Assembly: GCA_964187785.1 (NCBI GenBank)
Contig: OZ076409.1
Coordinates: 23,004,001-23,068,000 of the forward strand
Direction of reading: 5' to 3'
DNA: 64,000 nt
DNA from: Amphiscolops sp. MND2022
Taxonomy: Eukaryota
A model generated the notes under the pieces. That model was given only the letters and a program-made list of their open reading frames with translations. It searched no databases and was not told the DNA's origin. This document shows, piece after piece, positions 1 to 64,000 of the stretch (positions within the stretch are counted from its first letter, which is position 1; the number at the start of each line of letters is the position of its first letter). Position numbers and translations under genes: made by a program.

Positions 1-208
1 ACTTGTAACGTAGGTGTCTCTTACGCTGAACACTACAAAAGCTTTGACTGCTTAACGAGTTAACGGTTGCCCAGCAGCTACTCTGAACTCAAAACTTCTT
101 AGCTTTTTATTTCTGATGATCGAGAACTAAATACAAAAATACGAAACGAGTGGCTGCGAAAATTGAATGTCCTTATTGGGCCTTACCTTAGCTTTCGTTT
201 TAATGAAC

Positions 209-936
209 TGTAACGATAAGCGCTGGCGCTTGAACCGCAACTTAGAGTGGAGGAATTAGAACAGCAAATATAATCTGGGACCAAGATCTCCGCGGCCCTA
301 GCTCATTTTCCCTCCGAAGGAGCCAGTCCCAAGGTGGGGGAACCGTCTTGTAGGATACTCTCTGGCCTGGTCCTAGTCTGTAACTGCTAAAAGTAACAGG
401 CATCTTGCATGACTCAAGACCACTGCTCAACTAGCCTTTAAAAATCGGGCTGAAAATCGGTGAAGGTTGAACCGTAGTATTGGAGAATCTGATAAAATCG
501 CCAAATTGGATAAACAGATGTTATATAACAGCTCTCGAGCACATTAATTTATCACATCGAAAAATACAACAAGAAATCAAGAGTTCAGAGTCATTTGATG
601 GAAATTGACCTCAGCTTCCCAGCGCTAGCGCTAGTTGCCACACAGGATACCGCAGGAACACTCAGGCGAACATCTGGAACACTGGTTTTCTCTACTGTAG
701 TAACGGATATCTCCTAGAGATGGACACAATACCGTGTTCTGTATGTGTTGGGGACGTCTTTTAGTCGTCTCCGGTGCTTGTTCGTCGCGAGCAGCGATTT
801 CTGCTTTTTTGGGGTGCTTTTTCTGGCAGGTACTTCGTCTTGAGCATGTTTGAGTGCCACGTCAAATTTGAACGAATTTTTGACAAAATTTCTAAACATG
901 TCGGTTGATATTGCTGTACCAGAGCTTGCCGTTACA
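209..936 (-). repeat. 3' LTR of element 1
   Basis: TGTAACG...CGTTACA termini; about 13 substitutions versus the 16057-16784 copy (hand count, ~98% identity). Confidence 0.95.
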
Positions 937-973
937 TCACTCCCCAGGCTCCTGGCTTGTCGTCCCTGGCAAG
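937..973 (-). promoter_or_regulatory. Polypurine tract and upstream hairpin of element 1
   Basis: Minus strand reads CTTGCCAGGGACGACAAG...GGGGAGTGA|TGTAAC directly abutting the LTR. Confidence 0.8.
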
Positions 974-1694
974 CGGCGTCTGGGCTCGTCTGGAAACTGC
1001 ATCACAGTGACTGCTGGGAACCATCATCCACACATCAGGGAACAAGGACGAGTCCTTGTTTTTCGGCAACAATTTTGGTCAGTTTTTGCGGTTTTTCTCA
1101 ACAAAAAAAACTTACTGCCTAGCTACTTGTACAAAACGCGAACGAGGTTTTAGCACCAGCTCGAGAGCTAAAGTTTTCAGCCGGTTAAATCTCGTTTGGG
1201 CAGCCAATTTGCGTAAAAACTTTATTTGCGACCAAAGTCAGCTAAAATTTCTTTTCCTAAGCATTTGAAACTTGTAGTCTTCAATTCATTTCTGGCGATT
1301 TAAAACTTTTTTTAGAGCTTGCGGGCTCTTACAGTAAACAACCAAATTGATAAAGAACACTAGACTAGAAAGAAAAATGCAACCAAGAGGGATAAAACTT
1401 CTTTTGATGGTGACAACTCAAAAACACCGCGAACGGTGTGCAACAAAAATAGCAGTTTTCTGAATAATAGTTTCTCTTTTCTTTCTGCTTGGTAGCTCAA
1501 ACCACTGGTGCAGGCGTACTCTATTGGCCGTACACCCAGTGCAACACTAATGGTACACTAATCATATAACCATAACTATGAACAAAAATTGCACTTCGTA
1601 TTGTAGCACCGTTCTGGATGAGAAGTTCTAAGGCACTGTTTTGTTGGCAGTTTTTCGAGACTGGGAGCGCGAACGCTCCCGTTAGCGGCTGGGT

Positions 1695-4600
1695 TCATTG
1701 AGCCGAACTGCGTCGGGTCCGCTCTTTGGTGGTATCATCGGGGGTCTGTTCTGCATTATCAGTCGACACTGACGCTCGACGTCGGGGAGAGACTTCTCTG
1801 GCAACCGTTTCAGAGTCCGACAGATCTTCGGGGAGCGATAACTCGGCGATGGGCTGCACTAGCGCTGCATTGGGAGTCAACTCAGCTGCATGCTCTCCTG
1901 ACTGCTGCTGCGAGGACTGAGGACTAGTTCGTGACGATGACGGGCCAACTGGTTCTGGCTCCAAGTTGTGGGTTGGAAGGTTAATGGTGATCGGTTGAGA
2001 GATGGGCCGATCCAAAGACATCGCCATCGTTGACGCGAGCATGGTAGAGGCGAACGCCTGTTGTCTCGCTATTTCCGCTCTGCCTTCCACGGCTAATGCA
2101 ACTCTGCGTGAGATCCACCCAGGTTGGCTCCAGAGCTCGCAAGCTCTGTTCCATTTAGGGAAGCTAGCAATCTCCAACTCCAGACAATACTCCTCCCATC
2201 TTGCTCGTTCTGTCGAGCCCAACACAGAATTGATCTCATCATGTTGGACAATGGACATATCTCCAGACATGGTCATCTTTCCTTGGGGCTTCCACGCCGA
2301 CTTCCGGGGGAATGGGATAACACGGGATTGGAGATTTCGTTGTCTGATCTGAGCAGCGCCTTCAATCCATCCTGGGATTTGGGCTGGTTCCAGGTGCTGG
2401 ATTTGACGGTTGAAAATCTCAGGGGCGCGTCCAACGGGTTTCGCCCTTGGCCAACCCAACGGTTCCTTCCAATAGCGGTTTGAAAAGGCGATGCATTTAA
2501 AACAGTATAAGGGGTCTACAGGTGGACCAGCACTAGTGCTGGCGCGGATCGCCTTCCTTATGAATTCCTGACTCCACGGGAATCTGAAGGGGACTCCTTC
2601 CAAACTGAGAGGTGCGGAGTACCAATTCACAGGGCCATGTTCTCGAGGCAGAGGGCATGCTTTCCTGGTGCGCGCGCGCAACAAACCCATCAGGTTTTCC
2701 TCCAGCTCCCTTTCAGACTTCAGGGTCGTATATCCATGCGGCACTTCACCACTCAGCACGGCATGTATTACTCTTGGATATGCCAGTGAGGAACGGCCTC
2801 GCAGATAAGTGCTAAATGAGACCATGTGTACTTGGACTGCTGTTGCTAAAGGCTTGGTAGGGTATCGGCACACGCCCACTGCGCCAAAGATGGGGGCCAG
2901 GACGGGAGCCATGGCTGCCACGAAATCCTCTACTTCAGCTAGGGTGAGATCAGCGATCTGCTGCGGCAAGGGGAATCCTGCCGTTTCTCGTGGGATTTGC
3001 TGGTCTGAGTTGTGTAGTGGCTGGGACTGGTCCACACCCACGAATAGACCGGAGGCAAACACCAAGGTGGAATACAGCCAATGCTGGATCGACGCACGCA
3101 TGCGCTCCAACTGGGCGGAATAATCTTGTTGGTCCTTTGAGGTCATTAAATGTCCCCAACGGGTCAGGCTGCGCAGTTGTCCTTGTGCTAGGACCAAGTA
3201 ACTGTAGAATACGGTGAGGTCGCAGGCAATCACGATGTCGACTAATAGTGCTAGTGGTCCGGCTACAAACTTCGTTGGACCCATCGCTAGCGCGAGCGCT
3301 AGTATTTCTCCGACAGTGGCCTCTCCAATGGTTTCTAGTAGCTTGTCTGTTTGCGTGGGGGTAAGCGAAAACTCGGAAGTTATCACTTCAAGGTTCCATC
3401 CCAGACCAAGACTGGTGCAGAAGGCTTCCAACGGACAGTTGAGCTCTCGAGCTACTTCTGCTAGAGTCCTGGCGGCAAACCTAGTTTGGTACCAATAGGC
3501 ATAAGTGGTAGATGCGGCGTCGACCTCGGCCTTCAGATTGGTTGCTTCAATTGCCACGATGCACTGCAGTCCTACGGACAGCTTCACGGGCTCGATTCTT
3601 GAGGCGAAGTGGATCTGTGGAATTGTCCTCTCAACGGTGCGCGCTGCAGGCCATGCACCGATTTGTTTTGTCAGCTCGGCTAGCTCTGCATGCACTGGGA
3701 TTTCTTTGTCCTTTCGCACCAGCCAATTGTAACGACGAACAGCCTCTCGTTCGGTTACGTTTGACTCTCGGGCGATGCGGTTGCCGTCGAGGTCGAAGGC
3801 CATTCTGCCCATTCGCATTCCATGATCATAGAGGATAGCGTCGTCAATGGTTAACTGGGCATTTCCCGAGCGTTCTATAGCAACGAGCGCTCTAGATACA
3901 GCGGCAAAGAAGGCTGGATACGATAGGGTATCTGGGCGCAGGTCCTCTCGGTCTACACGCAGGTTTGGTGCACAGATAGCGAATTCGACTCTGCGCGCCT
4001 TGCAGACCTCCAGCAGAATGTAAACAAACTGCTGCAGGCTTCGTGGCCAGTACATAAATCCTGGTGGGGATACAAAAAGCGCGAGCGCTCCCAAACGACC
4101 CCGAAGGATCCCTGCGGCACGTTCCATTGCACCGACAACCTCATTTACTAAGGCTGCAATGTCTCCAGGTCGTCGGACATCGGACATTATGGCGTCTAGA
4201 TCACGCAGCAACCCTTCGCAAGCCATGTGATCCAGAAGGTTGGCAAAGATCACGCGCTGTGGGGGCGGCTTCTGTGATCCTCTTAGGTTTGGGTCGTATA
4301 TGGCTCCAACCATCTCAGCGATCTCAGCGAAGCGAGACAGGGGCATAGTCAGTACCAGCACGTCGGGCATCAAGTTGTCAATAGGCAGATCACTCCGGCA
4401 GGTAGAATCGACTGCCATGTAGTAGCGCGCGCGCTGCAAAGCTGCTTTCAATAGGGGCTTCAGAGATCTCAGGTTGCGGGCGTAGCGGGCGTTCGCTTCC
4501 CAGGTCTCACCTTCTCGCAACACGTACCGTGCGGGGAACTGCTCGGTGATGTTATGTTGCAGGGGTGCCATGTAATCGTTAGTCGTCGTGGGCAGCTGCT

Positions 4601-5999
4601 CTCGAGCACGCTGTTCCCAAGCCTGCTCTGACATGTCTGCGTCACGGGGACGCAGCGAACGCGTGACCTGCGCCGGAATTGTGGTTCGATTAATTTCCTT
4701 TTGCTCCGTCTCAGTGGGAGGGGTCCTCTTCTTTATAGCACATTGACTAGGGTAAAGGTGCTCAGCGGCCATCCAAATGCGTTTGCTATCATTTGTGACT
4801 ACTGAACCAGATACGTCATCAGAGGGAGGAAGGAAGGCTGGAGGGCGGGCCTCCTCTACCGTCTCAGGTATCTCCAGGGACATATCTATTGGATTCGTGC
4901 CCGAGGGCACAGAGCTCACTTCCGAGCCTGCATCCGAATCTCCATACTGCTCGATTGCGTCCGCTAGAGACATCTGAGGCGCGCCTCGGCCTAGATGACC
5001 CACTCGGTATGGAGGCCTAGGGATGACTACACTTTTCAGCTGGGGTCGAGGTACATCAGCGCGTTTGTCGGGAGGGGGACGACTAGTCGGGCTCTCGGTT
5101 ACTGAGCCAGCTGGGGTGATTGAGGCAGTTTCTTCGGTGAGTCGCTTTCTCCCGGCTTCTTCTCGTGCGCCAGTAGCAGCGCTTGCGCTATTGCTTGGTC
5201 CAGCAGCAATTTCTACATCCATAGATGCTGTCTCGACTAGAGGAGCAGGAGGATCACAGCCCGAGGGCTGAACGGCAGCTTGCAGATAAAAGGCTAGTCC
5301 AGGGATTCTTTGCTCTACGGCACGGACAAAATCGGAGGAGTTCGGATAGTTGGCCACTGCTTGTAATGCCACAATTACGGCCTGTTCGCTGGTACTCCTT
5401 CCAGTCAGCTCTGGGTTTGGTATGGGTGGCAACCGGGACCCCGAGGGCTCCCGATCAGAGACTGGTGCACAAGTTGTGGTTTGCAATACCATGTGTGGCG
5501 CTCGGTACGACGTCCCAAAGGCAGGCGAACCGGAGTAGGTCGGCGTCATTGGTACTGGTTTTGGTGCTGGTGGAGGCAATGCGACCATCTGATGTGGTGG
5601 CATTGTTGCAACGTTGGCAGGCACCATACACAGGGAAGCTTCTTGCTCGAACCTCGTGCCCTGGCTGGGGCCAAGCATTGTGGTAGATCGTTCATCTAGG
5701 AATTGATTCGTCAAGTCGTCGCCATCCCAAGCATTGTTCTGGCAGGTTAGCGTGCGACGGTAGCCAGCTACTTCCGTCACCAGAGACACAGATACACCTG
5801 GCAGCGTCTGCATCGTGTCTAGTTGAGTGAGCAGGGCGGCCACTCCCGCTACCGCTAACGGTGAAAGGCCGTTCCTCAATCGCTCTTCTACATATTGGAC
5901 TTGATTAGTCCTCTGCGCTCGCGCAGGCAATTCTTGAGACCTATTGCTATGAGGTCCCGTCGTGGGGATAGGCACCGTGTTGTTGGGGTAACAAGCCAT
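1695..5999 (-). CDS. 1434-aa uninterrupted extra ORF at the env position of element 1; unknown function, possibly with an inactive SGNH/GDSL-like domain
   Basis: Long ATG-initiated ORF between pol and the 3' LTR with low-complexity P/S-rich termini. Central segment VIFANLLDH...LFVSPPG...EVCKARRVEF...DLRPDTLSYPAFFAAVSRAL loosely resembles SGNH-fold blocks. No evident signal peptide. Confidence 0.8.
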   Translation of the reverse strand: MACYPNNTVPIPTTGPHSNRSQELPARAQRTNQVQYVEERLRNGLSPLAVAGVAALLTQLDTMQTLPGVSVSLVTEVAGYRRTLTCQNNAWDGDDLTNQFLDERSTTMLGPSQGTRFEQEASLCMVPANVATMPPHQMVALPPPAPKPVPMTPTYSGSPAFGTSYRAPHMVLQTTTCAPVSDREPSGSRLPPIPNPELTGRSTSEQAVIVALQAVANYPNSSDFVRAVEQRIPGLAFYLQAAVQPSGCDPPAPLVETASMDVEIAAGPSNSASAATGAREEAGRKRLTEETASITPAGSVTESPTSRPPPDKRADVPRPQLKSVVIPRPPYRVGHLGRGAPQMSLADAIEQYGDSDAGSEVSSVPSGTNPIDMSLEIPETVEEARPPAFLPPSDDVSGSVVTNDSKRIWMAAEHLYPSQCAIKKRTPPTETEQKEINRTTIPAQVTRSLRPRDADMSEQAWEQRAREQLPTTTNDYMAPLQHNITEQFPARYVLREGETWEANARYARNLRSLKPLLKAALQRARYYMAVDSTCRSDLPIDNLMPDVLVLTMPLSRFAEIAEMVGAIYDPNLRGSQKPPPQRVIFANLLDHMACEGLLRDLDAIMSDVRRPGDIAALVNEVVGAMERAAGILRGRLGALALFVSPPGFMYWPRSLQQFVYILLEVCKARRVEFAICAPNLRVDREDLRPDTLSYPAFFAAVSRALVAIERSGNAQLTIDDAILYDHGMRMGRMAFDLDGNRIARESNVTEREAVRRYNWLVRKDKEIPVHAELAELTKQIGAWPAARTVERTIPQIHFASRIEPVKLSVGLQCIVAIEATNLKAEVDAASTTYAYWYQTRFAARTLAEVARELNCPLEAFCTSLGLGWNLEVITSEFSLTPTQTDKLLETIGEATVGEILALALAMGPTKFVAGPLALLVDIVIACDLTVFYSYLVLAQGQLRSLTRWGHLMTSKDQQDYSAQLERMRASIQHWLYSTLVFASGLFVGVDQSQPLHNSDQQIPRETAGFPLPQQIADLTLAEVEDFVAAMAPVLAPIFGAVGVCRYPTKPLATAVQVHMVSFSTYLRGRSSLAYPRVIHAVLSGEVPHGYTTLKSERELEENLMGLLRARTRKACPLPREHGPVNWYSAPLSLEGVPFRFPWSQEFIRKAIRASTSAGPPVDPLYCFKCIAFSNRYWKEPLGWPRAKPVGRAPEIFNRQIQHLEPAQIPGWIEGAAQIRQRNLQSRVIPFPRKSAWKPQGKMTMSGDMSIVQHDEINSVLGSTERARWEEYCLELEIASFPKWNRACELWSQPGWISRRVALAVEGRAEIARQQAFASTMLASTMAMSLDRPISQPITINLPTHNLEPEPVGPSSSRTSPQSSQQQSGEHAAELTPNAALVQPIAELSLPEDLSDSETVAREVSPRRRASVSTDNAEQTPDDTTKERTRRSSAQ

Positions 6000-6285
6000 T
6001 ATATCATAGGTCTAAAAAGGATTACCGTTAGGCTTACTAGGTGCATTATGGGGAGAGCTTAGGGCTCATCATCCAGTTACAATGGTGCAAAGATGGCTCC
6101 ATAAGGGAACCGCAACAAGTTTAAATTGTAGTTCAACTAACTAACTAGAACATAAAGATAGGAGTTATTTAACGATACATTACAAGTTAATCATTCCATG
6201 GGATAGTTTAAGACTTCCTCCCAGACATGACAATTACCGGGGTGGAGAAATTAAGTAGGGGCAACAGAAAAGAGCTTTGGGCAGG

Positions 6286-7752
6286 CTATTCCGGCCCTAT
6301 GCTCAGAATGGACACGTACACGCGGTTGTGTAGCACCACGTGAATGCCAGTGCCCTCAAGCAATTTCGTTAGGGTGTGGTACAGGTTCACCAATGAAAGG
6401 GCGGGTCGTTCTGGGTCCAGTATAGGTAAGTGGACCCTCGTGGATCCTTTCTCTATCAAACGCTGTATCAAGTGTGTCATACAACGTAGGTAATCGTCGG
6501 TGAGCAGCGGCGCACGCTGGTTTGCTCTAATTATCAGTAAGTGAATACTCTGATTGGGGTTTGGGTTGATATCAGAGGGAATGGTGAGAATTTCTCCCAC
6601 CTTGGGACGTAGAGAGAACACATTCTCCTTGCCACACTCCCGTAGCACGTACCGTAGGGCGGCTGAGTTGGTCTCTAGGTCAGCGGGACACGCTAACACC
6701 ATATCACCTTCTACTTGTAGAAAAAGAGTCACATCATATGAGAGGTTCTCGGTTGGGGCTGGATACAGAATTCCCGGGTAGATAATTTCTCTCCCCGGCC
6801 CATTGTCGGCAGGTAAGCATACGCGGGGCGTACGCCCCTGGTTTGCAGCCAGGTCTTGCCACACCGAGCGTGGCATCGCTCGATTATCACTCCTCGCTTT
6901 GACCCAGGTGTCCAGGGTGCTTAAAGCGGCTTTTGGGGAAAGCGGAATTTCGAAAGTGTGAGTCCACTCGTCCAGCAATCTAATGCGAGGATAATTGGTG
7001 AAACAAGTGATGATCAGTTCCAACCACCACGCGAACTTCACTTTGCCACGATACCAGTCTATAATGTGGAAGCAAAGTATCAAGTCCGCAGTAGTGAGTG
7101 TCCTCAGACCTTCCAAGCAGGACAGCAGGTGCAGTGGTTCCACTATTGCCTCCACTCGTGGAGCAGTAACCAGCAACCACCAGTGCGGTGCTGGGCTGTA
7201 TACTCCGCCCGGGTCTACGTGAATTCCGTATTTGTCACCGAGAAGATCAGCGGTGATGCATCGGACCATTTGCACAGGTTCCCGCTCGAAGTTGAATGGT
7301 CCAAACGCGATATTGCTGGGTACTGGGGGCATCACCGTGGCAAGGGTAAACTCAAACCCTTTTCCGTCGCTAGTCCACTCCTTGAATCGAGGACATGGAG
7401 CTTTTGCTACTCCAGGTGATGATAACTTCTCCAGAATAGTATCCACGGGATAGTCTCCGTATCGTTCCAGGGAGGAATAAGTCTTTTCAGCTCTCACTGT
7501 AAGGCGATGCACTAGATTTTCTCCCCGCTCCGGAGGAACTCCCCGGGCTCCAGTGGGAACCCTCCGGTTCTCATTGACGGCTAGCAAGCAGACACAGTCT
7601 CGCAGCCCACGGGTCCCGCATTTGTAGCGTGGCTGCCGCCTGCTTCTCAACTGGTATCGAGGGACTTCAGAAGCCTCGGTCGTCATTGCTGTTTCTGATG
7701 GCATTGTTGTTGTTATTTCCTTCTTCCTTGTTCTTGCCTTCGCTCTGACCAA
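6286..7752 (-). CDS. Macrodomain-like (TARG1/OARD1-type) ORF downstream of integrase, probably the frameshifted C-terminal extension of Pol
   Basis: LACPADLETNSAALRYV...RPKVGEI...IHLLIIR...LRCMTHL...GSTRVHLPILD...GTGIHVVLH follows the TARG1-type pattern. An upstream segment (RCITADL...WLLVT...LSCLEGLR) may be a second degenerate copy. Confidence 0.6.
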   Translation of the reverse strand: MVRAKARTRKKEITTTMPSETAMTTEASEVPRYQLRSRRQPRYKCGTRGLRDCVCLLAVNENRRVPTGARGVPPERGENLVHRLTVRAEKTYSSLERYGDYPVDTILEKLSSPGVAKAPCPRFKEWTSDGKGFEFTLATVMPPVPSNIAFGPFNFEREPVQMVRCITADLLGDKYGIHVDPGGVYSPAPHWWLLVTAPRVEAIVEPLHLLSCLEGLRTLTTADLILCFHIIDWYRGKVKFAWWLELIITCFTNYPRIRLLDEWTHTFEIPLSPKAALSTLDTWVKARSDNRAMPRSVWQDLAANQGRTPRVCLPADNGPGREIIYPGILYPAPTENLSYDVTLFLQVEGDMVLACPADLETNSAALRYVLRECGKENVFSLRPKVGEILTIPSDINPNPNQSIHLLIIRANQRAPLLTDDYLRCMTHLIQRLIEKGSTRVHLPILDPERPALSLVNLYHTLTKLLEGTGIHVVLHNRVYVSILSIGPE

Positions 7753-8288
7753 CCGTTTTCGCGTTTTGGGTGGTCTTCCCCTCCCCTTTTGAGAGAAGGA
7801 GCGGTCCCCGCTCCGGGCAATGTCGTGGGAAGAGTAGGCACATTGGACTGAACGTCGTCATCCTCGGTGGCGGACTTCAGAGGGAGTGAAGGAGCGGCCG
7901 GCCAAATGGGATAGTTATTGAGGAAACTCGTCAGTGATGGATTTGTCAATAATGGGGCTGACATTCCCAATAAGGAGGACTGTTTTTCGGGAGAAGATAT
8001 TTGTGGTGACGGAGAGCGCGCACGCTCATGGTCTGAGAATAGTTGAGGTAGACGATGGGTAGGTGATATCGATTGATCTGCAGGGGATTGGGGGACTTCG
8101 GGTTCCCTACGATCAGCATCAACGGGATCAGGAGGTACCGGCAACATGATTTCGGATAACTCATCGTCAGTGCCCGAGGTCGATTAGTCGAACTGCTGGT
8201 AGTGCATGCGGGAACCCCCAGCACGCAACTTTGTGCGTAGGCGGGTATCCATCCAATGGTGCTTGCGCGAAGGCAAGGATACGTCAGA

Positions 8289-9663
8289 TTATTGTTCAGT
8301 TTTATATGAAGGCTGAGACTTATCATCATCAACCACATCGATGGAACGTTCAGGGTCAGGGTCCATGAGCACCACTATTTCGCCGCTGTCCGCTTGCGCG
8401 GCGGCGAGCTCAAGGGGCCCACTGTGATGAGGTTTCAGGCGCTCAAAATGAACCTTTTGGCCTGTGTCCAACACGTAGACACGTCCTTCTTGGAAGACCT
8501 GTACTACTTTGTGCGGGCCACGCCAGGCACGCATCAGTTTGGGGGAGCCTTTTTGCGGCACATAGCGGCAAAAAACCCAGACAAGCTCTCCTGGCTGGTA
8601 GGCCCGTGCCCGAATAGCACAATCATACTTCAATTTTTGGCGTAGCTGGGCCTGGTGCGTATTGCGCCGGACCAAGTCGTGAATTTCTTGTTGGCGAGCC
8701 AACACATGATCCACATACGCTTCATGCGTATCAAAGGACTTGGCTGCAAATTCAGGGTACAAAAAGGTGAGGGGGATTGCTTTCTCAACACCTCTAGTCA
8801 ACATGTAGGGCGAGAAGCCAGTAGTGGCGTGCCTGGTAGAAATATAGGCACCAATCACTTCATCCAAGCACTGGTCCCAGTCGCGCATACGGCGCCAGCA
8901 AAAGACTCGTAACAAGGTTAAAAGGGTGCGGTTTTGTCGTTCCACCAAACCTTGAGTTCGTGGATGTCCGGCGGTGGAGGTCACTTTGGTGACGTGAGCT
9001 GCCTTCAAGAACTCATTGGAGACTTCAGCAGTAAGGTTTGGAGCATTGTCTGATTGCATGCGAGTGGGAGTGCCATGGCGGGCAAACCATTTCTGCAGCA
9101 GCAATCGTGAGGTGGTCACTGCGTCATAGTCGTGGTCTACAAGAGACTGCCTCTGCAAATTTGGAAAAGTGGTCTATGATGACCAGAATGCCGGTGTTGT
9201 TATTATCAGAGGGGCAGATTTTTAAGTGGTCATACTGGACCAGCTCGTTAAAATAGCCACTCTGGATGTTTTTCAGTTGAAATCGTACGTCACCAGGTTT
9301 GTCACGTACTTGTTGGCAGGTGAGGCACTGGCCGACGTATCGACCGACACTGCGCCGTATGCCGGGCCAGGTGTGGCGCTCTTGAATTCGAGCTACCACT
9401 TTTGAGATGCCTTGGTGTCCCATTGCGTCGTGCGCACGGAACAGGATTTCATGCTGGTATAGTTGAGGCATTATAATTATGCACGGACGTTCGTGCAATG
9501 GGCGTTGGGTGGGTGAGTATTGCACGCAAAGGACATCCTTCTTGTTTATGAACAAGAGGTCCTTTTTCTGGCGAAAATAGTTACGTGCGAATTCTCGCAC
9601 GTTCTCGGGAAACATATCGTTATCTAGGGATTCACACTGCACGAGCTTTTTCAGTGCCAGCAC
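8289..9663 (-). pseudogene. pol: Gypsy integrase, frameshifted near 9140
   Basis: H2C2 zinc domain (HDAMGHQG...CLTC); catalytic core QYDH...IIDHFSKF / QSDNA...QGLVERQN; C-terminal WRGPH motif; split across ORFs 9124-9663 and 8289-9158. Confidence 0.93.
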
Positions 9664-11021
9664 AGGACGTCACGGTTTTGGGCTCCGCGCTCCGAAAACC
9701 CCGCTTCACTTGGATCCGTCGAAGACAAAAACTCAAATTCAGATGAAGAAGTCAACTCAGAAGCAGTGGATAGATTCATTTCACTGTACACTTTATAAAC
9801 AAAATTTGCTCGACCGTTGTCGGCTTCAGTTTTTTGGTCAGTTTTTGTAGTAGCATCCAGATTTTGGGGCACAGCCTGGTATACTAAAGACACAGGCACT
9901 ACCGTGCCCAGGTGAGCACCACATCGTACACGCTTCTGGTTGCTGGTGAGGTTTATCAGACTCACGTACAATGTTCCTGTCTCACTGACAGTGGCCACGC
10001 TATCCTCTAAAAAGATGGTATTTTGCAATGAGGGATCAGACAACGAGGCGTTAAGCGCCACGGTCTGGAAAATTAGTGGTTCAAGCGCGTCGGTGACAAA
10101 TTTACCCTTTGCCACTGTACGCTCGAACGGCTGTAGGACCAGGTCACTGTCCAGAGCAATGGGAGTAGTTAGTGAAGCGTCCTCGTGGTAGGAACGGAGG
10201 AAGTTTCGACCCAGCAGAAAGTCCTCCACACCCATTGCGTCATCTACCACGACAAAATTGGTTTCGAGTTCATACCCTCCCAACTGGAAGCGAACCTGCT
10301 CAGCTAACCCGAAAGTCTTTATTGTCTTCCCATTGGCAGCGTACAAATCAATTTGATAGGGCTTCAGGACCGCACCGGTCCGTGCAGCTACCCGATTAAA
10401 GGCGGAGAAGGTTAATATGGACACCCCGGAACCAGTATCCACCAAGCCTCGCAGTGGGATAGGTGCCGCATGGGGCACCACAAAGGAGACAACAAGCGAC
10501 GCACGCTCATCTATCCGCGCTTCTCTGGTGGGTTCTTGGTGATTGATATTATAGCATTTCAGCTCTTGAGGTCCCAAGCATAAGCCGGGTGGGATTACAT
10601 CTACCACCACGCAAGCCTCGAACTTCACGTCCACGCCGTCCATCGTTGCACAGACTGGTACCGGAGAGTACGTAGTCAGGGTCTCTGACTCTCCAGGGAC
10701 GTACCACTGCTTTGGGCGGGGCAACTCCATCCGTTTATAGAGGATAGATAGCTCAACCCAGAGTTTCGCCAAGGTTAGCGTTGGTCTACGCACCTGCTCG
10801 GCTGCCAAAATCAGATGAATCGAGATCAACGTTCGCCCCTGTGGATCGAACGTGGTAGGCTCCAAGCACGTTTGGATCTGCTTTGCTCCGCATGTAACTA
10901 TCAGTGGGGTATGAAACGCTGGAGGTTCTGCCGGGTGCAGCATTAACACACGATCATCCTCCAGGGGTTCGGTGTGGGCGGCAACACCAGCGGATTCCAC
11001 CTCGGCCCATCGATTCATCAT
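9651..11021 (-). pseudogene. pol: Retroviral-type aspartic protease region, joined directly to integrase
   Basis: LVDTGSGVS active site and FLLGRNFL motif; no YxDD RT or RNaseH motifs before integrase. Confidence 0.88.
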
Positions 11022-13520
11022 TAGGCCTTAGAACTTGAGAATGCTCACCGCAGGGGACATCCACGTGGTCATAGACTCCAGAGTGCGCACACTGATGAAT
11101 GCCTGGATAATTCTCCAACACGCCATCAGTCACGTCTTCAGCAGTGACTTTCACGCCTTCCGGCTCGGGGGCTGCCACTGGTTTGCGAGCCTGGTCGCGG
11201 GTGGGACAGTCCCGGGCAAAATGCCCAGCTTGACCACAATTGAAGCATGCGCCAACGGGTAGGCGTGCCGCAGGCTGCGCTGCTGCCTGATTTGGCGGGG
11301 CATTGCTCGCAGGTGGGGGAGGCATTACTCCTTGAGGTAACACCATTTTGTTGGGGGGTAGTGGCGCGAAGGGATGAGGTCTAGACCTCATTGCTAGTCT
11401 GGGGTCATAGGGTTGAGGGAATTGGTTAGGTTTGGGACGATTGCGCTGCAATTGGCGGGTGGTGAAGCGAAAAGATTCCACCGTAGGTGGTTCGGTCAGG
11501 AAGACTTCCGAGGCATACACTATAGCAAGTTCCCGCCTCAACGCTGGGTCTCGCACGCCCTCCATGAAGCGCTGGAGGATTTCGTAGCGCTTGGTAGTGA
11601 TTGCCTCTTGCGGGAATCCTTGACTTCTAAGACCCTCTAGAGCGTCTAAATACTGCATCCAGTCTTCTTTCTCATATTGAATGCGGCTCTGGAAGGTTTG
11701 TCGTACTTGCATACGATTTCCTCCAGCGCCAAAGCGGCTAGATAACAATTCAAACACCTTCTCGGGGGTGTCACGTTCGGATTCCGCTTTGTTAATGATG
11801 TAATTGCGAGCTTCACCTTCAAGGTGACCAATGATGCTCCAGGCCTGGTCCTCGGCCGAGACCTTGGTTTGCGTTCTCTTCAAGTATCTCTGCATAATAA
11901 GGATCCACCCATCAATAGATCCGTCTTTGGAGCCGCGATACACATTGGGTCTCGCCTGAGCCAAGTCTCTACCGGCGAGCAAAGGCGCTAACTCTTTTGA
12001 CATTGCCTTTGATATGGCGGCCGTGAATCTCAGCTGCTCAGGGGATATGGTTTCTCCTTCTTCGACCTTAGTCTCCCCCTCACGCGTCCTGTCATGACTA
12101 CCAAGAGTGGCTTGTATTGACAGGTCAGCGATTTCGCCCTTCTTGCGAGTGCTGCTAGCACAGGAAGTGCCCGAGGGCAGTCCATTATCGGCTGACAAGT
12201 CTGCGGTCAAGTATAAGGAGTCTGGCCCTGACATCGAAATAGGGGCTGTTGCAAACGTTGCTCCCTCGGTTTGAGAACCTAGGGTTGCCTTAGTGTTGGA
12301 TAAGTCGACTTCAATCGAAGAATCAAGGTAGATTGTTGACATCGGATCTACGCCTTGATCACGAGTAGTGCTCTGGGCTGCAGAGGGCATTGATGACTCT
12401 GCTGAGTCGTGATGTCCTCTCATCTGCACTCGTGCAGGCTTGGGCTCTGCATCAGGCGTGGCTATCACCAAATTTCCGGCTACTTCTTCATCTTTCCGAG
12501 TCGCAGGTACCGCCGGCCTGGAATTGCTAGGCTTCAACGCACTTGGCACTTCCGGTTTCACTACTTGGCTCGGGTACGTCGGCTCTGAGACACGGACTGG
12601 ACCTCCATTCCGCACACCTCCACTTCACTGGGCTGCCGCGGGAGTGACCTCTCGCGCCTCATGACATCAATGGCAATGAGTACTGTGTGCATCTGATTGC
12701 TTAAGTCGTTGATCTGCGTTTCCACGCGCAACTCGCGAGCCATCAACATATCATTCATCTCTCCCATCCGGTGACCCAAGGTGTCCACTCGAGCATTTTG
12801 CACGTTCTGCGCGGTACGCAATTGATCACTGACTTGCAGGCCCTCACGGATCGTCGTCTGCATCACTTTAATATTTTCCACGATGGCAAGATGTTGCTCA
12901 TTGCACTCAGCACGAGTGCTGGCCAGACCTGCTAAAGCCCGTTGGGTTTCGGCTTGGGCATCCAATAACGCTGCATTGTACACCGAAGACCGTTGCGACG
13001 AGGCCAATGAACCTGTCATACTCCTAACGCGGGACGCCTCCTGACGAGGTTCGCCTGCATTCAGCATGGGTGGTCGCACCTTCTTTTGCTTTCCGTAGGC
13101 ACAGACCCGAATAGGTCCTCGAGTGGTCTCGAGTCCTCGCGGTCTCGCGTAACCCATGCCTCCCACATAAGTGAGATCCTGCTCCATGTCGGTCTGTGAG
13201 CCGGGTTGTGCCTCTTCAGCTGGGGGTGCGCGCGAGCACCCTTCCTCAGCCACAAATTCATTGGTTGCGTTCGAATTGGGCCAGCCCTCCTCCACTTCAT
13301 TGGTTTTATCGCGGCAGGTTTCGTCGACCCACTGCTCGGTTCGACGCGAATTCTCGGAAACACTTGAGTTCTCGGAGGGAGGAACCATAGCGGCCAACTC
13401 CTCCTTTCGCTGTTGTTCGATAGTGACTTCATCAGACATGTCGTCTGAAAAACGCGAACCATCCATCGTGACCCACGATTGTGAACATGTATGGGGCACC
13501 GCCATCAGTTCGGTGGCCAA
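10954..13520 (-). pseudogene. gag: Gag with CCHC zinc knuckle, frameshifted near 12600
   Basis: Capsid-like YRGSKDGSIDGW...LEGEAR...FQSRIQ...RFMEGVRD and CFNCGQAGHFARDC; coiled-coil-like N-terminal ORF 12561-13520. Confidence 0.9.
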
Positions 13521-16024
13521 TGCGTTTATTATTAGCGATCGAGTTACCGCTCACGATTACTCGGAAGACTCAAATCAGGTCGCCGAACGCACCAGGGTCT
13601 TCAATTCGAGGCTGATCCCTTGGTCGTCTCGGTGAGCACTTAAGAAAATTAATGTTGCTCAATGTCCAAGATTTTCCGAAACACGTTCTAGAGCTCGTAG
13701 GCTGTTCAAATTTGCACAGCGCTTTCCCACAAGCACACTGGGCCAGAAAATCAACCTGGTTTAGGGCAAAGAGTCTCCGGTCACTCACAGGAAGAATTTC
13801 AAAGAATTTTTGGATTTTCCAAAAATCGCACAACAACACTCAAGAGGCTCGTGTGTGCGCTGGAAGCGCTGTATCAAGCCCAAAATTGACCAGCAGATCT
13901 TAGGTACACGTAGGTTTACGAAAATGAACACAGTTTTGAGCTGCGCCCCTTCTACACAGTTTCACCTAAGTTCACCTAGGTACAGACGTGCGGTACCACT
14001 ATGTACCGAAATACACTGTTTTTTACGTCTTTTTCAAGATTGCGGTCCACTGGAAAGAGCTAGCAAGCTCAAACTCTCTGCAGCAACGTAGGAACTAGCA
14101 CAAATTACAATGGTGGGCTGCAATATAGCCCCACCCTTCAGCCAAGGTGCCCGGGTTACTTGGAAAAATTAAGAAAAAACTGCCTCTTCGCACGCCTTTT
14201 TGGGCTCCACGTTTTTTCTATTCTCTCGACAAGTATCACACAGATCGGCACCAAACTTGGTAGCCTATGCCAGTGGGCACCTACAATGCCACTGAAGTGA
14301 TCGAATTGAAGTGCGAGCGCTTATTTGAGGTTTCGACCCACTATATACGTTGTACACGAAAAAACGCTGTTTTTGACAACTTTTTTCACAAATTGACCAA
14401 GAGGATCACCTCAGAAAGTGATACGGCGGGCAAAATGGGACCAACGTGTTGCCCCACTATCCGTAGCACTGGGATAAACCCTCGATTGGTTGTGCCCGTT
14501 AGGTATAAGGCACTGACAGTCCCGCAGTTTTGGATTTTTTCGGTCTTTTTATGCTTTTCTGAAGTCGAAACGTCAGAGAGCTTTTCTCAACTTTGGTGAC
14601 CGTTACGCTCACCAAATTTTCAGCACTAACGTTAATTTTGGTGGTGATTACGAAAATGCAACCACCTTTTGGCTAGGGTTCAGGAATCAATGACCCGACC
14701 CTAGTTCAGAGACTGTCCGGTTTTGTGGAAGATTGATCAAATTCAGTGCGTTTTTCCACTTTTCTCGGCACTGAATGGGAATTTTCACACGCGGTTTTCA
14801 CCACCATGCGTCGTTTTTGCTGCTAAAATTGAAAATGAGAGCGCTCAAGCCCGCTCTCTTCGAATAAGCTTTGCTCTGGATGCTTTCGGATAAAGCACTT
14901 TCTCTGCTCGAAAATGCCAAAAATCACAGGTTTTTCGCACTGTGTCAGCCCCAGGCTGCCTGAGTCCGCTACAAAAGTTGCAGTTAGTATCCTGAAGGTC
15001 AACTACACTTGAAGCAATGCCGCCGTACACTGCTATTTTGCACTTCCATACTCGTGTACGTTTACATTTTAGGTGCCTTTTTGGCCAAATTTCCACTTTT
15101 TCCACACTTTTCGGCGTCAAACTGGCACTTTTATCACAATCAAAGGCTTCAAATTCGCTTTTCGTGCCTCGTGCCGGCTTTCTCGAGCCTTGCAGCTGCT
15201 TTTTCAAAACTTTCTACCAAGTTTTCCTGGCTTCTTTGAGCACTAGTGCTCGAAACCAAGAAAAACACCAAAAAAACGCAAAAATGAGGTTTTTTTCTCC
15301 AAGTGCTATCTTTTTCACAGAAAAGCACTTCGTAGGGTGTCGTTACATTTATGGTAGAACGTTACTGACCTGCACCAACAATTCTCCATCGAAAGAGGTG
15401 TGTTTTCAAAATTTTCGCCAACCATACTCCATCTGAGCGACACATCTGGTCATCGGGGGTGTATCTTCACCACGTTATTTCTCCACATCTAGACCAGACA
15501 GAAACATGCGGGTGGGACCATTAGCACCGTCTATCGTTGCACTTGCTGTCCACCAAAAACCATGCCTCTAGGACGTCTCCACGAGAAATGGGAATAGGAA
15601 GTAGGCACCACGAGATTTGTCCCCTCCTTCGCCTCGCTGGAATATGGTCGACCATCCATCCGTTACCCTCTTGCATGGCATAAAATGGCTGAAAATAGCT
15701 CAAAAAACCTGTTAGACACCCGTAGCCACGTGCTACGGTCCTCTGCACCTGCAAAAAGGTACCCGCTGATGGGTACACAACACATCACACATAAAGAGCG
15801 ATTTCCTTCTAAAATGCCCAAAAATACCATTTTCACACCTGAAAACACGATTTCTTCGGCACTTTCTCTGGTTCAACGCCTCTCCCAGTTCCAGTAAGAC
15901 GTAATACGACTAAAAAAGGTAAAATTCTGCTTCTCCCTCTTGTCCAGAGTCGAAAACGGGCTTGGCGCTGATCACCAAGGGGCCAGATCTTTTAAAAACT
16001 GCTAGGGAAAGTTTCCCAAGACGA

Positions 16025-16041
16025 TCCCTCTGTGGTAGCCA
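16025..16041 (-). promoter_or_regulatory. Putative primer-binding site (tRNA-Arg-like), 15 nt from the LTR
   Basis: Minus strand TGGCTACCACAGAGGGA; a near-identical motif sits at the same position in element 2. Confidence 0.65.
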
Positions 16042-16056
16042 AAAAATGAGTTTCTA

Positions 16057-16784
16057 TGTAACGATAAGCGCTGGCGCTTGAACCGCAACTTAGAGTGGAG
16101 GAACTAGAACAGCGAATATAATCTGGGACCTAGATCTCCGCGGCCCTAGCTCCTTTTAGCTCCGAAGGAGCCAGTCCCAAGGTGGGGGAACCGTCTTGTA
16201 GGATACTCTCTGGCCCCGTCCTAGTCTGTAACTGCTAAAAGTAACAGGCATCTTGCATGACTCAAGACCACTGCTCAACTAGCCTTTAAAAATCGGGCTG
16301 AAAATCCGTGAAGGTTGAACCGTAGTATTGGAGAATCTGATAAAATCGCCAAATTGGATAAACAGATGTTAGATAACAGCTCTCGAGCACATTAATTTGT
16401 CACATCGAAAAATACAACAAGAAATCGAGAGTTCAGAGTCATTTGATGGAAATTGACCTCAGCTTCCCAGCGCTAGCGCTAGTTGCCACACAGGATACCG
16501 CAGGAACACTCAGGCGAACATCTGGAACACTGGTTTTCTCTACTGTAGTAACGGATATCTCCTAGAGATGGACACAATACCGTGTTCTGTATGTGTTGGG
16601 GACGTCTTTTAGTCGTCTCCGGTGCTTGTTCGTCGCGAGCGGCGATTTCTGCTTTTTTGGGGTGCTTTTTCTGGCAGGTACTTCGTCTTGAGCATGTTTG
16701 AGTGCCACGTCAAATTTGAACGAATTTTTGACAAAATTTCTAAACATGTCGGTTGATATTGCTGTACCAGAGCTTGCCGTTACA
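16057..16784 (-). repeat. 5' LTR of element 1
   Basis: 728-bp direct repeat of 209-936. Confidence 0.95.
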
Positions 16785-18164
16785 AACTACAACTTACACT
16801 CAGTGACTTTCAAACACAACCAGCTGTGATATTCTTGCCTGAAACTTGGTTGACCAAAAGAGAACTTAGAGCAACTTGGATTTGACGGAAATCAAGGCGA
16901 GGAACCCATGCCTTGGGAACATTCGCAAAAAAGTCGCATTGGGTTGTATTTCAGAAATGACATTTCTTCCGAGGGCGTGACATTTCAGTGCAAAACACAA
17001 TGCGCTATAATGAACACTAAATTTGATGACAAAAGCACGACATCTACACAAAATGGAGGAATCCCAACAAACTCAAAGTCGAGATTTCTCTGAATTGCTT
17101 GTTTCTACTTCGTCCCTATCGTGGTCTGAAACCACAATTCCTAATAAAACTAGCAAAGAAGAAGTAAATAATACAGTCCAAAGTGAAGAATACGTAGATA
17201 AATGGCTCCATATAGTTGGCTGAAAAACTGTTCGACGAAAAGAAACCAATTGTTTCAAAAATGGATTGATAGTTCATCTGAGGAAACGCACAAGCAATAC
17301 ACGAAACTCTGAAATGCAGTTTCAAAAATTCAGAGCGCGAACATAACTTCAATTATGTTAAAAAACCAATTGAATTTCAAAGCCCTAGATGGTAACACGC
17401 AAAATGACCACTTCACAAACATTGGACCAGCTTTGGTCTCAAAGTTCGTTGACTAACAACATAAAATCCCTAGTCTTCAATGCAATCGAAAAACTTGACC
17501 TTTTTTTCTTAACACTAATATTGAAATTCAAAAAAGCATTAGCGAAGTGAAAAATAAAAGGAGAGCTAGTCATGATGGACTTGGTAATGAAATAACTAAA
17601 TGCTGCTCACTTGTAATTGAAGCATACTCAGTGGAACTTTTCAAAAAGTATCTCAAAAAAGAAATCTCAAAAATCCGATTGAAATCAAAATTGCACAAGT
17701 AGTTCCTCCTTCAAAAATTAACCATCTAAGCTTAGACCAATCAGTCATCTAAGCAGCATTAGCAGAATGGCTAATCAATTATATTCAAAGGGACAAATCA
17801 AATACTTTATGCAGTATGATTTTCGAAAAAAAAATAACTCAAGCCCCGAGGCTATCATTGATAGTACAGAATATACGCGAATACGAGAACAATTGGACAA
17901 AAATTGTGAAAAGACACCTTTGTCCGTGACCTCAAAAACGTTTTTGACACGATTGACCACAAGTTTTTCAGGGACAGATAATTTCACTTATCAATAATCA
18001 CTTGGCAGAACGTAAGTAGTATGTTATCTTGATCAAGAAAAGTTCGGATAATAACATTAGGCGGTCCACAAGGCTCTGTACTGTGCACATTCTTGCTTCT
18101 AAAAACATCTTGGACCTGTCAGACGCTTGCGACACCACATTGTTGACAGTGTTTGCTGATGATA
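16785..18164 (+). pseudogene. Decayed L2/CR1-type LINE ORF2 (APE + RT), host of elements 1 and 2
   Basis: Removing element 1 restores FNE-LQLTLSDFQTQPAVIFLPETWL (APE). Downstream remnants TNIGPAL, HDGLGNEITKCC, QYDFR, DL..FDTIDH, GPQGSVL and FADD (18152-18163). RT-like sequence resumes after 24917. Confidence 0.85.
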
Positions 18165-21100
18165 TGTACCGACCGGCTAGCGACGCACATCTAGGAAGAG
18201 GGACAATGCCTATGATGCTTGAACAGGAGACCGTTGTCTTACTACATACCTAGACACTAGTTTTTGATCCCAAAATGGTCTCCTAGGGGGACTTTTCTAT
18301 CGTCTAAGGAAGCTTCTCTAGTTAGAGCTCCGAAGCGACGTGCCGGCACTCTCAAAGTCCTGTAAAAACGAATCCTAAGGTTTCTAGCGTGTTCCCGCGA
18401 CTTCCTACATACTTCCGAGGCCAAAAACAGAGGTTTAGCTAAAGTACATCAATTCTGTGAATAAGATCTAAAATGGGCAAACAGGGATCTAGTAGATCCT
18501 GAAACATCATAAATCTGCGAATTAAAGGGCAGTAGCTCCAAATGCACTGAAAATGATAAAACATGCTGATCTTCATGCAGTTTCCAAAATCTTCGGGCAA
18601 ACCATCGTCGGGTTCTCGATCTCCTTTGGGCCTTCCAGGACATCCTTTGGGGGTATGACACAACCCGTGGTTTTGTTCTCTTTAGCCTCTTCTGGGTTTC
18701 TTCGGGTGTCAGGGACAACGATGTCTGTCTCTCGGGCTGGGGGGTCTGGCTCCGTTCTGTCTTTTTTCGCTTCCTCTTCAGTTTTTGTACCTGCCGGGTC
18801 GGCCATCTTGAATGTGCTTGTTTGATGCCGCACATTTCGAATTTTTGATCGAAATTTTCAAAAACTTCAGCAACGCCGACTGCCGGACGTTACATCCTCC
18901 CCGGGCCGTAGTTTGTCGTCCTCGACAAACGAGAGAGGACGTTCACATCTTGGTTGCCACCATCCAGTGATCCAGTGATACTGTTGCAACATGGTACTTC
19001 AGGAATCTAAATGGAAGTCGTTGCCCAAAAACACGTTATTGCCCAAAAACATAAGTTTTTGCCAGCCTAGCAGGCTTCCTTGGATTCCACATCAACAACG
19101 GGTTCTTGCACTGGAAAAATATTAGCAACTTTAGACACTTAGCCTTGTATTCAAAACAATTTCAAACTTTTAATTTTGCACCAAAATTTCAAAATTCCTA
19201 GTAGCCTATTGCATCTGCATAAAAAGCACTCATCACAATAGGTTTTGCATTGATCAGGGGCCCGCCTGATAGGTTAGGTTTTTACAAAATGCACGATAGC
19301 ACTTGAAAAGCGAAAGATAAAAGTAACAGCTGTGGTCTTTTTTTCTTAACACTAATATTGAAATTCAAAAAAGCATTAGCGAAGTGAAAAATAAAAGGAG
19401 AGCTAGTCATGATGGACTTGGTAATGAAATAACTAAATGCTGCTCACTTGTAATTGAAGCATACTCAGTGGAACTTTTCAAAAAGTATCTCAAAAAAGAA
19501 ATCTCAAAAATCCGAATGAAATCAAAATTGCACAAGTAGTTCCTCCTTCAAAAATTAACCATCTAAGCTTAGACCAATCAGTCATCTAAGCAGCATTAGC
19601 AGAATGGCTAATCAATTATATTCAAAGGGACAAATCAAATACTTTATGCAGTATGATTTTCGAAAAAAAATAACTCAAGCCCCGAGGCTATCATTGATAG
19701 TACAGAATATACGCGAATACGAGAACAATTGGACAAAAATTGTGAAAAGACACCTTTGTCCGTGACCTCAAAAACGTTTTTGACACGATTGACCACAAAG
19801 TTTTTCAGGGAAAGATAATTTCACTTATCAATAATCACTTGGCAGAACGTAAGTAGTATGTTATCTTGATCAAGAAAAGTTCGGATAATAACATTAGGCG
19901 GTCCACAAGGCTCTGTACTGTGCACATTCTTGCTTCTAAAAACATCTTGGACCTGTCAGACGCTTGCGACACCACATTGTTGACAGTGTTTGCTGATGAT
20001 ATGTACCGACCGGCTAGCGACGCACATCTAGGAAGAGGGACAATGCCTATGATGCTTGAACAGGAGACCGTTGTCTTACTACATACCTAGACACTAGTTT
20101 TTGATCCCAAAATGGTCTCCTAGGGGGACTTTTCTATCGTCTAAGGAAGCTTCTCTAGTTAGAGCTCCGAAGCGACGTGCCGGCACTCTCAAAGTCCTGT
20201 AAAAACGAATCCTAAGGTTTCTAGCGTGTTCCCGCGACTTCCTACATACTTCCGAGGCCAAAAACAGAGGTTTAGCTAAAGTACATCAATTCTGTGAATA
20301 AGATCTAAAATGGGCAAAACAGGGATCTAGTAGATCCTGAAACATCATAAATCTGCGAATTAAAGGGCAGTAGCTCCAAATGCACTGAAAATGATAAAAC
20401 ATGCTGATCTTCATGCAGTTTCCAAAATCTTCGGGCAAACCATCGTCGGGTTCTCGATCTCCTTTGGGCCTTCCAGGACATCCTTTGGGGGTATGACACA
20501 ACCCGTGGTTTTGTTCTCTTTAGCCTCTTCTGGGTTTCTTCGGGTGTCAGGGACAACGATGTCTGTCTCTCGGGCTGGGGGGTCTGGCTCCGTTCTGTCT
20601 TTTTTCGCTTCCTCTTCAGTTTTTGTACCTGCCGGGTCGGCCATCTTGAATGTGCTTGTTTGATGCCGCACATTTCGAATTTTTGATCGAAATTTTCAAA
20701 AACTTCAGCAACGCCGACTGCCGGACGTTACATCCTCCCCGGGCCGTAGTTTGTCGTCCTCGACAAACGAGAGAGGACGTTCACATCTGGGTTGCCACCA
20801 TCCAGTGATCCAGTGATACTGTTGCAACATGGTACTTCAGGAATCTAAATGGAAGTCGTTGCCCAAAAACACGTTATTGCCCAAAAACATAAGTTTTTGC
20901 CAGCCTAGCAGGCTTCCTTGGATTCCACATCAACAACGGGTTCTTGCACTGGAAAAATATTAGCAACTTTAGACACTTAGCCTTGTATTCAAAACAATTT
21001 CAAACTTTTAATTTTGCACCAAAATTTCAAAATTCCTAGCACCTTATTGCATCTGCATAAAAAGCACTCATCACAATAGGTTTTGCATTGATCAGGGGCC

Positions 21101-21177
21101 CGCCTGATAGGTTAGGTTTTTACAAAATGCACGATAGCACTTGAAAAGCGAAAGATAAAAGTAACAGCTGTGGTCTT
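17500..21177. repeat. Tandem duplication of ~1837 bp (LINE fragment + LTR + 3' internal region)
   Basis: 17500-19339 is ~99% identical to 19337-21177; junction microhomology CTT. Confidence 0.93.
18165..18894 (-). repeat. Duplicated 3' LTR of element 2
   Basis: TGTACCGACC...GACGTTACA followed by TCCTCCCC (PPT complement); near-identical to 20002-20732. Confidence 0.92.
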
Positions 21178-23043
21178 GCAAAGTTCATGGCCATCAGAAA
21201 CTGCACAATAACTAGCACCAATGGTGAAACAGGCTTCAAAAAATCAAAAATATCACCAAAAGTGAGGACCCATTTAGTTTATTGTGTTAGCAGTGTACGC
21301 CCAGATATAAGTATTGTCTAGGTAGTACAAGCACCAGTGTATATGCAAGAGATGGAAAGAAACTGCTTTTATAGAGGATGACAATGTCTCTAGCGATGAT
21401 AGAGCAGAACCAATAAAAGTCAAAAATCAGGCATGATAGATCATGAAAACAGTCTTCGGCATTAAAAACAAGTTCCAGAGCAATCATTCGAGTTCTAAAA
21501 GCACGGCCGCAGGCCAAGCAGTTCTCAGAGCTTCGAAGCTCTAGGTGTTTCATCATGCTTGGTGTTAATTTCTCTCGGGAGAGTACGGGTACTCCCCGGG
21601 CCAATCTCTTGTCCGGTGTTTTCACATGGACATGGTTCACGAAACTGTGGTACTGAGTACCAAGGTACGCCTTAGGCATGAATCGAGCATCGAACACTGA
21701 TTTTTTGAGAAGCCTGCTTGGCTACAGATGTTAGATTGTCTGAAAAGTCCATTTGTCATTCATGCTGCCCTGTTTTTGGAGAACACAAGTAGTAACAAAA
21801 ATGTGATTAGAGACTACGGGTAGACCTTGGGGGTGAATAGGAAGAGAGACACTGAGTTTGAAGTGGTTTCTTGCCTTACGATCGTAGTACGATTAGAAAA
21901 AGCGTTCTTTTTCAACTATGGTAGTCACTAGTGTACTTGTTGCTCTGTTTTGAGACGCACTGCGTTCAAAGTTTAAACCTCTAAAAGTGCCTATAAACGT
22001 GCTCCAGCACCCACGGGGTACAAAAAGCATCGCGCATGCATGTTCGCAATGGATCGATTGCACTTGGGTGACTTTGATGGCAGTCAGGAGGCGAATTTCG
22101 ATTTTCGGTTTTTCACCTCTATGTCTCGTAGACCGGATTTCTCAGAGACCCGAGATCTCAGGGTCAGCTTAGCACTAGTCAAAGTGATTCAACAAGACGT
22201 CTTGAGGAGCCTGGTATGCTATTGGGGTCGCCTTGGCACTCACTGGTACGTACACTGACAAAAACTATGTGATTTTTTTGCAAAAGTGCCCAAAATTACC
22301 AATTTTCTCGTTAAGATGCACCTCCGGGGAAGGTGAAAATCACTTCTAGCGCTGCTAGCGACCTGAAAACTTCACACAATTTATTACACTGGCTGAATCG
22401 TGGAGAATAAACATCTGATTGCGACAAAAATGACCCTGTGGGTGTCACGGCCACTTAACAATGTTCACTGAAAATTTGACTATGTCGTGAAATTCACAAA
22501 AAGCGTCAAACTCGCCTTCTAGGCGTCGCAGCCACCTGAAACTTTGCATGCGAGCGTAACTTTTGCCCACGTAACAGAAACACTTGACGGCGAGGTGCTT
22601 GAATCAATATCCGGCGATCCGAGGTGACAAAACCTGGATGGACCAGAGGTATCTCTTTTTCGGGTCAAAATTCACAAAAATGTCAATTTCTCAGCTTTGG
22701 CTCGTAGCCGGCTGCTCAAATTGCACAAATTGTCGGGATCTAGTGCCGTGCGTACAAAAATGCAAGAATTTTAGTGCTGGGATACCTACGAGGTATTGCA
22801 CTATGCTCAACTAAAATTTCATTTTTCCGACATTTTCACACGACTTTTGAGCAAAACTGCGGCAAAGATTTTTCCACGAGTATTAATGGTAGCGGCATCA
22901 AAATCACGCTACTAGCATAACTTTTTGCGCTCTAAACGATGGTGCAATTCGTTTTTAGCTTTTCCTGCTAGGAGAGATGCCGACTTGTCAAAAATATGTG
23001 ATTGCCGAATTCCCAAAATGTCGCTAAAACAGCACGTTTCAAT

Positions 23044-23500
23044 GTTTCAACAATTTAGCCAAACAAGTTTTTCTGTTCCCGACCTAACAGGTCTAATGGA
23101 ACGTTTTTATTGTATTGCCACTGGCCGTACCTTCTTCTGAAAAATTTTGGCTTTCGTAACTAATGATGACCGATAGGCGGCTATTGTATGTAACAATTAA
23201 AATTGGCTGGTAACTTATTCAATTTCAAGTTGGAGGGCCTCACACAACTGCTTGACGATAACGTTTTCTGATATCTGGCTAGGGAAAAAGAGTTTTAGGT
23301 GGCTGCTTCGCCCTCACCATTTTTCGTCTCAAAGTCCAAAGTTGACGTTTTCAAACAAAAATCGCTAAAGTTTTCGGTGTTTTTGACAATTTAGCTGAAC
23401 AAATTTTTTTGTTCCTGACCTGATAGGTCTAACGAAACTTTTTTATTGTATTCCCATTGGCCGTACTATCTTCTGAAAAATTTCGACTTTTAAAAGTAAC
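23044..23500. repeat. Diverged ~120-bp direct repeat inside element 2
   Basis: 23044-23160 resembles 23381-23500 (ACAATTTAGC...AGGTCTAA...TTTTATTGTATT...TGGCCGTAC...TCTTCTGAAAAATTT). Confidence 0.75.
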
Positions 23501-24095
23501 CAAATCGATATTTGAGCCATATAGGGTGTTATGGCTAGCTCGCTATATTTTTTCAGAAAACAATCGAAATATCCAGTGGGTATTTTTCTCAGTTCTTACT
23601 AATGGAAGTACGCCTGGGAATAGGCTTTTAAAGCCACAAAAACAAAAAAAATAGAGATTGTAACCCAGCCGATTCGTAGTGATCCACCAGTGGGTCAAGA
23701 GGGTGTTGCCCTGAAGGACGTCACTCCGTCGTCACAGCTAGTGGAGGCGCTCACACCACGTCCCTGCAGTCCCAATACAATGAGACTACAAAACCCTTTA
23801 AAACAGAATCCGGTTAAGCCGGATGGTTAATCTCGGTAAGCAGAACCGGTGTCAAAACGGTACTTTGCCGAAAGTCAGTTATTTCTCTTTCCAGACCTCG
23901 GAAACATGCAGGAAACGTAGGAACGACACTAGTACAGAGCCCAGAGGGCTAGAAAAAGGCTATAAAAATAATCTAGGAACCTCCTTTTAGCTCTTCCTAG
24001 ATCCGGACCTAACAGGGCCCGAAAGCAGAAGCTGCTCCTACTTGTACGCAAAATGAAAAATAACCCTCTGTGGTCGCAATAAAAACTATTCCAGA

Positions 24096-24837
24096 TGTAA
24101 CGACCGGCTACCGAAGCATATCTAGGAAGAGGGACAATGCCTAGGATGCTTGAACAGGAGACCGTTGTCTTACTACATACCTAGACACTAGTTTTTGATC
24201 CCAAAATGGTCTCCTAGGTGGACTTTTCTATCGTCTAAGGAGGCTTCTCTAGTTAGAGCTCCGAAGCGACGTGCCGGCACTCTCAAAGTCCGGACACACC
24301 CCACAAGCCTGAAAAAACGAATCCTAAGGTTTCTAGCGTGTTCCCGCCACTTCCTACATAATTCCGAGGCCAAAAACAGAGGTTTAGCTAAAGTACATCA
24401 ATTCTGTGAATAAGATCTAAAATGGGCAAAACAGGGATCTAGTAGATCCTGAACCATCATAAATCTGCGAATTAAAGGCAATAGCTACAAATGCACTGAA
24501 AATGATAAAACATGCTGATCTTCATGCAGTTTCTAAAATCTTCGGGCAAACCACGATCTTTTCGATCTCCTTTGAGCCTTCCAGGACATCCTTTGGGGGT
24601 ATGACACAACCCGTGTTTTTGTTCTCTTTAGCCTCTTCTGGGTTTCTTCGGGTGTCAGGGACAACGAGGTCTGTCTCTCGGGCTGGGTCTGGCTCCGTTC
24701 TGTTTTTTTTCGCTTCCTCTTCGGTTTTTGTACCTGCCGGGTCGGCCATCTTGAATGTGCTTGTTTGATGCCGCACATTTCGAATTTTTGATCGAAATTT
24801 TCAAAAACTTCAGCAACGCCGACTGCCGGACGTTACA
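24096..24837 (-). repeat. 5' LTR of element 2
   Basis: TGTAACGACC...GACGTTACA; differs from the 3' LTR by substitutions and small indels. Confidence 0.93.
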
Positions 24838-25150
24838 TCCTCCCCGGGTCGTAGTTTGTCGTCCTCGACAAACGAGAGAGGACGTTCACATCTTGGTTGC
24901 CACCATCCAGTGATCCAATATATATAATTCGATAAGGAAAACAAACTCACTTTGAATAATGAAACTTGTGAATTTGCATGCATATGAAAAGTCGAACCTA
25001 TTTCAAATTAAATTTCGAAAGGTGTCAAAATGCAAAAAAATTGTGCAAACAACCTTAAGTATACATAGACAACCTCCCAAATCAACGACCAATCAGAAAA
25101 GTAATAAGACGCCCGTTATGTACCGGGATGTTTTCCGCTGCAAATGTAAC

Positions 25151-25222
25151 GCATCTGCACGGGTTCGAACCCAAGACCTCGTGTGTTCCAGGCAGACGCA
25201 CTACCAACTGCGTCATGGTGAC
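25151..25222 (-). repeat. tRNA-derived sequence (SINE head or tRNA pseudogene)
   Basis: Minus strand has A-box-like TGACGCAGTTGG and B-box GGTTCGAACCC at tRNA spacing, but acceptor and anticodon stems pair poorly. Confidence 0.65.
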
Positions 25223-26483
25223 TAGAAGATACTTAATGGGGTAATAAAGTGGAGTTTTGGCAGAATTTCGAAAAAATGCAACACAGAGAGTGATTTTTCT
25301 CCCAATTTTATGTGGGCGGAAAAAACGAAGAAACTAAACAAAACATGCAAACTGATATACCAAGTAGGTTATTTGTATCCCCCAAGTGCTTACTGAAGTT
25401 CTACAAATGCTTATGCAAAGTCAATCATAGATTACGAGATTAGTAGCTACGATACAACAAAACAAACTTAGCGTAAATCAAAATAGTAAAAGAAAAATTT
25501 TGAAAGCATTTTTTTCCGAAAGTAAGATTGAACATACGTATAGTACCTTTTTCAGCAAATATTCGGACCGATGTTTTGTGAAAAGCGAAGCACATTGGAT
25601 CTGAATGAAGATCCAAATACATATACTATCAATTTATACTGGCAGTAAAAGAAACAATTTACTTTTATTTTTTCTTCAAGAGAACAAAAAGTAAACAGAA
25701 GTCTCTCAAAAATGGACAAGTAGTTGTTTATTATTGGCGCTCAAAAGACTGAATATAATATCTAATAGTGTAACAGTTTCTCCAAAAAAGAACTCACAGT
25801 CATTACTAACGTGTCTTTTACCTGTACATCCTCAACAAAAAGAATCTGTTCAAAATGTTTTACTGAATAGACTTTCCTAACAGACACTTTCTAAGACAGT
25901 TACTAGTATTTCTCTTTCTCTACTATTGGTTCTCGAAGCTACAGTTCAACGAGTTGAACTGCTTTTTTGTGTTTTAGAAGTCTTGTAATACCTTTTTGAG
26001 TATTATTTCATATCAAGGCATGCAAACAAATTGACTTCTTCATTCGAAACTAGATTTAAAACTGTGCGCGACTCGAAATTTGAAAAAAGTCATTTGCGGG
26101 CCTTTTTAGTTCAAATAACCTCTTTTGTCTTCAAAAATTTCTGAGTTTCAGTCAACAGTATCGTTGACTAACAATGTAGTCATTTTGATTCAGGAGAGCA
26201 TCCATAAAAGGTACAAAGCTGCATCGAATTGTCAAACGTTGAGAAAGTTTTCTACAAAATGATCTTTTTTTGTTCATTTCGATGCCTTGTTTGAACACTA
26301 GCCATCTTGATTTCTCCCTCAAAGGGAAAGTTAAGTAGGTATTGTTCGAATTGAGACTTTTTGATTGCTAGGAGAAAACAAATACCCCAAAATTGTACGA
26401 AATGGTCATGGATTTGTAGCATTTTAGTAGTACTCAGAATCTCTTATACTTCATGTTAAGTAGCTATTCGTTTCGTTTTCGAG

Positions 26484-26659
26484 CAATGGCGGTTTTAAGG
26501 GAGGTGCCGTTTGGAGAGATGCATGGAAAGAATTTATGTCATAGTCGGTAAAATGAACCGTTTTTCTACTTCAAACATTTAACAGGTGCTCTCGTTCCGG
26601 TGCGCACCCCCCGTTTCAAAAATCCGCCCACCGTTGAGAAAATCCTAAAACCGCCCCTG
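26484..26659. mobile_element. hAT-type MITE
   Basis: Imperfect TIRs CAATGGCGGTTTTAAG / CCTAAAACCGCCCCTG; 8-bp TSD TTTTCGAG / TCTTCGAG (7/8 match). Confidence 0.75.
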
Positions 26660-29146
26660 TCTTCGAGTTCTGTCATTGTTTTCACTAAAACAGTCAAAAA
26701 GTTTGAAACAGTCTATATCTGATTGGAAAGCTTTCGTTTTTGGTCTCTTAAAAAACTTCATATTTGATCTGTAAAAAGATTTGAAAGCTAATTGTTCCGT
26801 TGTTGAACTTCGTGGGCTCTTTTTCCTTCCCACACTTTTTATGTGGAGTTCATGTGGAGACAACAAAACAAAGGAGAAGACTTATTGGAAGAAATATTGA
26901 ATGATATAGTCAAATATAATCCTTTATGTAGAGTTTGGTTTCTCTAATTGAGATATAATTAATGGCAAAAACATCATCTTTAAAAGTGGGGAGGTTAAGG
27001 AAAAGTTCCACTTTGCTGATACTCTAATTTTGAAACATTCAAAACTGAACGAAAACGAATTAAAAAGTCGAGTCCATTTTTTAAAATTTGGAGATTTTGT
27101 CGTGTTTGGAGTCATTTGGGACACTTTTTGCAGGCAATATTTTTAAAAAAATGAAATAAGTATATTGACAAATGCACGTGCTATTCGATGGCAGTTGAGA
27201 GAAGGTCTTTATTTTAGTTCTAAAATTGGAACAACTAAAAGTGAGGAAAAACGCTGCTAGTATTTATCCTTTCCGTAATTTGTGAGCGGAAAATAACAAA
27301 TCACGTTTAGTAGTTAACAAGGTTTGTTCAGATTAGTAGTTATTGATAATCTAATCTCAAGTTTGTCCCAACCATTTTCCTCTATCGTGGGCGAAAATTG
27401 AAGAATCAATTTATCATTCTTCGGAAATCCTCGTACTTTATTCATTTTCAATGGAAACTCTTCGATAAAAAACTACCCGAATGTGTTAGTCACGAGTTTT
27501 ACTGTGAGATGACAGCTGTCTAGACTTTCCCCATACAGTGAACTCTCAAAAAGGTCCAATCTTTGAATATTTTGCTATTTTGCAAACACATGGAAGCGAA
27601 CAGAGCCCAAACGTTCATCATTTTTTGATTTTTCGACACTTGAACACTTTCAAAGACTTTACACTTGCGTCTTAAGCGGGACCTCGGCTTGTATTGCTTC
27701 CGCGGATGATTATTTCCGAAATTTCTCCAAAAATCTCTTCCAGTTAGCCTACCATTTTAGAATTCTTCTTTCAAGCGGCTTGATAAAAGTCGAATACAAA
27801 AGGGATTATATTTTCGCATGAAAGTTTCCATAAAAGTTTTGAAAAATCATAATGAAAAAGTTTGGCAACTTAAATGAACTTGCAAAAAGTTCAAGCAGTT
27901 TCAACAAGGACTATTGCAGATCACACTAGCGGATGTAAGCCGTCAAAACGTAATATAGAACAATAAAAAAACATTTTCCAAAGAAAACTCCCATTGATAT
28001 CATGAAAATTTTTGGGAAAACTTGATTCTGTACGGAGGAAATGATTGGAATGTGAAGTTCGCGGGGAAAATGAGACATGTTAAAAGCATATTTACAAAGT
28101 TGACTTTTCTCCAATTTTTGGGACAACGAGGTCATTATATTGATGGAAAATTCACGGGAAATTGCAAAAAAATGTCGGTCGAAAACATTTTTGCTATGCA
28201 TTCAACTTGGGCGGAACTCAGAGGGATGTTTTGTAATCGATACAGGCTATCAATCATTAGTTTCTTCAAGTTCCTTGTTTTTATTTGTCTATCTTTAGAA
28301 GCCTATTCAATCTAATTTTCCCCGACTGAATAAAAACGGAAAACGAATAAGACGAATATGACAGTTAAAAAATTGCGATAAGGAGGACATTTCACTGATT
28401 TTCGCATCATCTCCTAAAAATGGCTTCCCCGAATACAATTCAGCAACTACTTGATTACTATTTATATATACGGCGTATTGCTGTTCTGTTCTATTTCCTG
28501 CGACCTTTTTGGTGTCGCCGGCTGCAAACAGGGCACAGTGGATCCGGAAAATCAATCGATCAATACTCAATCACGGGATGAAAGACTATGCGATAAGGTG
28601 GGGGATCCGGCCAACAGTTTTCAAAGCAACTTTTTATGGTAATTTTATTCAAGCCATATGCGCGCTATTTTTTCTATAAGTAATATAGTTCATGACCGGA
28701 ACGCTTTTTTGATGAATTGGGTTTCTTAGAGATCTAGGAACATGACTGAAAGTCTACGTTAATTGTGAATTTAGCAAGAATGATAGTTTATCATTGGATT
28801 TTCACCAAAAATTTTTGCTATCATCTGCTAATTTTTAAAAAATTTTTTCATCTCAAGGAAAGATTAAAATAACTATGCGCTAAATACTAAAATGTAAAAT
28901 CATAAAGGTTCCTAACAATGGATGGATTTTCGCCGATTGGAAAAATCGATCTTTTGACTTTTTTTCATTACGCGGAAATCGGAAATCATTAGTTTCAATA
29001 AAGTGATAAAGGAAACGAAAAGGTTTTCTTCGACTCCCGTTAACAGTTCCCATCGTTAACAAGAAAGGATCTTTTGAACTTCGTCAAAAATTACTTCAGG
29101 ATATTTCTGTTTGAAGAAAGTGTTCATGAAAGTTTTTGGTTTACAT

Positions 29147-29309
<163 letters not shown>

Positions 29310-29497
29310 GAGTTTCTTGTATCGAATAAGCAAAAAAACAACTCAAACAAAAATCGTCAAAAGGATGCTCGAAAACAGAGAGATAAGGTATTTGTTGAAA
29401 AGCGTAATTCATTCGAAATCCAATCTATATTACTTGCGTAGCTCTGTTTTACTCCCAAATTGCAATCTCTCAAAAAAATGAATTTTTGTTTGGAATA

Positions 29498-30173
29498 TAT
29501 TGAGCTGCCTATAAGATGCACCCTAAATTTGACAGAAACTCCGAGCCATGAAGTTTTTTTATTGAGCTGCCTATAAGATGCACCCTAAATTTGACAGAAA
29601 TTCCGAGCCATGAATTTTTGCAGTTTTTATTGAGAAGCAGTTCAAATTTTGAAAGCAGCTAAGACTTCATAAATTTTATCACGATTTTGATGGAAATAAA
29701 CCTCAGTAACATATTTTTTTCGAAGTAGGGCTTTATTCAGCGTGTCATTTCACTAACGGTGATTAAATAAAATACTTACTTGAGAAACCTAAACGTGAAA
29801 ACAAAGTTAAGTTTGAATTTCAATTATTGAACTGCCATATATGGCCATATAAATTCAAACTTTACTTTGTTTTCACGTTTAGGTTTCTCAAGTAAGTATT
29901 TTATTTAATCACCGTTAGTGAAATGACACGCTGAATAAAGCTCTACTTCGAAAAAAAATATGTTACTGAGGTTTATTTCTATCAAAATCGTGATAAAAAT
30001 TATGAAGTCTTAGCTGCTTTCAAAATTTGAACTGCTTCTCAATAAAAACTGCAAAAATTCATGGCTCGGAATTTCTGTCAAATTTAGCGTGCATCTTATA
30101 GGCAGCTCAATAAAAAAACTTCATGGCTCGGAATTTCTGTCAAATTTAGGGTACATCTTATAGGCAGCTCAAT
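29498..30173. mobile_element. Foldback/palindromic element with ~320-bp arms
   Basis: 29498-29820 is the near-perfect reverse complement of 29850-30173, with a ~30-bp spacer. Each arm starts with a 61-bp tandem duplication (TTGAGCTGCCTATAAGATGCACCC...). Confidence 0.9.
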
Positions 30174-30366
30174 AAAATTCAATTGATTCGATGAAGTTTC
30201 AATGTATGGAAGTTTCCCAACGAGTTATGTAAAATCATGATAAATTTGCTAAATAAATACACAAAAACATGCGAAAAGTTCAAGAACTTTTCAAGTTCAA
30301 CCAAAGTATAGGCCGAAGGTGCAACCACAGATCACAGAACTTTGACCTCAGGTATAAGAAACAGAT

Positions 30367-33300
30367 AAACTGGAAATTTTGCACATGGACTTTTTGGATG
30401 TTATAAAACACGTGCCCAGGTTTTCGATCTTTGCGATTCTGTGCACATCTGCAGGATTTTTCTGCAGGGTTCTGCAAAGATCGTTGCACTGAATCTTGAA
30501 GATCCATACAGATCTGCAAGATCTTTACAGAAGTGTGCAGATTTTCTCTAAAGATTTTTGCAGAAATATGTTTTTCTGCAGTTTCAAAGGAACTAATATA
30601 TTGCATTTTTGTTCTTCCTCAACTACTTTATCGAGTATTTTAGCTGACCAAGGGTCAATCAGTTGAAACTCTCCATCACTCAAAATTCTTGAGAAGGAAA
30701 ATTTGTCCCCATCACGGTAATTTTGGTGACTGGCGAAAGTGTGGTTTTGGTAAAACACGGTAATTTATCCATTTCACTCGAACTTTCCAGAAGTGGTTGT
30801 TAAACTTTGAGAGGCTCGTTTGCCATATTGACTCCGTTTTGCCCGATAAAATTTGATATGTGGCAACCTTCTGGGTTGGTCGATGTCTTGATGAAGTGTT
30901 GTTTTTGTAATATTTCCACAACATAGTTTTTTGGAGTATTTTTATAAACTGCTGTTAACTTGGAATACGTTATAGTAATTGTTTGGCTCTGTAAAGAGAG
31001 TTACAAGACTAAACGACTTTACAATAACCTATCTGAACAAATGCAACCAAACGACACCAAATACCACGATATACAAAAAGAATTAATTGAAACCATAAGA
31101 AATGATCGCATTAAACAAAACATTATAAAATCAGGGAATCTAAAAAATGAAAGAGAAAAATGGAACTTTATTTTTGAAGCAAGAAACTCTCGTCGAACTT
31201 GTTCTGTGATTCCGTCGCTAAAAAATGCTTCTGGAGATTGTGTTTCTGAGCCCAGAAAAAAGCCCAACCTTCTCAACTACAGATTCTCAAAGCTGGGTGA
31301 CTATTTAGGTGATAGTAAAAACTTCACAGACTTCCTTGATGATCTAGAGTTTACAAATATAAGAACTTTCAGATTCCAACCCATAAACTTATTCAAATGT
31401 AAAACATTTTTGAAAGAGATAAACTGCCGAAAGCCCTTGGGCCCTTGTGATGTGCCAGCTTGGGCCCTAAAGGATTGTTTAAATATTATTGCTGAACCAC
31501 TGACATTTTTAATCAATGCTTTTCTAGCTGCTGATAACTTTCCGAGTCATCTAAAATGTGCACATGTTGTTCCAATGTATAAGAATGGAGACACTGAAGA
31601 CCCAAGTAACTATGGACCAATATCAATAACTTCTGCGTTATCAAAAATTTTTGAAAAAGTTATGAAAGATCAAATTGATGATTACCTCGAGAAAAACCAA
31701 CTTCTCAGCCCAATACAGTTTGGATTTCATCGTGGATTTTCTACAACAGATGCCCTCCTCTATGCAACTGAAAAAATAAGACTGAACCTTGATAACAAAA
31801 AAATGGTGGCATCGGCTCTATTGACCTATCAAAAGCGTTTGACTCAATATCACATAACCTACTATTAGCAAAGCTGAAATCGTTCAATTTCGATACGAGT
31901 GCTATCAATATGATAGAAAGTTAATTGAAAAACCGGTCTCAAAAAGTACTTCTCCAAAATGTCACTTCCGATTGGATTCATCTCTATCAAGGTGTGCCCC
32001 AAGGAACCATCCTTGGACCGCTGCTCTTCAATCTTTATGTGAACAGTATGATAAATACCATCATTAAACCATGTGAACTTGTCCAATATGCTGATGATAC
32101 TTTCCTTTTCGTAGCTAATGAAAATCTTGAAGAAGCCATTCGTCATCTAGAACTCAACATCTCGAGAATGGTACACTTCTTTCAAAGTCACCGATTGTAT
32201 CTGAATAAGACAAAGACTGATTTCATAATTTTTTGTAGAAAGGCTGAATCCTCTATAACAAAAACACTTAGACTACGAGTTGACGATCATCTTTTGGAGC
32301 CTTCGTCATGCGTGAAGTACCTGGGAGTACATCTTGAACAAAGTCTTCGAAGTAGAAATCGAAAACATTCTGAAAAAGTGGCTTGTTGAATTAAAACACT
32401 ATATACTGTAAAGTCTTTTCTACCTGAAGTATTTTGTCTAAAACTATTGAATGCCCTAGTTTTGAGTCAAATACAACATCCAGCTATCCTCTTGAATGGC
32501 AAATCGCAAAATCTACTTACTTCGCACGAAAAACAACTGAGTTGGGCTGTGAAAGCTTGTTTCAACCGAAACAAATATGACTCTTCGAGTGACCTCAAAC
32601 TTAAACACAGTATTTTTCCTATCAAATTAATGCTTGCTTATAGTTCTGTTACATACTTTTGGAAATACCAAAACAATCTGATACCAGCATTCAAGACCTC
32701 GCTGAAACTACCGAACGCCAATTCCAAATACCTTCCTCGGAGCGAAACGTTAATGAACAAAACAAAAACGAATAGTGATTACCTTCGTAATAGCTTTTTC
32801 AATCAAGTTGTTCCACTCTGGAACAAAAATCCTAGAAAGCTCTTGGATCCAAACATCTCATAAATTTCAATCAAAATGAATCTTAGACATCATTACATAA
32901 GAAGAATTGCTTTCGAACTTGAAAATCCAGAACATAGGAAAAAATGTTGGAGAGATTACCGTTTCAATTAACACTGTTCTTTATTTTAATCTATTGGTCA
33001 TTTTATTGATATTAGGTCAATGAATAACCTATTTTTATCCACACTGCCTTTTAAAAAGAACATATTGTTTTATATCTATATTTAAAGGGAATTCCGTCTT
33101 TTTTTAAAGATCCGTAAAGATCTGTAATCTCTACAGATCTGTACAGATTGCTACAGAAAAATATTTCATCAGTGTGACATAAATGAGACTTCCCTTCAGT
33201 TTTAAACATTTTTATTATTCGTTTGACATCCCTGTAAGGGTTTTTTTGCGTTTCTGAGTGTGTCAGATTTTTTCGAATCTGCACATGTCTGCAAAGATCT

Positions 33301-33432
33301 GCAAAAATTCTGCAGATCTGCACATATCTGCAAAGATCTGCAAAAATCCTTCGGATCTGCACAGATTCGCGAAGATCGAAAAACTGGGTGTTTTATAACA
33401 TCAAAAAAGTCCGTCTGCAAAATTTTCAGTTT
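30367..33432. mobile_element. Degenerate long-IR (MITE/foldback-like) element with AGATCTGCA sub-repeats, interrupted by a LINE
   Basis: ~30367-30560 is an imperfect inverted repeat of ~33270-33432. Confidence 0.65.
30975..32970 (+). pseudogene. 5'-truncated L2/CR1-type LINE RT, frameshifted
   Basis: KPLGPCDVP, NYGPISITSALSKIFEK, QFGF, GVPQGTILGPLLF, YADD, VKYLGV across ORFs 30960-31868, 31925-32389 and 32447-32863. Confidence 0.93.
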
Positions 33433-33584
33433 TCAAGTAGTTGAAGTAATTCAACTACTTGAGAGCATTAACGCTTTTGTTACAGCTATGCTGATTTTTC
33501 ACGAAAATTTGTGTTTCACACGAGATCAACCTTTATGACTAAATCAGCATTAGAGGCCAAAAATTGGTGATTGCGATAATGTTC

Positions 33585-34582
33585 TAGTGCGCGCTTCATG
33601 AAGTGAAACATGACTATACAAGTGACTCTGTTAAGTCGGCGCTTCATGAAGTGAAAGCGACTATTTAGTGACTTTTTTCAATCCACACGAACTGACCAAA
33701 ATAGTTCTTAAAAGTTCTACAAAATATTATTGCACCAAATTGCATTATTTGGCCTAGCGAACTAAACCAAAAATGTTTTTTCTGTTTTCCCGCGTAACAT
33801 ACCATACCGAGCGAGACCAAAGGGTCCCCCCTTTCAATTTTCGGCACTGCGAGACTTTTGTTTCCGAAAAATTTTTTCCTCAAAGGGTCCCCCTTCAATT
33901 TTTTGCTGTTTTGCGACAGAATGGATGTTGGAAAATCCCAAAGGGTCCCCCTTTCAGTTTTTCGACATTGTGAGACTTTTTTTCGAAAATTTGTTTTTTC
34001 TCCAAAGGGTCCCCCCTTCAACTGCGACAAAAAGGTTGACAATTTCGGAAGTGTCCCCCTTTTAGCGCGCCAGGAGCTCGCGCTAGCGGGCCTCGGCGCG
34101 CCACTCGGTCCATTTTTTTGGTTTTTCGATTTTCGAGTACTATAAATTGACACTTGGAAGTCCTTTAGCTATTTTTGAGCCTTGGATATGGCGCCGACTT
34201 GGGCGGTCCGGCTTGTTTACAATCCACACGAACTGAGCAAAATAGTTCTACAAAGTTCTACAAAATTTTAAGGTGTTAAATTGGACCATTTGACACCGTT
34301 TTCCTTTTTTTAAACGTAACATACAATACTGAATGAGAGAGACTAAAGGGTCCTCTCTTCCGGTTTTTGGCATTATGAGAATTTATCCCCCCTTCAATTT
34401 TTTTTATATTTTGAAACAGAATGGATGTTAAAAAATCTGAAAGGGTCCCCTTTTACCGCGCCAGTTCGGTCCAACTTATGGGTTTTTTGGATACAGTAGA
34501 AGAGAATACTCGACACTTTTAAGTCCTTGTGCTATTTTTGAGCCTTAGGTATGGCACCGACTTATGCCGTTCCCGGCTTGTT
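33585..34582. repeat. Interspersed repeat with AAAGGGTCCCC sub-repeats, two diverged tandem copies; possibly Helentron-associated (HINE/DINE-like)
   Basis: 33680-34218 resembles 34220-34582. Subterminal inverted 10-mers AAGTCGGCGC (33633) / GCGCCGACTT (34191); both copies end in CCGGCTTGTT. Confidence 0.5.
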
Positions 34583-34721
34583 GATAGGAATTGAGCGTTA
34601 TTTGGATAAGTTGCTAATTTACTCATAGAATGCCATGTATAGAAACATGCTTTCCATAAAAGCACCATAGCATGGAAAACAATTGCTCCCTGCAAGGACG
34701 TTTACTACTCAGTAGATGAAA

Positions 34722-34814
34722 ACCCATGAAATAGATTTAAAAACTTAGAATCATAAAGTAAATACAGGCTGTATTTACTTTATGATTCTAAGTTTTAAAA
34801 TCTATTTCATGGGT
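34722..34814. repeat. Near-perfect 93-bp palindrome with a 1-nt centre
   Basis: ACCCATGAAATAGATTT...AAATACAG-G-CTGTATTT...AAATCTATTTCATGGGT. Confidence 0.9.
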
Positions 34815-36187
34815 ATTATAAAATTGAACTGATTTGATACATCACTGAAAATGACTTTTATTGATTTACATGTATTTTGTATGGAGGTCAACACGGGAGT
34901 TTTCGAGCTGTTTTTGATTTAACGACGTTTATGATTTTCAATATTTAGAACAACAAATTAAAATTATCAACATCGTTTGTTTTTAAACTCACCTGGAGAA
35001 GAGATTGATTAGCAATTGCTGTTCCAGTAAGAATTACACTCTGAGATAAGAAGTTCAAGTACCGAACAATTCAATTGGCAAACACTGCGGGTAAATCGCT
35101 GATTTCTATAGGTCAAATGTGGCGATAAATATAACTTTCGTTTACATGATTCATGCAAAAATCTGTCCATTTTTTATCAGAAATCCCGAAGGTAAACTCC
35201 ATGTCTGCGTAGGTGCTTTTGTAGTATTGTTTATAAAAATACTGTTTGGTGATTTTCTGCGACCTCTGAACGAACGGTACAATAATAAATTTACCGACTG
35301 CTCCACAATTTCCATTAAATATACCAAGCGTATACGGAAATCTTATCTCGTTTACCTTTCTGATACAAATGGAAATTTCATCATAAGTAGAAATACAATT
35401 TGCAGAAAAGTAACAGCTTCAGAGCGCCTTGTTGATAAAACGACTCAATGCGTTTCCTCGATTGCCGCAATAATTTTATCTTTATATAATTTGCTAACTA
35501 AATCATACCCGTCATTGACAAGTATGAATTTGCTTAACAGTGAAATTTCATCTCTGCAACCGTTTTCACTCTAATTCTACGTATGAAATAGCTTGAGCCC
35601 TAGTTTCAAAAATAGAAAATGAACTTTCGACATTGAACAATATTTCAGGAGAAAAGCAGGGATTGCATAAAAAGACGCCCGCTGAGCACCGGGATTATTT
35701 TAGTGTTGTTGACAACATATATTTAGGGTCGAACCTGGCCAATAAATTACGAAATTTGAACAGAAAAAAATGAAAACTATTGAAAATTCTCATACACGTT
35801 TTGAATCTTCTTAAAGCGCATTTTGAAAAGCAAACATTTCGATGAAGAAGTATGCTAAGAATTCATCCTATGAGTATGAAAATGCACAGAGTTATTTGCA
35901 TAATCTGAATTTAATTTAGCTCAATTATTTAGATCGAATTGTTTGTTTCCAGCTAAACAATAGTTTCCAGAAAACTATACCAGCTAATGAAAATAATGAA
36001 AATAATATTTTCAATTTTGTGAATTTTTGAATTTTCTGATATAGTTGTTGAGTATTGTCTCTGAACTCATGGTGGTTCTTCTAGATGTTTAATGTTATGA
36101 TACAGATCCGATGAACCAGTGCTTTTTGAAAGGATTGTATCTACTAACTAATTTTCGGGAGAATATTGAGTTCATCGAACTAGCTAG

Positions 36188-36606
36188 TGCAACGGCACCT
36201 TCTGGTACAGCAGATTCAGTCGATATTGGAATTTAGACTTTAGACATTTCCGGAAAAGTTTTGAAAAATTCTGATTCGATCTTTGACGTAGCACTGAGCA
36301 TGTGATTCATTTCTACGAAATTGGCAGGTACTTCGATAACAAAGAGCAAGAACAAGTAAAAACATAGAGGCAGCCGCCAGAACAGACGCCAGAGACTGCA
36401 AAAAACTTCTGAAAATAGACTCTTTTACCGGTACTAACCTTGATTTCGCCAGTATGCTACCTTAAGTAGCGAAACCCGTAAAGATGAGTCTTTTCGTCTA
36501 TTTCGCGAACCCGTGCCTGTGTTGCCCCAGCTTGCGAACTGAATCTGGACACTGCCAAATAATTGTTATCGACGAGATTGTTGCATTTTGTTGTGATTTT
36601 ATGGCA
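36188..36606 (+). repeat. 5' LTR of element 3, 3'-truncated (U5/PBS apparently deleted)
   Basis: Similarity to the 3' LTR ends at GATTTTATGGC. Confidence 0.8.
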
Positions 36607-39600
36607 AACTGTTTCGCTCTAGCTGGTCTGGGTGTTGAGAAAAAAGACGGCGAAGGTACCACGCCTCATTCCGGCAGAATCGGCTTTTTGGAGTATGGTA
36701 TGAAAAAATTTTAATATTCGATTGCGTATTTTTCATTGGGAATCATTTAATCATGCTAGTTTGTTCCTGTTGAAACTCAATGTGTGCTTGTACCTGTTTT
36801 CTGTGAAAAAAGTGCGATTTCCAGGGCAAAAGTTGCAAAAACGTCAATTTTGGGCTTTTTCGACACTTTTCTTGGTACGAGTGCGACCGTTCTGGGTATT
36901 AGATACAGCAGTTGAAGAAATGAATTAAAAGTAGCCCGAAACCTCGAGAGGTTTGATACATAATGCATATTGCAAGGATAACCGGAAAAGCCGTTGCAGC
37001 ACTTTTTCAGACGCATTTTGTATGAAAAAACTTTTTGTGATTTTGGCAAAAAATCACTAAAATTTATCACTGGGAGAGTATTGCCTACCCTGTGCTGCTA
37101 CAAGTTTGGGGCACACTCCATGGCACAGAAAACAACGTTTGAGCAGGTTTTTAACGTTTTCTTAGAGAGAAAAAATCACAAAAGCTTGATTTTTGGCTAG
37201 TTTTTGGAGTGTCCGAATAAACCATTAAAACCTCTGGGTAACTCAGTCCTTTTGTTAGCTAGGAGCTCGAGAGCTCTCATTTTCTGTTTATACACTGAAA
37301 ACGACGTGTGACGGAGGAAACCGCGTCAAAAATTCCTTTTCAGTGCTGAGAAACGTTGGAAAAGGCACTGAAATACACCGTTTTGTAATCAATCCGGACT
37401 GTCCCAAAAATAGGGTCGGGTCATAGATATCAAGACCCTACCTAAAAAGCGGTTGCCTTTTCGCAACCGCCACTAACTTTAACGTTTGCCCAGATATTTT
37501 GAAGAGCTTAGCGATTACCATCATTGAGAAAAGCTCTCTGACGTTTTGACCTCAGAAAGAGTAAAAACTGCCAATATTTCCCAAAACTACAGGACCGACG
37601 GTGCCTCATACCTAAAGGGCACAGCTAATTGTGGGATACTTTCAGTGCTACGGCCAGTGGGGCAACGCATTAGCTCTGTTTTGCCTGCCGTAACATTCCT
37701 TGGAGTGACCCTTCAAGCCAATTTGTGCAAAAAGTGTCAAAAAACACTGTTTTTTCGGAAGTAGTATCTGTACCTAATCGAAACCTCAACGAAGCATCCG
37801 TGCTTCTTTTTAATCATTCCGCTAGCGTTGTGGGTGCCCACTGGCCCCACTGGCATTGCCTATCAATTTTTGTGCTGACTGGTGCAGTATTTGTTGAGAA
37901 ATTAACGAAAACGTACTGCACAAAAAGGAGCACGCTACGACCCTTGGAAGTGATTTCGACACATCTTCGACGTGCATTTACATTGTTTCAGTTTAAGTTT
38001 TCAGTTTTTTAACCAAAATTGGGAAAGTGAATGTAAAAGCTACGTTCACGCGTTGGAAGCCTGTGGAAACCCCTAGTGTGAACTATATTCGTAAATACTT
38101 TGCTTTTTGTGAGATTTTTGGACAGTATCGAGTCGACTGACCTACTGGAACACAGCATTTTGTTGTTTACAGTGGTGATATCCTGTGTATTGTAACGAGT
38201 AGGACCATTTTTGGGGACTATCGGCGCACCTTATTGGAATGTTGGGACCACATTGCTCTGGACCATTATTGTCACTGTAACTTGGTGCACCGTTGCTGAC
38301 AAAACGAGTTCGCGAGCTCTACACGGATGAGAGTCTTCGATTGCACGTGGCAAATCGTGTCAATTGAGACACGGTGATACTGAACGCCTGTTACATATCT
38401 GTTTCTTGCCCAATCTTCCGAGCCCCAATTGGTGCTTATTGCAGTGTACCTGGCTATACGTGGGATTGTGTAACCAATTTTGAGTCCAATCATACGCTTA
38501 CAGCGTGTGTACGAGCAACTTGAGTGTTTTTCAAAAAAAAATTCGAAACCTCACAAAACCCCTGAAAACAACTCTATCTCAAGCCTGGAAGCAAATATTC
38601 AATTCGGGAAGTTAATTTTCTATCCTGTGTCTGACAGAACGGGTTGTGTAAACTTCGCAAGCTAAAACTGCTAGAACTAATTTTGACAGTATTCAGACCT
38701 GCGCTTCATGAAATACCCTAAAAACTGACATGATACGATTTCTGTAAAACCCGAATACTTCCGCTGTACAGAAGGCACGGACAAAAATGTTCATATTCCA
38801 ACAGTAGGGACCTAATCGGCATCCATGGGTGCAAACGAGGCAAATCCTACGGTTCAAAAAAGTTTCCGGCAGGGGTCATAACATTTCGACAACCTTGCAG
38901 CATAGAAATTTGATTTTTGTAAAGCTCAAATCTGAAGATTTCAGGCCTTGGGACACTCCGGGCTTAATTTTGAAAACAGCCTACCTCTAGACGTTACCCT
39001 AGAGGCGTGCACAGAATGTTGAACAACAAAAAAGGACCCTGAGGGATCACACTGTACCAAAGTTACGTGATGGTGAGAAAAGTGACCTCCTTGCGACGAA
39101 CATTTTACAGGACTCTTCCATAGTAAAACTCATTTTGACCGCTTTGGTGACTCAATTTTGTGTTCTTTTGTGAAATCAAGTAGTACCAGAACACAAACCT
39201 ACGTCAGTTGTGAAAATAACACTTTCGAGCGGCTACAGAACACCGAAATTTTTCGAAATAGAGACGTCATTGAACAACTTGACCGTGTGCTTGCAATACA
39301 TGATTCAAGACTATTGGATCATTTTGCTCAGAAGCAATATTTACTAGCCCAGTGAGCAGCGTGCAAAGTCTGCTACGTTCCTGGTCCTCGAACTTACTTT
39401 GACAACACTCATTTTCCGGAAACACAAGGTGACTAAACGGCGATTTTGTCAAAATGACCAGTTTTTGGACAAAAAGTCAGGCTTTCATCGAGACATTACG
39501 ACGCCAATCGGGGAAGTTTTGATTTTTTCAAGAATTGACAAAAGTTGGTTTTCTCACCTACCAAAATGTGTTTTCAAGAAATCACAAAAGTTGTGCACTT

Positions 39601-40744
39601 CAAAGAAAATGGTAGTGCCGCCAAAAGGATTGAAGAATTCACACACTAATATTAGCAGTGCAAAAATGAAATTTTCAAGAAACGAGAAAATTGATTTGTG
39701 GATTCTTCATTTTAATGATAATCTATGCTGCACGTGTAACATCATTGGTGTGAGGATTCTTCGCATTTTGTCATTTCTTGTTTACTTTTCTGAATTCTTG
39801 ATTACTTTTCTGAATTCTTGAACACTTTTATGGATTCTTCTAAAAATATGGTAATTAAATCTAACTTCTTTCTGGATTCATCAAAAACTTATCTCTGTTC
39901 TTTATAACAATAACTGTAAATAAAATCGTACAATCAACGGAGAATCGACACAACCTGATTGAATTAAGATTTTTTGATAATTTTGTCTATTGTTCTATTT
40001 GAATTCAAACATAATATCTTTTTCAAATATCTCTAAACGACTCTTCTAGAGCAAAGTAACGACTCCATGAGTGTATGAACAACAGCTAGTTCATTCTTCA
40101 AATGACTGGCCACGACTGACGACCACGAGTGGACAAGTAGACTTCAGACATAGTTTCACGTTTCAATGACGATTCATTTTTGTCTAGAATTGTGCTATTG
40201 GAAATCAAACATTTTATATCCAAAGTTGTTTTGTTCATAAAGTAAATTTTATTTCAGTTTAATTTTTTTAAAATTCAGACTTTTTTCATTAAATCTAAGA
40301 CTCCATGAGTGTACGACTCCATGAGTGTATGAACAACAGGTGAGCAATATTTTTATGATTAAATTAAACCCCAGGGCGTATTCCTAAATACCTAAAAATG
40401 ACTAAGAAAAAATGCAAAATTATCTAAGTGAACAGTTGCAGTTTTTGATTCTAAATCATTTGACTCTGATTCTGGACTTGGAACTTTTTTGCTACTAGTG
40501 TTTCTGAATTAGCAAAATAACGACTCCATGAGTAAAAACAGATGCTAAAGAACATTTTGATGGTGCTCAAAGAAAACACGGGTATTGACATAAACGTTAG
40601 TTCATGCGTGTTGTTGATGATTAAAATTAATAACGATGGACAGATCATGGTTCATGTGTGTCATTGACAGTCAAAATTAAAAAAAGAATATGTGTCAAAA
40701 TTAAATAAATCAGTTTCAGAGTAAAATGTTGCAACCCATCTTCG

Positions 40745-42214
40745 TTATAAATTGTCCACTGCTGAGTTATGTCGAATGATGTCCCTGTACGTAGTGACCG
40801 GATAAACTCCACCAATCAATGTGATACAGCACTTGATGCACGACACGGCAAATGCTTTTTTGATCAGAAACCGCATCGTTTTGATGTATTTGTCACTTTG
40901 ACTGTAAGTGCCAGCCTTTCGGTCCCACAACTTTCCCAACACTGAATCCCATGATTCATGGCACCCCTTTTCATTTGAGGGAATTGAGATATTGAATGTC
41001 ATATCTCTGTTATTCTCAATTCCGAGGGCTGTCGTGGAGAGATCATCAGCCAAACACAAGATCCCTGCATATCCAGACCGCGACGATAGGGCCAGTCCCA
41101 CAGCGTTCTTCACCGCTGCAAATAAGGAACACACCTTACTGATGGGGTGTTCGACGCTGCCAACCAAATTTTCATTAGTCTTTTCGCTCAAGAAGTTTTC
41201 TTCGAAGAAAACAACTCTGTTCCAGGGCATTGTGATGGAAATGTCCTCGCATTGCTCTGACACCATTGTCACGAGAACAAGTGGTTGCTCTTTCTTCCAT
41301 ACCAGCTTCAGGCTGCGAATGATGGATGATTCTCCACAGTGATCCATCACTTTCCCACCTTCATGCAAAATCCCATTCACACATGGGAAATAGATGAGTG
41401 GAACTTCGTCGGTAGTTTTCTAAAGCAAATGAAAACATCTACTATTTACCACAACAAACAGATTTCATGCTTTTGAACAAAGTTGCTTTCATGCTTGTTG
41501 AGCAAGTTCATGCTTGTTGCTACATTTTATAAATCAGCGCGTAACTTGCATAGATGTTACACTACTTTGTACACTTACGGGTATCATTGTCATCATATCG
41601 ACCGGTTCTTTCTTCTTGGAGGAAACTGCAATCTTCTGCTTCTTTGTTGTCGGCGGCTGACTATTTTCAGTTTCGTCAATCTCATCGAGCCTATCATCGC
41701 TCTCGAACTCGTTTGTTTCAGGGACTACTTGAGCTGCTAAACTCCGCAGGTCGTCGTACTTTACTGTCAGAGTTCTGAAAGTGGTTGTCGGTTCTTCCAG
41801 TTTGCCCAGGTCTTGCCATTCTCTATACTCGTCTTCTTCAAATATCTTCATTTCACTCAGTACCGTGTCAATAATGAAAACAAATCCTTGTTTGATTTCA
41901 CCTTCTTGAATGAATTTGACTCGATCACCACGGGATTGGAATTTGGGCTGATAGTCAAGCAAAATTTTGTTCGCTCGCCTTCTTTTTTGGGGAAGTGTCT
42001 GGGAGGTAACTTTTGTCTTTCTAACATTCCACTTCTCCGATGTTTTTCTCACAGTGCTATTGATTTGTATTTTTGATTTTTCCTTTCCAAATTCTTTCCA
42101 GCGAACAACTACTTCCCACTCCCCGATAAATTCAATTACTTCTGCCTGCCACCAAATGTAGCATTCGTCAATAGCATCAACAATTTCGTTAAGTTTAAAT
42201 TGCTTGGACAACAT
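40745..42214 (-). CDS. Two-exon gene (42214-41579, 41419-40745; 436 aa) with N-terminal Tudor/Agenet-like (Royal family) domain
   Basis: GTAAGT donor and CTTTAG acceptor join in frame without stops. FKLNEIVDAIDECYIWWQAEVIEF...VVVRWKEF fits the Tudor/Agenet beta-barrel with aromatic residues; C-terminal half unrecognised. Confidence 0.72.
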
Positions 42215-42610
42215 TTCGAATTAGTTTTTTTGCTATAAATACTGGGTATTTTGTAGTCAAATAGATTGAGTTTGCATAGAGTTGAATTAAAATCAAATAG
42301 GCTGAAGTCATATGGAGGTGAACAAAATTTTAACAGGTGAAAACTCGAGTCTCAATTTGCGTTCAATCTGCCACATGTGCAAAAAGTGTTAATCACAACC
42401 CGCGACGAGTTTAGACTCGTATTCTCACTTTAAAGACAGTGTGGAACTCAATTTTTGCTCATACACCTTAGTCCCATTTTAATTATTGACTAAACTTGCA
42501 TTACATTTCAACCAACTCATCAACAATGGAAATCTGGATTGATAATTCAATTTCCATCAACAATATTCAATACATTGATTATAACCTAATCGATCAAATT
42601 TCTGGAGTCA

Positions 42611-45600
42611 ATGAGGGTAATTAAGAGAAGCTACGAAATTAACGAATCATGTCATTTGTGGAATATCATTGAAAGCTGAAGATTTCGTCATCAAGTGGAA
42701 AACAAATGGCCAGACAAGACACAAGATTTACATCGAGGTATGTTTTTAATTACAACACTTTCAATTTCAACTTCCATAGTAACATTTTAACAACCTATTT
42801 GAACTTCTAAAGTATCATTTTGAAAACCCCAGGAATATCCAATTGTTCTAAGCAGCTTTTCTGTACCGAAACCATTACAACTCCAGGAGCATGCATCTTT
42901 GTAGAATATTTCTAAACTAACAACCTAACGACTCCGGGAGCATTGCTTTTTCTAAAAATACATTTTTTGTCAGGCACACGTGATGAAATTGATTTTGTTG
43001 AGTGGTGGCAAAAACGTACCATGGACAAACGCTCGAAGGGAAATCTTAACCAAACTGATGGGCGAAGATCTGTTTCCCACTGGAAACCAAGTGGTCAAAC
43101 CAACACCGCTGAGAGAAGTGGTACACAGAACAATTGGTACCCAAACTGGAACCGATGAGTCACTTGAACCCGTGAACAATCAATCCGCAATGCAGACAAT
43201 TCCACCAAAACCCGAAAACAACCAGTCTACGACTTACGTAGTTCCGCGAGGGAAAAGAGTAGTTAGACTCCAAAAATCTCCAATCGCCTATTGGAAGTTC
43301 GTTTTGCGCCATGCAAAAAGGAACAAAGTCGACTTCAACGCTCTATTAGACGTCATCCTTCACTTTTCCAGAACAAAACAGCCAGAGTACTTAAAATCTG
43401 TCATTAAAAAAACCTTCCCTAACTTTCAGTCGCGAGAAACACTAATCTCCAATGTTGCGGTTTCTCTCAAGTCAGGGAAAGCAGAAGACTTGTTATTTAC
43501 TCTATCTTCAAATTTGAAAATCAATAAACTAGGAAAATTCCAAAATCTCGTACCATCATACCGTGCAGTCCAGAGATACCAGAGTCAGATCATGGAAAAT
43601 TTTATCTCGGTGTGTCAGCCTGAAGCCACCTTTTCTGGTTTCCGTTGTGATCTGGTGTCATGTGTCAAATTTGCTGCATGGATTCTTTACGAGAGAGAAG
43701 AAATATCTGAGCTCAATATAGATTTGTGGGGTGATGGTTGTGAAATTGGTGGCATTGATCACACAAGACTGTGTTTCAGAATTTTGCAAGACTTCTCTGA
43801 TAAAATTACAGCGCAATCATCAAGTATAACATTTTGTTTCAGTGGTAAGTTGTGGTTGTTTTTACTGATTCTGTAATTTCCAATTGTCACTTAGTAAGGT
43901 AATTTTATTACTGTAAAGAATCCACAAAAATAAACGAACAATTTTAGTTTAAATTCGTGAACCACTACCTTCAATTTGCACTCTCGCATGTTTAATTATT
44001 CAGTTATAGATTCTTAACACCATGTATAGTAATTGGTCGCTCGATTCTACTGCTTAATTTACCGTGGTACCAAATCTAAAACAGTCGAGGGGTGTCAAAC
44101 GTCATTTGGAACATCAAACGTAATTTTTGTTTTGATTTGTTAAGCATTCCGAGACAAGGACAGCAGGTTCGTACTGGAGCAAAATTTGGGACCAGAGATA
44201 GCTGGAAAACAAGAAACGGGGTGGCTGTACAAGCAAACAAAAGAGTTGAGTACACAAGGGGCGGTGGTCACCTATTCCGGCGACAATCTTTTTCTGTACC
44301 GTCTCATATTGGCTATAGACAGCGATGCATCGAACCAATACCCATCAGACTTGGCGCTGTATGTGGGATCTGAAAATATCCTCCCACAGATGTGGATGAC
44401 TATACTGGTATGCGTCACAATCTGAAAGCTCCGTTCAGAGAAGAAATCCCACAAAGCTCCCTTGTGTACCTTGAGGATATAAGATGTGTCATGCCAGATG
44501 TAACGCAACGCACATGATCACAAGGTGCGTAGAGAGTGATCTCCGCAAAGCTGCACAGAAAATAGTGAACGAAAAACCAGTGTACAAAGTGTCCCTACAG
44601 CGATTGGAAGAAAACTGTACTCGAAGGGCATTGAAAAAACCCAAATTTCAGTTTGACCTGCAAGTGAAAGGATCTGAATTGAAAAAAGGAATCGTTGGAC
44701 CGGTATCGCTATCCGGAACATCAGCGCTAGTAGCTATCGCTGATAAAAAGAATTTGAACAAGACGTTCCGAATCTTTTTGAAAATGTGTGGGGAAATGAA
44801 ATCCTTTTTGAGACGAGAGACAACACAAACAAACAAAATGCGCGAGCTGTCAGCAATGCCTTTTCAGTTCTGAAATCCATGCACCCACAAATAGCAAAAT
44901 CCGACACATTCACAACAAACGACTGTGCAAATCTCTTGCAGCATAGTTTGAATAAATGCACTATTATTTTGCGGGCATCCAAACACGGTCTAAACACGGA
45001 GCAATTCAAGTTTTGGTCTGAGTCATATTATCAATCATCGTTGCTTCTTTTTTCCGGGAAAGACGGACTCACCCCCTACAAACTGAAAATGTTGCTAATC
45101 CCACAGATAATGGACGCAGGGTTTGTTCGGAGTCCATGGCATCACATGTGTGAAGCGATGGAGAAGTCGAACCATCATGCTCACAAGGACTTCCAAACCA
45201 AAACAATGAGAGGCGGAGGAAAATTGTACAACCCTGATCCTTTGTTCTATGAAGGTTTCTTTTCCTACTGCCATTACCTCGACATAGTTTCAAAACACAA
45301 AAAATACCTGTGAGCGATACATTTGACAAGCTTCAGAAACAATTCGATCAGAAAACAACTTATTCCGAAATATGCAAAAATGTAGTCAAGCCTGCAATAA
45401 TAGAAATAGGTGCCACTCGAGATTCAAGTAGGCTGCTGAGTGGACTTTGTTTTCACGTGGTTGGGCACTTTACTGGAACGACTGGAAAAGCTGTGGAGGA
45501 TACAATTACTCGTTTGGGGGGGGAAGTACTGAGTAAAGACAAAGCTCTTGGACTATCGAAGCGCCATTCCTCAACCCCAATATGTTTTGTAGTAGTGAAA

Positions 45601-46051
45601 AATGACACTGAATTGCTCAAGGCAACGAAGAGTGAAATCAGCTCCGCTTCTGGATCAGACAGCGACACGTGTTCATCGAACACTCAACGAAAAACAGCTC
45701 CAGCGAAAATAATGAAAAAGGCAACAAATCAAGGATCAGTCAGGATAAGAATTTGCCGCCACCGATTTCAAGTTTTTGAGTGTAGCATACATTCAAGATG
45801 TTGAGAAAAAAGGCTGTGTTTTGGACCCTTCCGAATACTTGTTTGATAAAGGTGCGATTGAGCGAGCATGTGTCAAAGACCAACGTCCATTATTTGAGAG
45901 ACAAAGAAATCCCGAAATATCAGACCTTGATTACAGATCATTGATTACTTCATTGAAAATGTCAAGAAAGAGAGCAAGAGAAGAAGGACAACCAGACGAT
46001 AAAATTGCTAAACTCTTCAGCATTCAGGCAAAAAATGTCGGGGAACTTTGA
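42611..46051 (+). pseudogene. Spliced DDE transposase (RAG1/Transib/CMC-like) with C-terminal BRCT-like domain; about 5 frameshifts
   Basis: LWGDG (43733), YSGDN (44282), PDVTH and LTPYKLK...CEAMEKSNH (45152-45163) parallel RAG1 SCDG, DALH and ITNYFHK...SEGNESGNK. Introns 42738-42973 and 43845-44144. LSGLCFHVVG...ITRLGGEV...YIQD...LDPSEY is BRCT-like. Confidence 0.8.
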
Positions 46052-46697
46052 TTTGTTTGAATATGGATAACAAGTATTTTACTTCGAAAAGAAATTTTTT
46101 TACGATTTTATCGTTTTCAAAAACCACAGCTTGCGTTTTAAAAGCGCACTAGAATTGAGAAAGTAACTGTTAAACATGGTTTGCAGAATCAATATATCAA
46201 TATTAAACCATTTTTAGTTATTGTTTAAATGTTTTGTACACTGATTTTAAACAAGCGTTGAATTTTGTAGATTCTTCAGATCGCAATAGCTCAGCTCGCG
46301 CTCAAAATGCGCTGTAGAATTGAGAAACTATTATGCCTGGTTTGAAGAATCTATATATCAATGTTAAACCATTCCTAGTTATAATTTGAAGGTAATATAT
46401 TGCATTGTTTTTGAGCAACTGTTCAAGTCAGTTCAGCCAATTCTCAGCTTTAAATATATTACGTAACGACTCCGCGAGCAGATACAGTTCACAAAAACTT
46501 TTCTATACCAACTAGGTAAAAACTCCAGGATCTTATTATCTTTTAAAAACGAATCAATTGGTAAACTTTGAATTTTAACCGAACATTTATTCCGAATACT
46601 CGGAGAGCAATCAAAATAGTATGGAACACATGGATCGAACAATCATTTAATTGAAAAGTTTTTCAAAATTCTGTTTTTTTTCAAATGGGAGGTAAGT

Positions 46698-49124
46698 TCA
46701 TGGATCGAACAATCTCCTCGCTTCTTCATCTCCATAGTCGAAGCGAAGTTCCTGGAATGCCGCAATGTCAGTCTTAGCTACCATGACCAGGACGTCTTTG
46801 TTCTGTGCTATGTTTACTAGCACCGGTTTCACATTCGCTTCCTTGGACGACTTGTGATTGATTAATCTCCCAAGGCACCGGTTGTTAGGATGTTCGCCGC
46901 AGATTTCCTTGGAAGCGTCGACTAAGTGTTTTTGCGAAATTTGGAAGAGATACTCGCTCTGGTTGCCGGGTATGTCAAGGTACTCTTCGTAGCTCATTCC
47001 TTTGATCTCTTCTCCGTGATAGTCGACAAGGATCTCTCCTTTCTCGACATTGGTTGTGGTTACTACTCCGTGACCCAAACCTTTCACGTGGACGTCACAG
47101 ATTGATGGCCATTGCTGTGACTTAATTCGTCTGCCAAGCGCCCTCTTGAAGTTATCTGTTTGTTCGTTATGGGGTGGCAGAAACAAGACATCGTGGCGAA
47201 GGGAAACTGTTGGAGTCTGTAGTGCCTCTGGATTCAATCGATCTGTGACAATCTTGAACGTCTGAAATTATTAGAACAACATAAAATTGTTATTCAAATG
47301 TTCTTTTATTCGCTTCGCTTTAGCTATTATATTGCTGGTAATTTTTTTTGTCCAGTGTAACTGAATCTTTCACATGCAAGGTAGCCGTTACTTTACTGAA
47401 GAAAAAAATCATTCCGTCAAATGCTGCTAGTCAAAAGAGATACCTTTTTCAGGTCTTCTTCAGTGCTCCATGAGTTTTTGGCGTAAAAGTCTATGAGTCG
47501 CTGCCTGGTGGGTTCCGTGTAGTTGCGTTTGCTGCCACAAAACGTTATAAATTCTTTCGCTCGCAGAACTTGGCGGGCATATCGCTGCGCATTGAGAAGT
47601 CTGACAACGTAAGGACCCAGCTGTCGCTCAGTGACGTTGTAAATTGCAGCCCAGGTTTTGTCAACACCTGCCCAGATCTCAGCAATGGCCTGCGTTTTCT
47701 TCATGAATCCGGCATTGCTGGATGTAGGCAGAGGAAGCCTTTCGTTGACACACCCCAGCAGTATATCATCCACTGTCTCCCGGGCACTCTTTTCCATCTA
47801 CAACAGAGTGAGAACGCAATTGTAAAGCAACACAACTGCGGAAAAATTTGAATTGTGTGATGATAATCTGACAAAAGAGATGTTACATGAGAGAACGAAA
47901 ATGATACTTCTGAAAAATCCCGCACTCGTTACTTGAAACAACAAATTTTACAACTTTGAAGCCCTCAATGCTCCTAATGGTTCAATTTTTACCTTGTCCA
48001 TGAACTCCTCAGCAATAGATCTGGGGTTGAAGTTCGCATTCCCTTTTGAAGTTACAAAGAAATGCTCCGTAGCAACCTCTTCGACGCCATCTTCGTCCCG
48101 TTGAAATGCTCTCGTCACAGTTCTTGGCGATTTCCGATGGAAAGTCGGCCTCACATTGAGGTGATACACCCGCATCGCGTTCACCACCCATCGTTCGATA
48201 CGGTGTTCCACTCGAATAGTGTTTCCTAAAACGAACTCAGTTCATAGTTCTAGATTTGGGTATTTATTTTGCCTTACATTCAAATTTATATTCTCATATC
48301 AACAATTTATACGTCCGCATTCTATCTTGTTTAAACCGTGAAATTATAAAATATCTTCGTGCCATATGCTACTAATTTGATATTTGTACAGAACATCCTA
48401 CGTCGCTTTCAAGTTTTAGAAAAAAAGGTCCAGTATATTTACCCAAAGATGGTTCGAGAATCAATTTGCAATGGTCACAGTCGCTCAAGTCATCAAACTG
48501 TATTATAACTTGCGCGACGGCATGCACTGTCACAGCCAAAACGCTTTTCGTCATCACTGTCACTGGCTCGGCATACATGTAGAGGTACGTGCTAATGCCG
48601 TGGAAAAGTGTTAACTGTTGCTGGTACGTCAGCGCTCCACATTTGTCGGAAGTTTCTATAACCCCCTCTAACGTCTTTTTAATTTGGGGTCCGACTTTTT
48701 CTGACCACTGCAGTCGTGGCAATTTTGGTTCTGACTCTAAACACGTCTTAGCAGGAAAGTCGAGGCTGCGCTTTAAGGATGTGCTTGTAGAAAGTGCACT
48801 CGTTTCGTATTGAGTTTTTCTGACTTGATCGCTCGAGTGTGTAGAACTTGATGTGCTGCTTTGAGTGAAATACGGGGGAGGGGTGTTTTCGCTTGTTGCC
48901 AATATTTGAGAAAAGTTGGGCGGACAAGTGATCGTAGGGGCCATATAGGACTCGTGAAATGAGAATTTACTTTGACTTCGATGAATCGACGCAGGAGTGC
49001 TATGAAAATGAATTTCATTAGGGGTTTGTGGAGGTTGTAAAGGAGTTAGATAAGGACTGGACTGAGTATATTGCGTGAAGTCGCTATTACAAATTGTGAT
49101 GTTTCTCAGAGTTTGTTCAGACAT
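46698..49124 (-). CDS. Four-exon gene (49124-48443, 48225-47993, 47797-47444, 47261-46698; 610 aa): degenerate tyrosine-recombinase-like region + C-terminal SET domain (KMT5A/SETD8-like)
   Basis: All GT-AG junctions are phase-compatible and stop-free. SET motifs GLGHGVVT, DYHGE, YLF, GRLINH, ELRFDYG. YHLNVRP...HFFVTSKG resembles a YR core, but no HxxR...Y follows. Confidence 0.85.
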
Positions 49125-49180
49125 TATTATGAAATTTTAGTTTACTAAGATATCAGAGGGGAAAGCAAAAAGTTTGAAAA

Positions 49181-49369
49181 TTGAGCTGCTGGGTACTGCA
49201 AGAGTAATCGGTCTAGAATAATGAGGAATTTCTTTTGGATTGTTTGAGCTGCTGGTTATTGCGATTGTAATCAGTCTAAATGATGGAAGAATTGATTTTG
49301 AATTGTTTGAGCTGCTGGTTATTGCGAGAGTAATCGGTCTAAATGATGGAAGAATTGATTTTGAATTGT
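49181..49369. repeat. 63-bp tandem repeat x3 just upstream of the SET gene
   Basis: TTGAGCTGCTGG...GTAATC.GTCTA...ATTGT at 49181, 49244 and 49307. Confidence 0.9.
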
Positions 49370-50423
49370 GTATTTTTAGTTGTTAAATCAATTGGAAAAA
49401 ATCGAACTCATTTTTGACGCCTATTAAACTGCCCATGATGCTGCATTTATTAGAAACGTTTAACTAATTTCTGAATTACATTCAGTCTGTCAAAAAGTAC
49501 TCAAGTGAAAACTGAGTGCAAAATTAATCGATCGCATTTGGTAGCATTTAAAAATTTGATGTTAAGAAGCTGATTATTTTCAATTAAGCTTTGACACCCC
49601 TTGATTGTATTAGATTTGGTACAATGGGTTGATTTCAAACTACACGGTGAATTACGCTGTAGAATTGAGGGACTAATTACTATATATGGTGTGAAGAATC
49701 TATAATTAAATGATTAAACATGCGAGAGTACAAATTGAAGGTAGTGGTACACGAATTCGAACTGAACTTGTTCGTTTATTTTTGTGGATTCTTCACAACA
49801 GGACTGCTATGAACCTACGTTCGTAAACTTAGTACAAAAACAGTTTGGTTTATTGAATGTTTGAATTATCGAATACAAAAATAACGATAACCTATAATTC
49901 CATAAACCTTCAACTGAAAATTAAGCTTATGGTCCCTAAACAATTGCTCCCGGAGTCGTTACAAAATAATGGGAAGGGTATAAAAAAACTTTATTTGATA
50001 AAAGCTTTGTCAAAAATCAATCATCACTCAGAACAAAATAAAAATAATATACAATTGAACGATCAGAGCAACGAAAGATCAAAGTCGTGTGAGTATTTAT
50101 TTGTGTGCAATACATCAGCATATAGGGGATGGTAGCGCAGTTGATATTTAACATGGGTTTGTAGTGAAGCTAGACGCGTTGTCTACCACCGGATCGATTC
50201 TCACATAGACACTGTTTGGCGACTCTATACAGACCACTCTGTATTCCCCACATGTCGATTTGGTAAACGACATCGTTCCTTTTCACAGCGATTGGACGGC
50301 ATAATTGAAGATCCAATAAACTGCGCTACTGCATCCCTTTTTGATGTGAAAAGGATAAATCAGTTGTTGATCGGTATTTTCCTTTACAGCGATAGGAAGT
50401 CACAATTGAAGATCCACTGCATC

Positions 50424-50750
50424 CAGGGGTGTTCAATAAATAATTATGAGTAAAAATAATTGAAATGAATAAAATAAAATAATTTACTTCTACACTCAAA
50501 TGAACAAAAATAATTATTTTTGAACCTGTTAAAAGAAAAATAATTATTCTTGAGGTAACTAAAACTAACTAAGAACGTTTAATTCAACATATCGTCACCC
50601 ATATAAATTCGAATATACAGAAATCTTGAGCTAATTTCCAGCTTGAGCTATAAATTCTTTTGACAAAAAATATATTTTTTTCTAATATGAAAATAAAATA
50701 CTTGATTTTAAGGCAACAAGAATATTCGAAAAAAGTATTCAACACCCCTG
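50424..50750. mobile_element. hAT-type MITE (copy 1)
   Basis: TIRs CAGGGGTGTTCAATA / TATTCAACACCCCTG; perfect 8-bp TSD ACTGCATC. Confidence 0.9.
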
Positions 50751-51922
50751 ACTGCATCCCTTTTTGATGTGAAAAAAAGTTGATCGTGGTTATTTTCTTT
50801 CACAGCGATAGGAAGGCACTTTTGAAGATCCACTGCATCCCTTTTTGATGTGATGCATCCCCATTCGTTATTTTTCACTGCGATACGAAGGCAAAATTGA
50901 AGGTTCAATACGCCACAGCATCCTTTTTTGATGATGAAAACAGTGATGTCCATGTTCCATAACTAAAAAGAAATGAAAACTATTAAATCTGTAAACTGGG
51001 TATACTGAATTGATTTCAAATTTTACGGCGAATTGCGCAGTAGAATCGAGGAACTAATTACTATACATGGTGGGAAGAATCTATAATTGGATAATAAAAC
51101 ATGCGAGCGTGTAAATAGAAAGTTATGGTCCACGAGTTCAAACCAAATTTGTTCGTTTATTTTTGTGGATTCTTCACAACAATAGGACAGCTATGAACCT
51201 ACGTTTGTAAACTCCGTACAAAAACGGTTTGAATTTATTTGTATTTGAATTATCGAATTACAAAATTAATGGTAACCTATGATTGCATCAACCTTCAACT
51301 GAAAATTAAGAATATGGTCCCTAAACAATTGCTCCCGGAGTCGTTACAAAATATTGGGAAGGATCTTTTTTGCATCAAAAAAAATGAACTAATCGAACTC
51401 CATTAAAACGTACGAAAAAGCCACAAAATTACCTGACATCACGTATTCGGAAGGATCCAAAACACAGCCTTTTTTCTCAACTTCTTCAATGTATGTCGCC
51501 TTATGGTTTTGAAAAGCTATCAATCAAAAAAAATATTCTTTGATAAAAGAGGTTGTTATCAATCAATCATTACTTAGACCAAAGTAAGAATAGTATACAA
51601 TTGAACAATCAAATTCGTGTTAGTATTTATTTGTGTGCAATACAACGGCATATAGGGGATGGTAGCGCAGTTGATATTTCACATGAGTATGCACTGAAGC
51701 TAGACGCGTTGTCTACCACCGGATCGAACCTCACATATACACTCTTTGGCGACTCTATACAGACCATCGTTTCACTTCACAGCGATTGGAAGGCATAATT
51801 GAAGATCCAATGAACTCAACTGCGCTACTGCATCCCTTTTTGATGTGGAAAGGATAAATCAGTTGTTGATCGTTATTTTCCTTTACAGCGATAGGAAGGC
51901 ACAATTGAAGATCCACTGCATC

Positions 51923-52271
51923 CAGGGGTGTTCAATAAACAACTTTACCTAAGAATAATTGAAATGAATAAAATAAAATAATTTACTTCTACACTTAAAT
52001 GAACAAAAATAATTATTTTTGAACCTGTTAAAAGAAAAACAATTATTCTTGAGGTAACTAAAACTAACTAAGAACGTTCAATTCAACATATCGTCAGCCA
52101 ATTAAATTCGAACATACAGAAACAGCTTTTGTTGATATCCGTTTTTCGCTGAGAATACAAATATTTCTTTTAACAAAAAAAATAATGAAATTGTTTATTT
52201 TTTCACTATGAAAACCAAATAATTCATTTTTAGGCAACGATAATTATCTAATAAAATATTGAACACTCCTG
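51923..52271. mobile_element. hAT-type MITE (copy 2, same site in the duplicated unit)
   Basis: CAGGGGTGTTCAATA / TATTGAACACTCCTG; same ACTGCATC TSD. Confidence 0.9.
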
Positions 52272-52905
52272 ACTGCATCCCTTTTTGATGTAGAAAAAGA
52301 TCAGTTGTAAATTTCCTTCACAGCGATAGGAAGGCACTTTTGAAGATCCACTGCATCACTTTCTGAACTGCAAAAAGATCAGTTCTTTGTTGGTGCTTTT
52401 CACAGCGATAGGAAGGCATTTTTGAAGATCCACCGCATCTTTTGATGTGGAGAAAGATCAGTTGATCCTTGTTAATTTCTCTCACAGCGAGAGGAAGGCA
52501 CTTTTGAAGATCCACTGCATCCCTTTTTGATCTGAAAAAAGATCAGTTGATTGTTGGTACTTCTCAATAAGATAATAAATGGGATATAATTGGATAATAA
52601 AACATGCGAGAGTGTAAATCGAAAGTATTGGTCCACGAATTCAAAACAAATTTGTTCGTTCATTTTTGTGGATTCTTCACAACAATAGGACTGCTATGAA
52701 CATACCTTTTAAAACCTCATGCAAAAAAGGTTTGCAATTTTGATTCAATTGAAAAAAAAAACAAATGAATAAATACTTTGCAATTTTGTAACTAATGAAA
52801 AAATACAATGATCTTTGTAATCGCGTTGCCTAAGCTCGGTAAAAAGAATTTTCGAGTGGTTGCTGTATCTTCAATTATCTTGGAACATATGGTACTGTTC
52901 GATCT

Positions 52906-53400
52906 CTTAGTTGAACAATTTGGGACCATGTGTTCAATTCCCCCCAGGTACACCTTGCTGCGAATTTCCCCCCCGAACACGAAAGCACATTTTGTTCTTG
53001 AATAAAAATATTTCACTAGTAAGAGAATATTATATGAAAGTATATACTCAGAGGGTTGCCTCTACAACTGTTTGGACTCTTCAGGTAAAAAAATTACCAA
53101 AATGTTTTGATATTATTATCCAAAATAGCAGAAATTTGCGTTTTAAACAAACTAAAATTGTATAAAAAGGCCCCGAATTCAGCGCAAATTTTGTCCGCTA
53201 TAAAATCAAATTAGCAACTTTTAAATGACAGTCAATGTAATGGATAGGATTATGTCGACATCAATTATTATATTGGACCAAAATTTCAACGCAAACTATG
53301 TCGACATAATGGTTTTTGAACCTTCTGTCTTATTTCCTCCCCCCGCCGCAGTTTGAGGAGGGCGGAATTGAACACATGGTCCACAATTTGTTCAACTAAG
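52906..53400. mobile_element. MITE-like element with ~36-bp TIRs
   Basis: CTTAGTTGAACAATTTGGGACCATGTGTTCAATTCC vs GGAATTGAACACATGGTCCACAATTTGTTCAACTAAG; TSD not resolved. Confidence 0.7.
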
Positions 53401-53603
53401 TAGGTATCTTGTCAACCTATTGTTGATCATTGTTCTTTTAACCGCTACCACATTGCCCCGCCGGCAATTGACGGTTGGGAATTTCCATTAATATACTAAT
53501 ACAAGTAGTAAAAAGAACAACTAAATTTGTTTATGTTTATTTGGTACAGTTGAAGTCATGCGCTGATGGAGCAATGGCAATGACGTCCCTGTACTTCATG
53601 AAG

Positions 53604-56600
53604 TCAGACTGCAGCCAAGGCCTGACTTCGAAAGAGCGGGTGGTGAACTTTTTTTCTGTAAGGCTCCATTCTGAAACAGTAACATGCAGTCGTAACATCT
53701 GGGAGCAAGTGTCTACGGGAGGGGAACCATTGGATGACTTGGAAATTCGGGAGCATACAAATTGAAAGAAGATTTTTTTGAATGCAGATTTTGGACAACG
53801 ATTACTTTGAAGGTGCAACTTCCTTTGAATGCAAAGGTACCATTTTATTCAAAACCAATTACCTCTTCGGTGGGTTCGGAGCGGCTGCGGAGTGGCTGCA
53901 ATCTCTCGAGTGACCAAGGTGAGACTGTGTACGGCCTCGCAGAGATCTTCTTCATCATACGGTGGCTGGTTGCATGGGGGGATGGCTGGTTGGAAATTGG
54001 AACCGACCATGATCATCGGTTTTCAATTCAGGACAGGGGCCAAGTTCGTTTTCTTCAGGGAGACGGTCAAGAAACTTCCTCCTGAATATCGTTCCTTGCT
54101 TGGCTCCTCGTCGAACACAGCCATGTTGAAGGCAGGGAACACCTGTAACAAACACAACTTTTATCTTAACAATTTTATTGGGACCTAAATACTATTGAGA
54201 TACTGTCAGGATACATATCTACCCCTCGTAAAATTTATCAATTTTGGGATTGCTCACAACAACAAAACAACGAGCATGTTTGTTAGAATACTTACTTCTG
54301 TAGTGGAGGCTTCTCCGTTCTTCATGTGTTCTGCTACTTTTTGGAAGAGGTGCCTGTACTCATCACCCAAGTAGTTGGGGCGCAGCTTGCGGTAGTTGTA
54401 CAGCAACACACTCCACACTGTCGTCAAATCGGGATATCTGGAATACATAAATATTATACTCAAGGTAACAATTTACAAGAGAACAATTGGTGGAGGGGTG
54501 GTAGATGTGACACTTATAATGTTCTATTGAGTATGCATTAATATTTCCCAACTTCAAACTTATGTTCCCTGACATATTGCTCCCGGAGTCGTTACAAAAC
54601 TTTCTGCATTGTTTAATGTCCTTCACTTTCTCGTTTCAGCTATATAGATGGTAAAGGAAGTATAGTGATGTTGTATATTTTCTATATATAAAACTTTACC
54701 GCGTATCTTCTTCAATGTCGAAGTGGGCATCCACAATTAGTCTACTGTGCCCAAAACTCAGGAAATTAGCACCGAGTGCCATTGAGTCGCCGTGGGTAAG
54801 GACACAGTGAATCCACTTTGAAGGCAGAACAATGGCATCACCTGCCCTTGCATGGATCCTGTGACAGCCCCCCTCTAACGTCTGCAGGTCTCCAAATGAT
54901 GTTGTTCTAAATATCACACATAAAAAACACAAATGAGGGGTTTTGATAGAATTCAGTTGAGTGTTTATTTTCAGCATTACCCGAAAAATGACAATTTTTT
55001 TCTAAAGAGATTGTCTACTTTCTATACACTAAACGAACATAGATTTTAGGGAAATGACGTGAAGTAGGATGTTTATACTTACAGGCTGCGAGGGTCTTTC
55101 TCACTGTACTGCTGAAAGAGTTGCAAGTTCTTCTTTGTTGGCTCAACAAGCCAGAAGATTTTCTCACCGAGCAGTACCACGTAGAAAACTGACGTGCTTG
55201 CGAAATCAATGTGCCACGGGGTGACACATTTGTCGTTGGATAGCAGCAGGTAGTTCCACGTGCTCTCCGTCAAGTACTCATCGCTCTGAGAACCTGCCAG
55301 ATTTGACTCAACATAGCGGTCGATTGCAGCATTTCGTACCGCAGTAGGTGGTGAAAACATCTAAAAACGAATGTACTTAAACTACCTAAAATGTGAAAAT
55401 TGATTTCTTATATCTTAAGAAGAAAATTTCGCAGAGTCGTTTACATATGGGATTTGGGCACCTATAAAAATTGTCAGTGACTTTCAAAGGTGTTTAAAAA
55501 TTATTTTTTTTTCACTTTACTGTTTAACTAGTTTCGATTTTATCTAAATATCTCATTACCGCATGTTGAAGGGTGGCATCTAGCACGTTGACAGGAAAGA
55601 GTCCTTCACGGGCTGCTTCTGGGCCGGAACGCTGTTCCGCCAGATTCTCCTCTCTGGTCAAACTTCGTATCTGCAAATACATTTTGTACTCTAGTTCAAA
55701 TGATTTTTTGTTGAATGTGAAAACGCAGTAGAATTGAGACAATAGTGACTAAATGTTGCGAAGAATCTACCACTGGATAATAAAACATTGAAAATTTAAT
55801 TTGAAGGTAGTGGTTCATGATTTTAAAGCTACACAAAATTTACATTTTTTGTGGATTCTTCGCAAAAATGTGATTTGAACAATTTTGTTTTGGCTGCGAG
55901 AACGCAGTAAAAATGGGACAATAATGATAAAACACGTTGCGAAGAATCTACCACTGGATAATAAAACATTGAAAATTTATTTTGAAGGTAGTGGTTCATG
56001 ATTTTAAAGCTACACAAAATATACATTTTCGTAGATTCTTCGCAAAAGTATGATCTGAACAATTTTGTTTTGGCTGCGAGAACGCAGTAGAATTGGGACA
56101 ATAATGATAAAACACGTTGCGAAGAATCTACCACTGGATAATAAAACATTGAAAATTTAATTTGAAGGTAGTTGTCCATGATATTTCACAACGATACAAA
56201 TGAAAACTTTTGCGGATTCTTCACAGCGATAAATATACGCGTTTGTGTGCGTGCTCTTAAATCCAGGAAAGTTTTTCTGTAAACCAACCGCACTTTATAG
56301 TTTAAAATCTCACCTCGTTCACTCTGGCCGACTTTGCAGAAATGGGGACATCCGGGTTGGCAACATGCTGCAACAAATGTCCTGCTAGAGGCAGAAACTG
56401 AGTTGCCTTGTCCTCCGGAACATGGGGTATGACGAGGCCTTCTGCGTTGTCCCTGGCACCTCTCCACAAGATGGGGAAATCATGGGCCAAATAACAGAAG
56501 ACTTTCTTCGTCTGATCTTCCACGGCCGCATTCCAAACAACGCACTTTGGGACGGTGCTCTGACGCGTCCCCTCGATGTGCTCGTAGTACCTAAGAACAA

Positions 56601-57460
56601 AAAACAACTACTTTTTTCCTAGTACAATTAAAGGTCTTTATTATTCTGGCACGGATTAAATATTCATTTTTATCTACCTATAGGTATGAAAAGGTATTTT
56701 GACATCTGTTGTATTCTGGTAAGGTCAGCTATAGTTTTAACAAAAAAAGTATTCTATTTGACTTTCATTTCTTTCAAACTTGCAATAACATATTATGCCA
56801 AATAATACTTGAGTACTCTATGTATTCTGTAGCATAGCTATCAACTCGAGTTTCCCTCACCTGTAAGTGCCGTCCTTAGCCGACTTTCTGGGGAACCGGT
56901 AGAAGTTCATGTCCTTGAACCTATGATTCGGCACTCGCTCCAGATTGCACAGCAGATTGCTCCGGGAAGAAAACTGCTGTTCACAGCCCTCACAGCTGGT
57001 TGGCTTGAGTTTCCCCGTTACAGTCTCTGGAATAAAAGAAAAACTTCAAAACAACTTCAAAACATGGGCGTTACGTTTCTATACCGCAAGCACAACTATC
57101 AAACTATCATTAGTTTCTCAAAAGTGTAAAAGATACTTGTAACCATATATAGCAAGACCGTTTCTCTAGGCAGGTTTGTAATGACATCGGTAACTTACTG
57201 TAGTTCTTCAGAGCTGGGAAAAGACCTTGAGCCAATTCACTTGCCCTCTTGGCACAGCTCTGGGTCTGCTGATGACGTTTGAGGGCATCTTTTGTCGACA
57301 CAGGTTGTAGACACAGGTTGCAAGTGAAGCTACCACTTCCGCTGGCCACCTCCGGCACCGGCTTGGATCCTTCGCATTTTTGGACGTGTCTGTTGTAATT
57401 GAACAACCTGGTCGACTCATAAGGGCACTTCGGACACTTCATCTGGGGCTTTGGCGGCAT
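53604..57460 (-). CDS. Multi-exon C2H2 zinc finger + JmjC (KDM2/KDM7-PHF8-like) gene; exons 1-7 intact, tail possibly decayed
   Basis: Exons 57460-57199, 57026-56861, 56590-56314, 55670-55560, 55360-55083, 54906-54700, 54437-54296, 54142- are phase-compatible. TPWHIDFASTSVFY...GEKIFWL and LPSKWIHCVLT...GANFL retain H-x-D...H and the 2OG lysine. In-frame TGA at 54023-54025 in exon 8. Confidence 0.88.
55720..56225. repeat. ~180-bp tandem repeat x2.8 in a JmjC intron
   Basis: GTTGCGAAGAATCTACCACTGGATAATAAAACATTG at ~55755, 55936 and 56116. Confidence 0.93.
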
Positions 57461-58371
57461 TTTCTGGTTTATGAAAAAAATTATTTTAGTTTTTTTAATT
57501 TGTTTCCTTATGATCTGTTTCCATATTTCCTTACATTTATCGCGCTCATGGAGCCGTTACAACCACCTGGCTAAACATTAACTTGTTGTTCTCTATCCGT
57601 TGCGCACATGGAGTTGTTACATCAAACTAAACATTTGTTTTTAGTCCTGTTGTCATCCTGCTCATGGAGTCGTTACGAGGGATTCTCAAATAACATATGA
57701 GCAATTAGCATAAAAAATAGTTTCAAATAACATAAAATTGAAATGGGTTTCACTGGACATAAAAAGAAAATTGTTTGCGAGAAAGTTTCAGTGGTCAAAA
57801 GCATTCAAAAATCAGAAGACTCCCTGAAAAAAGTGTGGAAATTACAGATTAAATTTTCTGAGTTCGATTGTTTAACCGGGTATTCGGATTTATTTTTATT
57901 TGAAACTAATTGCATTTTTATGTTATTTGACTCTAATTTTGTTTTTATGCTATTTGCACTTATGCTATTTGGTACGTAATCGTTATTTGAAACTAATTTC
58001 TTTTTGTACTGTTATTTGTTCATGTTATTTGCACTTATTTTCTAAACATTTGTGTTATATCTTATTTTCATCGCGCTCATAGAGTCGTTACATCTGACTA
58101 AATGTTTTTTTCATGTCCTATATTCATCGCGCTCATGGAGTTGTTACAAATGGCTAAACGTTTTTTAAACTGGAACAGCTGCAAATTTTGGGACGGCAAA
58201 GCTTTATTGTACCAAAAATAAAACCTGACTTACCTTACTCGAAGATTGAATTTGATTGTTCAAATTGAAGTTCTGCAGTCTTCTTGTTATGTTCAGATTG
58301 ACGACTGATTGTCCGCAGCAATGTTTGTTAAATAACGTTATTGAATAAAGCGAGGGATTCCGAACACCAAT

Positions 58372-58692
58372 TTCTGCGCGTCATGGTCACGTGACAAAAA
58401 GTTCATCTAATTCCAAGTACATGTAACGATTTTGGATCAAGCGAGGTATTTTGTTTACGTGACTCACTCAATTCTGCGAGTCATGGTCACGTGATAGAAG
58501 GAAGAATAAGAATAAGAATGAAATTTTAAAGATTTGGAAATTTTAGAGATTTGTATAGAGCGAGGGAAGAAATGAGTGAAAAAATGAATGAATTCACGAA
58601 GAAATTTCAATTTCGTAAATCTTTTTACGAACCATGTCGGGACTGAACGAAATTTTCATCGACCGGAACCAAAAGATCTGCTGTGACGTCAT
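58372..58692. promoter_or_regulatory. Candidate promoter motifs upstream of the JmjC gene
   Basis: TTCTGCG.GTCATGGTCACGTGA (E-box) twice, 100 bp apart; TGACGTCA at ~58684; possible 5'UTR intron ~57464-58232. Confidence 0.35.
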
Positions 58693-61600
58693 AGGTATAT
58701 GTATTGCATTAACTGTAGTTAACGAATGACTTCGTTCGCTCACAACAATACAATCTATTTGAACGCTCCTGCAGTTGTTACAAAAAAAACACTTTTTAGA
58801 AATGTTTTAGTTTTAAACTGGTAAATGTTTTAGTAATAAATAATATAGGAATGTTTCATTACAATACGCTTTTTTAAAGTTGGCAAAAAGGGGGGGCATC
58901 TATTTTAAACATTCTACCTAAACGCTCCTGGAGTCGTTACAAAATTATTTGTTTCATTACAAATTTGTATTTATTTTAAACATTCTACTTAAACACTCCT
59001 GGAGTCGTTACGAATTTTTTATGATCAGAGAGAGTTTACGCAATTTGTTATACAGGGCAACGTATTTTTTACATGTAATAATACGCGCACAAAACTTTAT
59101 ATATGTGTCCAATGTAACGGCATAATGGGGGGTGGCGCAGTTGATAGTTCCCGTGTGTATGTAGTGGAGCTTGATGCGTTGTCTACCACTTATTCGATCC
59201 CCACCCATAAACTTCCAGGTGATTCGATGCAGACTACTCTGCATTCCCTCCTCCACTGTATTGATTGAGCAGAAGAGTGTGTTCCGCTTCACAATGATAG
59301 CAAGAGCCCGCATGGAAGGATCACTGAGCCACTGCATCCCTTTTGATGCACGGGACAAATAGAAAGTTTTTTTATTTTGACAAACATGGGGGGTATTTAT
59401 TTGAAACTTTCTACTTAAACAATTCTGAAGGCGTTACAAAATCATTTGAACCATTACAATTTATAGGAAGTTTTTAGACGGCAAACAGGGGATTTACATT
59501 CTGAAAACCATTTCAAATTATTCAACAAAATAATTCATATACAAACGGAAGGATCCACAAATTAATTTTCTTTCGTTGAATTATTTTTGGTTGTGAATTA
59601 TTGGTTGTGAATTATTGGTGGTGAATTAATATTGGTATTTCGGTGAATTCATACGAAACGAAGAATCCACAAAAATATAGTACCTCCAATAAGTGACCTA
59701 ATCAACGAAGAATCCACGCCAACTAATAATTGCTTAGTGAAGAATCCACACAATTTCAAGAATCGAGAGAAACGAGAGAACTTTCATTTTGGCGATTCTT
59801 CGCAGGTTACACACGGTATTAGTGCAAGAATCCAGAAAAAAATTTCACTCCACTTTTGTCAATTCTTGAAACGCATGTGTTATAATGCAGTTCAAGAATC
59901 CACATAAGACTACAACAGATTTGTTGCAGTCACCGTTTTTCCCCGATTGGCGTCGTAATGGATATTCCTTTCTTTCAAACGTGAGAGTAACATTGGCCAG
60001 CAGCGAAATTGTGAAGTGCCATCGGGGACAAAAGTCGAGTCCGAGAAATCACGTGAACAGCAAAAACCATCGGAGAGGTCAGACTTAACACTTGGTACGA
60101 AGGTACATTGGTCTATGGAAAAAAACTATCCACCCAAAATCAACTTATCATTCCTGATGTGCTGCCTGATGACATGTTGGTTTTTCTGCAAGGCAGGACA
60201 AAGGTCCCTATTAACAATCTATACAGAACACGTGTCAAACCTGAACGGTGTTTACCAACTCCTCCGGACGAAACAAAGATGGGACCTTATCATGACCAAC
60301 AAATGGCAGTTCTATCAACTCTGAAGCATATCGCAAGCTCATATGACCATGTAGGCACACGTGAACTGCCAAAGACCCAACTGAGCTCAATATTGCCAAT
60401 TAAAGTCAGTTCAAATATCCCTGGAACTCGAAGAAAGGATCATGTGAATCACGGTCTCTTGAGTTAATGAATTCGAATTCTCTTGAAAACTTACGGTTAG
60501 AAACACTCAAACAATCGCATGATGCCATCGCTGAGTTCAAGCGCATTGTTCACGAGGGACAACATTGTTTAGATATAGCCGCTGAGGTAACTCACCTAGG
60601 TGATGAAATGTCTACGGAATTCGCCCAGCAATTGACAGTCATGAATCATATAGATAGACAAGCATTACTTTACGAACTCGAGTTGCTCGATAGGTTGATT
60701 CAACAATTGCAATACGAGCATCTTAGACGAACTTCTGCCAGAAAGCCGCAGTGTGATGATTGTGGGTCTCATTGGCGTCTCAATTAGACTTGCGATCATG
60801 GACGCCATCAGTTACTTGACAATTATCTCAACAAAACAGTATCATTGAAGAACTTCAGTTCCAACCTGCACCCGGATCCGAGACTCTGGTGCTACCCACC
60901 GATTACAAAATTCTGGGTCCCGGCGTTGATATTGTCCTCGCAGACATCTGACCTGAAATACACAATGCCACGCCTTCGACATGAACGCCAGCTACTTAGA
61001 CTCAAACACAGGAGCTCCGCGGGCTCCTCACTTAGAAACTTCGACCATCACGTTTGTTCAATTGCGGCCAAACGAATGTCATGTTTCCTTTCACGCAGAG
61101 AAAAATCCGCATCAGCATATGTTGCATCAGCATCAGCATCAGAGAAAATGTTGCATCAGCATAGTTTGCGATTTTGCTTTGACGATCCATCTCATATTCA
61201 TTTGTTGAATAGACGTCATTCGCAGTCTCGAATGCAATGGTTATGTGCGAAAGGCAACAAAATACCTACCACTGATGTTAGAAATACTCCATTCCGCGGT
61301 CACATCTCTATCGTGCAACTACGGATGACTGATTAAGTTCTTGCAAAATCAAATCTACCTCACCGACAACTTTCTCGGCAAAGGGGGAGAGGGGGTGCCC
61401 TCAACCCCAAATTCATACTTTGACAATTCTTCATTGACGTATCTGTTGACTTTGGCTAGCTACTCTCACTTCCCTGGAACACAGTCCTTTTTTTCAACGT
61501 CTTTCTCAACGTCTTTATCAATCTCGGTTGCTGCCAAGTCTATCGAAAGTAACATCTGCCAAACGTGGTCTACACCAACTTTATCACATTGACCCGCAGT

Positions 61601-62958
61601 TCTTCATAGCAGGATTGAATGGTAGGTCAAACAAAACTCGACTCACTGGTCACAGACGCGGTTGTCCACCACGCTTGGTCACCAAAACCCTTCTATCAGC
61701 ATGGTGGAACCGACCAAAGGGTCATCGACGTGGCCGCCACCCAAACACCTATCCTCTGTGAGACTAATCACTCTCGATTTTGTCGACAACCAAAAGTAAT
61801 CATTGAGAAACGGGGTTAAATGATTAAAGTCCGGGGAATCCCAATGGAGAGAAGACACCCTGGTTTTCCAAAACCCAAGTTGACCACCCACGGAAGTTGT
61901 CACTACTTGAGGTAATGAATTCTTGACTTTATGTTATTATCACTTGACTCTGATGGTTGCAACCAGAACTTCACACTATAACTTTTTCTCCCAGTTATTA
62001 ATTAATTTAACGGTTTAATGCTATCAGTAAAAATTGATATCCAAAAAATCTCAATAGTACAAGATCGGCCAGAAAAGTCGTCTTTGACACATTATTTTGT
62101 TGGCGCTTTTTCTTCATATTTTTTTGTTGTTGGTTTACTCTGTAAATCCAGTCCCGGAGAACTCAACTTCAAGTCATTCAGTAGTTTTTCTATGATGCTC
62201 AACGGGATATTTCGTGTTATGGAGCTAACGAGGTCGAAGTTCCTAGATTGCAGGAATCCATCAACCTTTCTTGCAGTGCTCTTTCGCACAAGCGATTTGG
62301 TAAGTTCCTTAAAAGTTGCTACGGAACTGAATACGGGTATGGAGCTAGACAACAGTGCGTGTTGCCCAAACCAAGCCGATTTTTTGACAAAGAAATGTCA
62401 AAAAAATTTTTGGTTTCCTTCTAAACAGTGGTTTTTCTGCTGAAAAGAAGTTTTACTGTAAACAACTTCAAACTGTTCTGCAAAGTGAGTTTTTACTGCT
62501 GTGGAAAAGAAGTTTTGTAATGAAACCGCACAACGGAGCCTCAGGTCACCAAAAGAAATTTTAATTGCAAAAAATTCATTTTTAATTGCAAAAATGATGC
62601 AAAAAATTCATCACAGAGCTAGCATGATCTTTTTCGAACTCAGTGCAAAGAACTTGTTCCAACCAAATGATGCTCTTAGATTGACATGGAGAATTATGAC
62701 TTTGAATTGTTTGAAGGTGCATTTTGGAGTACTTGTCGTCCAGCTCAAGAGCTAGCTCTGTTTCAACAGTTAGTAGACGACGCTGATGGAAAGAAACAAA
62801 ATCTCAGTGTTACCCAAACAGCAAAAGATGATAGTGCATTTGTACTCTTGCAGGATCATTAGTTTGAACTTCCAATGGATTGCAAGATGATGTGGGGATG
62901 TGTTCAACACCAGCTACCCCGCGTGACAGGGATGTCATGCAAAAAGTCCGAGGAGTGA

Positions 62959-63568
62959 TGTAACGGCACCTTCTGGTACAGCAGATTCAGTTGATATTGG
63001 AATTTAGACTTTGGACAAGTCAAGAAAATTTTTGAAAAATTCTAATTCGATCTTTGACGTAGCACTGAGCATGTGACTCCTTTCTACGAAATTGGCTGGT
63101 ACTTCGACAACAAAGAGCAAGAACAAGTAAAAACATAGAGGCAGCCTCTAGAACAGACGCCAGAGACTGCAAAAAAACTTGAGCGAATCTGGACGCAAAA
63201 AAATTGCGAGCTGAATCTGGACACTGCCAAATAATTGTGATCGACGAGATTGTTGCATTTTGTTGTGATTTTATGGCTACTTAGCAATTTTAGATATTAT
63301 TCCCTAAGTCACACTGAATGACGAAATTTACATTTATGCTTTCTTTCGGAATGTTTTCAAAGTCTAACTAGGCGGCGGTTCCGAAAACAAAGCGAAATGC
63401 CCGTTATTGTTAGCAATAAAAGATTGGATAAAGCTGGCGAGGGCTCCTTAGGAGACGAATACCCCCTCCTGACGGGACAAATTTTAGCTGTCCCGGGCAA
63501 ACACCCATGTCATAGGTTCCTCCTTCTCTATGACGAAATAACGACAATGGTGAGAGCTTTTCGTTGCA
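62959..63568 (+). repeat. 3' LTR of element 3
   Basis: Preceded by PPT GAGGAGTGA; TGTAACG...CGTTGCA termini; followed by TAG. Confidence 0.8.
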
Positions 63569-64000
63569 TAGCATCTAAAGAACTCCATAGTCGTGATGGC
63601 TCAAACTTTTACATGTTGCAGGTCTGTATACGGGATAACTTTTTATGAAACCTAGAAATTTCAGTAAGCCCCGATGTTAAATATTGTTTAAGAATAGCGC
63701 CGCAGTTTCCACTAGTCAAATTAAAATTTGTTTCACTTGGTTACCGACACCACGATCTAATTGTTTTTACGCTTTATTTTCTCCATTCATCTGTTGTGAG
63801 AAAAAGCTTTGCAAATAGCACGCTGAAGTTGACACTAGTCTGTTGTTTAACTTGTGAGTGAATTCAATTTGTAATAAAATGTCGGTGAAATGATAATCTC
63901 TCAGATGTATATAAATGTGGAACTGCTTCCAAATGAAAATTGTAAAACCTAAAGTCTCATAATTGCCGCAAGCTGTCAAAACAGCTTAGCAACAATCAAA

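Follow-up and report, generated by a model that had tools for sequence, protein, structure and literature searches.

A lineage of Ty3/Gypsy retrotransposons in the genome of Amphiscolops sp. MND2022 is flanked by target-site duplications (TSDs) of 3 bp. This duplication is real, found throughout the lineage and beyond chance: among the 72 insertions from six related families (F1 to F6) with both outer ends readable, 64 possess an exact 3-bp TSD. A Gypsy lineage with a 3-bp TSD appears to be new, while 3-bp TSDs in LTR elements as such are already known from Troyka. The analysis goes back to a window, i.e. a stretch of 64,000 nt (assembly GCA_964187785.1, contig OZ076409.1, positions 23,004,001-23,068,000 of the forward strand), in which three LTR insertions with 3-bp repeats at their edges had been noticed and attributed to a Gypsy integrase with a 3-bp stagger. 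All six 3-mers were found at the stated coordinates, and the elements are all members of a single, abundant lineage of Ty3/Gypsy. The insertions had been regarded as independent. This holds for the events, which are separate, but since the three insertions share one lineage, they do not represent three independent origins of the 3-bp trait.

Element 1, a member of family F1, lies between two copies of AAC (206..208 and 16785..16787), the right one within a decayed LINE endonuclease region. Its 3' LTR (209..936, minus strand) and its 5' LTR (16057..16784, minus strand) are both 728 bp long and 98.2% identical to each other, the former running from TGTAAC to GTTACA. A polypurine tract (~937-950) adjoins the 3' LTR, and a primer-binding site for tRNA-Arg(TCG) (16026-16041) is separated from the end of the 5' LTR by a spacer of 15 nt (16042-16056), both on the minus strand. 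The broken gag-pol frame (6289..13550, minus strand) encodes a PNMA-like capsid, a CX2CX4HX4C knuckle, a protease, an integrase and a C-terminal tail. It contains several frameshifts and stops, and in comparison to other copies approximately 2 kb including RT-RNase H have been lost near 9684. The integrase core with the clade-specific residues (8958..9053, minus strand) exhibits an alanine two places past the second catalytic aspartate and the sequence GHPR where most Gypsy elements have YHPQ, and the GPF/Y-type motif WRGPH is located at 8511..8525 (minus strand). An extra open reading frame of 1438 codons, ORF3 (1695..6011, minus strand), has no assigned function. It is present in F1, F4 and F5 and missing from F6. 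A search of Pfam and of the Atlas returned no family or match for it, and its predicted structure, of low confidence (mean pLDDT 53.6), had no PDB match at E≤0.001.

Element 3 belongs to the non-autonomous family F3 and is flanked by TAG at 36185..36187 and 63569..63571. Its 5' LTR is a remnant (36188..36605, plus strand), of which the 3' part has been deleted together with the primer site, and its 3' LTR (62959..63568, plus strand) is directly preceded by a polypurine tract. This short element spans 27 kb because it harbours a nested element of 20.5 kb (39494..59960), which is bounded by terminal inverted repeats (CATTA…TAATG) and has GA|GA flanks. In elements 1 and 3 the predicted junctions, AAC|TGT…ACA|AAC and TAG|TGC…GCA|TAG, sit at genuine LTR termini of their families, and the match of the flanks stops at 3 bp without any extension to a fourth.

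The situation is more complicated for element 2, a member of the non-autonomous family F2. Its left ATA (19999..20001) is followed by the 3' LTR (20002..20732, minus strand), and a primer-binding site with a 16-nt spacer (24064..24095, minus strand) adjoins the 5' LTR (24096..24837, minus strand). The right ATA is present at 24918..24920 as predicted. However, the presumed 'CCA' edge at 24917 is not the end of the LTR but lies 80 bp past it, as the LTR of this family terminates with GTTACA at 20732 and 24837. The intervening 80 bp (24838..24917, minus strand) comprise a polypurine tract plus its upstream sequence, are identical in 78 of 80 positions to the sequence adjacent to the polypurine tract, and end with CA. 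As CA followed by ATA is expected by chance with a probability of only about 0.0013, element 2 is probably a real insertion and its right edge probably an abnormal, extended cDNA end, which is nevertheless flanked by a 3-bp repeat. In addition, a 1.84-kb tandem duplication (17500..21177, 99.5% identity) copies the left junction and the LTR. Element 2 was excluded from the tally of TSDs.

This tally comprises copies from the window's own genome, taken from the best-scoring matches listed and selected irrespective of the TSD. Since it is based on best-scoring matches and the copies of F4 to F6 were picked for long open frames, the sample leans towards young insertions. The TSD lengths are mostly 3 bp and not 4-5 bp: exact 3-bp TSDs were found in 15/15 insertions of F1, 13/16 of F2, 13/17 of F3, 15/15 of F4, 4/5 of F5 and 4/4 of F6. 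Two of the 72 insertions have a 4-bp TSD, one of them at a mutated LTR end and thus ambiguous, six show no match, and none has a TSD of 5 or 6 bp. When the flanks were shuffled, on average 3.0 and at most 11 exact matches were obtained in 10,000 rounds. In the young families F4 to F6, whose LTR pairs are 99.3-100% identical, the TSD is exactly 3 bp long in 23 of 24 insertions. LTRs without a fetched partner or with an internal far side, which make up the majority of the 120 LTR loci, were excluded from the tally. The same applies to several F3 loci in conflict with the two-end rule (two of these resembled 3 bp by eye), to four F3 candidates that are full-length but decayed, and to two further copies, one of F4 and one of F6, in which one end was unreadable.

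The same procedure applied to more distant Gypsy families of the same genome gave 5-bp TSDs in all eight copies with both ends, out of ten that were fetched. A BEL/Pao element next to the window has a 5-bp TSD as well. The comparison of filled and empty sites also supports the short duplication. For the LINE interrupted by element 1, it had been argued that excision of the element plus one AAC restores the reading frame. This is locally correct, but since a change of three bases cannot shift the frame, the argument rules out only a TSD of 4 or 5 bp. We identified five paralogues of this LINE that stand in for empty alleles. The fifth stops short of the junction, and all four that cover it correspond to the window sequence minus one of the two 3-base copies, i.e. 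the insertion has added three bases in 4/4 cases.

The classification of the elements as Gypsy, part of the original prediction, was borne out by domain order, best structural match and phylogeny. Full-length copies encode a Pol protein with the order PR-RT-RH-IN (Pfam) and the RT motif YIDD, together with a CX2CX4HX4C knuckle. All six families share LTRs with the ends TGTAAC or TGTAGC…GTTACA and thus TG…CA, and the elements possess direct LTRs, a tRNA primer site and a polypurine tract. The motif WRGPH of the integrase aligns with YVGPF of Ty3. Among the Gypsy features compared, the one that departs is the TSD, which is 3 bp instead of the usual 4-6 bp, a trait that is typical of these elements but not part of their phylogenetic definition. 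Ty3 (PDB 7q5b) is the best PDB match to the RT-RH region (E 7e-74) and to the integrase, both by sequence (4e-25) and by predicted fold (4e-19). According to the accessible parts of the work on this complex (10.1101/2021.07.27.453949), Ty3 resembles the lineage in domain order, TG…CA ends and the use of a tRNA primer but differs from it by its 5-bp TSD. An assignment of the lineage to BEL/Pao was rejected, since a DUF1759 gag along with a 5-bp TSD occurs only in the separate neighbouring element.

In quick IQ-TREE phylogenies of 110 RT-RH and 106 integrase rows, the families with a 3-bp TSD form one clade with SH-aLRT values of 99 (RT-RH) and 100 (integrase). This clade is nested in a long-stemmed cluster of unnamed proteins, apart from the families with 5-bp TSDs. 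The nearest named branch is formed by Gypsy-type proteins from fish and a frog (P0037, P0038 and P0042; NCBI: Pseudophryne, Pseudorasbora, Brachyhypopomus) with SH-aLRT values of 92 (RT-RH) and 97 (integrase) and approximately 38-40% identity in RT-RH. As the trees are midpoint-rooted and cover a subset of the homologues, with neither Troyka, of which a motif scan of 209 RT rows detected no sequence, nor an outgroup among the rows, they show the grouping rather than a named clade. The integrase is 50% identical to that of its Gypsy sister clade and has the same Gypsy neighbours as the RT. Two outside RTs used as queries against the genome returned only the families with 3-bp TSDs, the nearest sister clades being absent from it; one metagenome scan for them yielded a single contig of 5 kb, too short for a whole element. 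Within the lineage, F2 is a non-autonomous relative of F5 and F6, and F3 one of F4 and F1. The LTRs are 717-750 bp and the autonomous elements approximately 15-18.6 kb long. The primer site matches tRNA-Arg(TCG). Of 48 distinct junctions, 47 have it at a distance of 15-16 nt from the LTR (eight short loci entered this count only), in contrast to 1 nt in 7/7 control junctions. The lineage differs from the other Gypsy elements of its genome both in the TSD, 3 bp instead of 5 bp, and in the distance of the primer site from the LTR.

The target sites themselves show a weak preference that is informative on the geometry of integration. Against a background of 63%, A or T is found at the centre of the 3-mer in 54 of 64 sites and at the positions ±4 in 103 of 128 cases. 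Its axis of symmetry is the middle base of the 3-mer (r=0.60). The correlation drops to 0.08 and -0.16 when the axis is moved by half a step and to -0.76 and -0.38 at ±1, whereas offsets of -2 and -4 produce side peaks (r=0.44).

It is established for integrases that a TSD is as long as the distance between both strand transfers, as stated in the accessible parts of two studies (PMC9410886, PMC10045372). It is very probable that the integrase of the lineage makes a 3-nt stagger which is then copied by host repair. The flanks support the predicted stagger in this respect, which is itself deduced from sequence. The cDNA made by reverse transcription would carry a long U5 overhang, which would have to be shortened to the CA. 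On sharply bent DNA, an intasome of symmetric build would then set the 3-nt stagger, the integrase joining one CA end to each strand of the target, three bases apart, and gap repair by the host would copy these three bases to form the TSD. The short families F2 and F3 would borrow the integrase from their autonomous relatives.

Could the short duplication arise in another way? With an AT content of 63% in the flanks, three cases would be weak evidence by themselves, so that chance might produce such repeats, or a true TSD of 5 bp might be hidden by LTR ends set one base too wide. Both explanations are refuted and their probability is virtually nil. A hidden 5-bp TSD requires an outer A and T, which were seen in only 2 of 64 insertions, and is at odds with the spacing of the empty sites, which fits 3 bp; chance is countered by the maximum of 11 matches in the shuffled flanks as opposed to the 64 observed. 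An ordinary stagger of 4-5 nt, from which bases are lost in repair, possibly during removal of the long U5 overhang, deserves more consideration. The unusual spacer of 15-16 nt and the 4-bp TSDs in two insertions would fit such a loss, and a 5-nt stagger minus exactly one base per junction would even give an identical sequence. However, loss should be ragged, whereas the young copies are exact in all but one case, and a one-sided loss would shift the axis of symmetry off the middle base, where it in fact remains. We therefore regard loss during repair as improbable. It is very unlikely that an accessory factor, i.e. ORF3 or the tail behind the integrase, sets the spacing instead of the catalytic core. 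ORF3 is large and the long C-terminal tail provides a weak lead to a macrodomain, but F6, which lacks ORF3, has 3-bp TSDs in all four insertions. ORF3 is thus dispensable in cis, although it might be supplied in trans.

Troyka elements and the Kuafuorterviruses also have 3-bp TSDs with rare 4-bp exceptions, as far as the available text of the two descriptions goes (PMC12440569, PMC11673190), and it had to be considered whether the Amphiscolops elements belong to them or have acquired a Troyka-derived integrase. According to the same partial sources, Troyka shares with the lineage the order gag-PR-RT-RH-IN (PMC12440569), the occurrence of non-autonomous derivatives and animal hosts. Its own features, again as given in the accessible text, are CG…CG ends, a CX2CX8-10HX4C knuckle, I/V/LADD in the RT, no GPF/Y motif, LTRs of 100-400 bp and an internal part of up to 7.7 kb. 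The Amphiscolops lineage differs in its TG…CA ends, its CX2CX4HX4C knuckle, its GPF/Y-type motif and its longer LTRs, and its YIDD and canonical Gypsy RT motifs contrast with IADD or VADD in the Kuafuortervirus supplement rows, which were compared by eye. The integrase, with its Gypsy sister clade and the same neighbours as the RT, speaks against an origin from Troyka. Membership in Troyka was therefore rejected, and this explanation as a whole is extremely unlikely. The 3-bp trait of the Amphiscolops lineage probably arose independently of Troyka.

If the integrase sets the 3-nt stagger, as we favour, its DNA-contacting loops are of special interest. The clade carries alanine for the glycine two places after the second aspartate (Gly in 99 of 100 other rows), glycine or alanine for a loop tyrosine (Tyr in 100/100), arginine for a glutamine (Gln in 92/100) and an insertion of two residues; six clade rows were compared, two of them duplicates. 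The substitutions are present in 14/14 frames of the clade from fetched loci and the window and in 0/10 control Gypsy frames. The integrase core is identical in 135 of the 150 copies listed and thus in at least 135 copies, so the substitutions are not a result of decay. In the accessible part of a study on retroviral intasomes (PMC9410886), the cut strand of the target is clasped by the corresponding residues of MMTV, and the closer the cuts, the more sharply the target is bent. The same source puts the duplication at 4 bp in both PFV and MLV, at 5 bp in HIV-1 and at 6 bp in MMTV. The same DDE chemistry is to be expected in the Amphiscolops lineage, but its 3 bp lie below this range and its target-clasping loop residues differ.

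We tentatively suggest, with considerable doubt, that the changed loops help to draw the two cuts closer together. The fish and frog proteins P0037, P0038 and P0042 retain both the glycine and the tyrosine. A simple link between residues and stagger is contradicted by Ty3, in which the loop Tyr and the Gly are both missing and the TSD is nevertheless 5 bp, and by RSV, which has a glycine at the tyrosine site and yet 5-6 bp. Moreover, this link rests on a single evolutionary origin. It is a plausible, albeit slightly doubtful, interpretation that the lineage represents a second independent origin of a 3-bp stagger, within TG…CA Gypsy elements, and that its remodelled DNA-gripping integrase face and its U5 overhang of 15-16 nt give it a natural intasome whose cuts lie closer together and whose processed end is longer than in the solved complexes of Ty3 and retroviruses that were consulted.

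TSDs of 4-6 bp, named as the norm in the original prediction, are indeed the typical range for LTR elements, but 3 bp was already known from Troyka and the Kuafuorterviruses. The consulted parts of other publications give 4-6 bp (PMC6317226) or 4-5 bp (PMC10886601), and the 2025 description of Troyka, in its accessible text, states 4-6 bp for other LTR retrotransposons and treats the 3-bp TSD together with CG ends as the mark of a separate superfamily (PMC12440569). In maize, a 3-bp TSD is reported for 108 of 43,226 cases, which was ascribed to recombination or mutation; these cases are sporadic, whereas 3 bp is the rule in the Amphiscolops lineage. Our literature search found no Gypsy lineage with a 3-bp TSD, and an earlier record might exist outside its range in Repbase Reports, subscription journals or the Troyka supplements. 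Among the other publications matching '3 bp', PMC10741241, PMC12905397 and PMC10045372 concern DNA transposons, as judged by their accessible parts. Since a true Gypsy lineage with TG…CA ends exhibits a 3-bp TSD, a change in cut spacing need not be tied to other characters and has probably occurred twice among LTR elements. Young copies and families with 5-bp TSDs in one and the same genome offer a natural comparison for what sets the stagger of an integrase.

A practical consequence concerns the annotation of LTR elements. The original prediction that LTR finders requiring a TSD of at least 4 bp would miss such elements is in line with published settings, which include -mintsd 4 and discard candidates that lack a TSD (10.1101/137141). 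The junction pattern of LTR and primer site of the Amphiscolops lineage has at least 2,921 exact matches in the genome, and these would be expected to fail a filter with a minimum TSD of 4 bp, which would bias repeat libraries and the dating of insertions.

The primer-binding site of the Ty3/Gypsy lineage whose target-site duplications (TSDs) are 3 bp long is separated from the end of the LTR by 15–16 nt in 47 of 48 distinct junctions, and in the more distant control Gypsy families of the same genome, which have 5-bp TSDs, this spacer measures 1 nt in all junctions (7/7). Within the window, the spacers are found at 16042-16056 in element 1 and at 24080-24095 in element 2. An LTR–primer junction pattern allowing for a spacer of 14–18 nt gave 2,921 exact matches in the genome, and its reversed control gave none in the same genome. 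The spacing of 15–16 nt implies a long U5 overhang in this lineage. The primer-complementary end of tRNA-Arg(TCG) has 256 matches genome-wide; a large tandem array of tRNA-Arg(TCG) genes is found at loci L139-L144.

At its right end, element 2 continues for 80 bases past the 5' LTR (24838-24917), with sequence from the polypurine-tract side and CA at the end. This extension fits a plus-strand priming event upstream of the normal site; alternatively, a tandem array might have been formed and then trimmed by deletion. The left junction of element 2 is spanned by a recent 1.84-kb tandem duplication (17500-21177; 99.5% identity), which may be either genuine or a product of misassembly. In the genome, two LTRs of element 1's family F1, 18.6 kb apart (L004 and L005), have a common outer flank, which suggests a segmental duplication.

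Element 1 possesses, next to gag-pol, an ORF3 of 1438 codons (1695-6011), which shares 37% identity between families F1 and F4 and which F6 lacks. The search for its relatives yielded 75, all of them unnamed ENA proteins. For the tail behind the integrase (about 6290-6750; residues 985-1139 of protein P0003), there is a weak lead to a macrodomain, with an Atlas score of 0.90 and PF01661 assigned to 14% of the members.

Element 3 harbors a nested 20.5-kb element (39494-59960) with inverted ends CATTA…TAATG and flanks GA|GA, containing fragments that match BRCT, SET and C2H2 as well as a weak JmjC match. It appears to resemble a CACTA/EnSpm-type transposon with captured genes.

The stretches 29147-30177 and 30948-32863 include a run of (CTA)54, a palindromic element of 680 bp that contains 62-bp subrepeats, and a degraded RT region of the non-LTR type. 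Directly upstream of the window lies a BEL/Pao element (L226 1352-3261 / L045 4903-6810) whose LTRs measure 1.9 kb and whose TSD is 5 bp long.

Follow-up and report, generated by a model that had tools for sequence, protein, structure and literature searches.

A zinc finger-JmjC gene carried by a large DNA transposon of Amphiscolops sp. and its likely recognition of the element's own repeats

The zinc finger (ZnF)-JmjC gene in the window, by which we mean the whole 64-kb stretch of DNA analysed here, is carried as cargo by a cut-and-paste transposon of 20.5 kb, and comparison across families, in which fingers and motifs covary, suggests that its fingers likely recognise the element's own repeats. 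The gene structure, the element ends, the spread of copies, purifying selection, family-specific motifs and the finger-motif covariation were observed directly. In our preferred reading, held at a probability of roughly 0.6, the fingers would bind the family motif and the JmjC domain would strip repressive marks, allowing escape from silencing family by family.

One minus-strand gene with nine exons and 618 codons was found at 53537-57460; its introns are GT-AG with compatible phases, and the fingers and JmjC both lie within it. The encoded protein carries three zinc fingers first, then a KDM2/KDM7-type JmjC, then an ELM2-like tail:

57199..57460, minus strand: exon 1, with the ATG and fingers 1 and 2
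57374-57436, minus strand: finger 1, C2HC, helix residues R-1, N+3 and R+6
57254-57322, minus strand: finger 2, C2HC
56861..57026, minus strand: exon 2, with finger 3
56923-56994, minus strand: finger 3, with C-N in place of R114-H115 in the window copy alone
56314..56590, minus strand: exon 3, N-terminal portion of the KDM2/7-type catalytic region
55560..55670, minus strand: exon 4
55083..55360, minus strand: exon 5, first half of JmjC (Y309, L311, T319, H322, D324, F325, Y332, K339)
54700..54906, minus strand: exon 6, second half of JmjC (H398, N412)
54296..54437, minus strand: exon 7, helical stretch downstream of JmjC
53863..54142, minus strand: exon 8, premature stop, then the ELM2-like segment
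53927-54013, minus strand: ELM2-like segment (Pfam ELM2, E 7e-4; 20.9 bits, below the cut-off of 21.7)
53537..53670, minus strand: exon 9, with the true stop codon

An earlier note had described phase-compatible spliced exons; the phases did match and the donor and acceptor sites were conserved across copies, but there are nine exons rather than seven. Its gene end at 53604 gave way to 53537, since the acceptor for 53604 was AG in just 17/20 copies and its frame did not persist in B or C; the exon-9 acceptor (53670), by contrast, was AG and the exon-8 donor GT in 20/20 copies, with the exon 9 frame maintained in both families. A model with eight exons and an end at 53849 likewise gave way to the nine-exon one. 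Finger exons were linked to JmjC exons in families A-E, D2, E2, M and N, which speaks against the case, raised in the earlier note, that the finger exon belongs to another transcript. The window copy carried an in-frame TGA at codon 521 (54023-54025), overlooked in the earlier note; the 20 other copies had Arg (18), Pro (1) or a stop (1) at this codon. This copy is decayed and probably non-functional or truncated, and the self-targeting claim concerns the family. The tail after JmjC comprised 200 residues including the ELM2-like piece, which reached 28.2 bits in family C (Pfam), and was present in families A, B, C and D.

The element and its other genes were placed as follows:

39494..59960, no strand assigned: family A DNA transposon, whole, 20,467 bp; four other copies align to exactly the same ends
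39494..39515, plus strand: left terminal inverted repeat (TIR), 22 bp, starting with CA, from end comparison
59939..59960, minus strand: right TIR, from end comparison
39492..39493, plus strand: 2-bp target site duplication (TSD), left, repeated at 59961-59962
42706..46051, plus strand: transposase, RAG1/Transib-fold DDE with a C-terminal BRCT, frameshifted in the window copy; start and introns predicted
46698..47267, minus strand: SET-domain exon, SETD8/PR-Set7-like (Pfam SET, 5e-13)
40745..42220, minus strand: two conserved ORFs, likely one gene (dN/dS 0.12 and 0.28 against family B)

The 22-bp TIR had 245 exact matches in the genome and its reversed control had 0; in the DNA search for element ends, 1 of 6680 candidates was scored. 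CA..TG termini with a 2-bp TSD were present in 5/5 family A copies, the duplicated sequence differing between copies, and also in families C and H; ends of this type were not seen at the B2 flanks. By sequence, the transposase was unplaced in Pfam and PDB, and only the atlas and fold comparison placed it (family C protein: Foldseek E 3e-6; Z 15.6, rmsd 3.9, 379 aligned), at 10-13% identity to RAG1/Transib. A metagenome scan with the transposase alignment returned 16 pattern matches, 0 of them confirmed. The element resembles DNA transposons of the CMCT clade in its CA..TG ends, 2-bp TSD, within the clade's 2-5 bp, DDE and RAG1/Transib fold, but its transposase has a C-terminal BRCT, and the C(2)C and H(3-4)H motifs, which sit after the second D and before E (PMC12730594, partial text), were in none of the 26 rows of the transposase alignment. 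On these sequence features the element would not be filed under any named superfamily, being CMCT-like in termini, TSD and fold but without the zinc motifs. Transib and ProtoRAG have a 5-bp TSD, unlike the 2 bp found here.

Upstream ORFs reaching to 49136 are likely further exons of the SET gene, judging from their splice-like ends. When the family C SET orthologue was compared with solved structures, SETD8 accounted for the top 14 rows, with E from 3e-8 to 4e-7. ORF 41537-42220 gave a Tudor/SH3-like lead only, with atlas matches under 0.9; its model (pLDDT 43) was too poor to use and had no significant fold match. We give even odds that these elements form an undescribed lineage of large RAG1-fold transposons with a programmable chromatin kit (ZnF-guided demethylase, SETD8-like writer and Tudor-like reader) and a DNA tag by which each family addresses itself alone and which co-evolves with the finger helices under the classical recognition code, the JmjC-SET pair having also moved into tyrosine-recombinase elements.

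The family A motif, RCTCnnRGAGTYGTT(AC), was found at these sites:

40056..40072, minus strand: motif copy
40517..40533, minus strand: motif copy
42925..42941, minus strand: motif copy, in a transposase intron
46463..46479, minus strand: motif copy
49946..49962, plus strand: motif copy
51331..51347, plus strand: motif copy
54579..54595, plus strand: motif copy, in intron 6 of the ZnF-JmjC gene
near 57547 and 57604: two looser motif variants
57660..58147, plus strand: three motif copies (57660, 58075, 58131), upstream of where the ZnF-JmjC gene starts
58924..59011, plus strand: two motif copies (58924, 58995)

The motif core occurred 11 times in the window, always inside the element, against 0.27 expected. 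Coding blocks make up 38% of the element and held 0/12 motif copies. KDM7 removes H3K27me2, among other marks. In the preferred reading, the three fingers are predicted to bind the motif dispersed through the non-coding parts of their own family. The JmjC would probably go on to erase repressive lysine marks, mono- or dimethyl, on nearby nucleosomes (by analogy to KDM7, H3K9me1/2, H3K27me2 or H4K20me1), with the SETD8-like SET on the same element as a possible partner writer. Because the JmjC would remove repressive marks near finger-bound motifs, the element would escape silencing family by family; binding, catalysis, the mark removed and the benefit to the element are what we infer.

Simple anti-silencing does not easily explain why the element should also carry a SET writer of a mark that KDM7 erases. 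It is possible, though rather unlikely, that the fingers bind the motif while JmjC and SET act as a writer-eraser switch with a purpose other than escape from silencing, on H4K20me1 or perhaps a transposase lysine, for example, setting when excision and repair occur or holding down the activity of the element, with the ELM2-like tail perhaps recruiting a repressor. The SET is closest to SETD8, an H4K20 monomethylase, and PHF8 removes H4K20me1 (PMC4687429, partial text); the BRCT on the transposase, the ELM2-like tail in four families and the travelling of SET with JmjC even into tyrosine-recombinase elements point the same way. Against this, the motifs lay throughout the non-coding portions, as they do in VANDAL, and were not clustered at the element ends.

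The earlier note's inference that the fingers could recognise the element's own repeats gained support from comparison among families. Exon 1 matched Pfam zf-C2H2 (E 1.7e-7), and the spacing is that of a classical finger (C-x2-4-C-x12-H-x3-6-H/C), in which the residues at -1, +3 and +6 read bases. The earlier note was right that N-terminal fingers are fused to the JmjC, but fingers 1 and 2 are C2HC and not C2H2. The third finger, which it had called degenerate, is damaged in the window copy alone, where the first His is missing; other copies had R at 114 (23/23) and H at 115 (22/23). For exon 2, a THAP domain was considered and set aside, as a C2H2 finger is visible in other copies. The linkers between fingers are 17 and 29 residues, unlike short canonical tandem linkers.

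Every three-finger family had its own dispersed non-coding motif. Each of nine family patterns, written after the data were seen, occurred 5-22 times in the locus set it belongs to; A and B have one pattern between them, and 2 stray matches lay elsewhere. The A-B sharing was dropped as proof of selection, since DNA exchange may explain part of it. With the motif prefix left free, CTC was recovered in 8/9 locus sets and CCC in N (6/7). By the C2H2 code, called incomplete and error-prone by its own source (PMC12264921, partial text), all 24/24 coded residues of finger 1 fit the first triplet of the motif in 8 families, with a placement score of 23.8 against 4.3 for the next best. The sister families M (Asn with GAG) and N (His with GGG) differ as that code predicts (PMC12264921, partial text); finger 1 is otherwise nearly constant, so that its permutation p of 0.13 rests on this one change. 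Finger 3 covaried with the motif at one best offset (permutation p 0.004, with independence overstated as the 8 families are related), with a misfit in D2 (-2) and a score of 0 in C. Its fit was on the strand opposite to that of finger 1, and therefore a non-canonical geometry or a dimer would be needed; reading fingers 2 and 3 on the strand of finger 1 failed in code scoring. Finger 2 gave no informative fit (p 0.62).

These data also bear on an improbable alternative, that another element protein (the transposase N-terminus or a further ORF) binds the motif as subterminal-type repeats, the covariation reflecting shared descent and the fingers binding protein or RNA. The relatedness of the families and the missing fit of finger 2 would allow it, as would a second motif class, GAAGAATC, which had 20 occurrences in A, 38 in B and 2 outside and is unexplained by the fingers. 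The complete code fit of finger 1 and the M/N switch at the predicted base argue against it, as do families H and I, which retained transposase and SET yet showed no three-finger set and no clear motif of the kind discussed here.

The KDM2/KDM7-like JmjC with HID...H and a 2OG lysine, proposed in the earlier note, was borne out. The HxD..H triad is H322 (55211-55213), D324 (55205-55207) and H398 (54807-54809), the 2OG lysine is K339 (55160-55162), and the JmjC exon matched PHF8, KDM2A and KDM7A in the PDB (E 2e-10 to 3e-9). Other copies with sequence kept H322 in 23/24, D324 in 24/24 and H398 in 22/22. With equivalents assigned by spacing from the two histidines and I144 not included, 10/10 checked metal, 2OG and methyl-lysine pocket residues of KDM2A named in PMC11168414 (partial text) were kept in the window protein, among them T209, Y222 and K229 for 2OG and Y199, L201, F215 and N298 in the pocket (KDM2A numbering). 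It is very doubtful that the JmjC lacks catalysis, or works as a non-histone hydroxylase, and is retained as scaffold or decoy: long branches and a Pfam JHD (PF17811) match in the host gene only, among 5 candidates, would suit it, but these kept residues, the conservation of H-x-D..H and the 2OG Lys in 13/13 aligned transposon loci, and the lowest dN/dS within the gene speak against it.

The window JmjC is transposon-borne and is placed in a separate long-branch group. It is like KDM7/PHF8 and KDM2 (PMC4687429, PMC11168414, partial texts) in active-site and pocket residues, but the protein differs from them in its N-terminal C2HC/C2H2 fingers and ELM2-like tail. The N-terminal PHD finger that is the hallmark of KDM7/PHF8 was absent from the window gene, the fingers standing there instead, and none of CXXC, PHD, F-box or LRR, the KDM2 hallmark downstream of JmjC, was found in the tail. 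In the JmjC tree, the transposon JmjCs fell on long branches outside the 98/92 branch containing KDM2 and KDM7; because of this, the substrate cannot be read from kinship. A clade of transposon JmjCs with the host KDM7-like gene was not rejected (p-AU 0.54) in this tree with its long branches.

Many diverged families were present genome-wide under purifying selection (JmjC dN/dS 0.09-0.12), and 150/150 scored JmjC-exon candidates matched, of 1126 in all. Between families A and B, dN/dS was 0.094 for JmjC, 0.16 for the finger region, 0.14 for SET and 0.08-0.18 for the transposase; between A and subgroup A2 it was 0.12 for JmjC and 0.25 for the fingers, the ZnF-JmjC values being computed on codons 1-578 of the earlier eight-exon model. 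Copy-private changes had a dN/dS of 0.58. The broken window copy and one JmjC intron common to the transposon and host KDM7-like genes might suggest a host gene, or a Pack-type fragment captured passively; both can be dismissed given the element ends, the separate single KDM7-like gene of the host (the earlier note had raised the case of the window gene as the host's only KDM7 orthologue) and the purifying selection between families at synonymous divergence of dS > 1.

JmjC joined to C2H2 fingers is found in the yeast host genes Rph1 and Gis1, which, like REF6, are KDM4-type with C-terminal fingers. Arabidopsis REF6 is a sequence-specific demethylase with JmjC and C2H2 fingers, but a host gene and not mobile (PMC12264921, partial text). 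In Arabidopsis VANDAL/VANC (PMC5735166, PMC6719617, partial texts), a DNA transposon protein is likewise directed to short motifs of the transposon's DNA that are specific to the family, and related families have different motifs; VANC, for which no catalytic domain is known, acts on DNA methylation by a mechanism described as unclear (PMC6719617), whereas the window protein combines classical-fold fingers with a catalytic-type JmjC, and its families show covariation readable residue by base. The endogenised giant viruses of Amoebidium carry a multi-exon JmjC with proposed counter-silencing, but of KDM4-type, alone and without a targeting domain (PMC11244446, partial text). TET/JBP fungal DNA transposons and the SET-bearing HarbingerS and MuDR of oomycetes carry epigenetic enzymes moved between unrelated transposon types, as a DNA dioxygenase or SET alone with no targeting code, and "JmjC" has 0 occurrences in the available text (PMC12730594). 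Our literature search found no transposon-borne ZnF-JmjC; it lay outside most subscription journals, Repbase Reports and supplements, so an entry there is possible. A 2019 review (PMC6719617, partial text) counted three anti-silencing mechanisms encoded by transposons, each of them from plants, and raised the question of why the number is so low.

If true, the reading of an undescribed lineage with a programmable chromatin kit would provide catalytic, sequence-specific anti-silencing outside plants, a mirror image of host KRAB zinc fingers. The parts, a DNA reader and a histone-mark eraser, suggest the mechanism outright. In at least 8 families, nature supplies a series of paired fingers and motifs from which predictions follow residue by residue, making the host-transposon arms race directly testable from the transposon side and offering natural compact epigenome editors; the element also contributes a transposase of RAG1 fold in which the usual zinc motifs are missing. 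As a separate observation, the SET and JmjC pair was found together in tyrosine-recombinase elements too.

The 20,467-bp DNA transposon of family A (39494-59960), whose cargo includes the zinc-finger JmjC (ZnF-JmjC) gene, was matched over its full span by four other copies, one of them internally deleted. Its ends form a 22-bp inverted repeat with CA as first bases, and 5/5 copies were flanked by a 2-bp duplication whose sequence differed between sites. Exact matches to the inverted repeat numbered 245 across the 1.07-Gb genome, against 0 for the reversed control. When the genome was searched with exon 5 of the ZnF-JmjC gene, all 150 scored candidates (of 1126) matched, with identity bands spanning 99% down to 45%, and a second query found additional bands. 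The same transposase, together with a SET gene, was present in families B, C, D, E, H and I.

The ZnF-JmjC gene runs on the minus strand from an ATG at 57460 to a stop at 53537, in nine exons with compatible phases and GT-AG introns throughout. The earlier note had joined fingers and JmjC in seven phase-compatible exons ending at 53604; the compatible phases held, the exon number did not, and that end requires an acceptor missing in 3/20 copies and a reading frame that families B and C do not preserve, so it was abandoned. The last intron was GT/AG in 20/20 copies. Across 24 other copies, the splice sites of exons 1-8 that could be aligned were intact with three exceptions, an acceptor reading CG and two donors reading CT and GC. 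Intron 3 (55722-56182) holds a 180-bp tandem repeat of 2.6 copies whose length differs between copies. The spliced frame has 618 codons and, in the window copy, a single internal stop at codon 521, through which an ELM2-like segment, present also in families B, C and D, is lost. Eleven codons of this copy departed from the majority, including R114C/H115N in finger 3 and R521stop. The frame was open through exon 8 in 6 of 18 other copies with complete sequence (3 of the 18 unscorable through an alignment slip at the ATG); one of these six had a deletion in exon 9.

Between families A and B, dN/dS (Nei-Gojobori) was 0.16 for the fingers, 0.094 for JmjC, 0.27 for the tail, 0.14 for SET, and 0.18 and 0.08 for the transposase (dS 0.8-1.7). 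For A compared with subgroup A2 (dS 0.15), the values were 0.25, 0.12 and 0.49 for fingers, JmjC and tail. Changes private to single copies, pooled over 16 copies, gave 0.58 with six stops. The low ratios between families and the higher, stop-bearing private ratio fit the pattern of genes that serve a master element and decay after insertion; ZnF-JmjC is almost certainly element cargo under selection.

The best matches of exon 5 among solved structures were PHF8, KDM2A and KDM7A. KDM2A binds iron through H212, D214 and H284 and 2OG through T209, K229 and Y222, and surrounds the methyl-lysine with Y199, I144, L201, F215 and N298 (PMC11168414). All ten KDM2A active-site residues placeable by spacing were identical in the JmjC of the window copy, and every aligned transposon locus kept the 2OG Lys along with H-x-D and the second His, bearing out the earlier claim of intact catalytic residues. 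An active histone demethylase is the likely product. Since trimethyl-lysine is blocked in KDM2A (PMC11168414), the substrates of the transposon enzyme would be mono- or dimethyl-lysine; PHF8 acts on H3K9me1/2 and H4K20me1, and KDM2 on H3K36me1/2 (PMC4687429).

That the gene might be the host's only KDM7 orthologue was dismissed, as a separate gene on contig C4 grouped with PHD-bearing KDM7 proteins (support 96/95). It was the one spread-out gene ranked by a canonical query of the genome and the sole candidate with a Pfam JHD match, and its exons are widely spaced. In the tree (55 rows, 8 short or redundant rows omitted, reference rows labelled by motif), the transposon JmjCs formed long branches outside the 98/92 branch containing KDM2 and KDM7, grouping weakly among themselves (59/86). 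A test on 27 rows did not reject a clade uniting host and transposon genes (p-AU 0.54). At one position of a JmjC loop, to within one codon, the host gene has a phase-2 intron in common with A, C, D, E, F and J, and probably D2, suggesting that the JmjC was captured in the form of genomic DNA, with a KDM7-type gene as candidate donor.

The 10-base core of the family motif, RCTCnnRGAGTYGTT(AC) in A, occurred 11 times in the window, always within the element (0.27 expected); none of 12 fuller copies lay in coding blocks. De novo counting found motifs of the same sort in other families, and nine family patterns were nearly exclusive to their own loci. With offsets 1-3 left free, only the variable part specified and bases then read per family, these offsets were CTC in A (12/16), B (13/16), C (23/27), D (6/7), E (16/16), D2 (12/12), E2 (19/21) and M (12/12), and CCC in N (6/7). 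Finger 1 carries R/K, N, R at -1, +3 and +6 in all families except N (R, H, R). The C2H2 code pairs R/K/H with G, N/Q with A, D/E with C, and E with T (PMC12264921). The fit was scored on both strands at all offsets in 8 families, B being omitted as a duplicate of A, and P, K, L, O, Q, R, H, I, F, G and J lying outside the scoring. For finger 1, 24/24 residues fit at a single placement (GAG; GGG for N), with a permutation p of 0.13 because N alone differs. Finger 3 fit best at offset 7 on the opposite strand (p 0.004, 4000 permutations), D2 being contrary and C neutral. Finger 2 showed no fit over the same strands, offsets and families. Among unscored loci, K, O, Q and R carried the motif of their own family (C, D, E and B, respectively), and P had five CTC-led motifs with C at the base predicted by its finger-3 Asp; none was seen in decayed locus L. 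Families H and I (L115-L117, L118-L120) have the same transposase, SET and JmjC, differ in their N-terminal Cys/His regions, and lack the three-finger set; no clear motif was found in them. Because the patterns were written post hoc and the families share ancestry, this covariation is strong circumstantial evidence, not proof, that the fingers read the family motif; such binding is probable. The fingers do not account for a second motif class (core GAAGAATC, TGTGGATTCTTC), dispersed over many sites of 39494-59960, with 20 copies in A, 38 copies in B and 2 copies outside; its binder may be the transposase or the product of another ORF.

Likely docking sites of the protein are the 10-20 tags along copies of its own family, where it would demethylate adjacent nucleosomes; transposase and cargo genes would thereby stay expressible while other repeats remain silenced. 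The same logic has been shown for VANC (PMC5735166), and we put the probability of a net anti-silencing effect at roughly 60%. The SET gene on the same element and the ELM2-like segment would also be compatible with a switch or with self-restraint. Zinc-finger-guided JmjC is known as a host gene, REF6 (PMC12264921), and transposons are known to carry TET and SET (PMC12730594); the mobile JmjC described from giant-virus insertions has no targeting domain (PMC11244446). Protein collections contained close relatives, encoded on contigs. Our literature search found no transposon with a finger-guided JmjC, and the available portion of PMC9406493 held nothing on transposon-borne enzymes.

Modelled at pLDDT 76, the transposase of family C matched RAG1 and Transib (E 3e-6; Z 15.6, rmsd 3.9, 379 residues), and its BRCT gave Z 11.9. 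The D, D, E catalytic residues were visible in the alignment. The C(2)C and H(3-4)H motifs, given for the entire CMCT clade in PMC12730594, were not found in that alignment, so the transposase was not placed in any named superfamily. The window transposase had five indels relative to all three other full copies compared.

The closest SET to that of family C was SETD8. Two residues before the conserved Tyr of the SET C-terminus (46713-46733) stands Phe in A, B and E and Tyr in C, F, J and K. We take this position to be the Phe/Tyr product switch of SETD8, and the SET proteins of different families may write different methyl states. The non-coding stretch 49556-52922 aligned, inverted, with family B at 80-94% identity, despite coding dS above 1, indicating recent exchange between A and B. 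Loci F, G and J carry a one-finger JmjC close to a SET; in F and J, an ORF with what is presumably a tyrosine-recombinase-type motif replaces the family A-type transposase. The G and J ORF pieces tested had no Pfam match. Elements with one finger-JmjC gene, a SET and a tyrosine-recombinase-type ORF (L110-L111, L113-L114, L121-L122) are abundant, each with its own dispersed motifs.

Other features of the window
209-16784, LTR retrotransposon, LTRs about 730 bp, with gag knuckle, protease and integrase pieces
1695-6011 (1438 aa) and 6286-7857, two further ORFs of this retrotransposon
17500-20812 and 24095-24917, nearly identical direct duplication of 1837 bp, third copy partial
29147-29309, (CTA)54 run
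29490-30182, near-perfect hairpin element of 690 bp
30948-32863, broken LINE-type reverse transcriptase

No reverse transcriptase match was obtained among seven ORFs scanned in the LTR retrotransposon. A relative of this retrotransposon at 16.69 Mb of contig C1 carries an inserted copy of the DNA transposon.
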